DNA from: an uncultured bacterium
Lineage (GTDB): Bacteria > Patescibacteriota > JACMRA01
Assembly (NCBI GenBank): GCA_963704645.1
Contig: OY969926.1
Span: forward strand, 96,001 to 160,000
Reading direction: 5' to 3'
Length of the DNA stretch: 64,000 nt
The notes under the pieces are model-generated. The model saw only the letters and a program-made list of their open reading frames with translations. It was not told the DNA's origin and ran no database searches. Positions 1 to 64,000 of this stretch are shown here, piece after piece (the stretch's first letter is position 1; every line of letters starts with the position of its first letter). Position numbers and translations under genes: made by a program.

Positions 1-300
1 TCTTGCGACTTCATTATAGCCGAACGCTTACATGCTATAATTATTGCCACGGTCTTAAACGTTCCATCCATTCCTTTGATGTACGACCCTAAAGTTGTTA
101 GCTTGGCCAATTATCTTGGCCTTGAAGATTTTGCTGTTGATGTAAACAAAGCTTTTACACCAGAAGAATTAGGTAAAAAAATAAACTTGCTTCAAGAATA
201 TTTCACCGAAACAAAACAACATATTCAACAACAATACATGAAGCTGAACAACCAAGATAAAAATTATTTTGACCAACTTATAAATAAGCTAGGTTTATAA
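1..300 (+). CDS. Polysaccharide pyruvyl transferase family protein, 3' part (runs off window)
   Basis: Frame 1 open from base 1: CDFIIAERLHAIIIATVLNVPSIPLMYDPKV matches the family's RLHxxI...P...YDPKV C-terminal motif. Confidence 0.8.
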   Translation, partial: SCDFIIAERLHAIIIATVLNVPSIPLMYDPKVVSLANYLGLEDFAVDVNKAFTPEELGKKINLLQEYFTETKQHIQQQYMKLNNQDKNYFDQLINKLGL

Positions 301-335
301 AAATGAATTAAATACTAAGCCGACCTTAATATAGT

Positions 336-3300
336 ATGTTCAACCAAGAAAAAGATACTTCTCCTAAACCAGAACAAGAAACGCAGTCTCATAGAATTGA
401 GTCTGTAAAAAATAGTGGTATCTCTAATAATTCCCAAAGCGAAAGTAAAAGCTCTTCCACAGCTCAAGCTTTGGGCAACAAATGGAGCGAAATAATGAAG
501 ATGCCCTCTGGCCAAGAGTTGTTAATGGTAATGCAAAATGGTGTAATAAGAACAGCCAAAAACCTTAAACAAAAGCTATTCACTAAAAAGGCAGCTAAAC
601 GTAACATAAAAACAATTTTAACTTCTCACTATGTTTGGGTTTTTGTGTTTGGAGTACTTTTAAATAGCTTTATTTTTAGAGGAGTATTAGCAAGCTACCC
701 ACAAATTTTAGCTGGAGATGTATTGGTTGGGCCAGAAGAATTGGTACCTATAACAGATTTCAATACTCAGTACATAGACCAACAGCTTAACCCATTTTCA
801 GTTTTAACAGACAACTACGAATTTAGAGTTAGGTATTCTTTATTAACTACTTGGACTAGGTATTATTTAGCTTTACCACTTGTTGGTTTAGTTGGGCTAA
901 ATGCCGCTTCCTTAACCATAATTTATGCTGCAATTTACAAGTTGCTTAAACATTTGTTCAAAATTGATAGAAGACAAAATCTGTTAGATGAAAATATAGA
1001 AGCAGATAGTAGTGGTGTTGAACATAGCCTTGGTAGCAGGACGCACAAAACTTTACCTAAACTGCATACCAGCTATTATACACATTTTCAAACTAATAAT
1101 TCAAAATTTAATAGCAATTCTTCTAAACTAAACAAAAGCAGTGCAGAGCTTCATTCTGAAAACTCTAAAATTTACTTAGAATCTCAAACCCACACTGAGC
1201 GTAGACAACTAGCAAATTTTAACATTGTACCCAAAGAGTTTATAATACTTGCCTCTTTAGTTGGGGCAATGTTAAGTTATTTCATTTTACTTTACGCCAA
1301 AATTACCCACTTCTATACCTTAATTTTTGGATTTAGTTTATTTAGCTTAGCGGTTAGCTTCTTAATAATTTTGTTACTTAACTTTAATAATCAAACAAAG
1401 AAAGAAAGAAATTTTTCGGTTATAGCTGTAATTTTGCTTACTGTTTTTAACCCTGCCACTCATTACGTAATTTTAACCGTTTTTGTTGGTGGAATTTTAT
1501 TGTTCTTTAGTTTGGTTTCTAATACTATAAATATTTTAAAATATAAAGGTCTTTGGAAACAAGAGCTAATTAAATCTGGTTATATTTTAACAGCCATTGT
1601 TAGCAGTGCCTCTTTTTACCTTGCTTATTACTTTATTTACATAACAACATTTAACAAATTTAGCGTTTCAGAATACGTTTTTATTACAAATAATTTAATT
1701 AGATACGCCTCTTCCGATATTTTACAAATTATATCTTTACAAACTGGTTCCATTTTAGATTTTTACTACTACGGCAACTATCAAATTAGTCCACCAGAAA
1801 GCCGTTTGTTTAATATTTTTTACAGTTTAGCCATTCCTGCAATATTCTTATACAGCCTTTTTAAATACAAATCTAATAAAAAACTTTTTAGCTTAAGTTC
1901 TGCCGTCATAATTATTTCAGCAGTAGCAATATTTTTTGCTTTTGGTTTTGAAAACCCCTACTCCGCACACAATTTAACTGCTCAAATTTTACCAGCTTTA
2001 AATAACAGTCCAAGTTTTATTAATAATACTTTAATTCAGTTAATTTCTACTTTCTTTTTAGTTTTACGTTTTCCACACAGATTCTTGTTTATTTACGAAT
2101 TAATGGTGTCTATTGGTTTTGGCATATTTAGTGTTATAATTTTGCAAAATTTAAACAAGTTTTATAATTTCAACCAAACCATTTTTAAACACACAATTTT
2201 AGTTTTAATTGGAACAATTCTAATGCTGCCTTTTTTTTATGGAGCAAATGTTTCTGAAACTTTATTTACAGGAAACTACAATGGATTTTTCAGCAACTAC
2301 ACAGTTCCTCAAGATTTAAAAGATATTAAAGAATATCTAGCTAATAGCAAGGATGGTGGAAAAGTTATAATTTTACCCACTACAGAAGCTCCATTTAGAG
2401 TCACATCTGATGTAAATGGAAATCAAATAAGAGTTATAGATAAATTCTTTTTGTATTACCTAAATTATCCCGGCCAGTATTACGGATTAAGTGCAGACAT
2501 TGAGTATAAAAATAACTATTTCTTACTTTATTTATCAGCCAAGGAAAACTTAGATTGGTTTAATTTTCTAAGAAATAAAGATATTGAATACGTATTAGTA
2601 AATAAGACCCAAAAAATTAAAGATGGTTATAGCAATTTAAATGATATAGAGCAAAATTTAAAAGATGGTACAGACGAAATTGTTAGCCAAGGTTTAGCTA
2701 CAAAGGTAGTTTCTGGTGAATATTTTGATTTAATAAAAATTAATAAAGAATATGTTCCTGAAAAAACTTTGCTATTTTTAAATGACGATTGGCAAAATGT
2801 TAAAGACAGTTTAACAAAAAACATGGTCGATTACCCAGACAACAGTGTATACAATATATCTAAAAGAATTTGTACAGAGCAAAAATTTGATGTTTTAGGC
2901 AATGTTGAAAAAACAATTGAAGACTTAAATATTTTGTGCAATAAATCTATCTTAGACTATAATTCTAGGTTAACCCCGTTCAGCAAAACAGTACAATCTA
3001 CCAACGATTTCATCTCCAATATTTTTAGTATGATTGCCACTTCACAATCTACTAAAGTTAATATTTATAACACTTTAAATTCTATAAACCCTGGAACATA
3101 CAACGCCTTGGGCAGAGAAATATTATTTATAGATAACAAAGATGACACTTTAAACTATAATTTTTCTGTGAAAGACAATGGTAGTTATTCTATAGATGTT
3201 AGGGCCAGAGCTGCTAATGCTAAAGTTGAATTTACTATTTACGATGAGGAAAACAATATTAAATACCAAACTAAGCAAGATTTAATAGATGAAGCAAACT

Positions 3301-3530
3301 ATGTTAACAGCCAAGACGATGTAGTTTTAAACAATTTTAAATATTACAATTTGGCCGAAAACTTAAATTTAGAAAAGGGAAATTATTTAGTAAAACTAAC
3401 AAAAGTAGACAACCAACCCATTGGTGTAGACAGCATTTCTTATTACACCGCTGGCCAGCTAGACAATATAAAAAACCAATATCAAATTACCCAAAAAGAC
3501 ACAGATTTATATGAATTTGTTAAGAAGTAA
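336..3530 (+). CDS. Large multi-TM protein, GT-C-like glycosyltransferase with a soluble C-terminal beta-rich domain
   Basis: About 12 hydrophobic segments, LRFPHRF motif, KVIILP...DIEYVLVNK domain typical of YfhO/AftD-like proteins. Confidence 0.55.
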   Translation: MFNQEKDTSPKPEQETQSHRIESVKNSGISNNSQSESKSSSTAQALGNKWSEIMKMPSGQELLMVMQNGVIRTAKNLKQKLFTKKAAKRNIKTILTSHYVWVFVFGVLLNSFIFRGVLASYPQILAGDVLVGPEELVPITDFNTQYIDQQLNPFSVLTDNYEFRVRYSLLTTWTRYYLALPLVGLVGLNAASLTIIYAAIYKLLKHLFKIDRRQNLLDENIEADSSGVEHSLGSRTHKTLPKLHTSYYTHFQTNNSKFNSNSSKLNKSSAELHSENSKIYLESQTHTERRQLANFNIVPKEFIILASLVGAMLSYFILLYAKITHFYTLIFGFSLFSLAVSFLIILLLNFNNQTKKERNFSVIAVILLTVFNPATHYVILTVFVGGILLFFSLVSNTINILKYKGLWKQELIKSGYILTAIVSSASFYLAYYFIYITTFNKFSVSEYVFITNNLIRYASSDILQIISLQTGSILDFYYYGNYQISPPESRLFNIFYSLAIPAIFLYSLFKYKSNKKLFSLSSAVIIISAVAIFFAFGFENPYSAHNLTAQILPALNNSPSFINNTLIQLISTFFLVLRFPHRFLFIYELMVSIGFGIFSVIILQNLNKFYNFNQTIFKHTILVLIGTILMLPFFYGANVSETLFTGNYNGFFSNYTVPQDLKDIKEYLANSKDGGKVIILPTTEAPFRVTSDVNGNQIRVIDKFFLYYLNYPGQYYGLSADIEYKNNYFLLYLSAKENLDWFNFLRNKDIEYVLVNKTQKIKDGYSNLNDIEQNLKDGTDEIVSQGLATKVVSGEYFDLIKINKEYVPEKTLLFLNDDWQNVKDSLTKNMVDYPDNSVYNISKRICTEQKFDVLGNVEKTIEDLNILCNKSILDYNSRLTPFSKTVQSTNDFISNIFSMIATSQSTKVNIYNTLNSINPGTYNALGREILFIDNKDDTLNYNFSVKDNGSYSIDVRARAANAKVEFTIYDEENNIKYQTKQDLIDEANYVNSQDDVVLNNFKYYNLAENLNLEKGNYLVKLTKVDNQPIGVDSISYYTAGQLDNIKNQYQITQKDTDLYEFVKK

Positions 3531-3576
3531 AAGTCTAAAAACAATCCAAAGCCAAACATTAGCAACAAAGGATGGC

Positions 3577-3619
3577 AAAGTCCCCTCTAGAGAGGGGTGG
3601 GCCGAAGGCTCGGGGTGTG
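3577..3619. repeat. Double-hairpin REP-like element (CCCCT..AGGGG / GCC..GGC / CGGGGT)
   Basis: AAAGTCCCCTCTAGAGAGGGGTGGGCCGAAGGCTCGGGGTGTG; related copy at 3854-3899. Confidence 0.65.
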
Positions 3620-3640
3620 TTTTACAATAAACCAAAAGCA

Positions 3641-3665
3641 CAGGAGGATAAATCCTTCCCCTACA
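3641..3665 (-). repeat. GTAG-type REP-like hairpin
   Basis: Minus strand TGTAGGGGAAGGATTTATCCTCCTG. Confidence 0.55.
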
Positions 3666-3724
3666 ACGAATATAAAATAAGGATATTTTTTTCCCACATA
3701 AACAATAACACCAAACAATACAAT

Positions 3725-6700
3725 ATGTCAGACTTGAACCAAAAACCAAATATGTTTTCAGACATTAAAGCCAAAGACGCCCAAACCCAAGCCGAATTAT
3801 CAGACTACAACACCGAAGGTAACAATCTAGATTCTTCGGTTTCAAGCGAAGCTAAAGTACCCCTGGTAAGGGGTGAAACCGATAGGTTTCGGGGTAGTGA
3901 AACACCAGAACAAACCCCTGTAGCGGCGAAGCTTGCAAGCCAAAAATTTGATACCAAAAACCTACGTGAAAAGGCCAACCAAATTCTAAAAAACAAAATA
4001 ACTTGGGGTATTGCAGCAATTGTAATTTTAGGTTCACTTGGTGGCTTTTTATATTTCAGATCTGATGGTAAATTTTTTGGCGCAACAACACCTACAGAAG
4101 TGCAAGTTGATATGTTTATTTTAGGTGGTGGCCTTGGTGGCGCATCAGCTGCTATTCAAGCAACTAAAGACAACAATAGTTTTGTTCTGTCTGAAGCTAC
4201 AAATTGGCTTGGCGGGCAAGCTACTATTCAAGGTGTTTCAACTTTAGATCAGAATAATAAAAACTTTCAAAAATCTGGTATTTATAATGAAATTTTAGAG
4301 AACATGAAGTTAAATTCTGTTTCTACAATTGGCCCATATGTTGGTAACGCCACAACCGGCCCAGGAGACTTACCTGCCAGCATAGATAGCTATTTAAAAA
4401 GCAGACTAAGCAGCTATAACAAAGGTAAATTATTGTTTAACACCCAGCTTGAAAGCGTAGACAAGGTTGGAGAAACAATAACTTCGGTAACTGTACGAGA
4501 CAGAAATGAGCTTAGTAAAAAGTACACTGTAAAAGCAAAATATTATTTAGACAGCACAGATTATTCAGATTTAACCAGAATGGCTGGCATTGAATATAAT
4601 TTTGGTTTAGACTCTCAAGAAGACACCAAGGAAAGAATTGCCTTAACCCAAAAAGAAAAAGATGTTTTAATAAATGGTACAACTTATGCCGGCGCACAGG
4701 TTGGAGGTTTCGGTAATTTAATTCAACCAATTACAACCCCTTTTGCAATTTTAGATAAAGGTTATGTTGGTAATAAAATTAATTTAAACGATGTTGTACC
4801 AGCTCAAAGTCTGGGCTTGGCTTCAACAGGATCAACTTTTGCAAGCTGCCAAATAGATAAAAACAAAAGCTGTATTTTAATTAACCCAAACAGCAAGTTA
4901 GAAAAAAACCTAGATTTAAATTACCTTGGTAAACAGCATTTCACCTTTATTTTTGAAGGAAAATTAACCAGCGCTGATTTACAAATTAATGTAAATAATG
5001 AGGCAACTAACCTTCAACCAATTAATGAAAAAATTAATAACGCAGATTACACTTTATTTAAAATTGCTTATTTAAAAGATACTGCTAATTTTAACTTTGT
5101 TGTTTCTAGTAAGAAGAATTCACTTTCTTTATCAGATATAATAACTACACCTTTCAACTTTGAAAACTTAAGCAGCACAGAAAACCTAGCAGATATAACC
5201 GCTAAAGCCGATTTAAACATTGGCTTAGATAAGCTAAAATTTGATGAAGCTAAAAAGACTTACACCTTAAATTTAAACGACTATAAAGGTAAATTAGACC
5301 CAAACAAAAACTATTACATTCTAACCACTTTCCCTCAAAAAAATAACCTAACATTATCTAAAAATATCTCAGCTTTTGTAAACGAAAGTAATAAAAATGT
5401 TTTTGCAGTAAACATTGACCCAGTCTTCGATTTTAATGAAGAATATTTACCAACCTACAAATTAAAATATGATGAAACAAAAAACCAACAATTTATTTTA
5501 ACAAACAACGAAGCAAAAGAAAAAAGTATAGCTTCCAGCATAATAATTATTGATGAAACAAAAGTAGGAGGGTTTAAATTAATTAAAAATAAGGAAGGTT
5601 ATGCTTACACTAATTCCCAGTTCATAGATATTACCTATCTTGGTTTACAGAAAAACTTGAAAGCTACAAAGCAGGTTTTGAACGGCGATAGTATAATTTT
5701 TAGTAATGTAATTAATGCTGAAGATAAAACCCCAAGACTTGGTCAATTGGGCAGAACAGAAGTTGGAAATGGAGACACTTTAAGTTTAGAGGACAAAGAA
5801 AACAACAGTATTTTAATATTGAAAAATTTGAATTTAGAACATTACTTTGATCAAATTTTTAACAGCTTTACTTCTTCTAAAACTAGAATGGAGCAAACTT
5901 TAGCCGCCGGAAACTACGATATTTTTATTAAAACATTAAATATTAATAAGCTTGAAGTAGACGACAAAATTGATTTAAAAATTAGCTATACTGGAAACAA
6001 CAGCGTAAAAAGAAATATAGATTTAATACCTGGAAAATTTGAAAAATTATATAGTTTCACCCTACAAAACCCAGACAATTTACAGCTTGAGGTAATAAGT
6101 AAATGCAAATCTGATTGTTTAAAAAATGTTTCTATTCTGGTTACGTCCAGCGTTCCTAACAATTACGATTCTGGCTTTTTAAATCGTAAAATTAGTGTAG
6201 ACAAAGACTTCCTAAAACCGCTTTATTCTTCCAGTGAAATTGGGCAAGACTACTTCTTTAAATTTAGACAGATTTTAGATCCAATTAATGTTTCTAGGTC
6301 TAACGTTTTAGATGTTGCAACTAAAAATATTATAGCTACCAGAGGGCTGGGTATTTCTCAAATTAATACTGGTTTTAACGATTTTTATTTAAAGGGTATT
6401 GATACTCAAAAATATATTTCCGATGAAGCTTATTTCAATGAAATAAATAAGAATTCTAAAGATTATTCTGCTAGATATTATTATTGGTTAAAGTATGATG
6501 TGCCTAAAAATTATTTAGGATGTTCTAATACCGAGGCTTTTTGTGCCAGCACTAGAATAAATATTTCCCCAATAGCCATGAATACTAAAGATGGCTTTTC
6601 TGAATTACCTTACGTACGTGACCCAGTAAGGCCAGTTGGAAAATCTATGATTACTTATCAGGATATTTCTTTAAACGAAAATTTGTGCAGTTCTACCGAC

Positions 6701-7615
6701 GTTGCTTCTGGTAAAAAATGTGATGAGCTTAGCATTACCAACACCCCAAATAAATTATTAGTTTCTTCAGATTTCCTGCAAAAATTTAACAAAAAACCAC
6801 TGTTTGGCTATTTCTACGCTGCTGATGTTCACAGTATTTTAAGCACAACTGATATAAAAACTTTCTACGATTATTTAGAAGCAAATAAATTAAGAAATAA
6901 GAATAATTTACCAAAGTTCCTACCAGGTATTTACGATACCAACGTTCGACCTTATTCTGTAGGTTTTGATAATATTCACTCTGATGAAGCAGACAATTTG
7001 CTTTTCTGTGGGAAAAACATTTCTGTGTCTCAAATTGCTAACGGTTCTACCAGATTGCACCCAGCTGAAAGCATGGCTGGGCAAAGTTGCGGTGTAGTTG
7101 TAAACTTCTTAATTAAAAACGGAGACAAAAAACTTAACTATTTAGGTATTGACAGTGTTTATGCAAGCTTTAGCCAAGACTTGGTAAAAAATAATATGTA
7201 TCCAATTCCTTTTGAAGATCAAGAGTTTATTCAACTATATGCAGATTCTAAGTACGATGTTCTAACCAGTTACTTCAAAGCAACTGAAGACAAAATTTTG
7301 CCTGCTGAACTTGTTTTAAACGACAGATACCAATATGCAATTTACAAATTTACACCTAAAAGAATAGCTACAGGAGCTGAAGTAAAAACTGTATTTGATG
7401 CTGTTTCAATTAAAACAACCAATTTTGACACTAGCAAAGTTTCTTACACCTACAAAGATTTACTAGACTACACCGAAGACAAAAATGATGACCAAAAACT
7501 TTCAACTGTATTAAATGAATATGTTTATAGTTTATCAACTGACACTAAATTAACTGGAACAAGAACTATTACTAAGGGAGATTTAGCCTATATTTACTAT
7601 AAGCTAGGGAAATAG
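3725..7615 (+). CDS. Membrane-anchored FAD-dependent oxidoreductase with a large internal insertion
   Basis: TM anchor then DMFILGGGLGGASAA, WLGGQAT, YYLDSTDYSDL; C-terminal half PYVRD..R, NLLFCGKNIS..ANGSTRLHP..MAGQ; start set at ATG 3725 (ORF open from 3572). Confidence 0.75.
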   Translation: MSDLNQKPNMFSDIKAKDAQTQAELSDYNTEGNNLDSSVSSEAKVPLVRGETDRFRGSETPEQTPVAAKLASQKFDTKNLREKANQILKNKITWGIAAIVILGSLGGFLYFRSDGKFFGATTPTEVQVDMFILGGGLGGASAAIQATKDNNSFVLSEATNWLGGQATIQGVSTLDQNNKNFQKSGIYNEILENMKLNSVSTIGPYVGNATTGPGDLPASIDSYLKSRLSSYNKGKLLFNTQLESVDKVGETITSVTVRDRNELSKKYTVKAKYYLDSTDYSDLTRMAGIEYNFGLDSQEDTKERIALTQKEKDVLINGTTYAGAQVGGFGNLIQPITTPFAILDKGYVGNKINLNDVVPAQSLGLASTGSTFASCQIDKNKSCILINPNSKLEKNLDLNYLGKQHFTFIFEGKLTSADLQINVNNEATNLQPINEKINNADYTLFKIAYLKDTANFNFVVSSKKNSLSLSDIITTPFNFENLSSTENLADITAKADLNIGLDKLKFDEAKKTYTLNLNDYKGKLDPNKNYYILTTFPQKNNLTLSKNISAFVNESNKNVFAVNIDPVFDFNEEYLPTYKLKYDETKNQQFILTNNEAKEKSIASSIIIIDETKVGGFKLIKNKEGYAYTNSQFIDITYLGLQKNLKATKQVLNGDSIIFSNVINAEDKTPRLGQLGRTEVGNGDTLSLEDKENNSILILKNLNLEHYFDQIFNSFTSSKTRMEQTLAAGNYDIFIKTLNINKLEVDDKIDLKISYTGNNSVKRNIDLIPGKFEKLYSFTLQNPDNLQLEVISKCKSDCLKNVSILVTSSVPNNYDSGFLNRKISVDKDFLKPLYSSSEIGQDYFFKFRQILDPINVSRSNVLDVATKNIIATRGLGISQINTGFNDFYLKGIDTQKYISDEAYFNEINKNSKDYSARYYYWLKYDVPKNYLGCSNTEAFCASTRINISPIAMNTKDGFSELPYVRDPVRPVGKSMITYQDISLNENLCSSTDVASGKKCDELSITNTPNKLLVSSDFLQKFNKKPLFGYFYAADVHSILSTTDIKTFYDYLEANKLRNKNNLPKFLPGIYDTNVRPYSVGFDNIHSDEADNLLFCGKNISVSQIANGSTRLHPAESMAGQSCGVVVNFLIKNGDKKLNYLGIDSVYASFSQDLVKNNMYPIPFEDQEFIQLYADSKYDVLTSYFKATEDKILPAELVLNDRYQYAIYKFTPKRIATGAEVKTVFDAVSIKTTNFDTSKVSYTYKDLLDYTEDKNDDQKLSTVLNEYVYSLSTDTKLTGTRTITKGDLAYIYYKLGK
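3854..3899. repeat. Double-hairpin REP-like element inside a CDS
   Basis: AAAGTACCCCTGGTAAGGGGTGAAACCGATAGGTTTCGGGGTAGTG, same architecture as 3577-3619. Confidence 0.6.
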
Positions 7616-7669
7616 AAAACCTTTGACAAGTTTAAAATTTAATGCTTATATATTAATATAATATTTATT

Positions 7670-7840
7670 ATGAACAACAACCGCAACACTCTTATTGGCC
7701 TTATAATTGCCTTATTACTTATAGTTGGAATTGGATTTGGTGTATATTCTATTACAAACCAAAACAAAACAACAACTGCCGAAGTTAAAGGTGCCAGTGA
7801 TAGCAACACTTCACAAAGCACAAATCCTAACGAATCATAA
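7670..7840 (+). CDS. Small single-TM protein (56 aa, MNNNRNTLIGLIIALLLIVGIGFGVYS...EVKGAS...)
   Basis: Not in ORF track; TTGACA at 7623 upstream, terminator downstream, clear TM helix. Confidence 0.7.
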   Translation: MNNNRNTLIGLIIALLLIVGIGFGVYSITNQNKTTTAEVKGASDSNTSQSTNPNES

Positions 7841-7863
7841 TTCAATTTTTTGTTAAGTAAGTT

Positions 7864-7885
7864 CCAGCCTTAGGGCTGGTTTTTT
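7864..7885 (+). terminator. Intrinsic terminator
   Basis: CCAGCC-TTAG-GGCTGG followed by a T run. Confidence 0.8.
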
Positions 7886-7910
7886 GTTGGTTGGATGTGC
7901 AGATTAGGGT

Positions 7911-8399
7911 TTAAATATTAATTATTCTATAGGGAACACCAAAAAAGTTAGATCCTAAAAGTTGTTTCACTTTATCAAAATCATCCTTACCTGTTATGGT
8001 TATTTTAATGTCGGCTTTGTCCTCACACTCCTTTTTATTAAGGCTTAAATTATCACTATTATTTGCATACTCATAAACCGATATGGAAACATAGTGCCCA
8101 ATATAGCCAAGTCCATTTGAATAAACAGAAGTATTTTTAACTTTAACATTTAAGCCATCAATTTTAACTTCGTCACCATTAATTTCAGCCACTTTTATTG
8201 CCATATTCAAATTTGTTTCGAAAACATTTCTCACCTCCTTGGCACTTGGTAATTCGTTGCAAGTTAAACCATGTTCAAACGAATTTAATGAGAACAAAGA
8301 ATTTACTGATGATTTTATTTCCTTGTTATTAAAGTAGATTAAGACAGCTGCCGAAACTATAAGTAAAATTATGCCTATTATCAAAATTATTTTTTTCAT
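7911..8399 (-). CDS. Membrane-anchored hypothetical protein
   Basis: N-terminal TM helix, two Cys (TCNELP, ECEDKADI), C-terminal FFGVPY. Confidence 0.7.
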   Translation of the reverse strand: MKKIILIIGIILLIVSAAVLIYFNNKEIKSSVNSLFSLNSFEHGLTCNELPSAKEVRNVFETNLNMAIKVAEINGDEVKIDGLNVKVKNTSVYSNGLGYIGHYVSISVYEYANNSDNLSLNKKECEDKADIKITITGKDDFDKVKQLLGSNFFGVPYRIINI

Positions 8400-8406
8400 A
8401 TCTTAA

Positions 8407-9228
8407 CTAATATTGACTATGCCACCAATAAACGTAAGCTGGCCAGTCTGCATACGGCCAAGGGCCAGAAGAATAAACTTCAGGATTGGGTTCTCCGTTT
8501 GGTGACCAACCACTATAGTTTTGTTCATATATTAAATCTGGTGTTCTTTCATCTGTCCATGCATTATCTCTAAAAGTATTCCAACCGCAATAAAAAGAAT
8601 TCCATGTTCTAGCTCTTGTCCAACCCAATGAACCTAAACCAGGTAGTGGTCGACGATAGCCCCAATTTGATAAAGTACTTTCTCTATTACTCTTACCAAC
8701 ATTAAATGAATTTCTGGGCGCTCCTCTATATGGCTTAGGGTTTCCATAAACTCCACAAACTAGCCTACCAGCCAAATCTCCTGCAAAGGCTGCTTGTACA
8801 TTTACATCTCCCACTTTCTTTTTAATTGAATTTTTCTTGACATCTGGCGTAACACCTCCTTTTTTACTAATTTCTGTAGCCATGATAAAAAATTCTTTTA
8901 CCTCAGGATATTTATTTAAATCTGCTTGAAAATTGTTTTCCGAGAGATCTTTACTAAAATTAGTTAATTGTTCAGCCAGCTCTATTGATTCTTTTGAAAA
9001 GTTTTTATCAATTGCTTTCTTTTTATCAAAATTAGGTTTATTTTCTTTAATAGTAATAATGTCACCTGTCATTAAAGTTATATCACCTAGCTTGATTTCA
9101 AAATCAAGAGGTTGTTTTTTACCTGATGCAATCACATCAAAAGATAGAGGAACTATATTAATAGCAATAATTGAAAATATTGATAAATTACGGACTGCTG
9201 TGTTTATTTTTACTAAAGAAAAAATCAT
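8407..9228 (-). CDS. Secreted hypothetical protein with a Trp/Gly/Pro-rich C-terminal domain
   Basis: Signal-like N-terminus; ends GEPNPEVYSSGPWPYADWPAYVYWWHSQY. Confidence 0.7.
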   Translation of the reverse strand: MIFSLVKINTAVRNLSIFSIIAINIVPLSFDVIASGKKQPLDFEIKLGDITLMTGDIITIKENKPNFDKKKAIDKNFSKESIELAEQLTNFSKDLSENNFQADLNKYPEVKEFFIMATEISKKGGVTPDVKKNSIKKKVGDVNVQAAFAGDLAGRLVCGVYGNPKPYRGAPRNSFNVGKSNRESTLSNWGYRRPLPGLGSLGWTRARTWNSFYCGWNTFRDNAWTDERTPDLIYEQNYSGWSPNGEPNPEVYSSGPWPYADWPAYVYWWHSQY

Positions 9229-9382
9229 GGCTAAGAGTTAAAATTATAAATATAAATTGTCAACTTAAATATTTTTTTGTTAGAATTTAGAGTTATTTAA
9301 ATCATTATTCCGTAGTATTAAACAAATTAAAAATTAATATATGCCCTATTATAAGATCAAAGTTCTTGCCTATAACTAAGAC

Positions 9383-11650
9383 CTACTCCTCATCAGAAAG
9401 TGTATAAACATCCCTTGGTTTAGAGCCATTTTGCGGCCCCACTACGCCCTCTTCTTCTAGTTGCTGAATAATTCTAGCCGCCTTTGGGTAGCCTATTCCC
9501 ATCATTTGCTGTAAGAAAGAAGCCGAAGCTTTTTGGTATTGAACAACCAGGTTCTTTGCTTCTATGTAAACATCATCTTGAGCGTCTTCATCGTTGCGGT
9601 TAACCATTCCGGGAACATTAATTTTAACCTTGGGAGTTTCTAAAACTTTTAAATCTAGGTTGCTAAAATTATCGTTATCTTCTGCTAGACGTTTTAAATA
9701 TTCTACACATTTCTTAACCTCTTCATCGGAAACGTTTGGACCTTGAAAACGTATAGCAGCCATAGAATTTGGGTTCATAAATAAACCGTCTCCCTGCCCT
9801 AACAATTTTTCAGCTCCACCTTGATCTAAAATAACTCTGGAATCTATTTGAGAAGCCACAGCAAAAGCAATTCTGGAAGGAACATTTGCCTTAATAAGCC
9901 CAGTAACAACATGCGTATCAGGGCGCTGAGTACCCAATACTAAGTGAATTCCTACAGCTCTAGACATTTGGGTTAAACGTACAATAATTGGCTCTACTTC
10001 TGCCTTAGCCATCATCATTAAATCTCCTAGTTCGTCTATTACAAAAACTTGATATGGCAAACTTTCTAAACCTGTTAATTTAGCTAGTTTATTATAATCG
10101 GCAATATTACGTTTTGCGTGTTGTTCCAGCAATTTATAGCGTCGTTCCATTTCTAAAACTGTCCATTTCAAAGCATTAATAGCCTTGTCTGCGTCTGTAA
10201 TTACTGGGGCAAGCAAATGTGGAACTTTATCATAAAGTTTAAGCTCTACCCTTTTCATATCAACTAAAATAAGTTGAAGTTCCGAGGGCGAATAACGATA
10301 CAATAAACTTAGCAATAACCCGTTAATCCAAACAGATTTTCCACTTCCAGTAGACCCAGCTACCAACAAATGAGGCATCTTAGACAAGGCAAAAATAACA
10401 TTGTTTCCCGCTACATCCTTTCCCATTGCAATAGCCAATTCATCGGAAAAATTAAGGAATTTATGGGTTTGCAAAATATCTCGCAAAAGCACCATACTTT
10501 TTTGCTTATTAGGAACCTCTACACCCACCAAACTTTGCCCATTTACAGGTGATTCAACTCTAATATTGTTGGTAGCTAAAGCCAAGGCTAAATCTCTTTG
10601 TAGGGCATCTATTGCAGAAAGACGAACACCGTTAGCTGGTTTTAAAGTGTATTGGGTTACAGTAGGCCCAACTGAAACATCTCCCATTTCTACACTAATA
10701 CCAAAATGAGCCAAAGTTTCTTTAATAGTTTTTTTGTTTCCTTCAATATCACCAGGTTCAACTTTTGTATGGTTTTCACGAAGAATGTCGAAGGGCGGAA
10801 GCTTCCAATCTACCAAACTTTCGGCTGGCTGCATTTCTAAAATATCTTTTTCAGAACCAGCGAAACTAAACTTTGGTTTAGCCGTTTTTGTTGAGGAAGA
10901 AACTGGCCTGGCTTGAACATCAATAACATCGGAATTTGCACCAGAATTTCTACTTACTTTTTCATTAATCTTAGGATCAGACTTAGAAGCTGGAACATCT
11001 ACTGAACCAAATTCCTTAAAGTTTTCCGAAGGCCTGTCTTCAGCATTATTTGCTATATTGGAAATTGGTGTAGTGCTAGGGTTTTTCCAAACCTCAAAAA
11101 TGTCTGGAATAAAATCCCAAAATTCACCGGGATTTTTTAAAGTGTGTTTTAAATTTTCCAAAAACTGAGCAAAGGTTAAATTAGAAACCAAGAAAAACCC
11201 GAATATTCCTATACAAGCAATTATAAAAGCTCCACCAATTAGCCCGAAATAGCCCAAACTAACTGGGTAAATAAAATAGCCAAAAAGCCCTCCACCTTTT
11301 TCTACATCGGCCGGTGTTCTAACTTGCATTATTAAGCTTAAAAAGCCGTTCAAACAAGCAGCCAAAAAGAAAAAGCCCCAAGCAAGGCGGCTATTAACAT
11401 CTGTTACCAGCTGGTTGTTACGTTGAAGCCTAATTAAAATTATTCCCATAAAAAAGAAAATAATTGGCAAAATAACCGAACCTCTTCCTAAAAATATTCC
11501 TAAAAAAGCCCCAATAACCCTACCGAAATTACCAGCCAATCCAAAAATACTTAAATAAGTTAAAATACCAACAGCGAAGCTGGCCACAATAGAAAGTGTA
11601 ATTTTTGTATTTACATCTAGGTCTGGTAAAAGTTTAGGCCATTTCATCAT
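9383..11650 (-). CDS. ftsK: DNA translocase FtsK/SpoIIIE
   Basis: N-terminal TMs, PHLLVAGSTGSGKS, VIDELGDLMM, TQRP, gamma domain IGYPKAARII. Confidence 0.97.
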   Translation of the reverse strand: MMKWPKLLPDLDVNTKITLSIVASFAVGILTYLSIFGLAGNFGRVIGAFLGIFLGRGSVILPIIFFFMGIILIRLQRNNQLVTDVNSRLAWGFFFLAACLNGFLSLIMQVRTPADVEKGGGLFGYFIYPVSLGYFGLIGGAFIIACIGIFGFFLVSNLTFAQFLENLKHTLKNPGEFWDFIPDIFEVWKNPSTTPISNIANNAEDRPSENFKEFGSVDVPASKSDPKINEKVSRNSGANSDVIDVQARPVSSSTKTAKPKFSFAGSEKDILEMQPAESLVDWKLPPFDILRENHTKVEPGDIEGNKKTIKETLAHFGISVEMGDVSVGPTVTQYTLKPANGVRLSAIDALQRDLALALATNNIRVESPVNGQSLVGVEVPNKQKSMVLLRDILQTHKFLNFSDELAIAMGKDVAGNNVIFALSKMPHLLVAGSTGSGKSVWINGLLLSLLYRYSPSELQLILVDMKRVELKLYDKVPHLLAPVITDADKAINALKWTVLEMERRYKLLEQHAKRNIADYNKLAKLTGLESLPYQVFVIDELGDLMMMAKAEVEPIIVRLTQMSRAVGIHLVLGTQRPDTHVVTGLIKANVPSRIAFAVASQIDSRVILDQGGAEKLLGQGDGLFMNPNSMAAIRFQGPNVSDEEVKKCVEYLKRLAEDNDNFSNLDLKVLETPKVKINVPGMVNRNDEDAQDDVYIEAKNLVVQYQKASASFLQQMMGIGYPKAARIIQQLEEEGVVGPQNGSKPRDVYTLSDEE

Positions 11651-11702
11651 TTGGAAACTGAAAGTATTACACCATTTTGGCAAGGCTTTATAAAGTTACC
11701 CA

Positions 11703-11734
11703 AAAAATTAGGGCCAAGTGAGGTGCTTGGCCTT
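11703..11734 (-). terminator. Intrinsic terminator downstream of the 11828 ORF
   Basis: Minus strand GGCCAAG-CACCTCA-CTTGGCC then AATTTTTT. Confidence 0.6.
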
Positions 11735-11827
11735 AGTATTTAAAATTGTTAAAACTTTAAGAACTGCAATCTTGAGTTTAATTAAGCTGTTACCATGTAC
11801 TTATTTTGAATTCCTAAAACTCTAGGT

Positions 11828-12073
11828 CTAAAATCCAAAATAGGTTTGAACAGCCTTTCTCAAACGATCATCACAAATTCCCTTGCCTGTGAAGTTGTTA
11901 ACAACAGCGGACTGGATATGTGCGATCCAAGTTGAATCATAGTCTCCAAAGTTTTCCGAAATATAATTGTTTATATCATCAATCCTTAGCTCAGAAGAAT
12001 TATTATAGTCTAAGGATTGTCTACTTTCCCTCCCGCATTGTGGAATGGTTTTATTTGGAATTCTATGATTCAT
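11828..12073 (-). CDS. Hypothetical protein (about 81 aa)
   Basis: ORF fills the gap, has its own terminator, no recognisable motif. Confidence 0.45.
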   Translation of the reverse strand: MNHRIPNKTIPQCGRESRQSLDYNNSSELRIDDINNYISENFGDYDSTWIAHIQSAVVNNFTGKGICDDRLRKAVQTYFGF

Positions 12074-12255
12074 GCTTACCCCATACAAAAACTGAGTTTG
12101 TATTTATTTTTATATATTTTTTAGAAAGTTTGGCAAGTAGAAGTTGTTTATCTAACTTAATCTACAAAAAAATAGATATTCAACTTAGTAAAAAAACTAA
12201 ACAATTTTATTTTTGGTTGAATTGTTTAGTATTATTATGATTCTTCAATGCCTTT

Positions 12256-12277
12256 GGAGACCAGGGGTCTCCCCTAC
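12256..12277 (-). repeat. GTAG-type REP-like hairpin
   Basis: Minus strand GTAGGGGAGACC-CCT-GGTCTCC directly after the CapA stop. Confidence 0.65.
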
Positions 12278-12282
12278 GGTTT

Positions 12283-13623
12283 CTACTTCCCCGCGTAAGA
12301 GTAATTCAACCCCACTTTAGTTTGTTCCCATTTGGCTTGGCTTAAAACTTTCTTTGCTACTGCGTCGTCGGCTTTTTTGGCTAGTTTGTTGCTGTTATCT
12401 GTTGGAATTAAATTGGCTATTAGGCTGAATTTTGGTTTAGTTAAATTTTGTAATTTAGCCTGGGACAAACAATCATCTTTAAATTTTAAGCAGCTTGGGG
12501 CCAGTTTAGACCAGCTGGCCATGTTAGAATCCATTTCAAAGTTAAAGTTTAAATTTACAGCTAAACCTTGCCTGTAAAGCGGTGCACTTTGCTGGTCAAA
12601 AATAAAGTTTCCCATAGAATAAACAATTAATTTACCTTTGTAAGCTTCAGTGTTTTGTACGGAATGAGTATGATTTCCCAAAATAACATCGGCTCCTAAA
12701 TCTAACATTTTTTTGTAATAAGTTTGCTGCAATTCATCGGCTGTTAAACTATATTCTTTACCTTGATGGGGCATAATTATAGTAGGTAAGTAGTTTGAGT
12801 ATTTAGAAATTACAGCTAAATCATCTTCGGTAGGAAGTTTAAAAACGTTATGATACCCACACATTGCAACAGGTATTAGAAATTGTGTTGTGTCTTGAAT
12901 ACTCTCCTTAGAACTATTCTGTGTATTATTTTGACCAGCAATTTCGGTGCCAACTTCCATTATAGAAAAATTTGATTTAGAAGGTAAGGCAATTATTTCG
13001 CAAATTTCATCTTTGCCGTTTTCATCACGGAAGGCATTATCGAAATGGCCAAAATACTGAATTTTATTAGTTTCTAAATTCTGCCTAGTCTGCGCCAGTC
13101 CGTTTACTTCCTCCATATTATCTGTGTGATTGTTAGCCAAAGTAAAAGCGTTGAACCACTTAGCAGCTTCCACTGTATATTCTATAGGACAACTAAATTT
13201 TAACAAATTATCTTGGCTGGCAGAATTTATGTATGTAGAAGTTACAGGGCATTCCAAATCTGCTATCCAGGCTTGGTAATCTTGCCGGTTAAAACTAGAA
13301 AGTCCAGAAAAAGGGTAAGCAAATTTTAAATCACTGGCCTTAGACCAATCGTCTACATATCTTCCCCAAAACACATCGCCAAAAAATAAAGTGTTCATGC
13401 TTAAAGACGTTGGTTGAATAATTTCGGGCTTTTTTATTTCTGCTTGTGTATTTGTAGAATCTGTCTGGGTTTTAGCAATTTGGGAGCTTTGATTTTCAGC
13501 ATTTTTACTTTTATAATTAGGAAGATTATTTCCCAAAAAAACCAACAAAACAACTATTGGGAATGATATAATTAAAATAAATAAAAGGTTAGATACTATA
13601 TTTTTTAAACTGCTCTTAGTCAT
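12283..13623 (-). CDS. CapA/PGA-synthesis family metallophosphatase
   Basis: FFGDVFWGR, DLECP, TLANNH, PHQGKEY, GADVILGNHTH, YSMGNFIFDQ. Confidence 0.9.
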   Translation of the reverse strand: MTKSSLKNIVSNLLFILIISFPIVVLLVFLGNNLPNYKSKNAENQSSQIAKTQTDSTNTQAEIKKPEIIQPTSLSMNTLFFGDVFWGRYVDDWSKASDLKFAYPFSGLSSFNRQDYQAWIADLECPVTSTYINSASQDNLLKFSCPIEYTVEAAKWFNAFTLANNHTDNMEEVNGLAQTRQNLETNKIQYFGHFDNAFRDENGKDEICEIIALPSKSNFSIMEVGTEIAGQNNTQNSSKESIQDTTQFLIPVAMCGYHNVFKLPTEDDLAVISKYSNYLPTIIMPHQGKEYSLTADELQQTYYKKMLDLGADVILGNHTHSVQNTEAYKGKLIVYSMGNFIFDQQSAPLYRQGLAVNLNFNFEMDSNMASWSKLAPSCLKFKDDCLSQAKLQNLTKPKFSLIANLIPTDNSNKLAKKADDAVAKKVLSQAKWEQTKVGLNYSYAGK

Positions 13624-13648
13624 ATTTTAAAGGTTTATTTTGAATATT

Positions 13649-14632
13649 TTACACCTTGGAAAGATAATTTTTAAACCAGTTAGCCGTTTCCACAATAGCC
13701 TCTTCATTAGAATTTTTAGACATATCTGGAAAATATTTTTCGAACTTTGATGAATTTATTAAAAGACTATTTTGAAGTAAATATTGACTATCTTTGGCCG
13801 CAAGCATGTTTGTGTTAAAAAAAGATTCTATCTGAAACTGCCAGTTTGGAATGGTCGATATTCTGGCATTTATTTTAAGCTGTTCAGCAATTTGATTAGC
13901 TAAATTTAACAAAGAAACTTGCTGCATACACGGAGTTAAAAACACTTTATCATCCAAATTTAAAGTATTGTATTTTTCCACAATTTTAGTTACAGCGGCA
14001 GCTAAGTCTCGAGTATAGGTAAATGTAAATGGAAGGTTTAAATTAGGAATTAACTTAATATCTGGGCGTTTAGAAAACAGAAGTTGATTAAAAAATTGCT
14101 CTCCAAAAATAGATTTTACAGCGTAAGGACCAAACAAAGGTGAGGCTTTAAGGATTGTAATTGGCAAATCTTGATGGGTAACTTCTTTTTCTAAACTTTG
14201 GGAGACAAAGGCCCTAATTTGTGTTCGTGGCGAAATAGGTTTAAAATTGGTAGTTTCACTAATTTCCTGCCCTGAAACATCGCCGTAGGCTTCAATTCCA
14301 TCAATAAAAATAATTGGCTTACCAGTTTTAGCTAAACTTATTATATTTTCAATAAAAATAGGGTATTCCTCTTTCCAAACTTTTAAAGTATAGCTGCTTG
14401 GTTTATAGCAACAAATTACCAAATCACATTTATTGGTAAATTCTGTTAATTCTTTTATATTTAAAACATTGCCTTTTTGAATAACATTTTCAAAATTAGA
14501 AGCTTGCTTAAAGTGGGCTTTGCCAGACTTTGAAAATCCGTAAACAGTATAGCCCTGTTCTATTAATTCTTCATTAATTACAGAACCAACAGTTCCCGTA
14601 GAACCTATTATACAAATTGTTGGCTTGGGCAT
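13649..14632 (-). CDS. NAD-dependent epimerase/dehydratase family protein
   Basis: IIGSTGTVG Rossmann motif, FGP, FTYTRDLA. Confidence 0.85.
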   Translation of the reverse strand: MPKPTICIIGSTGTVGSVINEELIEQGYTVYGFSKSGKAHFKQASNFENVIQKGNVLNIKELTEFTNKCDLVICCYKPSSYTLKVWKEEYPIFIENIISLAKTGKPIIFIDGIEAYGDVSGQEISETTNFKPISPRTQIRAFVSQSLEKEVTHQDLPITILKASPLFGPYAVKSIFGEQFFNQLLFSKRPDIKLIPNLNLPFTFTYTRDLAAAVTKIVEKYNTLNLDDKVFLTPCMQQVSLLNLANQIAEQLKINARISTIPNWQFQIESFFNTNMLAAKDSQYLLQNSLLINSSKFEKYFPDMSKNSNEEAIVETANWFKNYLSKV

Positions 14633-14658
14633 ATTTAAAATTTATTTGGATTTATTAT

Positions 14659-16422
14659 TTATATTACAATCTTTAACTCTTCGTCTAAAACTTCTTGAAA
14701 ATTAGTTTTGTACTTCAAATTACTTAAAATACCTTTCAACTCTGGCCCAAAAATTTCGGCGACTGCATTTTCGTTATCTGAATTTAACTCTATTTTTTCT
14801 AAAACTTTTTGATATACAGAAATTATTACGAACAACATAGCCTGCATTTTTTCAAAAGAACAATATGTGTCAATTTTATCGAAGCCGTTTTGTTGAAGAT
14901 AGTCTTCCCGCAAAGATTTTGCAATTTCCAGAACTAAACGTTTGTTATTATCCAAACCGTCTGGACCAACTAATTTCACAATTTCTAGCAATTCTGTTTC
15001 TTCTGCTAGTATTTGTTTAGCTAACTTTCTGTTTTGTAAATATTTGCTACCAACAGGTAAACTAGTATCTAAAATTTTGGCATAACTTTCTTCAAATAAA
15101 GAATAGCTTGTTCTCCAATTAATAGCTGGATAGTGTCTTTTCTGTGCTAAATCTGAATCTAAAGCCAAGAAAACCTGACTATTTTTTAAGCTATTCTGGG
15201 TCATCGGTTCAGAAAAGTCTCCACCTGCTGGCGAAACAGTACCAATTACAGTAACCGATCCTTCCTGATTAGAAAAAGTTTTGACTACACCACCACGCTC
15301 ATAAAAAGCCGCAATTCTACTACCTAAATATGCTGGGTAACCTTCCTCCGAAGGCATTTCACCAAGCCTTTGGGAAACTTCACGCAAAGCTTCTGCCCAT
15401 CTACTTGTGGAATCGGCCATTAAAACCACGTTTAAACCCATATCTCTATAGTATTCTGCAATGGTTATACCTGTATAAATACTGGCTTCGCGGGCTGCCA
15501 GTGGCATATTGGACGTATTAGCAATTAAAATTGTTCTTTCCATTAAAGGCCTGCCTGTTTTAGGGTCTTCAAGAGTTGGGAAAAGTTTAATAATTTCTGT
15601 CATTTCGTTGCCACGCTCTCCACAACCAATGTACACTACCACTTCAGCGTCGCTCCATTTAGCAATTTGCTGTTGAGTAAAAGTTTTACCAGCTCCGAAT
15701 GGGCCAGGCGTAGATACTTTTCCACCTAACAAGATTGGAAAAAATGAATCTATAACTCGCTGCCCTGTTTTAAATATTTTTTTAGACTCTAATTTTTCAG
15801 CTACTGGTCTGGCAATTTTTACTGGCCATTTGGTAATTAAATTAAGTTTTTTTATTCCACCCTTGCTTCCTTTTAAAACTGCTACAATATCAGTAACTTT
15901 ATAGCTTCCTGCAGTAATTTTTTCAACGCTCCAAATTTGGTTTTTATCTAGTTCGGGAGCAATTAGCCAATGTTTAATTAAGGCTGTTTCTTGCACAAAA
16001 CCAAGCTTAGAACCACGCTCTATTTCTTCATCAAGCTGAACTGTAGGAATAAAATCCCATAATTTTTCTCTATCTAGAGCTGGTATATTGGTTCCTGGTT
16101 GAATAAAAATTGGACTGATTTCTTCAATCTTTTTTAAAGGACGCTGAATTCCATCAAACATTTCACCTAGCAAACCTGGACCTAATTCTACACTAAGTAG
16201 TTCGCCTAACAATTCTACTTCTTCACCTACTTGTAAACCAATAGTTTCTTCGTAAACCTGAATTTTACAGCTATTTTCTGTTATAGCAATAATTTCTCCA
16301 AGAAGTTTTTTACTTCCAATATACACCGTTTCAAGCATTTTTGGAGGATGAAAACTTACACCTTCCTGTTCTATAATTTCAGCAATAACAAGCGGACCAA
16401 GCACGTGGGTAACTTTCAGCAT
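14659..16422 (-). CDS. atpA: V/A-type ATP synthase catalytic subunit A
   Basis: PGPFGAGKT, YIGCGERGNEM, ANTSNMPLAAREAS, MADSTSRWAEALRE, EEGYPAYL; start at ATG 16422. Confidence 0.95.
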   Translation of the reverse strand: MLKVTHVLGPLVIAEIIEQEGVSFHPPKMLETVYIGSKKLLGEIIAITENSCKIQVYEETIGLQVGEEVELLGELLSVELGPGLLGEMFDGIQRPLKKIEEISPIFIQPGTNIPALDREKLWDFIPTVQLDEEIERGSKLGFVQETALIKHWLIAPELDKNQIWSVEKITAGSYKVTDIVAVLKGSKGGIKKLNLITKWPVKIARPVAEKLESKKIFKTGQRVIDSFFPILLGGKVSTPGPFGAGKTFTQQQIAKWSDAEVVVYIGCGERGNEMTEIIKLFPTLEDPKTGRPLMERTILIANTSNMPLAAREASIYTGITIAEYYRDMGLNVVLMADSTSRWAEALREVSQRLGEMPSEEGYPAYLGSRIAAFYERGGVVKTFSNQEGSVTVIGTVSPAGGDFSEPMTQNSLKNSQVFLALDSDLAQKRHYPAINWRTSYSLFEESYAKILDTSLPVGSKYLQNRKLAKQILAEETELLEIVKLVGPDGLDNNKRLVLEIAKSLREDYLQQNGFDKIDTYCSFEKMQAMLFVIISVYQKVLEKIELNSDNENAVAEIFGPELKGILSNLKYKTNFQEVLDEELKIVI

Positions 16423-16613
16423 ATTAACCTCAGCCAAGGTTTTAGAGCAAGTTATGTCAATTGATATAATGTCCACATTCCACGCTAATTCTTTTCTTGG
16501 GCAAGAAATATTTTGTGTTTAACTAAATAACTTTCTGCTCTAATTAATCGCTTCCTTGCCATTTTAAAAGAACTTTTGCCATAATAAATTAGCAAATTGC
16601 TCCAATGATTTAT

Positions 16614-18206
16614 ATGTACTATATTACCACTTCCCGCCCCTACTCTAACGCAACACCACATTTGGGAACCAGCATGGATGCTATTTACGGCGATGTTTTC
16701 GCCAGGTTTCAAAGCATGCTAAATGATGGCCAGGTTTTGTTCAGTATGGGAATGGATGATCATAGTTTCAAAATTGCCGACAAAGCTATTGAGCTTGGTA
16801 TAGAACCTAAGCAGTTTGTAGATCAAAAAAAGAACGAATTTTTGGAGACTTACAGCAAATTGAATATTTGTAACAATAATTTTATTCAAAGTTCTAATGC
16901 CAAACATCATTGGGTTGCTAATATAGTTTGGCAAAACCTAAGTCAAAAAGGCTATATTTATAGCAAAAGTTACAATGGTTTGTATTGCAAAGGATGTGAA
17001 GATTTTTATGCTACATCGCAGCTGGTTAATTCACAATGCCCTGTTCACCCCTATTTAGAAATTCAAGAGGTAGAAGAAACCAACTATTTTTTTAAATTAA
17101 GCCATTTTAAAACTGAGCTTTTACAATATTTAGGTGAAGTAAATGTACCAGATACAAGTGTTATTGTGGAAATGAAAAACTTTGCTAAAGACCTACAAGA
17201 CATTTCTATTTCCAGAGACAAAAGCAGATTAAACCTCGACTGGGGAATTCCAGTTTGGTCAGACCCAACCCAAGTAATGTACGTGTGGTTTGAAGCTTTA
17301 ATTACATATTTAACCCCGCTAGTTAACGAAGATTTGTTTGTAGAATTTTTGAATTTCCATGCTAATAACTCTAAAACTGATAATTTAGACGAGTTTTCAG
17401 TGGAAGATTTATACGAATGCTATGTTCCAAATAAATTTAGCCAAAATGAAGAAAATTTAGCCAACCAAGTTATAACAGTGCTACGAAACAAGCTTCCCCA
17501 AAACTTACAAATTATTGGCCGAGACAACGCTAAATTCCATTTAATTATTTGGCCTGCCATTTTGTTTGGTTTAGATTTACCACAGATTCAAAATTGTTTA
17601 GTTCACGGTATGATTACAGACAGTTTAGGCAGAAAGTTTAGTAAATCTTTAGGCAACGGAGTAGAACTAGACGACATTATTGAAAAAATTGGAGCGGAAG
17701 GTGTTAGATTTTTTATTTTAAACGAATGTAATTCTATAGGCGACAGCCCGTTTAGCTGGGAAAGATTAATTAATGCCTACAATTCCCACTTGGCTAACAA
17801 TTTAGGCAACTGTTTAATGCGTATTACAACCTTGGTTGAAAAATATTTAGATGGTTATCTAGACCTAGATAGCTTTAGAAATGAAGGCCAAATTGATATT
17901 GATACAGCAATTATATTAAAACATCTGCAAAACCTAACGCCTGAAAAAGCCAGTCAAGAATTATTCCACCAGTTAAGTAAAATTAACCTTTATTTGGAAG
18001 AAACCAAGCCTTGGAGTTTAGGAAAAGATTTGCCAAAAAGCCTTCCTAAAATTAAAGAAGTTCTAATGGTTTCCGCTTGGAATTTACGCTACCTAGCCGA
18101 AGTTTTAAGCATATTTCTACCAGAAACAGCAGACTACATTATTGAAACTTTAAATTCACCAGTAATTAAAAAAGCCAAAATTTTATTCGAAAAAGCCGAG
18201 TTATAG
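16614..18206 (+). CDS. metG: Methionine--tRNA ligase
   Basis: YITT..Y.N..PHLG, Zn knuckle YCKGCE..CPVH, YVWFEAL, KFSKSLGN. Confidence 0.95.
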   Translation: MYYITTSRPYSNATPHLGTSMDAIYGDVFARFQSMLNDGQVLFSMGMDDHSFKIADKAIELGIEPKQFVDQKKNEFLETYSKLNICNNNFIQSSNAKHHWVANIVWQNLSQKGYIYSKSYNGLYCKGCEDFYATSQLVNSQCPVHPYLEIQEVEETNYFFKLSHFKTELLQYLGEVNVPDTSVIVEMKNFAKDLQDISISRDKSRLNLDWGIPVWSDPTQVMYVWFEALITYLTPLVNEDLFVEFLNFHANNSKTDNLDEFSVEDLYECYVPNKFSQNEENLANQVITVLRNKLPQNLQIIGRDNAKFHLIIWPAILFGLDLPQIQNCLVHGMITDSLGRKFSKSLGNGVELDDIIEKIGAEGVRFFILNECNSIGDSPFSWERLINAYNSHLANNLGNCLMRITTLVEKYLDGYLDLDSFRNEGQIDIDTAIILKHLQNLTPEKASQELFHQLSKINLYLEETKPWSLGKDLPKSLPKIKEVLMVSAWNLRYLAEVLSIFLPETADYIIETLNSPVIKKAKILFEKAEL

Positions 18207-18215
18207 GTAGCCAAT

Positions 18216-18296
18216 GTAGAGGCGAGCCCGTCTTGCCACCAGGCAAAATAATAAATGATGTAACACATTCTTGTAGGGGAGATGCTTGCCATCTCC
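18216..18296 (+). repeat. Two GTAG-type REP-like hairpins
   Basis: GTAGAGGCGAG-CCCGT-CTTGCC (18216-18237) and GTAGGGGAGATG-CTTGC-CATCTCC (18273-18296). Confidence 0.6.
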
Positions 18297-18329
18297 TTCG
18301 TCTGAAATTCAACACACCCAATAAGAAAG

Positions 18330-18348
18330 CCCTAGATATGTTCTAGGG
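18330..18348. terminator. Hairpin between convergent genes
   Basis: CCCTAGA-TATGT-TCTAGGG. Confidence 0.5.
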
Positions 18349-18389
18349 AAAGAGTGTTTAAATTAAGCCAGCCCAATTAATATAATCAT

Positions 18390-18902
18390 CTACTCGTAGA
18401 AAAAATCATCAAGAGGACAGTATGGGCCAAAAATTTCTTCTAGAAAAGTTGGTTCGGAGACGTAGACTCTAACATATTTTTCTAGTTCAGGATAAACCGA
18501 AACTAGCCCTTCAGTTGGCACTTCATTTTCTGAGGTTTCAAACAGAATAAAATGTACTGTGTCTAAATGCTGCAAAGTAATAGCGTCTTTATAGTCATCG
18601 TCTAGAATGGAATGGTCTGTATAATCAGATTTTGCACATTCTAAAATGAAGGCTTTAGGAACTACTAGCAAGCAACGCCCGTCTCTTTTCAGTTTTACTG
18701 AAATAAGATTATACAACTCATATTTAGATACATTAATGGCAAGGCTATTGTTTTTGTTGGAACAAATTAGATTCACAGTTTCCTGCTCGTTGATAATTGT
18801 TCCATCATGAATTTCAATACAATCATACCGAAAAGAAACTTTATTCTTTATCAATTCATACCCATCACTGCGGCCATCTACAGTGGACAATTTTGATAAC
18901 AT
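18390..18902 (-). CDS. Hypothetical acidic protein
   Basis: 170-aa ORF preceded by GGAGGTG. Confidence 0.55.
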   Translation of the reverse strand: MLSKLSTVDGRSDGYELIKNKVSFRYDCIEIHDGTIINEQETVNLICSNKNNSLAINVSKYELYNLISVKLKRDGRCLLVVPKAFILECAKSDYTDHSILDDDYKDAITLQHLDTVHFILFETSENEVPTEGLVSVYPELEKYVRVYVSEPTFLEEIFGPYCPLDDFFYE

Positions 18903-19002
18903 TCACACCTCCGTATCTACATAAAATAACAAAATCTCCTCAAAATTCCTCTAATTCCAATAATATATTTTTTATGAAGAGTTTGGCAAGTAAATACTAA
19001 AA

Positions 19003-20367
19003 CTAACTGTTAAAAACCTCAATTTTGGCCCCAATAGAATTTAGTTTTTCAGCTATAGATTCATAGCCACGGTTAATAGAATAAACGTTTCTAAGCACTG
19101 ACGTTCCTTCTGCGGCTAACATGGCAATTAAAATAATCATTGCAGGGCGAAGAGCTGGAGGGCAAACTACTTGTGCAGCTTTTAACTTGGTTTTACCGTG
19201 CACAAAAACCCTGTGCGGGTCGGCTAAAATCATATTTGCACCTAGCCTATTTAATTCCATAAAATATATAGCTCTGTTTTCCCAAGCCCAATCGTGAATT
19301 AAAGTTGTTCCTTCAGCCTGCGTTGCGATTGGCACAAAAAATGGTAAATTATCAATGTTTACACCTGGGAAAGGGCGGCCATAAATTTTGTCATCTAAAG
19401 CTTTTAATTTAGATTGCTTTATCTGAATATCTACCAACTTGGTTCTACCATTTTCGGCTAAATAAGCTTTGGAAAGTTTAAATTTTAAGCCCATTTTTTC
19501 AAGTTTTAACAACTCCAATTCCAAAAAATCTATTGGACAACGCGTAACAGTAATTTCGGAATCTGTTGTTACAGCCGCTGCAATGTACATCATGCTTTCA
19601 ATTGGATCTTCAGAATTAGTATATTCAACATCCATATTAATTTCCTTCACCCCATAAATTGTTAAAGTGGTTGTGCCCACGCCTTCAATTTTAACCCCAA
19701 ATTTTTCTAAGAAGAAACAAACTTCTTGCACCATGTAATTACTGGTAGCAAATTTAATTACAGTTTTTTCTACTAAACTAGCTGCAATTAGCAAATTCTC
19801 CACAGCTGTGTCTCCAGATTCGTACATTATAATTTCTGAAGATTTTAAACCTTTATTAGTAACAATGTAATTATTTTCTTCTACTTTAACTTTCACACCC
19901 ATTTTTTCTAACCCAAAAATATGAGCAGCAACGGTGCGCTTCCCCATTTTACAACCTTGTGAGTTAGGCAAGCTGAAATTATTAAAATAATGAACTAAAG
20001 AGCCCATAAACATTATAATTGTCCTGGTTTTAGAGGCAGACTGTCTATTTATATTTTCTATTGCTATAACTTTTGGTGGTACAATTAACAAGCTGTTTAA
20101 ACCCGTCCATTCAACTTTAAAATTTATACTTTCAAGCACTTCTATAATTCTATATACTTCTTCAATTCTAGGTATTCCGTATAATTTAGTTTTTCCCTTG
20201 TTTAACAAAGAAGCACAAAGTAAACCCATAGCTCCATTTTTGGAATAATTTGTAGCTACGCTTCCGTGTAATTTAGTACCGCCTTCAATTCTAAAATCTA
20301 AACTTGGCGCATGATTTGGCTTTAAAGTTTTGGTATTTTCTTCTTTAATTATTTCTTTTGTATTCAT
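19003..20367 (-). CDS. murA: UDP-N-acetylglucosamine 1-carboxyvinyltransferase
   Basis: IEGG..L.G, SKN, GCKMGKR (catalytic Cys), PFPG, ENR, RGYE. Confidence 0.95.
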   Translation of the reverse strand: MNTKEIIKEENTKTLKPNHAPSLDFRIEGGTKLHGSVATNYSKNGAMGLLCASLLNKGKTKLYGIPRIEEVYRIIEVLESINFKVEWTGLNSLLIVPPKVIAIENINRQSASKTRTIIMFMGSLVHYFNNFSLPNSQGCKMGKRTVAAHIFGLEKMGVKVKVEENNYIVTNKGLKSSEIIMYESGDTAVENLLIAASLVEKTVIKFATSNYMVQEVCFFLEKFGVKIEGVGTTTLTIYGVKEINMDVEYTNSEDPIESMMYIAAAVTTDSEITVTRCPIDFLELELLKLEKMGLKFKLSKAYLAENGRTKLVDIQIKQSKLKALDDKIYGRPFPGVNIDNLPFFVPIATQAEGTTLIHDWAWENRAIYFMELNRLGANMILADPHRVFVHGKTKLKAAQVVCPPALRPAMIILIAMLAAEGTSVLRNVYSINRGYESIAEKLNSIGAKIEVFNS

Positions 20368-20523
20368 ATTTAATTGTTATCAATATAATCTATTTAGATG
20401 TAATTGGGGTTTTTTAAGTCTGGGATGTTTGCACACTAAATATACAATTTATGCATTTGTGATTGCATATTTTTAAATCAGTACGCCCCAAGATACAACC
20501 AGCATGTAAATATATTCATAACC

Positions 20524-20561
20524 TGTCAAAGTTTGACACATAGTTAATTCTGAACTAAAAT
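20524..20561. promoter_or_regulatory. Back-to-back -35 boxes; sigma70 promoter of the pilin gene
   Basis: TGTCAA-AGT-TTGACA; TTGACA(20533)-17 nt-TAAAAT(20556). Confidence 0.65.
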
Positions 20562-20570
20562 TAGCCCAAT

Positions 20571-20993
20571 ATGCACAGTTTCCAAGCCCGCAGAAAAACC
20601 ATTAAGCAAATTATTTTTTGGACTATAATTTTAGGTGCTTTCGTTGCCTTATTTGTACCAATTCTAGCTAGTGCCCAGCCAGCAGATGTTTGCGAAGTGT
20701 TTGGAAACTGCGCAACAGGAATAGATCAATACAGCGGAGGTGGAACCAACAGTTTAGCCCAGTTAATTTTAACAATTGCTTATACTTTAGTTTACATTTT
20801 TGGAGCTATTTCAGTTTTGTTCATGGTATTTGGAGGCTACACCATGATTTCCAGTGGAGGAGATTCAGCTAAATACAAAAAAGGCTTGGAAACAGTGAAA
20901 AATGCAATAATTGGAATAGTTTTAAGTATTGCTTCTTTTGCCATTGTAAGCGTTATTGGCAGCGTATTTTCTACTGTAGACATTGGGAAATAG
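20571..20993 (+). CDS. CPR-type pilin (TrbC/VirB2-like)
   Basis: Signal peptide, then ISVLFMVFGGY.MISSGG....KKG..TVKNAIIGIV. Confidence 0.85.
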   Translation: MHSFQARRKTIKQIIFWTIILGAFVALFVPILASAQPADVCEVFGNCATGIDQYSGGGTNSLAQLILTIAYTLVYIFGAISVLFMVFGGYTMISSGGDSAKYKKGLETVKNAIIGIVLSIASFAIVSVIGSVFSTVDIGK

Positions 20994-21257
20994 CTCACCT
21001 TTTCTACTTTCAAATGAAGCCAAAGCTCAAGCTGAGACAAACTCAACACTTATCTTAACTCAACATTTAGACTGTAAAAATAAGTTTAGACTAACAGCAA
21101 ATCTGGCTTAAAGGGGAAGCTGTTCGACCAAGACAACACACACTCAAGTTTGCCGTGATAATTTAATAAGGTGTCAGTGATATTCACTTTTGATAGCCTA
21201 CAAACATAGAAAGCTTGACATACCAACAAAAAACCATTTTTTTCTGTAATACGTGTT

Positions 21258-21348
21258 GGAGAGGTGACTGAGTGGTCGAAAGTACCTCACTGCTAACGAG
21301 ACGTCCCTTCAACAAGGACCCAGGGTTCGAATCCCTGCCTCTCCGCCA
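21258..21348 (+). tRNA. tRNA-Ser(GCT)
   Basis: Acceptor stem GGAGAGG/CCTCTCC, CT-GCT-AA loop, long variable arm, TTCGAAT, CCA. Confidence 0.9.
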
Positions 21349-21376
21349 CCAAAAGAAACAAAAAATTAACGAGCTT

Positions 21377-21452
21377 GGATTCGTAGCTCAGTCGGTAGAG
21401 CAATGGACTTTTAATCCAGTGGTCGTGGGTTCGATCCCCACCGAATCCACCA
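21377..21452 (+). tRNA. tRNA-Lys(TTT)
   Basis: Cloverleaf, CT-TTT-AA loop, CCA. Confidence 0.95.
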
Positions 21453-21649
21453 ACAAAAATACAATAAGTTTAATCTTGTATTTCATTTTATAAGCGATGC
21501 CCCCTAGTGGGGCTAAACTTGTGGGATAACTGTGGATAACTTTAAACTTTTACTTATTAGAGGAGTGTGCAACTTTCATCATCCAAGGGAGTAGATTGCT
21601 AATTGTACCTTTTAAAAAACAAAAACACATTATTTAATTATATATCTGC

Positions 21650-21682
21650 TTAGACCCTAAAACAAATTCACGGTGATGGTTC
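21650..21682 (-). repeat. Degenerate TGTCACCCTGAA-type palindromic repeat
   Basis: Minus strand GAACCATCACCGTGAATTTGTTTTAGGGTCTAA; aligns with the 23523 and 51192 copies. Confidence 0.6.
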
Positions 21683-21706
21683 AAAATAATGTCACAATTA
21701 CTACAC

Positions 21707-23374
21707 CTACAACCCCTTCAAAACCAAACTAATTCTCTTCTCAATCTCACTTAGACTTAATATGGAAATTAATTCAAAAGGTGTGGCAGACTTAGCCCTA
21801 CCCGAAAGTGTGTAACGCAAAGGCCACAGCATATTTCCAGCCTGAATTTCATTTTGTTCCAAATAGCTTTTAAAACTATTTTCCCAGAATACAACCAGAT
21901 TGCTCAAAGCAAAGTTAAATTCAGATTCAAAGCTAATATCCTGCAAATATTTAACCAGTAAACTTTCTAATTCTGTTTTGATTTGCTCGGCGACCAACCA
22001 ATTTTCCTGGATATATTTTAACGCGATTTGCAAGTTTTCCTTTGTTTCTTCAGCATTACTTTTCTTCCAAATTACTAAGCTAGAATCTGGAGCCTGCCAA
22101 TTTTTTAATACTTCACTTTCTAAGCCTATTTGGCTTAATAAACTAGCCCTATTTTGATCTAATTTCCAACCCAAATAATTTAAAGTTTCTTCAGATAAAT
22201 TTTCTACAGGGTCTCTTGTAATATCGTTATTAAGACTGACAAAACCAAGCTCAGCCGAACGCTCAACGAACTCTGGCAAGCTTAACATGTTAATATATTG
22301 CTTATTAAACCAATCAAGTTTCTCTAAATTAAACCTAGCGGGAGACTTAGATAATTTTTCCAAACTAAAATCTTTAGCCAAATTATCTATAAGTTTAGCC
22401 AGCCTTTCAGACTGATTCAGTTTTAAGAAATCATCTTTTTCTAAGTATAATTCTTTTTCTGTTCCAGGGTTCCACCCCAAGAAAGCAATATAATTAACTA
22501 CAGCTTCAGGTAAATAGCCTTTGTCTAAATAATCTTGTAAATTAACATTTCCATCGCGTTTACTCATTTTTTTGTTACCAACTTCACCTAGAATAACTGG
22601 TAAATGCATGTAATCTGGCACAAAACCAAAATAATCTTGGAACATTACAACATGCTTTGGAAGGCTTGAATACCATTCCTGAGTTCTAATTACCAAAGTA
22701 GTTTTCATTGAATAATCATCAATAATATGGGCAAAATGGTAAGTAGGAAAACCGTCCGATTTTATAGCTGTGAAATCTTCTTCTAAATTTAAATCAAACT
22801 CAGTAGTTCCAAGTAAAACATCGGTAGTAGTAACTTTGCTTTCCCGTTGCAGCTTATACATTAAAACTGGTTTGGCTGAATTAGACAATCCTTCTTCCAA
22901 ATTAACAAACATTTTTTCTTCTCCAAACTTTTCTAAACAAATTTTAAAATAGTTAATTGGCCTTTTATTTAATTGCTTAAGTTCTTGTAATTCTTGTTTT
23001 TCTTCAGGTGTTAGATAATTCCAATAAGCCAACTTTTTATCTATCATTTTTTGAGCATGTTGGTGATAAATATCTAATCTTTCAGACTGAATATATGGAC
23101 CATATTCTCCAGCTTGATATACATTGTAAAAACTATCGGCAACACCATTCTGGTTTAAAGTTACACCTTCATCAGCCGATAAACCAATACTAGATAATGC
23201 TTTTAATAAAATTTGAACAGTGCTTGGTTGAAGTCTGTTTCTGTCTGTGTCTTCAATTCTTAAGTAAAAAATACCGTTATTAATTTTAGCCATTAACTTT
23301 GTGAACAACACTGTTCTTGCCGTTCCAATGTGTAAAAAACCTGTTGGTGAAGGGGCTTGTCTTGTACGAAACAT
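21707..23374 (-). CDS. gltX: Glutamate--tRNA ligase
   Basis: RTRQAPSPTGFLHIG, RIEDTD, GPYIQSER, KSDGFPTYH, KMSKRDG. Confidence 0.97.
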   Translation of the reverse strand: MFRTRQAPSPTGFLHIGTARTVLFTKLMAKINNGIFYLRIEDTDRNRLQPSTVQILLKALSSIGLSADEGVTLNQNGVADSFYNVYQAGEYGPYIQSERLDIYHQHAQKMIDKKLAYWNYLTPEEKQELQELKQLNKRPINYFKICLEKFGEEKMFVNLEEGLSNSAKPVLMYKLQRESKVTTTDVLLGTTEFDLNLEEDFTAIKSDGFPTYHFAHIIDDYSMKTTLVIRTQEWYSSLPKHVVMFQDYFGFVPDYMHLPVILGEVGNKKMSKRDGNVNLQDYLDKGYLPEAVVNYIAFLGWNPGTEKELYLEKDDFLKLNQSERLAKLIDNLAKDFSLEKLSKSPARFNLEKLDWFNKQYINMLSLPEFVERSAELGFVSLNNDITRDPVENLSEETLNYLGWKLDQNRASLLSQIGLESEVLKNWQAPDSSLVIWKKSNAEETKENLQIALKYIQENWLVAEQIKTELESLLVKYLQDISFESEFNFALSNLVVFWENSFKSYLEQNEIQAGNMLWPLRYTLSGRAKSATPFELISILSLSEIEKRISLVLKGL

Positions 23375-23522
23375 GTTTTAACTAGGCTTTTTGTGTGTAA
23401 ATTTGTCAAAGAGCAATCTTGCAATCCAACTCCAAGGCCAACACTATCATTATTAGTCTTTACCACCCAGACTGCTCACCGTTAGTATTGCTAGAATTTT
23501 AATTAATTTGAGTTTCAAGAGC

Positions 23523-23556
23523 TTAGACCCTGAAACAAGTTCAGGGTGACAGGCTC
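23523..23556 (-). repeat. TGTCACCCTGAA-type palindromic repeat
   Basis: Minus strand GAGCCTGTCACCCTGAACTTGTTTCAGGGTCTAA (perfect stem ACCCTGAA/TTCAGGGT). Confidence 0.8.
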
Positions 23557-23610
23557 AAAATATTGTGTCGGGATAAACTCTATCTATTATTTGATAATTC
23601 ACACACAGCG

Positions 23611-23639
23611 TTGACAAAAAATAATAGCACATTTAGTAT
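23611..23639 (+). promoter_or_regulatory. sigma70 promoter of tRNA-Thr
   Basis: TTGACA-17 nt-TAGTAT. Confidence 0.65.
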
Positions 23640-23663
23640 TAGATGGTGTTGCGTTAAAGTAAT

Positions 23664-23739
23664 GCCAAATTAGCTCAGTTGGTAGAGCAACGGTTTTGTA
23701 AACCGTAGGTCGTTGGTTCGAACCCTACATTTGGCTCCA
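23664..23739 (+). tRNA. tRNA-Thr(TGT)
   Basis: Cloverleaf, ACGGT-TT-TGT-AA-ACCGT, CCA. Confidence 0.95.
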
Positions 23740-23821
23740 TTTCTGGATATCCTTTTTTGAAGAATTTTTAAAATTAAACACAAATAAAAATCAATTTAAA
23801 AATTAGTACATTGAATACTAA

Positions 23822-23935
23822 ATGAATAAAATTTTAAAACTTTTTTCCCAAAATAAAACTTTTTGGATACTAATTCTAACTTCATTTGTAGTTATGTTGC
23901 TTGGAGTAATAGCTAAACATTACACACCCTCATAA
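23822..23935 (+). CDS. Putative 37-aa hydrophobic peptide
   Basis: MNKILKLFSQNKTFWILILTSFVVMLLGVIAKHYTPS; stop lies inside a terminator hairpin. Confidence 0.4.
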   Translation: MNKILKLFSQNKTFWILILTSFVVMLLGVIAKHYTPS

Positions 23936-23957
23936 GTAAAACTGAGAGGTGTTTTTT
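23925..23957 (+). terminator. Intrinsic terminator
   Basis: ACACCCTCA...TGAGAGGTGT followed by a T run. Confidence 0.6.
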
Positions 23958-24068
23958 GTTATTTTAGTAAGAATATATAACACTTGCTAGTTTTTTTGAT
24001 AATCAAAACAGGTCACTAATTGACATTTAGTCTATCGCCAGCAACTCTTAATTTATTAATCACTCCCA

Positions 24069-24518
24069 ATGCTCAGCGTAAATAATTATAGTATAAAATA
24101 CATAGACAAATGTAACCAGCAAATAAATACACAACTTTCTGCTTACAGTAACTTACTAAGCAAGTTAAACGGACAAACTTCTGCAGCTAGCATTGAAATT
24201 TATAATTTTGAAAACCTTTTCTTCAACAATTTAGTTTTAGTTTTAGACAATTTATTTGCACACAGAAGCAGGGCTATAGAAAAAAAGGATGGTAACGCTT
24301 TGAACGAAGTAAGAGTTTTATGCAATTCAATAATTAATAATAATGCTGAATTGTTAGAAGACCCTTCGCTTAAATTAAACTCAGAAACTTCTGTTTTAAA
24401 ATATACTGCCGGCCAAAAAATTAAGTTAAATTTAGCAGACTTCAGCAGTCTTTCCAAAGCATACTTTCAAGAAATGAAAGATAAATATTCTGAGAAATCG
24501 GAAAAATTGATAAAGTAA
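24069..24518 (+). CDS. Hypothetical protein
   Basis: 149-aa ORF, FFNNLVLVLD..F.HR.R..E.KDGNALNEVR. Confidence 0.75.
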   Translation: MLSVNNYSIKYIDKCNQQINTQLSAYSNLLSKLNGQTSAASIEIYNFENLFFNNLVLVLDNLFAHRSRAIEKKDGNALNEVRVLCNSIINNNAELLEDPSLKLNSETSVLKYTAGQKIKLNLADFSSLSKAYFQEMKDKYSEKSEKLIK

Positions 24519-24522
24519 AATT

Positions 24523-24786
24523 ATGACATTAGAATCTTTTCAATCTTTTATAGATAAAATAAAACTACAAACCGGCAGAAATATAGAAGAATATGCCAAA
24601 TTTGCAAAGGCCAAAGGTTTCTTTAAACCCGACGTTAAGGCTGGCCAAATTGTAGATTGGCTTAAAAAAGATTTTGGCTTTAAACAAGGTGATGCAATGG
24701 CTATGTACGGGTTATTTAAATATATGGGCTTAATTACTAAACCCGACAGGGCAGCAAAACCAAATGATAGTATTGACAAATTGTAG
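24523..24786 (+). CDS. DUF4287-like protein
   Basis: SFQSFIDKIK.QTG, KAGQIVDWLK.DFG...G.AMA. Confidence 0.75.
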   Translation: MTLESFQSFIDKIKLQTGRNIEEYAKFAKAKGFFKPDVKAGQIVDWLKKDFGFKQGDAMAMYGLFKYMGLITKPDRAAKPNDSIDKL

Positions 24787-24821
24787 GTTTTTAAGATTTA
24801 AAGAATAGAACACTAATAATT

Positions 24822-25151
24822 ATGGCCAAGAGCATTGAAATCACCTATTTTCCAACTGCAACAGCTAGATGCTTAAATTGCGGAAGTATCTACACAGCTG
24901 GAATGACAACAGAAAGTTTAACAATTGAAGTTTGCGGAAACTGTCATCCATTTTATACACAACAAGACACTTTGGTAGATACAGCTGGTAGAATTGAAAA
25001 ATTCCAAAACAGAATGGCTAAAGCTACAGCTGCATTAGCTAAAAAAGACTCAACCAAGAAGAGAAAGTTTAAGCAATCTTTAGCAGACATAACAGCAGAA
25101 CCTGATTTTTCTGAAATAGAAAACACAGAGACTGTTGACAAGGAAGCATAA
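24822..25151 (+). CDS. rpmE: 50S ribosomal protein bL31 (Zn-binding type, C-terminal extension)
   Basis: CLNC...EVCGNCHPFYT...DTAGRIEKF. Confidence 0.95.
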   Translation: MAKSIEITYFPTATARCLNCGSIYTAGMTTESLTIEVCGNCHPFYTQQDTLVDTAGRIEKFQNRMAKATAALAKKDSTKKRKFKQSLADITAEPDFSEIENTETVDKEA

Positions 25152-25196
25152 TTTTTTTCTTCTATACTAAACTTTCAGACCTTACGAATTTAGCAG

Positions 25197-25715
25197 ATGA
25201 AGATTTATTACACACAGCCAACTCTTAGCATTAAGTCTAAGAACTCTAAGTTTCTTAAAGGGTCTTTTAAGTCTACCGTTAAACAATCTGGTTTAAAGAA
25301 ATCTATAGATTCCTGGATAGAAAGTAATAACAGCTTTTATTTCCAAATTGTAGGAGTATTTATTTTAACAATTGGAATGATTTTGTCTTTACAAAACTTT
25401 TTAGATGGAACCAAGTTGAATGCTTCTGCTAAAGAAAACAGCGAAGTTAGAATATTAACTAATTTCAAACAATCTACTAAAGCCAACGCCGATTCTAATA
25501 ATTTACAAGAATTAACAGATGTTGTAATTGCTCCTGTCAATAACACTGTTGTAGAGCAAACTTACGTTGAATACACTGTAAAAAAGGGAGATAGCCTAGC
25601 TTTAATAGCCAGTAAATTTAAAATTACTTTAGAAGATGTAGCTAAATTAAACAGTCTTGATACAAAAGCTAGCTTAAACGTTGGTTCAAAAATTAAAGTA
25701 CCTTTCCAGGGTTAG
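25197..25715 (+). CDS. Membrane-anchored LysM protein
   Basis: TM helix plus YTVKKGDSL..IA.KF...LN.L..LNVG.KIKVP. Confidence 0.9.
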   Translation: MKIYYTQPTLSIKSKNSKFLKGSFKSTVKQSGLKKSIDSWIESNNSFYFQIVGVFILTIGMILSLQNFLDGTKLNASAKENSEVRILTNFKQSTKANADSNNLQELTDVVIAPVNNTVVEQTYVEYTVKKGDSLALIASKFKITLEDVAKLNSLDTKASLNVGSKIKVPFQG

Positions 25716-25943
25716 TTTAAAAATATTTACAGAGGCTAATTAATAGAATCTATGATTATGCCTATGTTGAATATTACACTAATAAATTATTAAGTATCTT
25801 CTAACAATATCAATCGATTAAAAGTTATGATCTGATAAAGAAGGTATATAGCACATTTACTAGAAGGATACTCACAAATAATATGCTGGACAAATACCAA
25901 CTTTTCTTGACAAAGAGCTAACGAATAGACATTTTTATTTTAC

Positions 25944-26027
25944 GCCCAGATGGTGAAATGGTAGACACACTAGCCTTAGGAGCTAGCGCCGCAAGGTATG
26001 AGAGTTCAAGTCTCTCTCTGGGCACCA
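25944..26027 (+). tRNA. tRNA-Leu(TAG)
   Basis: CTAGC-CT-TAG-GA-GCTAG, variable arm, CCA. Confidence 0.95.
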
Positions 26028-26047
26028 TAAAACTATTTAAAATATTA

Positions 26048-26070
26048 AACCCCGCAAGGGGTTGTTTTTT
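26048..26070 (+). terminator. Intrinsic terminator
   Basis: AACCCC-GCAA-GGGGTT followed by a T run. Confidence 0.8.
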
Positions 26071-26240
26071 ATTATCTACCTTTACAGTACCAAACTAACC
26101 CAAATTCGTGTAAAATGCTAGGTAATTCCAATTTACAATTACTTAATATTAACCTCTACATAGTTTGGAAACTGTGGCTAATCATTAATTAGAAAATCAT
26201 TCTAGGGAGAAAGTGAGTCAGCTGATCTCCGAGCTGCTAA

Positions 26241-29200
26241 TTATACTAGGCTAACTGTTGTGGCAGTGTTACCATTACTAGCTCCAATCTGACCTTTAAT
26301 GGCTACAGACGCCGATGCATTACCTGTAGCAACCCCACTACAATTTACATTACTTCCAGTTGTAGAGCAAGAGCCTGTGAAACCTCCTCCAATGCTTAAT
26401 TTAAAACTAGCAGGAAGAGTTTTACCAGCTGGCAATGTAAAGGAACAGCTAACTGTGCTATTAGCTACTAAAACTAGCCCTCCTGGAGTGCAGTTTACAC
26501 TTAGGCTAGATAAATCTGATATAGATAAACTTGAACTGGTGTTAGAAAAATTAACATTAGCTATACTTATTATGTTTTTAATTCCATAACTATCTACAGC
26601 TTCAACTTCCACAACTTGTATGCCACTAATTCCAACTGGAACGTAGCTTAAAGCACTTCCGCCAACACTAGCCACTTCGTTTCCATCCACTCTTAATCTT
26701 ATTGCAATAATTGTTTTACCTGAAGCACCTATTGTGGTTGCACTAGCGGTTATAGTTGCAGGTGCATTTCCTCCAGCAGTTAAGTTTGAACTAATGACTG
26801 GCTTGTTATTTTGTTCAGCTATTTGATCTTGTTGACTTGTTTCCGTGGGAAGAATACAATAACCACCTTTGTTATTCAAAGACTCGGTAGCCTTAAGCCA
26901 GTTAGGCTGCAGGGGGAATTCTGAAATTGGTTCGGCGCAAATTTTTTCTTCAGAATTTTGAGGTAGTGTTCTACCTTCAACTGCCAATTTTCCAGTTAAC
27001 ATATCAATTTTAACTTTTCTTAAAATTACAGCCGATCTATTTTGAAAAATATTCTGAGCTCTTGGGTTATATTCTGGGTTATTTACTCTAGAACCTGCTT
27101 CTTGCAATGCCTTTAGCTGATTAGGAGTTAGCAACTCTGATGTGCCAGAATCACTTAGAAAACCTGTCTTTGAGTCAATTTTAACACTTTGCAAACCTTC
27201 TCTTGAACATTGCTTCTTTTCTCTACCTTGGTGAATTGCTGTCATTAATCTCTTCCAAACAAAGGCGTTAGAGTTAGAGGCACTGGCAGTGTCTTTCATG
27301 GGTGTATTATCTGTATTTCCAACCCACATTGTCATGGTGAAATAAGGACTAAATCCAACTGTCCAAGTATCTCTTACATCGTTAGAAGTTCCAGTTTTTG
27401 CAGCTATTCTCCAGCCGTCGATTTCTAAGTTTCTTCTAAAAGATCCCCAAACAGCAGGATCTCTAGCACCGTAGTCACTCATAATATCGCAAACCTGACG
27501 AGCAATTAATGGGTCTATGGCTTTGTCTACACGTGGATAAATATCATCGCATGTCTTAGCACATAAATCTACATTAGTTTTTGTATCAATTACGTTTTTA
27601 AATGGTCTTGCCGTTCTTAAGTTTCCATCTTGTGCAAAAGTGCTCATACCTGTTGCGTGTGAAAGCATAGATACTTCACATCCTCCTAATGCGGAGGCGA
27701 GCGTGCACCTATCACGGTAGGCAGAACTTGCCTGAGACAAATCATCACATTTTTCTCCATCGGCGTTAGGTTGGCAAGGGTATTTAACTCCAATTCTATC
27801 TGTTAAATTAAATACCTCATTAATACCTTGCGTTCCGTTAGGTACATTACCTTGTCCGGAAGCCAGATAAGCAGCTTTTACAGCAGGAATATTTAAAGAG
27901 TTTTGCAATGCATACCTTATACTTACTGGACCAGAAAAAGTTCCACTAAAGTTTTTAGGAACATAACCTCCACCAAAATCGGTTCTGCTATCTAGCAAAA
28001 TTGTTCCCGGGTTAAAGTTTTTTTCTAATGCAGCTGCATAAACGTAAGGTTTATAACTACTACCTGGTTGTTGAGGTGAAGTAGTAATGTTTACTTGGCC
28101 ATCAATTCCTTCATTATTATAATCAGCAGAGCCAATCATAGCTAAAATTTCACCAGTTGGACCATCTAAAATAGTAGAGGCAATATTATTAGCTCCGCTA
28201 TCTAGAACATATTGCTTATAATTTTCATTAATTATATTCTGTGCAGTGTTTTGCATGTCTGGGTCTAGAGTGGTAACTATTTTGTAGCCTCTTGTGTATA
28301 AAGCCTGTTCAGAAATGTTAAACTTACGTAGTTCCAATGTAATATAATCTTTAAAGTGTGGATATAAAACATCAATTCTGTTTGGTATAAATACAACCCT
28401 ACCCAATTCTCTTAAAGCTCCAGCCTGATTTTTATCTGTTGCTACAGATACCTCTACTTGTTGTAATTTGGTTAATTCGTCGTCTGTTTTAATGAATGGA
28501 TCTACATTGTCACCTTCCAATTTATTTTGCCTTAACTTAGTGAGACAAGTATTCTTTCTAGATTCGTATACCTTCCATGCCGATGTGTCATATTTACCTA
28601 TACTTCCATTGTAAACTGATGGTTGCTGAACTAAACCAGCAAGAAAACAAGCTTCAACAGTGGTAATATCTTTTACATCTTTACCGTAATAACTTTTGGC
28701 TGCCTCTTGCACTCCGAATGCATTCCTACTAAAACCTACTTGGTTTAAATACAATTCAAGAACCTGACTTTTATTTACAACTTGGTTTAATTTTACAGCA
28801 GTAATTAGTTCTTCAACTTTTCTTTGTGGAGTTTTAGCATCGTTGCCTGTAAAGTTTTTTACTGTTTGTTGGTAAAGTCCACTACCTCCACGGCAATCTT
28901 CTTTAGACTGAGTTATAATAATTTTTGCACAATCTACTATTGCTCCACCTATGTTAGACCACGGAATTCCATCTGGGTTATAGTTGAACCTTTCGTCTTC
29001 CAAACCAATTATGGCCAATTGCATATTTTTAGGAATACAATTGTTGCTTTTATCTTCAACACCGTCTTTAATTGGGCAAAGACCTACTACTTCCCTTTTC
29101 CCTTCATCAAAAAACTTAAAGAGTTCGGTTTTACCATCTCTAGCATAAACAATACTACTTTCAATTTGCTGAGTATTCAGCGGCAAACTATTATTATAAA

Positions 29201-29630
29201 TATCTATAGCCCAAGCTGCAACACCACTTGCTAAAACAATTCCAAAAACTAAAGCTATTATTAAGAATAGACCAAAACTGCGACCAAGTTTTTTCCAAGA
29301 AAAACCAAATTTTGTTTTTAAACTATCAATGTTTAAACTCCATGTACCTTTGCCTTTTTTACCGATACTGGATAATTCTGACACAGAAGCGACAGAACTA
29401 GTTTTATTAAACTCGTGAGAAACTTTGGAACCTGCCTTTACCACAGTAGCCGACCTGGCAATAATATTTCCATCTTCTTGAAGAGACAAGCCAGACAAGT
29501 CTGCATCTTCTTGTGGTAAAGTAATTACACTTTTATTTAAAACTTGATTGCTGCTTTCTTGGTGCGTTTCTTCTTGGCTTAAGTTGGCGTTTTCTTTATT
29601 AGAATGGTGTTTAGAAACTCTACTGGGCAT
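26241..29630 (-). CDS. Class A penicillin-binding protein (PBP1A-like) with C-terminal Ig-like domains
   Basis: GT51 motifs EDERF, GGS..QQ.VKN, RK..E, LELYLN; transpeptidase SSYK, SLN, KTG. Confidence 0.93.
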   Translation of the reverse strand: MPSRVSKHHSNKENANLSQEETHQESSNQVLNKSVITLPQEDADLSGLSLQEDGNIIARSATVVKAGSKVSHEFNKTSSVASVSELSSIGKKGKGTWSLNIDSLKTKFGFSWKKLGRSFGLFLIIALVFGIVLASGVAAWAIDIYNNSLPLNTQQIESSIVYARDGKTELFKFFDEGKREVVGLCPIKDGVEDKSNNCIPKNMQLAIIGLEDERFNYNPDGIPWSNIGGAIVDCAKIIITQSKEDCRGGSGLYQQTVKNFTGNDAKTPQRKVEELITAVKLNQVVNKSQVLELYLNQVGFSRNAFGVQEAAKSYYGKDVKDITTVEACFLAGLVQQPSVYNGSIGKYDTSAWKVYESRKNTCLTKLRQNKLEGDNVDPFIKTDDELTKLQQVEVSVATDKNQAGALRELGRVVFIPNRIDVLYPHFKDYITLELRKFNISEQALYTRGYKIVTTLDPDMQNTAQNIINENYKQYVLDSGANNIASTILDGPTGEILAMIGSADYNNEGIDGQVNITTSPQQPGSSYKPYVYAAALEKNFNPGTILLDSRTDFGGGYVPKNFSGTFSGPVSIRYALQNSLNIPAVKAAYLASGQGNVPNGTQGINEVFNLTDRIGVKYPCQPNADGEKCDDLSQASSAYRDRCTLASALGGCEVSMLSHATGMSTFAQDGNLRTARPFKNVIDTKTNVDLCAKTCDDIYPRVDKAIDPLIARQVCDIMSDYGARDPAVWGSFRRNLEIDGWRIAAKTGTSNDVRDTWTVGFSPYFTMTMWVGNTDNTPMKDTASASNSNAFVWKRLMTAIHQGREKKQCSREGLQSVKIDSKTGFLSDSGTSELLTPNQLKALQEAGSRVNNPEYNPRAQNIFQNRSAVILRKVKIDMLTGKLAVEGRTLPQNSEEKICAEPISEFPLQPNWLKATESLNNKGGYCILPTETSQQDQIAEQNNKPVISSNLTAGGNAPATITASATTIGASGKTIIAIRLRVDGNEVASVGGSALSYVPVGISGIQVVEVEAVDSYGIKNIISIANVNFSNTSSSLSISDLSSLSVNCTPGGLVLVANSTVSCSFTLPAGKTLPASFKLSIGGGFTGSCSTTGSNVNCSGVATGNASASVAIKGQIGASNGNTATTVSLV

Positions 29631-29799
29631 ACTTACTTATTTATATAATAAGTAGTTGTGTGTATTTGTTTAGTCAAGTTTATCTGGTTTGTGCGGTTAG
29701 ACAGATTAAAGGTGCAAAGAAGTTATTTTATATCACAATTTTCAAATATTTTTTTAGACTAACCGTGTTACTTTTTAAGCTGTTAGTGGGTAGCAAGCT

Positions 29800-29828
29800 T
29801 TGACAAAACTAGCCTATATTAATATCCT
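29800..29828 (+). promoter_or_regulatory. sigma70 promoter close to the start codon
   Basis: TTGACA-17 nt-TATCCT, 8 nt before ATG. Confidence 0.55.
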
Positions 29829-29836
29829 AACTTTAT

Positions 29837-31141
29837 ATGCCAAATGCAAAACATTTGCTAAATAACCTTTATAAAGTATTTGTAGCTCTAGTACTTGTAT
29901 CAAATTTTATTTTACCAACTTCATCTGTACAAGTTTTAGCTGCCGAGGCTTTACAAAGTAAATTTGATAGGCAGAAAGCGGAAATAGCTGCTAGTATTAA
30001 TAGTATAAATAGCAAAATAGAAGGTGCAAAGGAAGATGTCCACAACTTTGGTGAGAAAAAAACCACTTTAAGGGAAGAAATTAAAAACGTTGAAACAGAA
30101 ATTAAAAATATTGACAATGTAATAACTGAAATTAACTTAACAAGTGCCAAGTTAGAAGGTCAAATTGGTGAATTAAACCTTAAAATTAATGCTATTCAAG
30201 CTGATTTGAAGAGTTTAATTAGAGAAATACAAAAAACCGACGAGTTAAGTGACATACAAATAATGTTAGCTAGTCAAAATTTGGGCGAAGCTTACAACAA
30301 AGTTAGAAATTTATCGGAATTACAATCTAGATCAGATAGTTTGGCAAAAAAAATAGTTGACTCTAAAGCTCAATTAGAAGAAAGCCAAAAAAACTTGGCT
30401 GAATCTAAAAAGAACTTACAGGATGCCAGATTTTTAATTGCCAATAAAAAAGACTCTTTGCAAAACTTATTAGAAATAACCCAAGGTGAAGAAGCGCAAT
30501 ATCAGCAATTGTTAAGCGGTTTATTAACTCAAAAAACCCAATTAGATGCTCAGGCAGCCGAAGCTCAGCGTAAATTTCAAGAAGATCTTGCAAAACAAAA
30601 CGCAAACACAGGAACTAGTGGTGGGAATAACGGAGGAGGTGGAGGTGGAGGAGTACCAACTTCACCAAACGTTGTAGGCTGTTTTTTTGAAGACAAAAGA
30701 AGTTTAGATGTTCCTGCAGGTTATTTTGGCTCACCTACCTCTGGTGTAATTACCCAAAACTTTGCTTGCAAACCATCGCACGATGGAATTGATATTGGAA
30801 ATGCATCTGGTACAGCTTTGTATGCAATTGCCAATTGTACAGTTGAAAAAATAGGTTATGAGTCTGGTGGTTTTGGACACTATATTTTATTAAAATGTGT
30901 TTTGCCTTCCGGTAGCAAAGTCTATCCGCTGTACGCACATATGAAGTTTAAATCCAGTTTAATTGAAGGTCAATCAGTAACCAAAGGAACTCAAGTTGGA
31001 AGTATGGGAGCAACAGGTTATGTAACAGGCGTACATTTACATTTTATGTTAATTTCTGACAGTTACGAAAGCACTAAGAACGTAGGCTGCTTATACGGAA
31101 GTTCTAAATGTTTCAATCCTGCCAGGTTTATTAACTTTTAA
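29837..31141 (+). CDS. Coiled-coil M23 family peptidoglycan endopeptidase (EnvC/PcsB-like)
   Basis: Signal peptide, long coiled coil, HDGID, YAHM, HLH. Confidence 0.92.
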   Translation: MPNAKHLLNNLYKVFVALVLVSNFILPTSSVQVLAAEALQSKFDRQKAEIAASINSINSKIEGAKEDVHNFGEKKTTLREEIKNVETEIKNIDNVITEINLTSAKLEGQIGELNLKINAIQADLKSLIREIQKTDELSDIQIMLASQNLGEAYNKVRNLSELQSRSDSLAKKIVDSKAQLEESQKNLAESKKNLQDARFLIANKKDSLQNLLEITQGEEAQYQQLLSGLLTQKTQLDAQAAEAQRKFQEDLAKQNANTGTSGGNNGGGGGGGVPTSPNVVGCFFEDKRSLDVPAGYFGSPTSGVITQNFACKPSHDGIDIGNASGTALYAIANCTVEKIGYESGGFGHYILLKCVLPSGSKVYPLYAHMKFKSSLIEGQSVTKGTQVGSMGATGYVTGVHLHFMLISDSYESTKNVGCLYGSSKCFNPARFINF

Positions 31142-31143
31142 TT

Positions 31144-32154
31144 ATGAAAAATACATTGGAAAAAGGTATTAAAACATCAATATTAGGTTGGATAATAGCC
31201 GTAATTGGTTTTATATCTTTCATTGTTTTATACTATCCTTTTTCTCAATTTTTCAATTTAAGTTGGTCTTTAAATCAGCAAGTAGACTTATTTGACGCTG
31301 GAACATTAAACATTTTTGGGTCAGAATTACCAATTGGTGTTATAACTTTAAGGTTTTATGCCGTATGTATTTTTCTTGGAGTATTAGCTGGATATTTTTT
31401 AGCTCTACATCTTTCAAAGCACCACTTAATTGCAAACACAGTAGTTGATAGATTACTTATAGGTTTAGTAATTTTTGGCTTAATTGGAGCTAGAGTTTTT
31501 TATGTTGCTTTCAACTGGCAAGAATTTGCTAACGAGCCTGTAAATGTTTTATATATAAACCGTGGTGGATTAGCTATATTTGGAATGGTAATAACAGGTT
31601 TGTTGTATTTAATATTTTATACTAAATGGTTTAAGTTCAATTTATGGGAATTTTTAGATTTTCTTGCTCCAAGCGTACTTGTTGGTCAAGTTTTAGGTAG
31701 ATTTGGGAACTTTTTTAACTACGAAGCCTATGGACAACCAACAAGGGTATTTTGGGCAATGCGTATTCCTGAATCTGCTAATTTGTATACAGACTTAAAC
31801 CAGCAATTCTTCCACCCAACTTTTCTTTATGAAATTATTCCTAATTTTATTTTACTTTGCTACCTATTAATTAACTATGAAAAACTAATTAAAAGAAGAG
31901 CTGGAATTGTTTTTGCAATTTGGGCAATGGGTTATGGAACAGTAAGATTTTTTACAGAATTCTTTAGACTTGATGCTTTAAAAATTGCCCTTCCAAGAAC
32001 AATTAGTTTGTTTAATGACTCAATTCAAATTGAATATCTTTACGTAAGTTCTTTTGCATCCTTATGCCTTCTTGTTGCAGGAATTATTGTTTACAATAAA
32101 AGGCAAAAAATAGTTTATTTAAAAAAGGACATGAGTGAAATTGGTATACGCTAA
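31144..32154 (+). CDS. lgt: Prolipoprotein diacylglyceryl transferase
   Basis: IGARVFYV, GGLAIFG, GRFGNFFN.E.YG, HPTFLYE, RFFTEFFR. Confidence 0.95.
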   Translation: MKNTLEKGIKTSILGWIIAVIGFISFIVLYYPFSQFFNLSWSLNQQVDLFDAGTLNIFGSELPIGVITLRFYAVCIFLGVLAGYFLALHLSKHHLIANTVVDRLLIGLVIFGLIGARVFYVAFNWQEFANEPVNVLYINRGGLAIFGMVITGLLYLIFYTKWFKFNLWEFLDFLAPSVLVGQVLGRFGNFFNYEAYGQPTRVFWAMRIPESANLYTDLNQQFFHPTFLYEIIPNFILLCYLLINYEKLIKRRAGIVFAIWAMGYGTVRFFTEFFRLDALKIALPRTISLFNDSIQIEYLYVSSFASLCLLVAGIIVYNKRQKIVYLKKDMSEIGIR

Positions 32155-32169
32155 AGAAATTTAAGACAA

Positions 32170-32514
32170 TTACTTATTTATTTTGCCACTCAACCTCTTA
32201 ACAATTCTGCCAATACTAGAAATAGAGATATAGGAAGCATTGTTAATAAAAGAATATTGGTCGCACAGTTGTTTTATTTTTTTTCTGGTCATGCTAGGAA
32301 ATTGGTCATATACTTTTTCTATAAATATTATTAATCTAGGATCTATTCTTGCTTTAGAATAATTAAAGCCGTAGTGATTTGTTTTTTGATTTAGTTTGTA
32401 CACCCAATAATATATTGTAGATTTAGGTAATTTGTATTTTTCTAAAGTTTTTTGAATTCCATGCTGTAGTAAGAATTGCACTACCTCTTTTTTGAATTCG
32501 GGCTGATGGAACAT
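32170..32514 (-). CDS. HTH protein resembling a transposase N-terminus, no catalytic domain
   Basis: HGIQKTLEKYKLPKSTIYYW and ISISSIGRIVKR HTH motifs; no DDE core. Confidence 0.6.
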   Translation of the reverse strand: MFHQPEFKKEVVQFLLQHGIQKTLEKYKLPKSTIYYWVYKLNQKTNHYGFNYSKARIDPRLIIFIEKVYDQFPSMTRKKIKQLCDQYSFINNASYISISSIGRIVKRLSGKINK

Positions 32515-32745
32515 TTGTAGCTAAAGTATTAGGGTTGATATAAGAAATTATACTAAAAGATATTTTCAAAACGAAAAAGTTTAAAGCGAAGAGGGTTTTG
32601 TAAGAGTTTGTGCTTTTCCAAAGGAAGAGTATTTTTTAATCAAAATTAATATTTTATAAAATTAAGTTTAGTTATCTATAAAGTATGTCATATTGGTTAA
32701 ATGTCTTTAAAGGTTGATTTGTTAAGTATCAACATGTCTGTAATT

Positions 32746-32934
32746 TTAAGTTTGTTTGACAAGTTTTAGAATGGCTGATTGCAATTGTTTAGCATGACGT
32801 GGAGAAAGAGTGGAAGATAATGCAATAGCAAGCTCTAACTCTTTAACAAGGGTAAGCAAATTTGTTATAGCTCTGTCATTACTTTTTTTTCGCCTAGAAC
32901 TAACTGTTTTATTGTTATTCACCATAATATTCAC
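32746..32934 (-). CDS. Small basic hypothetical protein
   Basis: 62-aa ORF divergent from the methyltransferase. Confidence 0.35.
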   Translation of the reverse strand: MNIMVNNNKTVSSRRKKSNDRAITNLLTLVKELELAIALSSTLSPRHAKQLQSAILKLVKQT

Positions 32935-33059
32935 AAAAATACCCTAAAAAAATAAACTTTTTAAAAAGTGTTGTGATTTCTTAGGCGAGCAAAGATAAAC
33001 AAATTTGTTAGAGGTTGTCAAATATATTCCAGTTAACTCTGTATTCTTTTATTTATAAT

Positions 33060-34256
33060 ATGAACTCTTTTTCTCAAGCTGATGTGTCTAAACGTTGCAA
33101 TGTTACAAGAGCTACAGTGAATAGGTGGGTTGAATTAGCAAAAGAAAAAAAGAATAACTTACAACTAGATTTCTCTAACAAAATTGTTAGAATTTTAGAT
33201 TCTCCACACAACGACGTTGAGCTAAACAGATTAGCCAAAGAAGCCAAAAAGTATAGAAACAGCATTCCTGTAAAAGAAGTAGCAGTTTCAGAAGAATTTT
33301 ACGAGTATTTTAATGAGGAGGAAATTGTAGAAATTATTACAGATTTAGAGTTCAACAGAGAAGTTAATTTAAAGTTTGCCTACAGAAATGGAGGTGCTAA
33401 CAATTGGGACGGTTTTTATAAAAGTAACGTCTCGCCTATTAAGTCTGCAGTTAACCATTTTATAAATCAAATTGAAACAAGTATAAGTTATTTAGCTGGC
33501 GAAAATAAGCAACTAAATTTGATTGATATTGGCCCAGGAAACGGAGAGCCTGTAATAGAGTTAATTAGTAATATGATAAAAAAGGGTGTATTAAAAAGGT
33601 ACATTCCAATTGATATTAGCAATGAAATCATTCATATTGTTGAGAAATCTATAAAAAATAAATTTCCATTGTTAGATTTAAAATCATACCAAGCAGATTT
33701 AGAAAATGCCAGGTTTAAAAAAATCTTTTTAGAAAACAAGTTAAGCGAAGATAACGCCTCTAACTTTATAATTTTTTTGGGTAACACCATCGCCAATATA
33801 ATAGACAAAGTGCAGACTTTAAAAAATATACGTAAAGGTATGATTGAAGATGACATGCTGGCAGTAACTTTTTCCCTGGACAACGAGATAAATAAATCTA
33901 ATCTGAACTATGTTAAAACAAACGATGCAGATCAAATGCACTCTTTTATCCTCGAAAAAATGGGAGTGGATATAAGTAGATGTGATTTGTTAGTTGAATA
34001 TAACGAACAAGATAAATGTAAAACTAAATCTATCATTTTAGACAAAGATTACGCCATTCATTTTAATTTATTTGGCCAAAACAAGACTGTATTTTTAGAA
34101 AAGGATGAACCAATTATAGTTTGGAGGCACTATCTATCTAGCATGGAAGATTTTGTGTCTAATTTAGACGAGGTTGGTTTTGAAGTATTGGTCACTAGAA
34201 AAAGTAATGATTTAGCTAACGGCCTAGTTATATGTCAGATCAAGACAAATGAATAG
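33060..34256 (+). CDS. HTH fused to an EgtD-like (histidine-specific family) SAM methyltransferase
   Basis: N-terminal SQADVSKRCNVTRATVNRW HTH; LKFAY...GA..W, LIDIGPGNG, YIPIDIS, FLGNTIAN. Confidence 0.8.
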   Translation: MNSFSQADVSKRCNVTRATVNRWVELAKEKKNNLQLDFSNKIVRILDSPHNDVELNRLAKEAKKYRNSIPVKEVAVSEEFYEYFNEEEIVEIITDLEFNREVNLKFAYRNGGANNWDGFYKSNVSPIKSAVNHFINQIETSISYLAGENKQLNLIDIGPGNGEPVIELISNMIKKGVLKRYIPIDISNEIIHIVEKSIKNKFPLLDLKSYQADLENARFKKIFLENKLSEDNASNFIIFLGNTIANIIDKVQTLKNIRKGMIEDDMLAVTFSLDNEINKSNLNYVKTNDADQMHSFILEKMGVDISRCDLLVEYNEQDKCKTKSIILDKDYAIHFNLFGQNKTVFLEKDEPIIVWRHYLSSMEDFVSNLDEVGFEVLVTRKSNDLANGLVICQIKTNE

Positions 34257-34343
34257 ATTTCAAAGTTAAAAGACTACCAAGATTAAACCAATATACATTA
34301 ATCCCTTTGTTGAAACTGAATTATGCGACTTGATATTCTATCA

Positions 34344-34844
34344 TTATAATTTAATTTTTATAATGACCAATTTTACTAGCTTATAAACAAAGATGAATAA
34401 AATTACAGCCATCAAACTTATTGGAAATTGTTTAAAGACTATTTCAACAAAGATGTCATTTGCTGCATAGTTATAATGACATTCTAAATTATTTGGTATA
34501 AAATATTTATAGGAATAAATTAAATTTACTATCAGTGCTGTAAATGAAATGACAATCACATCAAAGTTTTGTAACAGTATTTTATTTTTTATAATTTGTT
34601 TTAGTTTATACAAAATTATTACAAAAACAACCGATATTATAAAGAAAAATATAAAGTTTGGTATTATGTTCAAATAGTTTTCAAGCCTATTTCTGCTTAC
34701 AGTATGAATAAATGGAAAGCCATAGCCTCTTATACAAAACTCTAATTCATTATCAGAAGAACCAAGGCTTCTTTCAAAAAAATGGAATACTGCGGTTAAA
34801 ATAATGGATAAGGGAATAGAGTATTTCAGAATTAGATTTAGCAT
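34344..34844 (-). CDS. Four-TM hypothetical membrane protein
   Basis: Hydrophobic segments, GYGFPF motif. Confidence 0.65.
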   Translation of the reverse strand: MLNLILKYSIPLSIILTAVFHFFERSLGSSDNELEFCIRGYGFPFIHTVSRNRLENYLNIIPNFIFFFIISVVFVIILYKLKQIIKNKILLQNFDVIVISFTALIVNLIYSYKYFIPNNLECHYNYAANDIFVEIVFKQFPISLMAVILFIFVYKLVKLVIIKIKL

Positions 34845-34851
34845 AAGTTTT

Positions 34852-35523
34852 TTACCATTCCCCAATAGAAATATTTTCCTTACCCTTTATATTTTGAATA
34901 TAGCCTAGCCATTTTTTATCGCCATAGCTTGTACTGGTTGGAATACAGGCTACAAAAGATGTGGTGTAACCTGGTGAATTATAATATTCGTTATACATAC
35001 CTTGTTGGTTAACAGAAGATGGGGTGTAATTTGGTATATTGAAATATTCTTTAATAGTATTGTTGGTTTGCTGAATAATACTTTTCTTTTCTTTTAAGCT
35101 TAAATTGTCCCAAATACTTTTGTCTTTAACATAAATTAAAGCATCTCCAGAATATGGAACTTCTTCAGGCTTGTACTCATTGGCATCTACCAATAGGAAA
35201 TTATATTTAGAGAGAGAAGAATTAATAATTTTATTTAGTTCGGGCGGAATTGGCGTTCGCATCGAATCATATTCAGACAATTTATATTTGCATATTGGAC
35301 TTAACTTAAAGGGCATGCCTCCACCTTCACTAGTTAAATAACTTATGTTAGTACTTATTCCAGCAAACTGTGGATCAAATAATATCTGGTAAGTTTCGTA
35401 GATTTTTATTCCCCCTCTATATAACAATATACTTGCAGGAATAATTAGTATAGCAATAAGTATTTTTAATTTTAAGCTAAGTTTTTTAAGGTTAGAAAGT
35501 TTGAATTTATTGAAAAAGGTCAT
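34852..35523 (-). CDS. Single-TM hypothetical protein, paralog 2
   Basis: Shares near-identical blocks with 35589-36206. Confidence 0.8.
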   Translation of the reverse strand: MTFFNKFKLSNLKKLSLKLKILIAILIIPASILLYRGGIKIYETYQILFDPQFAGISTNISYLTSEGGGMPFKLSPICKYKLSEYDSMRTPIPPELNKIINSSLSKYNFLLVDANEYKPEEVPYSGDALIYVKDKSIWDNLSLKEKKSIIQQTNNTIKEYFNIPNYTPSSVNQQGMYNEYYNSPGYTTSFVACIPTSTSYGDKKWLGYIQNIKGKENISIGEW

Positions 35524-35588
35524 ATTTTTAATTTTGTTTATAGGAGTTGCAACACCTTTTTAATTAGCTCAACATTTTCACAAAACAC

Positions 35589-36206
35589 CTACCACTCCCC
35601 AATAGACATTCTTTCTTTTCCTTTGAAGTTTTCAATGTAGCCTAACCATTTTTTATCTCCGTAACCCCTACTGTTTGGAGTGCAAGTAACAAATGATGTA
35701 GTATAACTTGGTTTATTAAAATATTCTTTTATATTATTATTAGTTTGTTGAATCATATCCTTTTTTTCCTTTAAACTTAAATTGTCCCAAATACTTTTAT
35801 CTTGAACATAAATTAAAGCGTCACCTGAATTTATATTTGTAGGTATAATATAAGTATTTGCATTTACCAACAAAAAATTGTATTTAGTAAGAGAGAGATT
35901 AATTTTTGTAGTTAACTCTTTAGGTATGGCTAAGCTTGTAGAAGTATATTCATTAAGGTCTACAATACACAAATCACTTAGCTTAAAAGGCATGCCCCCT
36001 CCTTCACTAGTTAAATAATCTATGTTGGTACTTATTCCAACAAACTCAGGATCAAATAATATCTGGTAAGTTTCGTAGACTTTTATTCCCCCTCTATATA
36101 CTAATATGCTTACAGGAATTATTAGTATTGCAATAAGTATTTTTAATCTTAGGCTAAGTTTAGTGAAGTTGATTAGTCTAACTTTTTTAAAGAAGGGTGT
36201 AGTCAT
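35589..36206 (-). CDS. Single-TM hypothetical protein, paralog 1
   Basis: Starts 2 nt after the PA14-protein stop; paralog of 34852-35523. Confidence 0.8.
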   Translation of the reverse strand: MTTPFFKKVRLINFTKLSLRLKILIAILIIPVSILVYRGGIKVYETYQILFDPEFVGISTNIDYLTSEGGGMPFKLSDLCIVDLNEYTSTSLAIPKELTTKINLSLTKYNFLLVNANTYIIPTNINSGDALIYVQDKSIWDNLSLKEKKDMIQQTNNNIKEYFNKPSYTTSFVTCTPNSRGYGDKKWLGYIENFKGKERMSIGEW

Positions 36207-36208
36207 AT

Positions 36209-39200
36209 TTAATTTTTTAATCTGGTTGGAACTGTGTTACAAGTCACATCATCCCAATAAAGTCTATCGATGGGAACTCGAGGTACATACTCATTACAGA
36301 CGTTATGTGTCTTACTAAATCTATTTTTGTATTCATTGGCAAAAGTTGAAACGCTTACTCTGTTTTCTCTTAGATCTTTGCCTAATTTTATGGCTTCATA
36401 ACTAGAAAATAAATCCATCCAGCTTGAACCATTCTCTGCAGGGTCTGGTAAAGTCCTATAAAACTGTGGAGGTACAAAAGTATTCTTTTTATAAGCTTCG
36501 TGGAACATTAACCACCATTCATTGGATCCAAATAAAGGTAATGGTAAGTTTACTCCAATAAAAGGATAACCAACCGAGTTTTGGCTATCACCTGCATACG
36601 CAAAGTTTATTCCTCCACCAGTATTATGCCATGCAAGGTTAGATTTAGTCCCCTCATCATCAAAAATATAATTGTAACCAGAAGAGCCATGAAATTCCAC
36701 TATATGGTAGGCTTCTTCATATACTGTACCTGCATTACACCCATCTATACTTATTATGCAATTTTTACCGGGTCTATTGGCAAAAACTGTTCCTAGATCG
36801 TAAATAAATCTGTCCTTGTTATTGGTACTTTGCCAAGATAGAGCAATAAAATTAGCACTTGCTACGTAAGCTTCCATTGTATTTTTACAGTAGGAATTCA
36901 TTAAAGTTCTTTCATTTAAAACAAATACAGCATTTAAAAACAATCTTTTTGGCTCATCTGAAGTATACCAATTAGAGTTTTTCTTATTATTTAGAAAAGA
37001 TTGTAGGTAGTTTAAATCTTGGCAGGACAGAAAAGTTGTTGATGGGTTTCGACCTGTCGTTGCTGTCCATATTGCTAAAACCATTTTAGCATGAAACTGA
37101 ATTTCCGTATCACACGATGCTGTACACTCTCTCTTTGCTAAATAATTATACAACCCATCATTAATTAAACTTTCTGCCTGCGAAAGATTCTTATTAAATC
37201 TCCCCCAAACACTACCCCACCCACCAATCTTAACATTGCCCGCTCTGTCTGTAATATTTATACTAAACTCAATATTCTGAGAGCTAGATACTTTGGTAAG
37301 ATCAATGTTGGCTGAATAAAGATAATCCACATTGTCGTTGTATTCTCTACCAAGGAATAATAATTTACTGTCGTAGTAGGCGTAGAAATCTACATAGCTT
37401 ACAAGACTTTGTGGTGTAGATAAATCCCAAGCCTCAGCTTTTACTGTAAAGTTGTTTCCTGTAATTGTTTGATAGTTTGCACTTGGGTTTATTATTCTTC
37501 CATCAGGTTTTATACTGTCTGTATACTCCCACCTCAAAGCAAAAGCGGCCTGTCCAGCATCTTCCCTAAACTTAACTTGAAGAAGATACCAACCTTCAGT
37601 AAGATATCTGTCTGTTCTGGTTTCAGAGCAACACCCAGGCTGATTAATTATCCTAGTTCCGTCTAATATAATTTCAGTTCCGTCATCAGCCTTTGAAATG
37701 AAAGTGAATGTGGAGGCCGGGAAATAATGCATTTTGGTAAAGTAACCAGAAAAGTTATCTGTTGGAAGGGAGCTTATTCCTGAAGGTGAGTTTAGGTAAG
37801 TTCCTGAAAAAGAATTTATTCCTCCCTTAGTTAAGTTTACAGTAGGATTATTATTCCCCCAGTTATCATCCCAAAAGTCCCCTAGTCTGGTTACTGGTTT
37901 TACAGGTATTCCTGTTTGATATTTGTTAGGGTAGAATTCTACACACCAGTCTGAGAAGTTATTATTGGTTTTACATGCTAGTTCCCAAGAAAGGGTTAGT
38001 TTAGCACTTCCTGTTTTTTCTTGATAGTATACTTCCATTACGTGCCAGCCTGTTGGTAGATCTATTCTGGTGTCAGTATCTGCGGCTGGGTTTTCCCATT
38101 TATCTATTACAATGTTTCCATTAATAACTAATTTCATTCCATCGTCGTAACCTGTATAGAATTTGTAATGACCTGATTCAAACCATTGTTTTTTACTAAA
38201 TTTAGCTGAGAAGTAATCAGAGGGGGTTACTCCTCCAGGGTTACCATAACCCCAATCTTTGTTAATGTAATCTGTTCTTCCAAGAGAATCTCTAGCAGGA
38301 TAATAGTTTTCAGAATAAGACATTATTCCAGAATAAGGATTGTTGTTGTAATATTGAGCACACCAGTTATCATAGGGAAGTTCTGGGTAGTTACATTCGT
38401 TGTATAAGGGAGTTCCTGTTATGGCTAGGGGTTGGACTGTGGGGGTGGTGGTAGCAAGGGAAGTGGTTGGAGCAAGTGTAGTTTTAGTCACTAAGGATTG
38501 AGTGGCTTCAGAAGGCGGAATTATTGGAGTTTGAGTTACTGGTTGAGGAGTATCAATAATTACTGGAGAAGTTACTGGAACCTGTGGAAGTGCTGGTTTA
38601 GGTGTAGGTATTGTAGGCCTAATAGGAGTTTGAGGCTCTGGTCTTTTCCATTCTTCCAGTCTCTTTTGTTTTTCTTGATGGGTTAGCGGAGTTTCTGGCT
38701 GAGTTGGAGGAATTGTTGGCTGAGGAGTTGGCGTAGTAGGTGGCTCTGGATTACTTGGAGGCTCAGGTTCGCCCTCACCTTCACAAAGTCCCTTCTCTAC
38801 TTTCAGAACAATGTCGTTAAAGTCATAGTCTAACCAATCTTCAAAAGAAAGTGAGTATGCATTGTTTCCTAGGTTTACTTGTTTAACTCTGCTGGAATCT
38901 GTAGAAAGAATGGTTTTAGGTGACTGTGAGTAGAAGGGAGTTATTTTAAGAATTAGATCTTGGCCTTGGGTGAAGTTACCAAGTGTAGGAGAGGAATTTA
39001 TTCCTCCTGTGGCATTTTGAACATCTGAAACCTTCTTGGTTGTTAAATCATTGTAGTTATCTGAAATTAGTTTGTCTGAACCGTCTTCGTTTACTCCTAC
39101 AAGGTAAAGTTTACCTCCTGCTCCATCATTACTTATTCTTGAAATGTAATAACAGCCTGTGCTTTGGATGCTTAGTTTGTTTGATGGAGTCTCAGGTGGT

Positions 39201-39457
39201 TCTTCCTGTGTAGCCAAGTCCTCTTGATCTTCTTCATTGGAAGAGTTAAGTTTAGATTGTCCTAACTCTTCAGTTTTAGGCCTATCTTTAGCATATTTAA
39301 TTTTAGCTGGGTCGTAATTATTAAAACTGGTTTTAGCACTTGTTGAAATTGAGAGTATTGGAGTTAATAGATTTAATATTATTAAAAAGGAGATAACAGT
39401 AAAAGAGAGAGTTTTCTGCCAATTTTGTTTTAAAAAGTTTAATTTATCTTTGTTCAT
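36209..39457 (-). CDS. Secreted PA14-repeat protein with Pro/Thr linker, Ig-like domain and unknown C-terminal domain
   Basis: Signal/TM; SFEDWLDYDFNDIVLKV; two PA14 units (DYFSAKF..DDGMKL..W; DNFSGYF..ADDGTEI..W). Confidence 0.8.
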   Translation of the reverse strand: MNKDKLNFLKQNWQKTLSFTVISFLIILNLLTPILSISTSAKTSFNNYDPAKIKYAKDRPKTEELGQSKLNSSNEEDQEDLATQEEPPETPSNKLSIQSTGCYYISRISNDGAGGKLYLVGVNEDGSDKLISDNYNDLTTKKVSDVQNATGGINSSPTLGNFTQGQDLILKITPFYSQSPKTILSTDSSRVKQVNLGNNAYSLSFEDWLDYDFNDIVLKVEKGLCEGEGEPEPPSNPEPPTTPTPQPTIPPTQPETPLTHQEKQKRLEEWKRPEPQTPIRPTIPTPKPALPQVPVTSPVIIDTPQPVTQTPIIPPSEATQSLVTKTTLAPTTSLATTTPTVQPLAITGTPLYNECNYPELPYDNWCAQYYNNNPYSGIMSYSENYYPARDSLGRTDYINKDWGYGNPGGVTPSDYFSAKFSKKQWFESGHYKFYTGYDDGMKLVINGNIVIDKWENPAADTDTRIDLPTGWHVMEVYYQEKTGSAKLTLSWELACKTNNNFSDWCVEFYPNKYQTGIPVKPVTRLGDFWDDNWGNNNPTVNLTKGGINSFSGTYLNSPSGISSLPTDNFSGYFTKMHYFPASTFTFISKADDGTEIILDGTRIINQPGCCSETRTDRYLTEGWYLLQVKFREDAGQAAFALRWEYTDSIKPDGRIINPSANYQTITGNNFTVKAEAWDLSTPQSLVSYVDFYAYYDSKLLFLGREYNDNVDYLYSANIDLTKVSSSQNIEFSINITDRAGNVKIGGWGSVWGRFNKNLSQAESLINDGLYNYLAKRECTASCDTEIQFHAKMVLAIWTATTGRNPSTTFLSCQDLNYLQSFLNNKKNSNWYTSDEPKRLFLNAVFVLNERTLMNSYCKNTMEAYVASANFIALSWQSTNNKDRFIYDLGTVFANRPGKNCIISIDGCNAGTVYEEAYHIVEFHGSSGYNYIFDDEGTKSNLAWHNTGGGINFAYAGDSQNSVGYPFIGVNLPLPLFGSNEWWLMFHEAYKKNTFVPPQFYRTLPDPAENGSSWMDLFSSYEAIKLGKDLRENRVSVSTFANEYKNRFSKTHNVCNEYVPRVPIDRLYWDDVTCNTVPTRLKN

Positions 39458-39622
39458 ATAGTAATCTGTACCTGAATTGGAAATGATCAATTCTTCAGAT
39501 AAAGCTTATATATGTCTAAGATATTTTGTGTTCATTTTTGGACTGAGTTGTTAGGATGGGGAGAGGTGGGGAATTCGCTTAATACAATAATTAGAAAAGG
39601 ATGGTGTAAAAATTTATAACAT

Positions 39623-40423
39623 CTACTTAAAATTCTGATAAATTATACCTGCAAAAAAGAAAAATAAATTTATTATCACTACCACCCCACCCGTGGCTAA
39701 ATTTAAATAGAATGAAAGTATAATTCCAAACCAAATTGATGAAACTGAAAACAATACAGCTAACAAAATAGTTTTAACCAAATCTAATTTAAATAATTGG
39801 GCGGAAATTACTGGAACAACCATTAAAGTTGATATTAACAAAACTCCAATGGAAGTAATGCCCAAACTTATAATAACAGCGCAAAGTGTAATAAATATGT
39901 AATTTATTTTTTCAACCTCAACTCCTTCCGAGGTGGCCAAATCTTCGTCTAAGCTAATTAAAAGCATCTGATTTCTAATAAAGAAAAGTGTAATTAGTAT
40001 AGCTGGCACGGCCACTGATAAAACAATTACATCCTGAAGACTAACAAAATTTAAACCTCCAAATAAATAACTAAATAATTTACCACTACCCTGATTTGCA
40101 AAATTCAACAAAATGGCTGTTAAACCAAGACTAGCAGATAAAGTTACAGCCAAAGCGGTTTCTCCAAAAAGCTTTTTGGATTGTCTAATTTTTTCTATAC
40201 CAAGACTTACCAAAATTGTACTTAAAATAGTAACTGGAAGAGTGGCTAAACCAGTAATTATACTTGTTAAAATACCTACCAAAGAAACATGCGAAAGAGT
40301 ATCAGCTAAATTGGAATATCTTTTTACAACTAGAAAAATTCCCAGGACTGGTAAAACTAAACCAAGAATACTTCCAGCAATAAGTGACCTAATTATAAAT
40401 TCGTATTGGAAAATTTCAAGCAT
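39623..40423 (-). CDS. znuB: Zn/Mn ABC transporter permease
   Basis: DTLSHVSL.G, YLFG, DEDLA..EG, GVLLI. Confidence 0.88.
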   Translation of the reverse strand: MLEIFQYEFIIRSLIAGSILGLVLPVLGIFLVVKRYSNLADTLSHVSLVGILTSIITGLATLPVTILSTILVSLGIEKIRQSKKLFGETALAVTLSASLGLTAILLNFANQGSGKLFSYLFGGLNFVSLQDVIVLSVAVPAILITLFFIRNQMLLISLDEDLATSEGVEVEKINYIFITLCAVIISLGITSIGVLLISTLMVVPVISAQLFKLDLVKTILLAVLFSVSSIWFGIILSFYLNLATGGVVVIINLFFFFAGIIYQNFK

Positions 40424-40441
40424 ATTTATTCAGTGTTTTTA

Positions 40442-41173
40442 TTAGTGGTGATGGTGCATGTGCTGTCTAGAGCTTCCATAAATATCCTCAAAATCTGAGC
40501 TGTTAGTAAAACTTTTAACTGACTGGTGAATAATAAGTTTTTGATTTAAACACCAAACTAAATTGGAAGACTTAGCCACTGTTTCCAGTTCATGAGTGAC
40601 TAAAATTATAGCAACTCCCTGTTCAAAAATATCTTCTAGAATTGAATAAAATTCTGCCTGATTTTGAACATCCACGCCAGATATTGGCTCGTCTAAAATT
40701 AAAAGTTTTGGTTTAGATATCAAGCTTCTTGCCAACCACACTCGCTGTCTTTGTCCAACCGAAAGCTGGCTAATTAACTTATTTTTAAAATCTAAAATAC
40801 CAAGTTTAACTAAAATATTATTCACCCATTTTTCGTCTTTATTTTTAAATAAATTAGTGCCTAAAATATCATTTACACTTGCTGGGAAGGACAGACTAGT
40901 TTGGTTTAATCGCTGAGGCAAATAAGCAATTTCACCCCTGTTTTTAAATTTAGATATTGGCAGACCAAACACTTCTAAATTTCCAGAAAAGTTAGTTTCT
41001 ATACCTGTTAAAATTTTAACCAGGGTGGTTTTACCCGCTCCATTAGGACCAGTGAGAATACAAAAATTATCTTGCTCTAAATTAAAGTTTAAATTATCTA
41101 GAACAATGTCATCTCCATATTTAATGGAAAGGTTTTGAGCAGATAAGATAGGTTTTTTTTCACTATTATTCAC
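40442..41173 (-). CDS. znuC: Zn/Mn ABC transporter ATPase
   Basis: GPNGAGKTT, LILDEP..GVD, His-rich tail. Confidence 0.88.
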   Translation of the reverse strand: MNNSEKKPILSAQNLSIKYGDDIVLDNLNFNLEQDNFCILTGPNGAGKTTLVKILTGIETNFSGNLEVFGLPISKFKNRGEIAYLPQRLNQTSLSFPASVNDILGTNLFKNKDEKWVNNILVKLGILDFKNKLISQLSVGQRQRVWLARSLISKPKLLILDEPISGVDVQNQAEFYSILEDIFEQGVAIILVTHELETVAKSSNLVWCLNQKLIIHQSVKSFTNSSDFEDIYGSSRQHMHHHH

Positions 41174-42098
41174 ACTTTAAAGCTATTTTAAGATTATTTA
41201 AGTTGCTTTTGTATATTGAAATATAGTCTTCGTTGTTTTTAATTTGCTCATCAGTAATTGTTTCAATTGGGTTTAATTCTAAAGTTTTTGTATTAGTTTC
41301 AAGGCTAATTGTATCTGTAATTTTATTGTTGGCCGAGCTTTCCAAAAAAATGTATTCTAAATTGTTCTGTTTAATTGTATTTATAATTTCACTAATTTGC
41401 TGGCTACTTGGCTCATCTTCTGGGCTTAAACCAGTAATTGGAATAATTTGTATATTGTATTTCTGGGCAAAATAACTATAGGCATCATGCGAGACTATAA
41501 TTTTATTAAATTTACATTTAGCTAAACTAGTTTTGGTTTCAATATCTAATAGATTTAGTTTTGTAGAGAATGACAATTGATTGGCTGGAAATAAATCTTT
41601 TTTGTCTGGAAACTTTGCTGCTAATTGGTCTGACAATTTTGAACTAAATTCTGAAACTAAGGTTGGATCTAGCCAGAAATGGGGATCTTTTGCCTCCTCT
41701 GCATCTATCAAATTAATGCTTTTTGATACAGAAATAGTGGCAACACCATTTTTAGAAATATCAGTTGCTACTTGTTCAGCCCAGGTGTCAATTTCTTCAC
41801 CTAAATACACAAAAGCAGCACCAGAATTTAAGTTAGCTATTTCCCTAGCTGAAGGTTCAAAATCGTGCGGTTCAACCCCCGCTGGAACAATATTAATAAC
41901 TTCAAAACTATCTCCAGCTACTTGCTTTGTAATATATTGAAGAGGATAAAAGGTAGTGTATATTTTTCTCTTGTTCTTATCGTCCCTACCAGCCAAATTA
42001 TTGTTTGCAGTAAACAACATACTAGTAAAGAAACCTGCAGCAAGAATAGCTACAATGGTTAATATAATTATAATGTTTTTTTTGGAGAATATTTTCAT
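41166..42098 (-). CDS. znuA: Zn/Mn ABC substrate-binding protein
   Basis: EPHDFEP, DPHFWLDP, HDAYSYF. Confidence 0.9.
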   Translation of the reverse strand: MKIFSKKNIIIILTIVAILAAGFFTSMLFTANNNLAGRDDKNKRKIYTTFYPLQYITKQVAGDSFEVINIVPAGVEPHDFEPSAREIANLNSGAAFVYLGEEIDTWAEQVATDISKNGVATISVSKSINLIDAEEAKDPHFWLDPTLVSEFSSKLSDQLAAKFPDKKDLFPANQLSFSTKLNLLDIETKTSLAKCKFNKIIVSHDAYSYFAQKYNIQIIPITGLSPEDEPSSQQISEIINTIKQNNLEYIFLESSANNKITDTISLETNTKTLELNPIETITDEQIKNNEDYISIYKSNLNNLKIALKCE

Positions 42099-42234
42099 AG
42101 GTAATATATTTTATAATTGGTGGTATAATTGAACAATTATTTTTTTAGTTTGAATTTTAGATCCAAATTAGTAAACAAATGTTATTGTAAAATTTTTAGG
42201 TAAGGCTAAATTATGAGAGTTTAAATCTTTATAT

Positions 42235-42675
42235 TTATGAGCATTTTTGGCATAACCCTCTTAAAATTATTAAACTTTCTTCAACTACAAAATCGGGTAT
42301 GTTTTTATAGGTTTCAGAAATATCTTGCCAGCTCCAAGTTGGTGTAACTGCTTTGACTTGAAAACATTTTTTACAAACCAAATGCTGCTGCTTTCCGTCT
42401 CCGTAAATTTTGTAAAATTTATGCTCACCGTCTAAATCTATACTGGTAATAAGTTTGTTTTTTTCTAAAGTTTCTAATTCACGGTAAATAGTAGTTTTGT
42501 TTGGCCAAAATTCGTAACCTTGCAATTGATGCAATATCTCTTTTACTGTTATTGGTTTTCCCTTCATCAAAATTTTTAAAACGGCCTGTCTTAGTTTTGA
42601 ATCTCGGCACCCAACTTTGCGTAATTGAATTTCAATTTGTTCTACTTTCTCTAAAATTTGTTCTGTTTTAGACAT
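42235..42675 (-). CDS. Fur-family regulator (probable Zur)
   Basis: TTIYREL..L, HLVCKKC, GLCQKC; adjacent to znuACB. Confidence 0.85.
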   Translation of the reverse strand: MSKTEQILEKVEQIEIQLRKVGCRDSKLRQAVLKILMKGKPITVKEILHQLQGYEFWPNKTTIYRELETLEKNKLITSIDLDGEHKFYKIYGDGKQQHLVCKKCFQVKAVTPTWSWQDISETYKNIPDFVVEESLIILRGLCQKCS

Positions 42676-42679
42676 CAAA

Positions 42680-42710
42680 ATTATATTGCAACCTGGTTGC
42701 AGTTTGTCAA
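42680..42710 (-). promoter_or_regulatory. Promoter with a 7-1-7 palindromic operator
   Basis: TTGACA-19 nt-TATAAT enclosing TGCAACC-N-GGTTGCA (42687-42701). Confidence 0.6.
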
Positions 42711-42885
42711 GTAAAATCACACTGTGTCAGCACTTACTTAACATATTAAATGTCTGGTAAAACCTCTAATATTTCGTATTTTTACGTGAAAATTGAGACG
42801 TAAACTTTAAACATGATGAATTACTATATGAAAGGATAGTTAATATATTTTGACATTTCAAACCAAGTAACATTGCCTAGGAAAT

Positions 42886-43524
42886 GTGAACACAAAATTA
42901 TATACAGAAAGTTTTAACAGACTAATTAAATTTAGCTGGATAATAATTGGGTTAACTGTAATTACCGCAATAGCATCTTTTACTATTTTATCTGATCAAA
43001 GTTTTCAGGCTAATATTACCTTAGGTTTAAATTTTAACAACCCAAAATTTTTAGAAAGTAAACAGGATTCTGTTTTTGTAGAGCAACCAAACTTTTTAGA
43101 TAGCCAAGGTAAACTTTCAAGATTTTTAGAAAATAGATTAGCTTCAATAGATAGCCAAAAAATTATTGTTCAAGAGCTAAATTTAGGTAATTTAAACTTA
43201 AGCAGTGATAAACCAATTTATAAATTAACCGACCAAGAATTGGGCTTTATTACTGTAAGTTATTCTACAAAAGATAAAAACAAAGCCGAACAATTTAACA
43301 AAGTTATGAAGGAACAGGTGTACACTAACATTGTTAAACAATGGAACGATTCGAGATTAGAAAACTTTCAAATTTCACCTATTCAAAACCCATCCGAAAA
43401 TATTCAAGAAATAAATACTGGTTTAGAAACTAAGTTGTTAGCTCCAATTGCCACTTTCATTCTTTCTACTTTAATAGTGTTACTATGGCCTTTAGCTTAC
43501 TTAACTTCACACCAGTCTGAATAA
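42886..43524 (+). CDS. Wzz-like two-TM protein (chain-length determinant-like)
   Basis: TM helices at both ends around an extracytoplasmic domain. Confidence 0.5.
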   Translation: MNTKLYTESFNRLIKFSWIIIGLTVITAIASFTILSDQSFQANITLGLNFNNPKFLESKQDSVFVEQPNFLDSQGKLSRFLENRLASIDSQKIIVQELNLGNLNLSSDKPIYKLTDQELGFITVSYSTKDKNKAEQFNKVMKEQVYTNIVKQWNDSRLENFQISPIQNPSENIQEINTGLETKLLAPIATFILSTLIVLLWPLAYLTSHQSE

Positions 43525-43553
43525 ATTAATATAACAATAAAATTTTAAATAAT

Positions 43554-44105
43554 ATGGACATCGCTTTAATTTTAATTAGCTTAAACGTAATTGCTTACGT
43601 GATACCTTACCTTTTTGACTTTGCTAAATTCCCGTACTCTAGCCATGACATGTTTTTACAATTAGGCTGGAAAGACAATGCAGCAATTAAAGACGGTGAA
43701 TGGTATAGACTAGTTAGTTCTAACTTTTTGCACGCCGATTTTTGGCATTTGCTATTTAACATGTACGCTATTTTTAATATAGCCCCAATTGTAAGTACAA
43801 TCTTTAGACCGTGGGGAATGCTAGTAATTTACTTAGCCAGCGGACTTTTTGGCTCTTTGTTTTCTTTCTGGTTTAATTCTAACCCAAGTGTAGGAGCAAG
43901 CGGAGCAATTTTCGGTTTAGTTGGAGCTTTGGTAGCTTACGCAATAATAAATAACGATTACAGTTTGCTTTCCCAATTGCTGCTTATTATATTTATTAAC
44001 GTGGCTTACGGCTTCTTAAATACACAAATTGATAACTTCGGTCATTTGGGTGGTTTTGTAGCAGGAATAACTATAGGTTTTGGCTTGCTAATGTACGTTT
44101 TATAG
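43554..44105 (+). CDS. Rhomboid intramembrane protease
   Basis: WYRL, FLH..HLLFN, GASG, HLGG. Confidence 0.95.
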   Translation: MDIALILISLNVIAYVIPYLFDFAKFPYSSHDMFLQLGWKDNAAIKDGEWYRLVSSNFLHADFWHLLFNMYAIFNIAPIVSTIFRPWGMLVIYLASGLFGSLFSFWFNSNPSVGASGAIFGLVGALVAYAIINNDYSLLSQLLLIIFINVAYGFLNTQIDNFGHLGGFVAGITIGFGLLMYVL

Positions 44106-44121
44106 TGTATGAACTAGTAGT

Positions 44122-45375
44122 ATGCACACTTCAGATACAAAAAAAATAAGCATAAATAGCTTAAAGAGTAATGGCGTAAATCTTATTCTTAACAGTAAAC
44201 AAAAACTAGAACAAGAAAGTAAATTTTATGGTGAATTATCTTATTTAGAGAACTTCCAAGAAATTTCCAGATTTGAAAAATATAAAGCATTTCCAAGTTC
44301 TTGGTACGCAATTTTAACTGATGTAAAAGGCTCTACAAAAGCAGTAGAAGAAGGTAGATACAAAGAAGTAAACTTCGTAGGTGCAGCTGTAATTATTGCC
44401 CTGCAAAACCTTGCCACAGAATACCAATTACCTTTTGTTTTTGGTGGAGATGGAGCGACATTGTTTATTCCAGCTGAACTTTACGAAACCACAAGAAAAG
44501 CTTTGGCCAGCACACAACAAATGGCCTATCAAAACTATAATTTGGAGCTGCGTTGTATGTTGTACCCTGTAGCAGAATTATACAAACAAAACATTGAAAT
44601 TAAAGTTGCTAAGCTAAGAATTTCCAATTTGTACGATCAAGCTATGTTGGTGGGCAGCGGTGTAGATTACTTGGAAAATATTTTAAAGCAAGAAAAGACA
44701 ATTTACCATATTCAACCTAATTTATTTAGTAGTCCAAATTTTGAAGGTCTTACTTGTAGGTGGGAAGATATACAAAATAAAAACGGGGAAGTTGTAACAC
44801 TAATTGTTAAGGCCAAATCAAATTTGGTGGCAGACATAAACAGTAACAAAGAAATGATTACTTATGAGAATGTATTAAAAGAAATTGGTAACATTTACGG
44901 AGAGTCTGAAGATTTCAACCCTATTTCAAGAAACAATATTAAATTAAGTTTAAATCTTAAACAACTTAGTTTAGAGGCCAAGCTGAAATCTTTTGGGCAA
45001 AGTAGCTTAAAGAAATTATCTACTCTATGTAATTTTTGGATAGTTAATTTATATGGTATAATTACAGGTAAAAAGAACGCTTTAGTAGAATCAAGGAAAG
45101 ACCATATTATGTTAGCAACCGACTTTAAAAAGTTTGATGGAACGCTAAAAATGGTTATTTCAGGAAGTTCCCAACAAAGAGAAAAGTTATTAGCCGCTTT
45201 AGATAAAATGAGTGCTGACGGAGAAATTCTATACGGATATTTTATTTCAGAAGCAGCAACCATGACTTGCCTAGTATACGCAGAAGGGAACAGCGAAGTA
45301 CATTTCGTAGACGGAGCCGGAGGAGGCTACACCCTAGCCGCTAAAATGCTGAAGGAGAAGATAAAAGCTAAGTAG
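44122..45375 (+). CDS. DUF3095 family protein (nucleotidyl-cyclase-like)
   Basis: LTDVKGST.A...GRYK.VN, PFVFGGDGAT, DFKKFDG.LKM, HFVDGAGGGY..AA. Confidence 0.85.
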   Translation: MHTSDTKKISINSLKSNGVNLILNSKQKLEQESKFYGELSYLENFQEISRFEKYKAFPSSWYAILTDVKGSTKAVEEGRYKEVNFVGAAVIIALQNLATEYQLPFVFGGDGATLFIPAELYETTRKALASTQQMAYQNYNLELRCMLYPVAELYKQNIEIKVAKLRISNLYDQAMLVGSGVDYLENILKQEKTIYHIQPNLFSSPNFEGLTCRWEDIQNKNGEVVTLIVKAKSNLVADINSNKEMITYENVLKEIGNIYGESEDFNPISRNNIKLSLNLKQLSLEAKLKSFGQSSLKKLSTLCNFWIVNLYGIITGKKNALVESRKDHIMLATDFKKFDGTLKMVISGSSQQREKLLAALDKMSADGEILYGYFISEAATMTCLVYAEGNSEVHFVDGAGGGYTLAAKMLKEKIKAK

Positions 45376-45489
45376 ATTCACTTTTCATAAGTTAATAAAT
45401 TATCGACTCAAAAATTCCTCAATCAATAGCTTTTTGCTTTGTTAATAAATAATTTTATAATCACTAAATCTGCTTACTATATTATTAAA

Positions 45490-45516
45490 TTAGCAACCTA
45501 AGACTTAGATTGACAA
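45490..45516 (+). promoter_or_regulatory. Degenerate CIRCE overlapping the -35 box of hsp20
   Basis: TTAGCAACC-N9-GATTGACAA versus consensus TTAGCACTC-N9-GAGTGCTAA. Confidence 0.5.
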
Positions 45517-45608
45517 AATAAAAAAAATGTTGAAAGTAAAAACTATCAAGGTTTCTTAAATTATTATAGGTAACTTTGATTTACAAATTAATTTTATAAC
45601 TACTTATT

Positions 45609-46022
45609 ATGTCCAATATTATTTCTTTAATGGATCAACTAATTGATGATAATTTTCAGCCTTTAAACTTTCGAGTAAGTCCTAAATTTATTTCTAACCC
45701 AGCTGTAAACGTTACCGAACATAAAGACAAATATGAAGTTTCTGTAGCAATTCCTGGTATAGATTCCGACAAAGTTAAAATTGAAATTAGAGAAAATATA
45801 CTTAATTTTAGCTACCAACATGAAGAGGCTAAAGAAGATAAGGAATCTGAAGTTTTAAGACAAGAATATTCACACTTTACTTTTTCCCGAAGTATTGCCA
45901 TGCCAAAAGACATAGATACAAATTCTGTTAAAGCTTCATCTAAAAAAGGTATACTTTATATTACTATAAATAAGATACCACAGTCTCAACCAAAAGTAAT
46001 TAAAATAGAAAAGCACGATTAG
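45609..46022 (+). CDS. Hsp20/alpha-crystallin small heat-shock protein
   Basis: PAVNV.E, IPGI, FSRSI.MP, A....GIL.I.I.K. Confidence 0.93.
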   Translation: MSNIISLMDQLIDDNFQPLNFRVSPKFISNPAVNVTEHKDKYEVSVAIPGIDSDKVKIEIRENILNFSYQHEEAKEDKESEVLRQEYSHFTFSRSIAMPKDIDTNSVKASSKKGILYITINKIPQSQPKVIKIEKHD

Positions 46023-46042
46023 AATATAAACACTAAGTTTTT

Positions 46043-46062
46043 AGCCCTTCGGGGCTTTTTTT
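46043..46062 (+). terminator. Intrinsic terminator
   Basis: AGCCC-TTCG-GGGCT followed by a T run. Confidence 0.85.
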
Positions 46063-46582
46063 ATAATGCCAAAGTTCTAATTTTACCTTCTCCAAGTGGA
46101 GCATAAAAACTTACAGGCTTACCTTCGTCATCTGTGGAATGCCATTCAAACCACAATTTACTTTTATCATGGTTTTTAGATATTTCCTTTATAAAATCTT
46201 CAAGACTAATTTCGTTTGTATTTAAAGTTTTCTGCATTAGTTTAACAATTTTATAAACCAAATTGTATTTTGGACTATTGTGTTCGTTGCTATAATGCCT
46301 TTCAGGGCTATCCCACCTTCCAAAAAACTTTCTATCAGTATAGCCACCCCGAATTAAAAAACTTGCATCTAATATTGTTATTTTTTTTAAATCTGAAATG
46401 CAATCTTTAACTACCTCTTCCATTTTTTCCATTAATAAATCATTAAAATTTTCAATATACCATTTTCTTTCCTTTATTAATCGATCAATATCATTTTGAT
46501 CTAAAAATAATATGCCTGTTAAATAATCTTCCACTCCTGTGTTAAAATAAGCAGAACTAGGCATTATAAAAAGTGAGTACAT
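46061..46582 (-). CDS. Hypothetical protein, paralog B
   Basis: Shares motifs with 46599-47141 (D.SF..R, NH.K..LW, FYAP.GE). Confidence 0.75.
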   Translation of the reverse strand: MYSLFIMPSSAYFNTGVEDYLTGILFLDQNDIDRLIKERKWYIENFNDLLMEKMEEVVKDCISDLKKITILDASFLIRGGYTDRKFFGRWDSPERHYSNEHNSPKYNLVYKIVKLMQKTLNTNEISLEDFIKEISKNHDKSKLWFEWHSTDDEGKPVSFYAPLGEGKIRTLAL

Positions 46583-46598
46583 AAATTTATAAGTTTAA

Positions 46599-47141
46599 TT
46601 AATTATATCTTTCCAATTGTTCTAAACCCTGCAAGCCACTTTCACCATACGGAGCATAAAATCCAACAAGCTCGCCGTTCTCATCATTAGTTTCAAAATT
46701 AATCCACAACTCTTTTTTCTCGTGATTTAATAAAATTCTATCTATATAGTCTTTCATTGAAATATTGTTGGTCAATAAGTTTGTTTGTATAGCTTTTAAA
46801 ATGTTTTTAGTAACAGCATTTACAGCCTGCAAAACCATATTCTGAACTTTATCAAATTCACCACTAGTAACAACGTCTTTTAGAAAATCTTCATCGAACT
46901 GTATTTTTCTTAAAATAAAACTAGAATCCATAGCTACAATAACTTTAACCTGATCAGAAAAACCAGTTTCTATAGGGCTAATTTTTTTTAACAACAAATC
47001 CTTCAATTCTAAATTATTTTCCCACCTACCTTGTTGTTTTAGCTCTTCAATTTCTTTGTCCCAAAATAGCAGTCCAACCATAAAGCTTTGGCTGTTACCA
47101 CTTATTATATGGAAACTGGTTGATTTAAAAAATGCGTGCAT
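46599..47141 (-). CDS. Hypothetical protein, paralog A
   Basis: Paralog of 46061-46582. Confidence 0.75.
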   Translation of the reverse strand: MHAFFKSTSFHIISGNSQSFMVGLLFWDKEIEELKQQGRWENNLELKDLLLKKISPIETGFSDQVKVIVAMDSSFILRKIQFDEDFLKDVVTSGEFDKVQNMVLQAVNAVTKNILKAIQTNLLTNNISMKDYIDRILLNHEKKELWINFETNDENGELVGFYAPYGESGLQGLEQLERYN

Positions 47142-47283
47142 GCTAAGCAAATACTTAAGTCATTCTTGACATTTGTCAAAATAAAATGCAAATATATATA
47201 TATCATACTATTTTATATATGTTTAGCAAGTTCTAAATTATTATAATTAGTTACAAAAACCGATTTTTTGGAGGAAAACCAAA

Positions 47284-47622
47284 ATGCCTTGGGGTAAATG
47301 GACTGAAGGAGAGAATATTGATTCTAAAGTTAAGATTGACCTTAACAATGGAGACATGACTACTTTAACAAGAAGTGTTGAGCATCGTGGAAACAAAGAT
47401 GACTACCCTCACATGAGTGTCACTGTTGGTCTAAACGGTGATTTAAAAAATGCTCATTGGTCAGAGTCTGAGCATGGCCCTAGAATTGGAACAGAGGGTG
47501 AAAACCCTGAATGGAGTAAAAACCCGACTGTGGAAAAAAGTGGATTTAGCAGGGATACTCCTAGTATCTATGATTCACATAATTTTGAAAAAGGTGGAAG
47601 TGAGTATTCTGGTTGGGATTAG
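47284..47622 (+). CDS. Hypothetical hydrophilic protein (112 aa)
   Basis: GGAGG upstream, own terminator downstream. Confidence 0.7.
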   Translation: MPWGKWTEGENIDSKVKIDLNNGDMTTLTRSVEHRGNKDDYPHMSVTVGLNGDLKNAHWSESEHGPRIGTEGENPEWSKNPTVEKSGFSRDTPSIYDSHNFEKGGSEYSGWD

Positions 47623-47681
47623 TTAATTTCCACACATTTTTTGATTTAAAATTAAATAGTTATTCAAAATAACAAATATTT

Positions 47682-47704
47682 GCTCATTAATTTGAGCTTT
47701 TTTT
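47682..47704 (+). terminator. Intrinsic terminator
   Basis: GCTCA-TTAATT-TGAGC followed by a T run. Confidence 0.65.
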
Positions 47705-47781
47705 ATTTTTGAAAATATTTTATGGATGGTTGACATTACTTCAACTAAGACCAACCTTTAAATAGTATAACACATAAAAAT

Positions 47782-48237
47782 ATGTCTGATATCGACAACC
47801 AAAATATTCATCTAGTTTCTTTAAAGAACGACAGAGACTTAGACAGCAAATTAACCCAATGGCCAGCTAGTATAAATTCTGAAGAAGAGTTTTTTGGATT
47901 ATGTTTAAGCCTAGCTTTTAAATTGGAAGACGAAGGTTTGGAAGGTTTAAACAAAACATTAGGAAGTTTAGGCCAATTAAACATGTCAGACTTCTTAAAC
48001 ATAATTTTACTTTTAAGAGAAAATAATGGCTCTAGCTTTAAAAAATCTGCTCAAAGTTTATACCAAACCAATTTAGAAGATTTAGACAAAAGTATTAATA
48101 ACTTTCTAAAATGTTTTGATGTTGTTTTGCATAGTTCTGTAAATGCTCCTAAAACTTATGCTTTAAGCCAAACTGCAATATCTAACTTGTTGCTAGATTT
48201 GTTTGATATTAAACTAGAAAATTCACCAAAAAATTAA
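47782..48237 (+). CDS. Hypothetical protein
   Basis: 151-aa ORF with TTGACA upstream, 8 nt before ychF. Confidence 0.65.
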   Translation: MSDIDNQNIHLVSLKNDRDLDSKLTQWPASINSEEEFFGLCLSLAFKLEDEGLEGLNKTLGSLGQLNMSDFLNIILLLRENNGSSFKKSAQSLYQTNLEDLDKSINNFLKCFDVVLHSSVNAPKTYALSQTAISNLLLDLFDIKLENSPKN

Positions 48238-48245
48238 TTTATTAT

Positions 48246-49298
48246 ATGCTATCCGTCGGACTTGTTGGTTTACCTAATGCTGGAAAATCTACCCTATTTA
48301 ATTTACTTACTAAACGTAATGTTTCTGCTGAAAACTACCCTTTCTGCACCATAGAACCAAATACAGGTGTGGTAGAAGTACCAGATTCCAGAGTTTCGGA
48401 GTTGGGTAAATTAGTAAACGCTAAAAAAGAAGTTTACTCTTTAATTGAATTTAAAGACATTGCTGGACTTGTTAAAAATGCAAGTCAAGGGGCTGGTTTG
48501 GGTAATCAATTTCTAAGCCATATTGCTGAAACCGATTTAATTTTACTGGTTGTAAGAACTTTTCAAAATGATGATGTTATTCATGTAGAAAATCGCATTA
48601 ACCCTGCAGAAGATGAAGAAATATTATTGCTAGAATTAATTCTAAGAGATCAAGCTTCTTTAGAAAAACAAATTACCAGACTAGAAAAAGATTCTAAAAC
48701 TAATCAACTTTTAGCTTCAGAAAAACTTGCTTTAGCTAATCAAATTTTATTGGCTTTAAAAAATAATCAATTAGCCAGCACCGTTCCAACACCCAAAATT
48801 GGAGAAGAAGAGCTTGAAAAATTTAGAAAAACCCTAAACCTTGTAACCCAAAAACAAATTTTACGCTTAGCTAACATTAATTTGGATGGCAAAAACGAAG
48901 CTTACAATAGCGATTTTGATTTAGATATTTTATTAGAATCAAGTATGCAGGATATGTCTTCAGAAGACAGAGAGGAACTTGGTTTGAACAAAAGTACTGG
49001 CTTAGATCAATTAATTAGAGCCTGCTACAAAAAGCTAAACCTAAGTACTTTTCTAACAGTGGGCGAGGTGGAATCGAGAGCCTGGACTTTTAAATCCGAT
49101 TCTACAGCTCCTGTTTGTGCTGGTGTAATTCACACAGATTTTGAAAAGAAGTTTATTAAGGCCGAAGTAGTTACTTATCCAGATTTTGTTAAGGTTGGAG
49201 GATGGAAACAAGCCTACGAAAATGGATTGGTAAAAACTTTAGGTAAAGACTACATTATGCAAGACGGCGACGTAGTTGAATTTAAAATTGGAGGTTAA
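48246..49298 (+). CDS. ychF: Redox-regulated ATPase YchF
   Basis: GLPNAGKST, NYPFCTIEPN, DIAGLV..AS.G.GLGN.FL, TGS domain. Confidence 0.97.
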   Translation: MLSVGLVGLPNAGKSTLFNLLTKRNVSAENYPFCTIEPNTGVVEVPDSRVSELGKLVNAKKEVYSLIEFKDIAGLVKNASQGAGLGNQFLSHIAETDLILLVVRTFQNDDVIHVENRINPAEDEEILLLELILRDQASLEKQITRLEKDSKTNQLLASEKLALANQILLALKNNQLASTVPTPKIGEEELEKFRKTLNLVTQKQILRLANINLDGKNEAYNSDFDLDILLESSMQDMSSEDREELGLNKSTGLDQLIRACYKKLNLSTFLTVGEVESRAWTFKSDSTAPVCAGVIHTDFEKKFIKAEVVTYPDFVKVGGWKQAYENGLVKTLGKDYIMQDGDVVEFKIGG

Positions 49299-49332
49299 TT
49301 TACAGGTATCAAATAATTGAGACTGTCACCCT

Positions 49333-50412
49333 TGTATATGTCATAAATTTCAGTGACAGAATTTAAATCTTCTTTTAGATTATTTCTGTTAAATTTTTAA
49401 CAACATATATTCTAACATAATATGCGTTTAAATGATAATACTTTAACCAAGAATTACCTTAGACATATGAAACAATTAGTTCAAGAATATGAATTAATTA
49501 AAACAAGGAAACATCCTAGATATGTATTTGTAAATGAATTCTACAAAGCAAATAATATAACTAGACAAAACTTCATCAAATATTACAATAGGTATAAATT
49601 AGTTTCTATGGATAGTAGTTTAATTCCAAAGAAAAGAGGGAGAAAGTTTGGTAGTTTAAAAAGTATTCCTTTCATACAGAATAAGATTATTGAACTTAGA
49701 AACCAAGGATTTGGTAGATATGAGATACACGATTTCCTTTTACCTAAGTATGGTAAATATACTCCTTCACCTACGACTATTTACAATATACTATTAAAGA
49801 AAGGATTGAATAGATTAGATCCAAGAGTAATTCAAACTAACAAAAGAAGAATCATTAAAGATAAAGCAGGAGAATTAGGCCATATGGATTGCCACAGACT
49901 AGCTAAAGGAATACTGGAGGGTGAAAAGAATGAATACTTTCTACTAAGCTTAACAGATGACTTTACTAGAATAGTTATGACCATACTAATACCTAATCTG
50001 CAAGCTCTAACAGTTATGCTTTATACTCAAAGATTATTAGCAGTATTCAATAGATGTTACAACATAGATTTTCAAAGTATATTAACAGACAATGGACCCG
50101 AATTTGGAAGGAAAGAAACAAAAGAAGAAAACAAACAAAACCATCCATTTGAAAGATTACTGTTAGAATACAACATTAAGCATAAGTACACTAGAGCCTA
50201 CAGGCCACAAACCAATGGTAAAGTAGAAAGATTCTGGAGAAGTTTAGAGGAAGAATTACTTAGAGAGCAAGTATACCCAGATAAAGAAAGTTTAGAAGAA
50301 GAATTATTTGAATATTGTTGCTACTTCAACCATATTAGAAGACATCAAGGTATTGGTAATATTACTCCCTATGAGAAACTTAATTCTGTCACTGAATAAG
50401 TTGACATATACA
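49333..50412 (+). mobile_element. IS481-family insertion sequence (1080 bp)
   Basis: TGT...ACA ends; 31-bp TIR TGTATATGTCA-N5-TTCAGTGACAGAATT; 5-bp target duplication ACCCT (49328-49332, 50413-50417). Confidence 0.92.
49422..50399 (+). CDS. IS481-family DDE transposase
   Basis: GELGHMD, DDFTR, TDNGPEF, RPQTNGKVERF, N..R.H..I...TP. Confidence 0.93.
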   Translation: MRLNDNTLTKNYLRHMKQLVQEYELIKTRKHPRYVFVNEFYKANNITRQNFIKYYNRYKLVSMDSSLIPKKRGRKFGSLKSIPFIQNKIIELRNQGFGRYEIHDFLLPKYGKYTPSPTTIYNILLKKGLNRLDPRVIQTNKRRIIKDKAGELGHMDCHRLAKGILEGEKNEYFLLSLTDDFTRIVMTILIPNLQALTVMLYTQRLLAVFNRCYNIDFQSILTDNGPEFGRKETKEENKQNHPFERLLLEYNIKHKYTRAYRPQTNGKVERFWRSLEEELLREQVYPDKESLEEELFEYCCYFNHIRRHQGIGNITPYEKLNSVTE

Positions 50413-50491
50413 ACCCTGAATTTATTTCAGAGTCTAAACTGGATAATATTAACACATCTTTATTGAAAAAGATACTCCTTTATTTCAAAGT

Positions 50492-51070
50492 CTAAAAAAT
50501 GCTATCTACCATCATTTCCTCAACTGCAGTTTGCATTTGTCCTGCTTCTGGTTTATCTAAAATAATTTCTTTTGTAGTTAATAAATCTTCGTATTTTAAA
50601 GGCTTACCAGTTTTAGACAATTCAAAAAGTTTTTCGGTTAACAAAACATCGTGCATGCAATAATCTATAAGCGGAAACCAGTTTTTATCTGCGTAATAAT
50701 GTTTAAAAGTCTCATACTTGTCAGTTTTTTGTTTTCCTAAAGTTGCCTTACATAAATCATCTAGCTTAACTTTAAAACCAATTTTCTTCTCTACTTCCAA
50801 CATTAAATCATAGGTTGGCAAACTTTTTAAATTGAAATTAGCGTATTTTTGTAACACTGGTAAATCAAACCAACAATGATTATAACCAACTACCAAATCA
50901 CATTCTTTTAATAAATCTATAAATACATTCAAATCTTTTTCTAAAAAGGCCAAATACTTATTTTCCCAACTAATATAAGCCCCCAAAACAGACACTCTAA
51001 ATTCTGAAGTATCAATTCTATTTAAATTGCTTGGAGAATAAGTTTCTAAATCAAAGGTAATGTAATTCAT
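50492..51070 (-). CDS. RNase H-like DEDD 3'-5' exonuclease (YprB-like)
   Basis: FDLET, VGYN...FD, YC..DV. Confidence 0.85.
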   Translation of the reverse strand: MNYITFDLETYSPSNLNRIDTSEFRVSVLGAYISWENKYLAFLEKDLNVFIDLLKECDLVVGYNHCWFDLPVLQKYANFNLKSLPTYDLMLEVEKKIGFKVKLDDLCKATLGKQKTDKYETFKHYYADKNWFPLIDYCMHDVLLTEKLFELSKTGKPLKYEDLLTTKEIILDKPEAGQMQTAVEEMMVDSIF

Positions 51071-51191
51071 ATTGTTTTCTATTTTTATGCTGGAATGTTT
51101 TGAAGTTTATAGAGCTTGGTTTGAAGCATTGGAAGCAAAGAGTATATAGAAGAGCCAACAAATCTAAGCTCTCGATGTCATGTGAATTTGA

Positions 51192-51226
51192 GAGACTGTC
51201 ACCCTGAACTTGTTTCAGTATCTAAA
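51192..51226 (+). repeat. TGTCACCCTGAA-type palindromic repeat
   Basis: GAGACTGTCACCCTGAACTTGTTTCAGTATCTAAA. Confidence 0.8.
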
Positions 51227-51450
51227 TTGTAAAGTTAAGATAAATATGTTTAAGCAAATCTCAACCTTAGTTTCACACAATATACATTTAAAAGTGTAAT
51301 GTTAAAACTACTCAAGCTTTAACCTAATTACCACACCTCTATTGTAAAATTAAAAAAGAGTCTAACTCATTAGTCAACCTAATTTAATTTGGATAAATTA
51401 GTAGCTTAATTAATTGCAATTAGTTGGCATTTATAAGGCCGTGATAATTT

Positions 51451-52788
51451 TTATACAGCCTGAATCACTGCCCCGCCCAGCATTCTTGTACCATTATAAA
51501 AAACTATACTTTGGCCTGGAGCAATAGCTCTAACAGCCTCATTAAAAACTACTTTATATCTTCGTATGGACTCTCCACTCTCTGAACCTGTCCCCAATTC
51601 CAAAAAACATTGCACAGCTTGTTGATGGTAACGTACTTGAGCTGAAAGTATAAAATTATCTTGCAATTTATTCTCTAATATTTGTTGAATCAAAGAATCT
51701 TCTACCAGCCAATTAAAATCATCTACATAGCAAAACGTAGCATCTAATATTTCATCTTGTTCGGCATGAGCTACAACAACTTGATTGTTATTTACATCAA
51801 CTTTCTGCACAAACCACGGACCTCCACCTAAGCCTAGTTTATTTCTTTGCCCAATTGTGTATAAATAAGCACCTAAATGTTGACCCAAAACTTTTCCATC
51901 TAAAGTTACAATATCACCCTTCTTTTCACCCAAAGATTGCAGAAGAAGTTCACGAAGTGGTGTTGTACCAATAAAACACAAACCTTGAGAATCTTTTTTA
52001 GCCGCAGTAATTAAGTCATTTTCAGAAGCCAATTTTCTAACCTCATCTTTAGTAGTAAAATCTCCAATTGGAAACAACATCATATTCAATTCCTCCCTAG
52101 GAATTCTCCATAAAAAATAACTTTGATCTTTATTAAAATCATCTCCACGATGAAGTTCCACAGCAAAATTATTTTCTGAAATAATATGCTTGGAAATCGA
52201 ACTATACGGGTCATTGTTGTTAGATTGAGAGTTCTGTTGGTCAACATGAGTGCTTGACTCTATATTTTCAACTCTTTTAGCATAATGTCCTGTTGCTACA
52301 AAATCTGCCCCTAGCTTTTTAGCTTTCTTTAAAAATAAACCAAATTTTATTACCGAATTGCACATTACATCAGGATTTGGAGTTAAACCATTTTGGTAAC
52401 TTTGAAGCATGTATTCCACAACTTTTTTCTTGTATTCTTCTTCAAAATCCCAGACAAAAAAAGGAATTTCTAGTTTGGCCGCAACCAAAGAAGCATCTAA
52501 GGAATCTTGCTCCCAAAAACAACCGTATAAATTTCTGTCTACTCCCAACTCATCTAAAGCTTGAATGGACCAGCATTTCATGAAAACTCCAACAACTTTA
52601 TAACCTTCCTGCTTCAATTTCAAGGCAGCCACAGAGGAATCTACACCACCACTCATCATTACAAAAACAGTTTTGGTGGAATTTTTGGAGACTAAGTTTC
52701 CAGTTGCAGACCCATCATTATTTAAAAGCGATGTTTCACTTCCTCCCAATTTTTGATTATTTAAGATTGTTGAATCTGTTTTAGTCAT
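51451..52788 (-). CDS. mnmA: tRNA 2-thiouridylase MnmA
   Basis: MSGGVDSSV, TPNPDVMCN, ATGHY, KDQSYFL, DSQGLCF, YTIGQR, APGQ. Confidence 0.97.
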   Translation of the reverse strand: MTKTDSTILNNQKLGGSETSLLNNDGSATGNLVSKNSTKTVFVMMSGGVDSSVAALKLKQEGYKVVGVFMKCWSIQALDELGVDRNLYGCFWEQDSLDASLVAAKLEIPFFVWDFEEEYKKKVVEYMLQSYQNGLTPNPDVMCNSVIKFGLFLKKAKKLGADFVATGHYAKRVENIESSTHVDQQNSQSNNNDPYSSISKHIISENNFAVELHRGDDFNKDQSYFLWRIPREELNMMLFPIGDFTTKDEVRKLASENDLITAAKKDSQGLCFIGTTPLRELLLQSLGEKKGDIVTLDGKVLGQHLGAYLYTIGQRNKLGLGGGPWFVQKVDVNNNQVVVAHAEQDEILDATFCYVDDFNWLVEDSLIQQILENKLQDNFILSAQVRYHQQAVQCFLELGTGSESGESIRRYKVVFNEAVRAIAPGQSIVFYNGTRMLGGAVIQAV

Positions 52789-52811
52789 TATAATCCGATT
52801 TCAACACAGCC

Positions 52812-53237
52812 CTATATTACTGTCCAATCTTCCAATTTCAAATTGGCTATATGTTTAAAGTCTTGGTCATTGCTTACAATTGTATAGCCAAATTCTAAAG
52901 CTGTCGCGGCTGCCATTAAGTCAAAATCTCCAACTGAAAAACCTTTTTCTAATGTTTCAACTTTAATTTTTATATATTTTTCTGCAATTTCTTTTGTATA
53001 ATTAATTATCTTTAAAGTGTCTAAATGTTTTTTTGTTTCATTGAATATTCTTTTTTTGTACTCAGGACCATATTTACTTATACCTTTTTGAATTCCAAAC
53101 AAAATCTCTTGATAAGTAATTATAGATAAATACAGGTCTTCTCCTGTACTAAATTTTCTCATATTTATTTTAATATTTTCACCTTCAGAATCTTCTTTTA
53201 TAATATGATTAATAATATTTACATCCAAAAGATACAT
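52812..53237 (-). CDS. vapC: PIN-domain toxin, VapC family
   Basis: MYLLDVN, E..FG, DLMAAATAL, SND.DF, LEDW. Confidence 0.88.
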   Translation of the reverse strand: MYLLDVNIINHIIKEDSEGENIKINMRKFSTGEDLYLSIITYQEILFGIQKGISKYGPEYKKRIFNETKKHLDTLKIINYTKEIAEKYIKIKVETLEKGFSVGDFDLMAAATALEFGYTIVSNDQDFKHIANLKLEDWTVI

Positions 53238-53250
53238 AATAAATAAATAT

Positions 53251-53382
53251 AGTAATATCGTATTACTTATGTCAAATAAAATATGCTTATATATCAAATA
53301 TTTACCTACTTTATTATCTGTATTGGACAAAAATAGTTTTTTGTTTTAGTATTATTTTAACAATAATATTGTATTACTTATG
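53251..53382. promoter_or_regulatory. Two operator-like repeats in the vapC/RHH divergent spacer
   Basis: AGTAATA-TCG-TATTACT-TATG (53251) and AATAATA-TTG-TATTACT-TATG (53362). Confidence 0.55.
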
Positions 53383-53646
53383 CAACCAACTATTTCTCTA
53401 AAACTTGATTCAGATATGCTAGACGGACTAAAAAAAATGTCTAGGGCTCGCAGTATTTCTATGTCCAGTTTAGCCCGCGAGGCTTTTAGTGAAAAGCTAA
53501 ATTATAAGACTAAAAAACAGATCGAGCCAGAAATTTTCAAACTATTTGGTATTGCAAAGACAACAGAAGAAAAAAAATATATTAGCGATGTATTTCAAGA
53601 AATAGAAAACAGAAAGAAAAATCCTAATGTCGGTAAAAAATTCTAA
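53380..53646 (+). CDS. Ribbon-helix-helix protein (VapB-like antitoxin)
   Basis: TISLKLD..L..LK.MS.ARSISMSSLAREA; C-terminal LFGI. Confidence 0.75.
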   Translation: MQPTISLKLDSDMLDGLKKMSRARSISMSSLAREAFSEKLNYKTKKQIEPEIFKLFGIAKTTEEKKYISDVFQEIENRKKNPNVGKKF

Positions 53647-53653
53647 ACCAAAA

Positions 53654-53800
53654 ATGACAACTATATCATTTAAAATAGATAAAGTCATAGCAGAAAAAAT
53701 AAAAGCCACTGCAAAATCTAGGGGAATTAGCATGTCTGCATATATTAGAGAATGTATTGAAAATTATTTAAGAATGGAGGAGGGTTTATTGAAAAAATAA
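53654..53800 (+). CDS. Second RHH protein (48 aa)
   Basis: MTTISFKIDKVIAEKIKATAKSRGISMSAYIRECIENYL; not in ORF track. Confidence 0.7.
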   Translation: MTTISFKIDKVIAEKIKATAKSRGISMSAYIRECIENYLRMEEGLLKK

Positions 53801-53860
53801 ACAAACATTTCAAAACGGAAGAAAAAATTATAAACTAAGAAATGTCAATTTATAAGTGCC

Positions 53861-55024
53861 TTAGTTTAGCTCAAGTTTACACCCTCTACTCAAAAACTCT
53901 AAAGTTGCGCCGCCGCCTGAAGACACGAAAGTAAATTTATTTAAAATATTTTCTGGAATTGCAGCTACACTATCTCCTCCGCCAAGTACTGCATGTACGC
54001 CTAAGTTAGATATAAATTCAGCAATTTCTAATGTTCCTTTTGCGTATTCGGGCTGTTCGTATTGACCCAATGGCCCATTCCAAAAAACAGACTTAGCGGT
54101 TAACAAGTGTTCCTTAAAAAATTGAATCGAGTTTGGCCCAATATCTTTCGCATTATTTAAACTAGGAACAAAATCAGTAGCTAGAACTAACTTATCTTTA
54201 TATTTTTCTATAATATTGGAAGCCAAATTTAATTCTTCTTGGCTACAATTAGTTTTAATTTTTTTCATCACGTTAAGAAACGGGAAGCAAATTGTTCCAC
54301 CTAGCATAACTTTATCTACTTTAGGAAGTAAACTTTCTAATAATGGCAGTTTGGTGGCTAATTTAGCACCTCCTAAAACTAAAATAAACGGACGAATTGG
54401 GGATTTTAGAAAATAACTTAGATTGTTAACTTCTTTTTCGTAATGAAAACCTAAAGTATGTGGTAAAAATTCCTTTATTTCAGTATTGGTTGCATCATTT
54501 CTATGAGAAGAAATAAAACATTCATCTACAAAAACATCAGCCAATTTAGCATACTGACTAGCTAGTTGTAGCCTATCTTCAGAATTAATCGTAAACTCGT
54601 TGCTATCAAAATAAATATTTTCAAGCAAAACAATACTTTTAAAGGGTAGATTATCAATAGTATTCTTTGCCTTAGAAAAACCTTCTTCAAACTGACTCAC
54701 AAAATGAATTTTTATATCGTGATTTAAACCTTGCTCAGCTAAATCGTAGGTTTCGTTCGTATTTATATCTTGTGGCTTTAAGTAACTATATAAAAACTTA
54801 TTGAATTCGAGGTTTAAAATTTCAACAATCTTAATAAAACTTAAATCTAGATCAACCCCATCTGGCCTTCCCCACTTACTAATTAAAACAATCTTATTTT
54901 TATTTCTTAAAAGTGTATTAATTGTTTCAAAGGAACTTTTTATTCTATCTAAAGTATTTAAGTTTGGAATATCAAAACCTACTCTTACTAAAACCGTTTT
55001 ATTAAAAATAGAATTAATTTCCAT
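53861..55024 (-). CDS. pgk: Phosphoglycerate kinase (divergent)
   Basis: VLVRV.F, LLEN, LGGAK, DIGP, WNGP.G, GGGDS, SSGGGA.LEF. Confidence 0.9.
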   Translation of the reverse strand: MEINSIFNKTVLVRVGFDIPNLNTLDRIKSSFETINTLLRNKNKIVLISKWGRPDGVDLDLSFIKIVEILNLEFNKFLYSYLKPQDINTNETYDLAEQGLNHDIKIHFVSQFEEGFSKAKNTIDNLPFKSIVLLENIYFDSNEFTINSEDRLQLASQYAKLADVFVDECFISSHRNDATNTEIKEFLPHTLGFHYEKEVNNLSYFLKSPIRPFILVLGGAKLATKLPLLESLLPKVDKVMLGGTICFPFLNVMKKIKTNCSQEELNLASNIIEKYKDKLVLATDFVPSLNNAKDIGPNSIQFFKEHLLTAKSVFWNGPLGQYEQPEYAKGTLEIAEFISNLGVHAVLGGGDSVAAIPENILNKFTFVSSGGGATLEFLSRGCKLELN

Positions 55025-55028
55025 TAAA

Positions 55029-55460
55029 TTATTTTTTTGAAATTCCTGGGAATACTTTGTTTTTAAAATATGTGTATTCAATATTCCAATTTTGAATAAA
55101 GTATTTAATAATGAAGTACATTAAAACTGCAAACCAAATAAATCCAACAAAAATCCAAACTCTAGCACCTAAAAATCCAACTTGAATGTTTCTTAAAACA
55201 AACCATGTTAAACCTAAAATTCCCATCCATATAAAATTGTCGCTCCAAGTTGGGAACTTCTTTTGAAGTGGGTGCTGATCATTTAAGAAAGCTTGGGATA
55301 CTTTCATGCAAACACCTAAAACGAAAAATGATGTAAACAAATATAAAAATAAGTTATAGAAGAAACCATTTGTTACTAAAGCTGGGGTAGCAGAAACACC
55401 GCCGGCAATGCCTTCTAACCAATACTTTAAATCGGTAACTTTAGACCAGTCAATGTTCAT
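55029..55460 (-). CDS. Three-TM hypothetical membrane protein
   Basis: Hydrophobic segments, FLGARVW. Confidence 0.7.
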   Translation of the reverse strand: MNIDWSKVTDLKYWLEGIAGGVSATPALVTNGFFYNLFLYLFTSFFVLGVCMKVSQAFLNDQHPLQKKFPTWSDNFIWMGILGLTWFVLRNIQVGFLGARVWIFVGFIWFAVLMYFIIKYFIQNWNIEYTYFKNKVFPGISKK

Positions 55461-55478
55461 ATTTGTAAAATATTATGC

Positions 55479-56399
55479 TTATAGTGTGTTTATATAATCC
55501 TGAACTTCTTTTACGGCTTTTTCAGAAATTCCTGCAAGATCAGCAACTTCATCTTTCCTAGCTAGCAATTCTTCCTTAGTTGTAATTCCATTCTTTTCTA
55601 AAATTCCTTTTACCTTTTTAGATAAATCTAACTCATCAGCTACAACTATGTTTTCTGATTGTGTTAAAGCTGGTACTGCTGCAGTTGCCTGTCCAGCTAG
55701 GAAGCTAGATTGAATATTGTTGAACAAATCAACTGAGAGTTTCAAGCCATACTCTACAATTTCATTTATATCTACTGTGGAATCAGTTTCAATATCCATC
55801 TCAATTTTTTCAAAGTTTGTTTTATCATTAACACGAACTTGAGTTACATTTAAAGCAACGTTTACAACAGGACTAAACAAAGCATCTACTAAAATATCTT
55901 GTGGACTTGATGCATCTGATTGGTTTACTTGTTCAATAGAAAAATATCCAAAACCTTGAGTAACCTCAATTTCAATTTCAATTTTTCCATCTTTATCCAA
56001 CGAACAAATATATGTATCTGGATTAACAATTTTTGCCTTAGCATTTTTTTGGAAATCGGAAGCTAAAACTTGTCCTTGCCCTGTTTTGGTAAGTAACATT
56101 GTTGCTTTTTCATCACCCGCATCTAAAGAAAAACCAATGCCTTTTAAGTTTAAAACTATATCCATTACATCTTCTACAACTCCAGGAATTGTTTGATATT
56201 CATGAGTTACATTATTAATTCTAATTTTAGTAATCGCATATCCAGGAATAGATGATAGAAAAATTCTTCTCAATGAATTACCTAAAGTATAGCCAAAACC
56301 TGGCAATAAAGGTTCTATTGTTAAAGTATGTTTAGTATCTGAGTGAGATAGTACGCTAGTTTTAATTGATGGGTAGCTTAGGTGTAAATTAGAAAGCAT
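55479..56399 (-). CDS. rpoA: RNA polymerase alpha subunit
   Basis: EPLLPGFGYTLGNSLRR, HEY.TIPGVVED, DALFSPV. Confidence 0.97.
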   Translation of the reverse strand: MLSNLHLSYPSIKTSVLSHSDTKHTLTIEPLLPGFGYTLGNSLRRIFLSSIPGYAITKIRINNVTHEYQTIPGVVEDVMDIVLNLKGIGFSLDAGDEKATMLLTKTGQGQVLASDFQKNAKAKIVNPDTYICSLDKDGKIEIEIEVTQGFGYFSIEQVNQSDASSPQDILVDALFSPVVNVALNVTQVRVNDKTNFEKIEMDIETDSTVDINEIVEYGLKLSVDLFNNIQSSFLAGQATAAVPALTQSENIVVADELDLSKKVKGILEKNGITTKEELLARKDEVADLAGISEKAVKEVQDYINTL

Positions 56400-56468
56400 A
56401 ATTGTTCTTTAGTTCTGGCATTTCATTTGATTAATGTCAATTTAATGTGTATTTTTGTTTTAATTGTT

Positions 56469-56545
56469 TGGTGGGTGTGAGAGGATTCGAACCTCTGACC
56501 TCTTCATTATCAGTGAAGTGCTCTAACCAGCTGAGCTACACACCC
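56469..56545 (-). tRNA. tRNA-Ile(GAT)
   Basis: GGGTGTGTAGCTCAG...CTTCA-CT-GAT-AA-TGAAG...TTCGAAT...CCA. Confidence 0.96.
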
Positions 56546-56562
56546 ATTCCTTAGCTGTTACG

Positions 56563-56979
56563 CTAAGAGTTTAACATTTCTTTAACTCCTTTAGTTAAGT
56601 AAATAGAACTGTCAAAAGTTAATTTACTAGTAAATTCAGAATTCTTAATTATTCTTACTTCTCTAATAACTTCACTAATAATTCCTTTTTCAAGCAAAGA
56701 TGTTAAGCTAACTACTTCGTTTTCGGCGAAAACGCTTAAAACAGAAGTTGGAATAGCTACTCTAAATCTGTTTGGCCTTGCTTTAAATCCTTTAAACTTA
56801 GGTGATCTTCTTGATAAAGACTTTTGCCCTCCTTCAAACCAGATTGGCACTTTACCGCCATGCTTAGTTTGACCTTTATGTCCTTTACCAGCATTTTTAC
56901 CACGGTTTGAACCTTCACCTTTACCAATTCTTTTTCTTTTCTTTGGAACAATTTTTTCAATATTCGATAAATTAAACAT
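56563..56979 (-). CDS. rplO: 50S ribosomal protein uL15
   Basis: RIGKG.GS..GK..GKGHKGQ, FEGGQ. Confidence 0.95.
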   Translation of the reverse strand: MFNLSNIEKIVPKKRKRIGKGEGSNRGKNAGKGHKGQTKHGGKVPIWFEGGQKSLSRRSPKFKGFKARPNRFRVAIPTSVLSVFAENEVVSLTSLLEKGIISEVIREVRIIKNSEFTSKLTFDSSIYLTKGVKEMLNS

Positions 56980-56982
56980 ATA

Positions 56983-57624
56983 CTAATTACTATTATTTGT
57001 TATTGTAGCAGCTGGTTCTTCTGCAACAGCAGTTTCAACTACGACTTCCTCTTCGTCGCCATCTGAATCTGAATTATTTACTAGAGTGGCTAGAATCGTG
57101 TCAGGCTCAGCTACAATTTCATATTCGGAAGAAAGATCTAAATCTTGAACTCTAATCATATCTGAAAGAGAAACTAATTTAGATAAATCAACGTCAATTG
57201 CTTCAGGTAACTTGTCTGGTAAAGCTTCTACTTCAATTTCTTGAAGAGGTGTCATTAAAACAGCTCCGTATTCTTTTACAGCTGGTGATTCTCCAATAAA
57301 ATTAATAGCAACAGTAGCAGTAACTTTTCTCTTTAAATTAACCAATAGTAAATCTACGTGACGCAATTTACCTGTAACTGGGTGAATATCCAAACTATTT
57401 ACAATACAAGGATAAACTTTGTTATCTACAGTTACATCAATAACATGAGATTTACCAGCCTCTTTATATGTACGTAGAAATTGCAAGTAGTTTAATTGTA
57501 AAGAAACAGATTCGATATCCTTACTAAATAAAACTGCAGGTAAAATTCCTTGCTTTCTTAATTTTCTTAAGCTGTTACCATGAACAGTTCTTACTTCTGC
57601 TGTAATTTGAGTGTGTTTAGTCAT
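56983..57624 (-). CDS. rplY: 50S ribosomal protein bL25/Ctc
   Basis: LRKQG.LPAV, HPV....HVD, LP..LP..I.VD. Confidence 0.93.
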   Translation of the reverse strand: MTKHTQITAEVRTVHGNSLRKLRKQGILPAVLFSKDIESVSLQLNYLQFLRTYKEAGKSHVIDVTVDNKVYPCIVNSLDIHPVTGKLRHVDLLLVNLKRKVTATVAINFIGESPAVKEYGAVLMTPLQEIEVEALPDKLPEAIDVDLSKLVSLSDMIRVQDLDLSSEYEIVAEPDTILATLVNNSDSDGDEEEVVVETAVAEEPAATITNNSN

Positions 57625-57629
57625 ATTTT

Positions 57630-58217
57630 CTAGGCGTTCAAATTATAAATTACAAATTTCTCTACTTCAATTTTTTCACCAGTAGATTGACTTATTCTAG
57701 TTATGTAATCTTCAACCGAAACGGAAGAATCTTTTAGGAAGTTTTGAGAAAGCAAACTAAATTCTTCAGCAATTTTCTTTGTCTTACCTTGCAATATCAT
57801 GTCAATTTTGTCTTCAGATTTACCATCATTTATTAATTGTGTTCTAGCAATTTCAATTTCTTTAGCAATAAATTCTGGGTCTACTTGATCTTTGTTTACA
57901 AACTTAGGTTGATAAGCAGCAATATGTAAAGCTAAATCTTTTCCAAATTCTTTGAAAGTGTCAGAGCGTCCAACGAAATCGGTTTCACATTTTACTTCAA
58001 CCATAACTCCAACTCTTCCATCATGGACATAGCCAAAAATACCTCCAAAACTGGTATCCCTATCTTGTCTGGATTGTTGTTTTAAAACGCCTTGTTCTCT
58101 AAGATATTTAATAACTTCTTCTTCGTTGTTACCAGCTTTTTCAATAGCTTTGTTGATATCTTTGATTGGTAAACCAGTCTTATGGCGAATTGATTTTAAT
58201 AGTTCTATATTAGACAT
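57630..58217 (-). CDS. tsf: Elongation factor Ts (short form)
   Basis: EVKCETDFV, LALHIAA..P. Confidence 0.95.
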   Translation of the reverse strand: MSNIELLKSIRHKTGLPIKDINKAIEKAGNNEEEVIKYLREQGVLKQQSRQDRDTSFGGIFGYVHDGRVGVMVEVKCETDFVGRSDTFKEFGKDLALHIAAYQPKFVNKDQVDPEFIAKEIEIARTQLINDGKSEDKIDMILQGKTKKIAEEFSLLSQNFLKDSSVSVEDYITRISQSTGEKIEVEKFVIYNLNA

Positions 58218-58944
58218 ATTTATATTTTTCTAATGCTTGGATTGCAGCTTGTACACCTACAATTTTATTTCTACTACCAATTAATTTACTGTAAATATTT
58301 TTTATTCCAGCTAAATCTAAAACTGGTCTTAAGTAACCTCCTGCAATTAAACCTGTACCCGTAGAAGCTGGTTTAAGCATTAAGCAAGCAGATTTATACT
58401 TAAATTGTACTGGAAATGGTAAGGAAGATTGATCAGTAATGTTAATTTTAATTAAACTATCTTTAGCTTTTTTAGTAGCTTTTGCTACAGCTTCTTGATA
58501 ATCCATACCTTTTTTAAGGCCGTAGCCTACTCTTCCAGCCTTATCTCCAACAACAACCAATGCAGAAAATCTCATTCTTTTTCCACCTCTTACAACACGA
58601 GTAACTCTTCTTACTTCAATCACTGCACTGTCTAAGTTAGACATTTCATCATCTTGCTTTCTAGCATCTCTAGCAGGCCTTCTATTTCCCCTGTTGAAAC
58701 CACCACCTGATGAAGGAGTTGAATTACCACCAGCATTGTTAGGTCTTGGTTGTCCAGGTGTAAAAGTTCTTTTTCTATTAGGATCAAATGGTCTTCTTTG
58801 AGCTGCCCCTGAAGAACCTGTTTTATTAAAACCAGTTTGTTGAGGATAGCTTCTTCTATTTTCAGAACCAGTTGAATTACCCCCATTAGTATTTGGTTTT
58901 ACCTCTGGTGCTGGGTTTAATTTGGGTTGATTGTTAACTTCCAT
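58210..58944 (-). CDS. rpsE: 30S ribosomal protein uS5 with a long N-terminal extension
   Basis: RVTRVVRGGKRMRFSALVVVGD, GTGLIAGG. Confidence 0.96.
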   Translation of the reverse strand: MEVNNQPKLNPAPEVKPNTNGGNSTGSENRRSYPQQTGFNKTGSSGAAQRRPFDPNRKRTFTPGQPRPNNAGGNSTPSSGGGFNRGNRRPARDARKQDDEMSNLDSAVIEVRRVTRVVRGGKRMRFSALVVVGDKAGRVGYGLKKGMDYQEAVAKATKKAKDSLIKINITDQSSLPFPVQFKYKSACLMLKPASTGTGLIAGGYLRPVLDLAGIKNIYSKLIGSRNKIVGVQAAIQALEKYKYV

Positions 58945-58946
58945 AT

Positions 58947-59267
58947 TTAAATTTGAATATTATTTTTTCTAATTGCTTCAGCTACAGCAGCAACTCTACC
59001 TTCGTAGATAAATCCATTTCTATAAAAAACGACTTGTTCAAAATTTTGTGACTTTAAAAATTGTGCAATGCTATCGCCAACTTTTTGCGACTTTTCTGTT
59101 TTAGTACCTGTCATCTTAAAAGAATTAACTTGGCATAAAGTTTTTTTAGTAATTGGTTCTAGAACCTGTGCAGAAATGTGCTGATTACTTCTATTTACTA
59201 AAACTACAGGAAGATCAAAATTAATTTTTACTAAACTACGTCTCTTTTTAATATTTTTGCTTGGCAT
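58947..59267 (-). CDS. rplR: 50S ribosomal protein uL18
   Basis: V.RSN.HI.AQ, VVF.R.G..Y.GRV.A.A. Confidence 0.92.
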   Translation of the reverse strand: MPSKNIKKRRSLVKINFDLPVVLVNRSNQHISAQVLEPITKKTLCQVNSFKMTGTKTEKSQKVGDSIAQFLKSQNFEQVVFYRNGFIYEGRVAAVAEAIRKNNIQI

Positions 59268-59280
59268 ATCTTATATTTTA

Positions 59281-59823
59281 TTATTTACCTTTTTTACCGA
59301 CTTTCTTTCTATAAACTCTTCCTGGGAATTTAAATCCTTTGTGCTTGTACACTTCACATGGTTTCATGTTGTGGACATTAGTGAAAAAATCACCAATCAA
59401 ATGTTTATCATTACATTCTCCAGATAGTACATTTTTATTTAATGTAAGTTTTACTCCAGTAGGAATATCTACAACCACAGGGTGAGAGAAACCAATATGT
59501 AATGTTAACTTTTCAGCTAATTCCATTTTGTATCCAACACCGTTAAGTTCAAGTTCTTTTTTGAAGCCGTTAGTTACACCTTCAATTAAATTTGAAACGA
59601 TTGCACGCGTGGTTCCCCAAACAGCTTTTTGAGATGAGTTGTTTTCATCTTTAATTTTTACTGAAAGAATTTTATCTTCTTCTGAAAAAGATATAACAGT
59701 GTTAATTTTTTCAAGCTTAAGCTCTCCACGAGGGCCTCGGACTAAAACTACTCTGTTAATTTCATCAAAATTAAAGGTTACGTTATTTGGTATTGTGATT
59801 ATTTTTTTGCCTATTCTGGACAT
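59281..59823 (-). CDS. rplF: 50S ribosomal protein uL6
   Basis: MSRIGKK, GVGYK, GFSHP. Confidence 0.96.
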   Translation of the reverse strand: MSRIGKKIITIPNNVTFNFDEINRVVLVRGPRGELKLEKINTVISFSEEDKILSVKIKDENNSSQKAVWGTTRAIVSNLIEGVTNGFKKELELNGVGYKMELAEKLTLHIGFSHPVVVDIPTGVKLTLNKNVLSGECNDKHLIGDFFTNVHNMKPCEVYKHKGFKFPGRVYRKKVGKKGK

Positions 59824-59871
59824 ATCAATGGCTTTTTAAAAGAAATTTGTATATTTGGTGTTGTCAAGATT

Positions 59872-60243
59872 TTAAAATACTTGGAAAAGCAGCTCACCAC
59901 CTGTCTTTTCTTTTTGTGCTTCATAGCTAGTTTTAATGCCAGTGGAAGTTGAAAGGATATTAAATCCAATTCCACCTACAATTCTAGGCATTTCAGTATA
60001 AGAAGTGTAAACTCGAAGGCCTGGCTTAGAAATTCTTTTGAGTTTGTGAACTTTACTTAAATTTAAGTTAATTACAACTTCTCTATCTGCAGCTTCAAAA
60101 GATTCAAAATATCCTAATCTCGTAAGTTTTTTACACAAATTCAAAATAAGATTATTTTTTAATACTTTTACTTCTTTTTTATCAACCATAATAGAGTTAT
60201 TTACTCTGGCTGCGAAGTCGCTTGTTAAATCATTCATTGACAT
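59872..60243 (-). CDS. rpsH: 30S ribosomal protein uS8
   Basis: ISKPGLRVY, STS.GI, GGEL. Confidence 0.95.
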   Translation of the reverse strand: MSMNDLTSDFAARVNNSIMVDKKEVKVLKNNLILNLCKKLTRLGYFESFEAADREVVINLNLSKVHKLKRISKPGLRVYTSYTEMPRIVGGIGFNILSTSTGIKTSYEAQKEKTGGELLFQVF

Positions 60244-60255
60244 ATATATAGTTTA

Positions 60256-60441
60256 TTATCTGCTGCTTTTAAAGAATCCGTTTAATTCACCTGCATTCGC
60301 TGCTTCACGAATACAAATTCTGCACATATCAAAAAATTTAATATATCCGTGAACTCTGCCACACTTTTTACATCTTCTAACTAATCTAGTTGAAAATTTT
60401 GGTGTTTTATTTGCTTTAATTATTAATGCTTTTCTTGCCAT
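60256..60441 (-). CDS. rpsN: 30S ribosomal protein uS14 (Zn type)
   Basis: RCKKCGR...MCRICIRE. Confidence 0.96.
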   Translation of the reverse strand: MARKALIIKANKTPKFSTRLVRRCKKCGRVHGYIKFFDMCRICIREAANAGELNGFFKSSR

Positions 60442-60444
60442 ATC

Positions 60445-61002
60445 TTATCTTTTAAATGGGAAATTTAGTTTTTCTAATAGTAATTGGTTGTTTACTGTTG
60501 ATTGTCTGAAAGTAACATTGATTTGCATACCAAAATTAATCGCAGCATCAAAACCTACAGCAGGGAAAATATTTGCGTTTTCCAAACCTAAACTAAAACT
60601 AGAATTGTTAGCGTCAAAAGAGCTTTTAATTCCTTTGAAGTCTCTACTTCTTGGTAAGGCAACGTAAACTAGACCAAGTAGAAAATCGTACATTTTTGAT
60701 CCACGTAAAGTAACCATTAAACCAACAACTTCACCTTTTCTTAGTTTAAAGGCAGCAATAGACTTGGAACTTAAAATAACTTTAGCCTTTTGGCCTGTTA
60801 ATTTTTCAAGATATTCTCCTACCTCTTGCTTTTGCTTAGGATCGTACTTGTTTCCAACACCTACATTAATTGTAATTTTGGAAATAGACGGTAAAGCGAA
60901 AGGGTTGCTTGTACCTAATACTTTACTTAGCTCAGTTTTAGCTGCAGCAGAATATTCAGCTGAAGTAATTTTTAATTCTGTTGTATTTTGTGATTTCGCC
61001 AT
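60445..61002 (-). CDS. rplE: 50S ribosomal protein uL5
   Basis: KI.IN.GVG, KSIA.FKLR.G, LPR.RDF.G. Confidence 0.96.
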   Translation of the reverse strand: MAKSQNTTELKITSAEYSAAAKTELSKVLGTSNPFALPSISKITINVGVGNKYDPKQKQEVGEYLEKLTGQKAKVILSSKSIAAFKLRKGEVVGLMVTLRGSKMYDFLLGLVYVALPRSRDFKGIKSSFDANNSSFSLGLENANIFPAVGFDAAINFGMQINVTFRQSTVNNQLLLEKLNFPFKR

Positions 61003-61006
61003 AAAT

Positions 61007-61429
61007 TTACTTTACTTTTTTCTTAGTTTCTTTTTTATCTGAAATTTTTTCTTCTGTGGTTGCAATAAGCTTTTTCTTAGAAACAAAGTTACTAACAACT
61101 TCAGCTCCATTCTTCTTTAAAATTCTAACTTTTTTATCCCCTTTGATTTCAAACTTAACTTTAGAAATAGCTCCATCTTCAGTTACTAAAGAAAGGTTAG
61201 ATAAATCAATAAGTCTATCAGTCTCTAACTGTTCTCCAGGAACGTTAAAAGCAACGTTTTTCTTTTTAAATTTAACTATTTTAGGAATATTGTTAACTGC
61301 AGCTCTTAGTTGAGGCAATTTACCAGGTCTTAATTTAGTAACTACTTTAGTTACTTGACCAAGAATTCCTTTGTATTTTCCTGAGATGACTTTTACTTTA
61401 TCACCTGATTGAATTTTTCTCATAGACAT
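61007..61429 (-). CDS. rplX: 50S ribosomal protein uL24
   Basis: GDKVKVISGKYKG KOW motif. Confidence 0.92.
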   Translation of the reverse strand: MSMRKIQSGDKVKVISGKYKGILGQVTKVVTKLRPGKLPQLRAAVNNIPKIVKFKKKNVAFNVPGEQLETDRLIDLSNLSLVTEDGAISKVKFEIKGDKKVRILKKNGAEVVSNFVSKKKLIATTEEKISDKKETKKKVK

Positions 61430-61433
61430 ATAA

Positions 61434-61805
61434 TTATAAAACTTCTTCGGCTAATGAAACTACTTTCGAAAAACCATCTTCTCTTAGCTCTCTGGCAACT
61501 GGGCCAAAGATACGAGTAGCAATTGGTTCTTTACTTGCTTTATTTACTACTACAGCAGCATTATCTGAAAAGCGAATTGCGCTTCCATCTTTTCTTTGAA
61601 CAGCAGCTTTTGTTCTAACAATTAAAATTGAAACAACTTGGCCTTTTCTAACTTTTCCATTTGGAGATGCTTTTTTTACAGAGCCAACAACAATATCACC
61701 AACTCCACAGCTAGATCTGTTGTTTTTTCCATTAACAGCAAAAAGCATTACTTTGTTTGCTCCAGAGTTGTCTGCTATATTAACTATACTTCGTTCTTGT
61801 AACAT
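61434..61805 (-). CDS. rplN: 50S ribosomal protein uL14
   Basis: ADNSGA, TRIFGPVARELR. Confidence 0.97.
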   Translation of the reverse strand: MLQERSIVNIADNSGANKVMLFAVNGKNNRSSCGVGDIVVGSVKKASPNGKVRKGQVVSILIVRTKAAVQRKDGSAIRFSDNAAVVVNKASKEPIATRIFGPVARELREDGFSKVVSLAEEVL

Positions 61806-61806
61806 A

Positions 61807-62232
61807 TTATATTAAATTATCGTGTCTTGAAATTATTTTTGTATTGAAAGGTAGTTTGTGTCCTGCAATTCTGAAGGCTTCTCTAACCTTTTCTTCTGGG
61901 GCTCCACTAACTTCAAAGATTATTCTTCCTGGTTTAACTGGAAACATGAAGTATTCTAAACTTCCTGTACCAACTCCCATAGGAATATTACTAGCTTTTT
62001 TGGTAACTGGTCTTGATGGAAATACTCTGATGTAAATTTTTGCACCTTTGCACCTTCTACTAATAACTCTTCTAGCAGACTCAATTTGTCTACTTGAAAG
62101 CCAGTTACTAGACATTGCTTTTAAGGCAAATTCACCATTAACAAGAGTACTACCTCTTAATAGGGTTCCTTTTCTACTTTGTCCGTAGCGGTTAAATACT
62201 TTTCGGTGTACTATCTTTTTAGGGGTAAGCAT
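61807..62232 (-). CDS. rplP: 50S ribosomal protein uL16
   Basis: RQIESAR, IRVFP, MG.G.G, KLP. Confidence 0.96.
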   Translation of the reverse strand: MLTPKKIVHRKVFNRYGQSRKGTLLRGSTLVNGEFALKAMSSNWLSSRQIESARRVISRRCKGAKIYIRVFPSRPVTKKASNIPMGVGTGSLEYFMFPVKPGRIIFEVSGAPEEKVREAFRIAGHKLPFNTKIISRHDNLI

Positions 62233-62245
62233 ATTGTTAATGTAA

Positions 62246-62461
62246 TTATTCTACTGCTCTAAATCTAATTGTTTTAGAAACAGGGATAGAGTTAATAATT
62301 TCTATTTGTTGCCCAACTTCAAATTTAGATGAGTCGGTGCAAGCTACAGAGTAACTCTTTTTGGTTTTAAAACGCTTCTTATATTTTGAATGCAACTTTG
62401 TAGTATACACCACAACAGTTAAAGCCTTTTGCATTTTGTTTGAAGTTATTGTTCCAATCAT
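62246..62461 (-). CDS. rpsQ: 30S ribosomal protein uS17
   Basis: S.KMQK...V, H.KY.K, P.SKT. Confidence 0.9.
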   Translation of the reverse strand: MIGTITSNKMQKALTVVVYTTKLHSKYKKRFKTKKSYSVACTDSSKFEVGQQIEIINSIPVSKTIRFRAVE

Positions 62462-62465
62462 ATAT

Positions 62466-63149
62466 CTAGTAAGTGTAGTTTGTCAATTTATTTCCTTTGT
62501 ATAGCATTACTCTAACGCCAATAATACCTGCAGCAGTGTGAGAATCTATGTTAGCGGTATCAATAATAGAGCTAATTGTATGTCTTGGAATACTTCCAAA
62601 GGCTACCTCTTCTTTTCTTGCAATTTCAGCTTTATTTAACCTACCTTTTACAGTAATTTTAGCACCCAAAATACCGGAGTATTTAATTTTTTCTAAATAG
62701 CTCTTAATTAATCTCCTGTAAGGAATATTTTTTTCTAAGGCAGTAGAAATATCTGAAGCAATTACTTGTGCAGATCTAAATGGATCTTTAAATTCTTCAA
62801 TACTTACTTTTAAATCTTTAGGTAAGGCAAATTTTGTAACTAGGTTTTGTCTTAAAGCATTAATTGTTGCTCCAGATTTTCCAATTACTACACCAGGTTT
62901 AGTTACATATAAGTAAATCTCAACTCTTCTGAAGTATCTACGAATAATAATGTCTACTAATCCAGCAGATTTTATTTCTTTTTTAATATAGTCACGTATT
63001 TCTGAATCTTGGAAAAGAATTTTAGAATAGTTTCTTCCAGTTGCAAACCATACAGATTTTTGCAATGTTGTTGGATCGGCACCCGCAGTTTCAACTTGAG
63101 AAAGTGTTTGGAATGATCTAAATAGTTTAGTTGATATTTTTTGTCCCAT
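62466..63149 (-). CDS. rpsC: 30S ribosomal protein uS3
   Basis: MGQK, KPGVVIGK.G, GRL..AEIAR, G.IGV.V. Confidence 0.96.
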   Translation of the reverse strand: MGQKISTKLFRSFQTLSQVETAGADPTTLQKSVWFATGRNYSKILFQDSEIRDYIKKEIKSAGLVDIIIRRYFRRVEIYLYVTKPGVVIGKSGATINALRQNLVTKFALPKDLKVSIEEFKDPFRSAQVIASDISTALEKNIPYRRLIKSYLEKIKYSGILGAKITVKGRLNKAEIARKEEVAFGSIPRHTISSIIDTANIDSHTAAGIIGVRVMLYKGNKLTNYTY

Positions 63150-63154
63150 AATTA

Positions 63155-63529
63155 TTATTTTACTTTTGCTTTAGCTTTTGTCAAAATTTCGGAAGCTGGT
63201 TTAAGCATTACTTTCAATCTTGTTGTTCTTCTTCTAATTTTGAAGGCAGAACCTCTGGCTCTAGGTACAAACCTATATAGTTTTTTATCTTCCTCAGCTA
63301 CAATTTCTGAAACTACAAAAGTTTTGTATTCTGCTTCAGTAATTTTTAAATTGTTTGCAGCATTTTTTAGTAAATCGAAAAATTTCTTGGTTTTACCTTT
63401 TTGCAAATTCTTTAATTGCTCTAAAGCTTGTTCTAAATTTAAACCACGAATAACGTTCAAAACTAATCTAGATTTTCTAGGAGAGTAATTAATAGTTGTA
63501 CTAGCGGTAGTTCTTTTGGCAACTGACAT
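63155..63529 (-). CDS. rplV: 50S ribosomal protein uL22
   Basis: SPRK.RLV...IRG, PRARG. Confidence 0.95.
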   Translation of the reverse strand: MSVAKRTTASTTINYSPRKSRLVLNVIRGLNLEQALEQLKNLQKGKTKKFFDLLKNAANNLKITEAEYKTFVVSEIVAEEDKKLYRFVPRARGSAFKIRRRTTRLKVMLKPASEILTKAKAKVK

Positions 63530-63530
63530 A

Positions 63531-64000
63531 TTATTTTTTAATTCTTCGTTTTATGATAAATTTACTACTCTCTTTTTTCTTATTTCTAGTTTTAACACCT
63601 AAAGCATGTTTGCCCCAAGGAGTTTTAGGATAAGCCATACCAATAGAGTTTGAAGCCTCTCCACCACCATGAGGGTGATCAACAGGATTCATAACTTTTC
63701 CTCTAACAGTAGGTCTAATGCCCATATGTCTACTTCTTCCAGCCTTACCAATTCTTACTTGGTTATGGGCATCGTTAGACATTCTACTAATTACACAGTT
63801 ACAAGTTTCTTGGAATTTTCTAATTTCGCCTGAAGCTAATTTTAAAGTAACATATCCGTCGTCTTTAGCAGTAACTGTAGCGTAAGCACCAGCAGATCTT
63901 AATAATTTAGCACCTTGATTAGGCTTGAATTCAACTTGAGAAACAGCAGTACCTACAGGAACAAATTTTAATTGCACTTGGTTACCATCCTGAATTTCGT
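63531..64000 (-). CDS. rplB: 50S ribosomal protein uL2, 3' part (runs off window)
   Basis: RPTVRG..MNPVDHPHGGGE, TPWG; frame open to the window edge. Confidence 0.97.
   Translation of the reverse strand, partial: EIQDGNQVQLKFVPVGTAVSQVEFKPNQGAKLLRSAGAYATVTAKDDGYVTLKLASGEIRKFQETCNCVISRMSNDAHNQVRIGKAGRSRHMGIRPTVRGKVMNPVDHPHGGGEASNSIGMAYPKTPWGKHALGVKTRNKKKESSKFIIKRRIKK

What the first reader, a model, noticed from the sequence alone, without database searches (positions are those of the whole stretch)
1..64000. TGA is absent both as a stop and as a sense codon
Seen: I read the stop codon of about 69 called CDSs; roughly 44 are TAA, 25 are TAG and none is TGA. This includes the IS transposase and the island genes. 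Long Gly- and Trp-rich ORFs are intact under code 11, so TGA is not in use as Gly (code 25) or Trp (code 4). Known: RF1 reads UAA/UAG, RF2 reads UAA/UGA, and Gracilibacteria/Absconditabacteria recoded UGA to Gly. Inference: this lineage may have lost or weakened RF2 and left UGA nearly unassigned, the intermediate predicted by codon capture. If TGA were 10% of stops, zero in 69 has p of about 0.001; at 5%, p is about 0.03, so low GC alone is not excluded.
Basis: partly seen in the sequence, partly recalled or inferred. Interest (0 to 1): 0.75.

Follow-up and report, generated by a model that had tools for sequence, protein, structure and literature searches.

The report
TGA: a rare but working stop
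This small, AT-rich candidate-phyla-radiation bacterium almost never ends genes with TGA, yet it keeps an intact release factor 2 and still uses TGA as an ordinary stop in a few conserved genes, so this is strong codon avoidance and not a changed or unassigned codon.

Summary
Of 61 non-overlapping ORFs of at least 80 aa, 36 end in TAA, 24 in TAG and 1 in TGA, and that one is a doubtful 106-aa ORF.

The interpretation does not hold.
- The 1.27-Mb genome (33.4% GC, Patescibacteria) has an intact prfB with SPF and GGQ motifs and no frameshift. It also has an intact prfA.
- No tRNA has a UCA anticodon, and tRNA-Trp(CCA) has a normal anticodon stem.
- Genome-wide, TGA ends 36 of 1029 crude ORFs (3.5%) and 2 of 148 genes with an orthologue in the sister species. 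TatD and a DegT aminotransferase stop at exactly the residue where the sister uses TAA.
- No credible in-frame TGA occurs in 308,218 homology-aligned codons.
- At this genome rate, zero TGA in about 60-69 genes is expected by chance (p about 0.1-0.4).

Some of the finding survives. TGA is about 6-fold rarer at stops than in non-coding DNA (3.5% against 20%), while TAG is enriched (38%). TGA is also about 3.6-fold below GC-matched members of the phylum. The trait is graded across the class (0-17.5%) and RF2 is retained in 24 of 27 class genomes. Verdict: the low extreme of a known continuum, of modest interest.

The parts
1..64000 (.). Whole window: 61 non-overlapping ORFs of at least 80 aa, with 36 TAA, 24 TAG and 1 doubtful TGA stop. 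GC is 29-36% along the window.
11920..12240 (+). The only TGA-terminated ORF left in the non-overlapping set (106 aa, GTG start). Probably not a gene.
   Evidence: No Pfam family; no tblastn hit in class or outgroup samples
52801..52803 (-). TGA five codons upstream of the ATG of mnmA (ORF 51451-52788). It aligns to a TGG in the sister species' longer upstream frame. This is leader sequence, not a sense TGA.
9383..11683 (-). FtsK/SpoIIIE gene: an example of a long conserved gene, intact under code 11, with no in-frame TGA.
26241..29630 (-). Class A penicillin-binding protein (1129 aa), intact under code 11.
56469..56545 (-). tRNA-Ile(GAU), one of five tRNA genes in the window. The others are Ser-GCU 21258-21348, Lys-UUU 21377-21452, Thr-UGU 23664-23739 and Leu-UAG 25944-26027. 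None reads UGA.

Best explanation
The organism uses the standard bacterial code. UGA is a genuine stop codon read by an intact RF2, but it is strongly avoided, ending about 1.4-3.5% of genes. UAA (58%) and, unusually, UAG (38%) carry almost all termination. The window shows no TGA stop because it samples about 60 genes from a genome with this low rate.

The avoidance acts at the termination site itself (inferred: purifying selection against UGA stops, or a preference for RF1-read stops). It is not caused by base composition. New TGA stops keep arising by mutation and are lost again, so none is shared between the two species of the genus.

The trait is quantitative. It varies from 0 to 17.5% among members of this small Patescibacteria class and is strongest in the window's genus.
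For: Shown:
- prfB and prfA are both intact, carrying SPF/GGQ and PAT/GGQ.
- RF2 matches the consensus at 78 of 80 columns that are at least 95% conserved among 119 homologues (median deviation per sequence 1, 90th percentile 2).
- RF2 is present in 24/27 class genomes and 376/401 sampled phylum genomes.
- Among 41 tRNAs there is no UCA anticodon, and tRNA-Trp(CCA) has a normal anticodon stem.
- TGA-ended genes with Pfam domains running to their C-termini include TatD, a class I/II aminotransferase, an HD_4 protein, a GT2 glycosyltransferase, DegT and a serine recombinase.
- TatD and DegT end at the same residue as their G001 orthologues, which use TAA.
- In 148 orthologue pairs, TGA occurs 2 times in G000 and 3 times in G001, never in both.
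- TGA makes up 20.0% of the three stop-type trinucleotides (TAA+TAG+TGA, both strands) in intergenic DNA and 21% in the 60 nt after stops, but only 3.5% of stops. TAG goes from 22.5% to 38%, and TAA from 57.5% to 58.5%.
- Internal TGAs in frames read with TGA as sense lie at gene boundaries or in antisense junk.
- There is no credible in-frame TGA in 977 HSPs covering 308,218 codons.
- rpoB, rpoC, prfA and prfB are read without internal stops.

Inferred: selection is the cause of the depletion at stops.
Against: - ORF sets are crude (longest ORF, greedy, no gene finder), so shares carry error. The 3.5% is an upper bound that includes spurious ORFs and one artefact, a sigma-70 ORF cut by a frame break.
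- Only 6 of 46 TGA-ended ORFs have a homologue in the class sample, against 77 of 200 random other ORFs. Many TGA stops are therefore in accessory, mobile or false ORFs.
- Relatives were sampled at only 25-212 kb each. Kin are not independent, so the Fisher p of 9e-14 is overstated.
- Selection against UGA stops is inferred from the contrast between stop sites and non-coding DNA, not shown.
- One RF2 substitution (V190A, 7 residues before SPF) is unique among 120 homologues and could affect function.
- The prfB gene lacks the autoregulatory frameshift, which in published surveys usually goes with high TGA use, not low (PMC12421855, passages).
Confidence: 0.85

Rival explanations
1. RF2 is present but weak or scarce. 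UGA termination is slow or leaky, so selection has moved stops to UAG and UAA. The lineage would then sit in the low-UGA state that codon-capture theory places before reassignment.
For: - TGA is 6-fold depleted at stops relative to non-coding DNA, while the RF1-specific TAG is 1.7-fold enriched.
- The same pairing of low TGA with high TAG is seen in the nearest genera sampled: G001, G002, G009.
- There is a unique V190A change next to the SPF loop.
- prfB has no autoregulatory frameshift.
- The best PrmC-like methyltransferase scores only 109+32 bits, against a cut-off of 199.
- The phylum has captured UGA at least twice: to Gly in class JAEDAM01 and to Trp in family JAKLIH01 (PMC13092985, passages).
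Against: - RF2 is conserved at 78/80 near-invariant columns and evolves at a median-like rate.
- It is kept in 24/27 class genomes.
- Conserved genes still rely on TGA.
- No expression data exist, because no RNA holder was listed.
- Low TGA use could be the cause of a low RF2 demand rather than its effect (argument of PMC8789281, passages).
Confidence: 0.3
2. Pure mutational or compositional effect: the low GC content drives TGA to TAA, with no selection specific to termination.
For: - Across bacteria, TGA use falls with GC (PMC8789281, passages).
- In my 18 outgroups the logistic slope is positive.
- The lowest-TGA class members are AT-rich.
Against: - TAG has the same GC content and is enriched to 38%.
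- TAA is used at its non-coding frequency (58.5% against 57%).
- TGA and TAG are equally common in intergenic DNA (5152 against 5779) and just downstream of stops (755 against 824).
- GC-matched outgroups use TGA at 7-25%.
Confidence: 0.08
3. UGA is recoded (Gly as in code 25, Trp as in code 4) or truly unassigned in this lineage.
For: No TGA stops in the window. The phylum contains recoded lineages (PMC13092985 and PMC8629427, passages).
Against: - RF2 is intact.
- There is no tRNA-UCA.
- There is no in-frame TGA in 308,218 aligned codons.
- Coding density does not rise when TGA is read as sense.
- TGA marks conserved C-termini.
Confidence: 0.02

Closest known systems
Acholeplasmataceae / phytoplasmas: Mycoplasmatota that keep prfB (PMC12421855, passages read)
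   Same: An AT-rich, reduced genome with low TGA stop use. prfB is retained without the programmed frameshift motif. Relatives in the same phylum have reassigned UGA.
   Different: A different phylum. Here I could not show that the class is sister to a recoded clade. That paper's suggestion that RF2 may be decaying is not matched here: RF2 is conserved at 78/80 near-invariant columns.
Flavobacterium johnsoniae, 7% RF2-specific stops, called 'unusually low' (PMC12421855, passage)
   Same: Standard code with RF2 present and very few TGA stops.
   Different: F. johnsoniae keeps the prfB frameshift motif. This genome has no such motif and an even lower share (about 1.4-3.5%).
Gracilibacteria/Absconditabacteria (GTDB class JAEDAM01), code 25, UGA=Gly (PMC8629427 and PMC13092985, passages)
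   Same: The same phylum, with small AT-leaning genomes. In both, UGA is essentially not used as a stop.
   Different: Those lineages lack RF2, have tRNA-Gly(UCA) and carry many in-frame UGAs. None of these three features is met here.
Family JAKLIH01, UGA=Trp in Patescibacteriota (PMC13092985, passages)
   Same: The same phylum, with UGA stops absent at gene ends.
   Different: JAKLIH01 lacks RF2, and two of its four genomes have tRNA-UCA. Here RF2 is present and there is no tRNA-UCA.
Bacteria with only a 4-bp anticodon-stem tRNA-Trp(CCA), which show reduced UGA stop use (PMC13092985, passage)
   Same: Lowered UGA stop use with RF2 retained, explained there by competition from a UGA-reading tRNA-Trp.
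   Different: The tRNA-Trp here is drawn by ARAGORN with a full-length anticodon stem, so that mechanism is not indicated.

Membership tests
Standard bacterial code (table 11) with RF1 + RF2 | RF2 gene with SPF and GGQ motifs | tested here: met
   G000:223682-224773; SPF at residue 197 and GGQ at 243. It scores 362 bits on TIGR00020 (cut-off 370), against 208 bits on the best RF1 model (NF001859; 202 on TIGR00019).
Standard bacterial code (table 11) with RF1 + RF2 | RF1 gene with PxT and GGQ motifs | tested here: met
   G000:617865-618938 (-); PAT and GGQ seen in the translation; 393 bits on NF001859.
Standard bacterial code (table 11) with RF1 + RF2 | TGA ends conserved genes at conserved C-termini | tested here: met
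   The TatD and DegT alignments with the G001 orthologues run to the last residue, and G001 has TAA there. Pfam domains reach the ends of these proteins.
Code 25 (UGA=Gly) | tRNA-Gly with UCA anticodon | tested here: not met
   ARAGORN finds 41 tRNAs, none with UCA.
Code 25 (UGA=Gly) | Loss of RF2 | tested here: not met
Code 25 / code 4 | In-frame TGA at conserved Gly or Trp positions of conserved proteins | tested here: not met
   977 HSPs covering 308,218 aligned codons show no credible case. rpoB, rpoC, prfA and prfB have no internal stops.
Code 4 (UGA=Trp) | tRNA-Trp(UCA), or a 4-bp anticodon-stem tRNA-Trp(CCA) as the sole tRNA-Trp | tested here: not met
   There is a single tRNA-Trp(CCA) with a full stem.
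Unassigned UGA (codon-capture intermediate) | No UGA codons left at gene ends or within genes, and no factor that reads UGA | tested here: not met
   36 crude TGA stops, of which at least about 10 are supported. RF2 is present.
prfB with programmed +1 frameshift autoregulation | In-frame TGA near codon 25 with CTT TGA slippery context | tested here: not met
   One open frame runs from the ATG, and the HMM match covers positions 3-349 of 353 without a stop. The motif wording is recalled from general knowledge and PMC12421855.

The most novel reading that the evidence does not exclude
The window's genus (and perhaps its nearest genera) is in the last phase of purging UGA by selection rather than by GC pressure. 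Stops have moved from the RF2-specific UGA to the RF1-specific UAG. RF2 would be kept only for UAA and for the last 1-3% of genes, many of them accessory or mobile. This would be a living example of the pre-capture state, in a phylum that has already captured UGA twice independently.
Probability: 0.15. Interest if true: 0.6.

Novelty: new member of a known kind. Interest (0 to 1): 0.3.

Why it matters
Annotation: this genome and its class should be called with table 11, not table 25 or 4, even though they belong to a phylum with recoded members and even though TGA stops are almost invisible in any one region.

Evolution: the class offers a graded series of TGA use (0-17.5%) at similar GC with RF2 retained. 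That makes it a usable natural system to ask two questions. Do release-factor balance or read-through cost drive stop-codon choice? How low can UGA use fall before RF2 becomes dispensable?

The contrast between stop sites (3.5% TGA) and adjacent non-coding DNA (20%) runs against the published generalisation that stop usage simply mirrors local trinucleotide content (PMC8789281, passages).

It does not provide evidence for a new genetic code or for an unassigned codon.

Tried and rejected
- The search for related loci with RF2 in genome contigs gave only one relative, titled 'uncultured bacterium', so it gave no taxonomy.
- The search for homologous proteins with the first window ORF hit a YfhO-like hypothetical family, not rpoB as I had guessed. 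It only hinted at Patescibacteria. The RF2 search confirmed 'Patescibacteria group' names. The listing of cluster members added no lineage name.
- I could not place the class relative to the recoded clades. In the 401-genome phylum sample, 25 genomes lacked an RF2 match at E<=1e-98. The five I tested (G144, G180, G196, G269, G102) have rpoB frames of 1074-1163 aa without any in-frame stop, so they are not evidently recoded. No code-25 genome was recognised in the sample, and no tree was built.
- One search was wasted by my own too strict E-value threshold (1e-300) and shows nothing.
- Tandem back-up stops after TGA: the next in-frame stop lies within 5 codons for 58% of the 19 TGA ORFs of at least 150 aa (about 11), against about 38% for TAA/TAG ORFs. 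The numbers are too small, so I make no claim.
- The -1 and +4 base contexts of TGA stops show nothing distinctive.
- RF3: no match over the cut-off; the best hit is EF-G. This was not pursued.
- Expression: no RNA holder was listed. No run holds this strain (the share of words is at most 0.13). The contigs laid do not bridge the sigma-70 frame break. A relative's contig reads in frame there.
They may already list this class.
Full report
**What the window is**

The window is G000:C1:96001-160000 of a single-contig genome of 1,272,640 bp with 33.4% GC. RF2 homologues carry the source name 'Patescibacteria group bacterium'. The genome belongs to a small class of 27 species-level genomes, with one order and two families, within that phylum. 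Window genes include FtsK, MetRS, a MurA-like EPSP-synthase-fold enzyme, GluRS/GlnRS, a class A PBP, PGK and MnmA.

**Observation**

A greedy non-overlapping set of ORFs of at least 80 aa in the window has 61 members: 36 TAA, 24 TAG and 1 TGA. The TGA ORF (window 11920-12240, 106 aa) has no Pfam family and no homologue in any sampled relative.

**Genome-wide counts**

- Raw ORFs of at least 300 aa: 232 TAA, 171 TAG, 8 TGA.
- Greedy set of at least 100 aa: 602 TAA, 391 TAG, 36 TGA of 1029 (3.5%).
- Greedy set of at least 200 aa: 14 TGA of 625 (2.2%).
- Genes with an orthologue in the sister species G001: 2 of 148 end in TGA (1.4%).

With these rates, zero TGA in 60-69 genes has a probability of roughly 0.09-0.4 (my arithmetic). 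The window is an ordinary sample of its genome.

**Is TGA a stop here?**

Yes.
- TGA-ended ORFs include proteins whose Pfam domains run to the C-terminus:
  - TatD, with profile positions 2-253 of 253 ending at residue 306 of 307;
  - a class I/II aminotransferase, whose TGA is followed directly by TAA;
  - an HD_4 protein;
  - a GT2 glycosyltransferase;
  - a DegT-family aminotransferase;
  - a serine recombinase beside a tRNA-Ala gene.
- TatD and DegT align to their G001 orthologues up to the last residue, and G001 uses TAA at that point.
- The three G001 TGA stops correspond to TAA in G000. TGA stops therefore turn over and none is shared.

**Is TGA ever sense?**

No evidence.
- ARAGORN finds 41 tRNAs and a tmRNA, with no UCA anticodon.
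- The single tRNA-Trp(CCA) has a full-length anticodon stem. The 4-bp-stem mechanism of PMC13092985 is therefore not indicated.
- When TGA is read as sense, the 279 internal TGAs of 152 ORFs cluster before true starts or just before the next TAA/TAG.
- The few mid-ORF cases are two genes that happen to share a frame, or antisense junk.
- Coding density does not change (0.85 against 0.85).
- I ran a small Codetta-like test: 2266 ORF proteins from relatives against the genome gave 977 HSPs and 308,218 aligned codons. It shows no credible in-frame TGA. Those listed are alignment ends, a 5' leader of mnmA, or spurious rRNA and antisense ORFs.

**Release factors**

- prfB (223682-224773, +) is one frame of 363 aa with SPF and GGQ. 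prfA (617865-618938, -) has PAT and GGQ.
- NCBIfam places them as RF2 (362 bits) and RF1 (393 bits), both just under the equivalog cut-offs, as do several class relatives.
- prfB has no internal TGA or frameshift.
- RF2 matches 78 of 80 columns that are at least 95% conserved among 119 homologues. The exceptions are G113E and V190A, the latter unique and seven residues before SPF. Two deviations is the 90th percentile of the set.
- RF2 identity to G001 is 61.6%, the 33rd percentile of orthologues.
- RF2 is found in 24 of 27 class genomes (the three misses are 64-79% complete) and in 376 of 401 sampled phylum genomes.
- A PrmC-like methyltransferase is present but scores below the cut-off. No RF3 is found.

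**Is the low share explained by GC?**

No.
- Intergenic trinucleotides on both strands are TAA 14805, TAG 5779 and TGA 5152 (57.5 / 22.5 / 20.0%). The 60 nt after stops give 1978 / 824 / 755.
- At stops the shares are 58.5 / 38.0 / 3.5%. TAA is used as expected, TGA is about 6-fold depleted and TAG is 1.7-fold enriched.
- In eight phylum outgroups with GC of 37% or less, TGA ends 81 of 590 ORFs (7-25% per genome).
- A logistic fit to 18 outgroups predicts 12.6% at this GC, with overdispersion 2.6.
- The ratio of stop share to intergenic share for TGA is 0.17 in G000 and 0.07 in G001. It is 0-0.71 in the other class members and 0.28-1.30 in outgroups.
- TGA under-use at stops is thus common in the phylum and extreme in this genus.
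- Within the class the TGA share ranges from 0/31 and 3/179 up to 11/72 and 10/57. The trait is graded and is not a property of the whole class.

**Caveats**

- ORF calling is crude.
- TGA-ended ORFs are less often conserved (6 of 46 with a class homologue, against 77 of 200 controls).
- Three of them are paralogues of a mobile-element-like family.
- One, the sigma-70 ORF at 1111590-1112747, ends in TGA only because of a one-base frame break. That break is absent from four relatives, where the gene is one frame of 724-739 aa.
- The true share of TGA stops in native genes is therefore nearer 1.5-2.5%.

**Mechanism**

Shown: UGA is a stop, RF2 is intact, and there is no decoder tRNA. Inferred: selection at the termination site disfavours UGA relative to UAG. 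Whether this reflects a low or weak RF2, a read-through cost, or RF1 abundance cannot be told from sequence.

Published context, from passages I read:
- TAG is usually about 20% of stops regardless of GC, and TGA rises with GC (PMC8789281).
- 7% TGA in F. johnsoniae is called unusually low.
- Loss of the prfB frameshift usually accompanies high TGA use.
- The exception is the Acholeplasmataceae, which keep prfB without the motif at low TGA use (all three from PMC12421855).
- Codon capture is the standard model for UGA reassignment in AT-rich clades, and two NCBI 'Gracilibacteria' with RF2 and no tRNA-UCA use UGA as a stop (PMC8629427).
- Patescibacteriota hold both a UGA=Gly class (JAEDAM01) and a UGA=Trp family (JAKLIH01) (PMC13092985).

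**Verdict**

The idea of a lost RF2 or an unassigned codon is refuted. What remains is a strong avoidance of UGA stops that GC does not explain, in a lineage with a standard code. That is a new member of a known kind and of modest interest.

Noticed in passing
G000:1155868-1155945 (outside the window); tRNA-CAU genes at G000:82329-82405 and 776258-776331: The genome has a tRNA-Ile with anticodon UAU, only two CAU tRNAs and no match to the TilS N-terminal family. AUA is therefore probably decoded without lysidine.
   Followed up: partly
G000:1111590-1113700 (outside the window), break near 1112706: The sigma-70 gene is split by a single extra base between regions 2 and 3. Four relatives have one open frame of 724-739 aa. 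In all of them the frame runs on into a P-loop (GxxGxGKT) segment, which suggests a sigma70-TsaE-like fusion. The break is probably an assembly indel, but no public run holding this strain was found to check it.
   Followed up: partly
G000:88358-89071, 1003298-1003945, 1164194-1164904 (outside the window): Three paralogous ORFs of 215-237 aa all end in TGA (one in TGA TGA) and hit the same place in a class relative (L148). They look like a small mobile-element gene family. By eye they carry an HxH motif like Y1 transposases, but there is no Pfam hit at 1e-3.
   Followed up: partly
G000:1004941-1008351 (-) and 471758-475726 (+): rpoB and rpoC are about 530 kb apart instead of forming the usual rpoBC operon.
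   Followed up: no
G000:1000133-1003297 (-): The leucyl-tRNA synthetase appears to carry an inserted segment. By eye it resembles a Nudix-type block in the middle of the protein.
   Followed up: no
window 32001-36000: This is the lowest-GC stretch of the window (28.7%). It holds a SAM-dependent methyltransferase (33015-34256) and is flanked by a 1093-aa PA14-domain protein (36209-39490).
   Followed up: no
class genomes G001-G037: Completeness estimates for this class are only 64-93%, and 87% for the single-contig 1.27-Mb G000, while other Patescibacteria in the sample mostly score 95-100%. The marker set seems to fit this class poorly.
   Followed up: no
G004 (class member), contigs C43 and C30: RF2 matches come as two pieces on different contigs (profile positions 203-350 and 12-168). 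This may be a fragmented assembly or a broken prfB in that genome.
   Followed up: no
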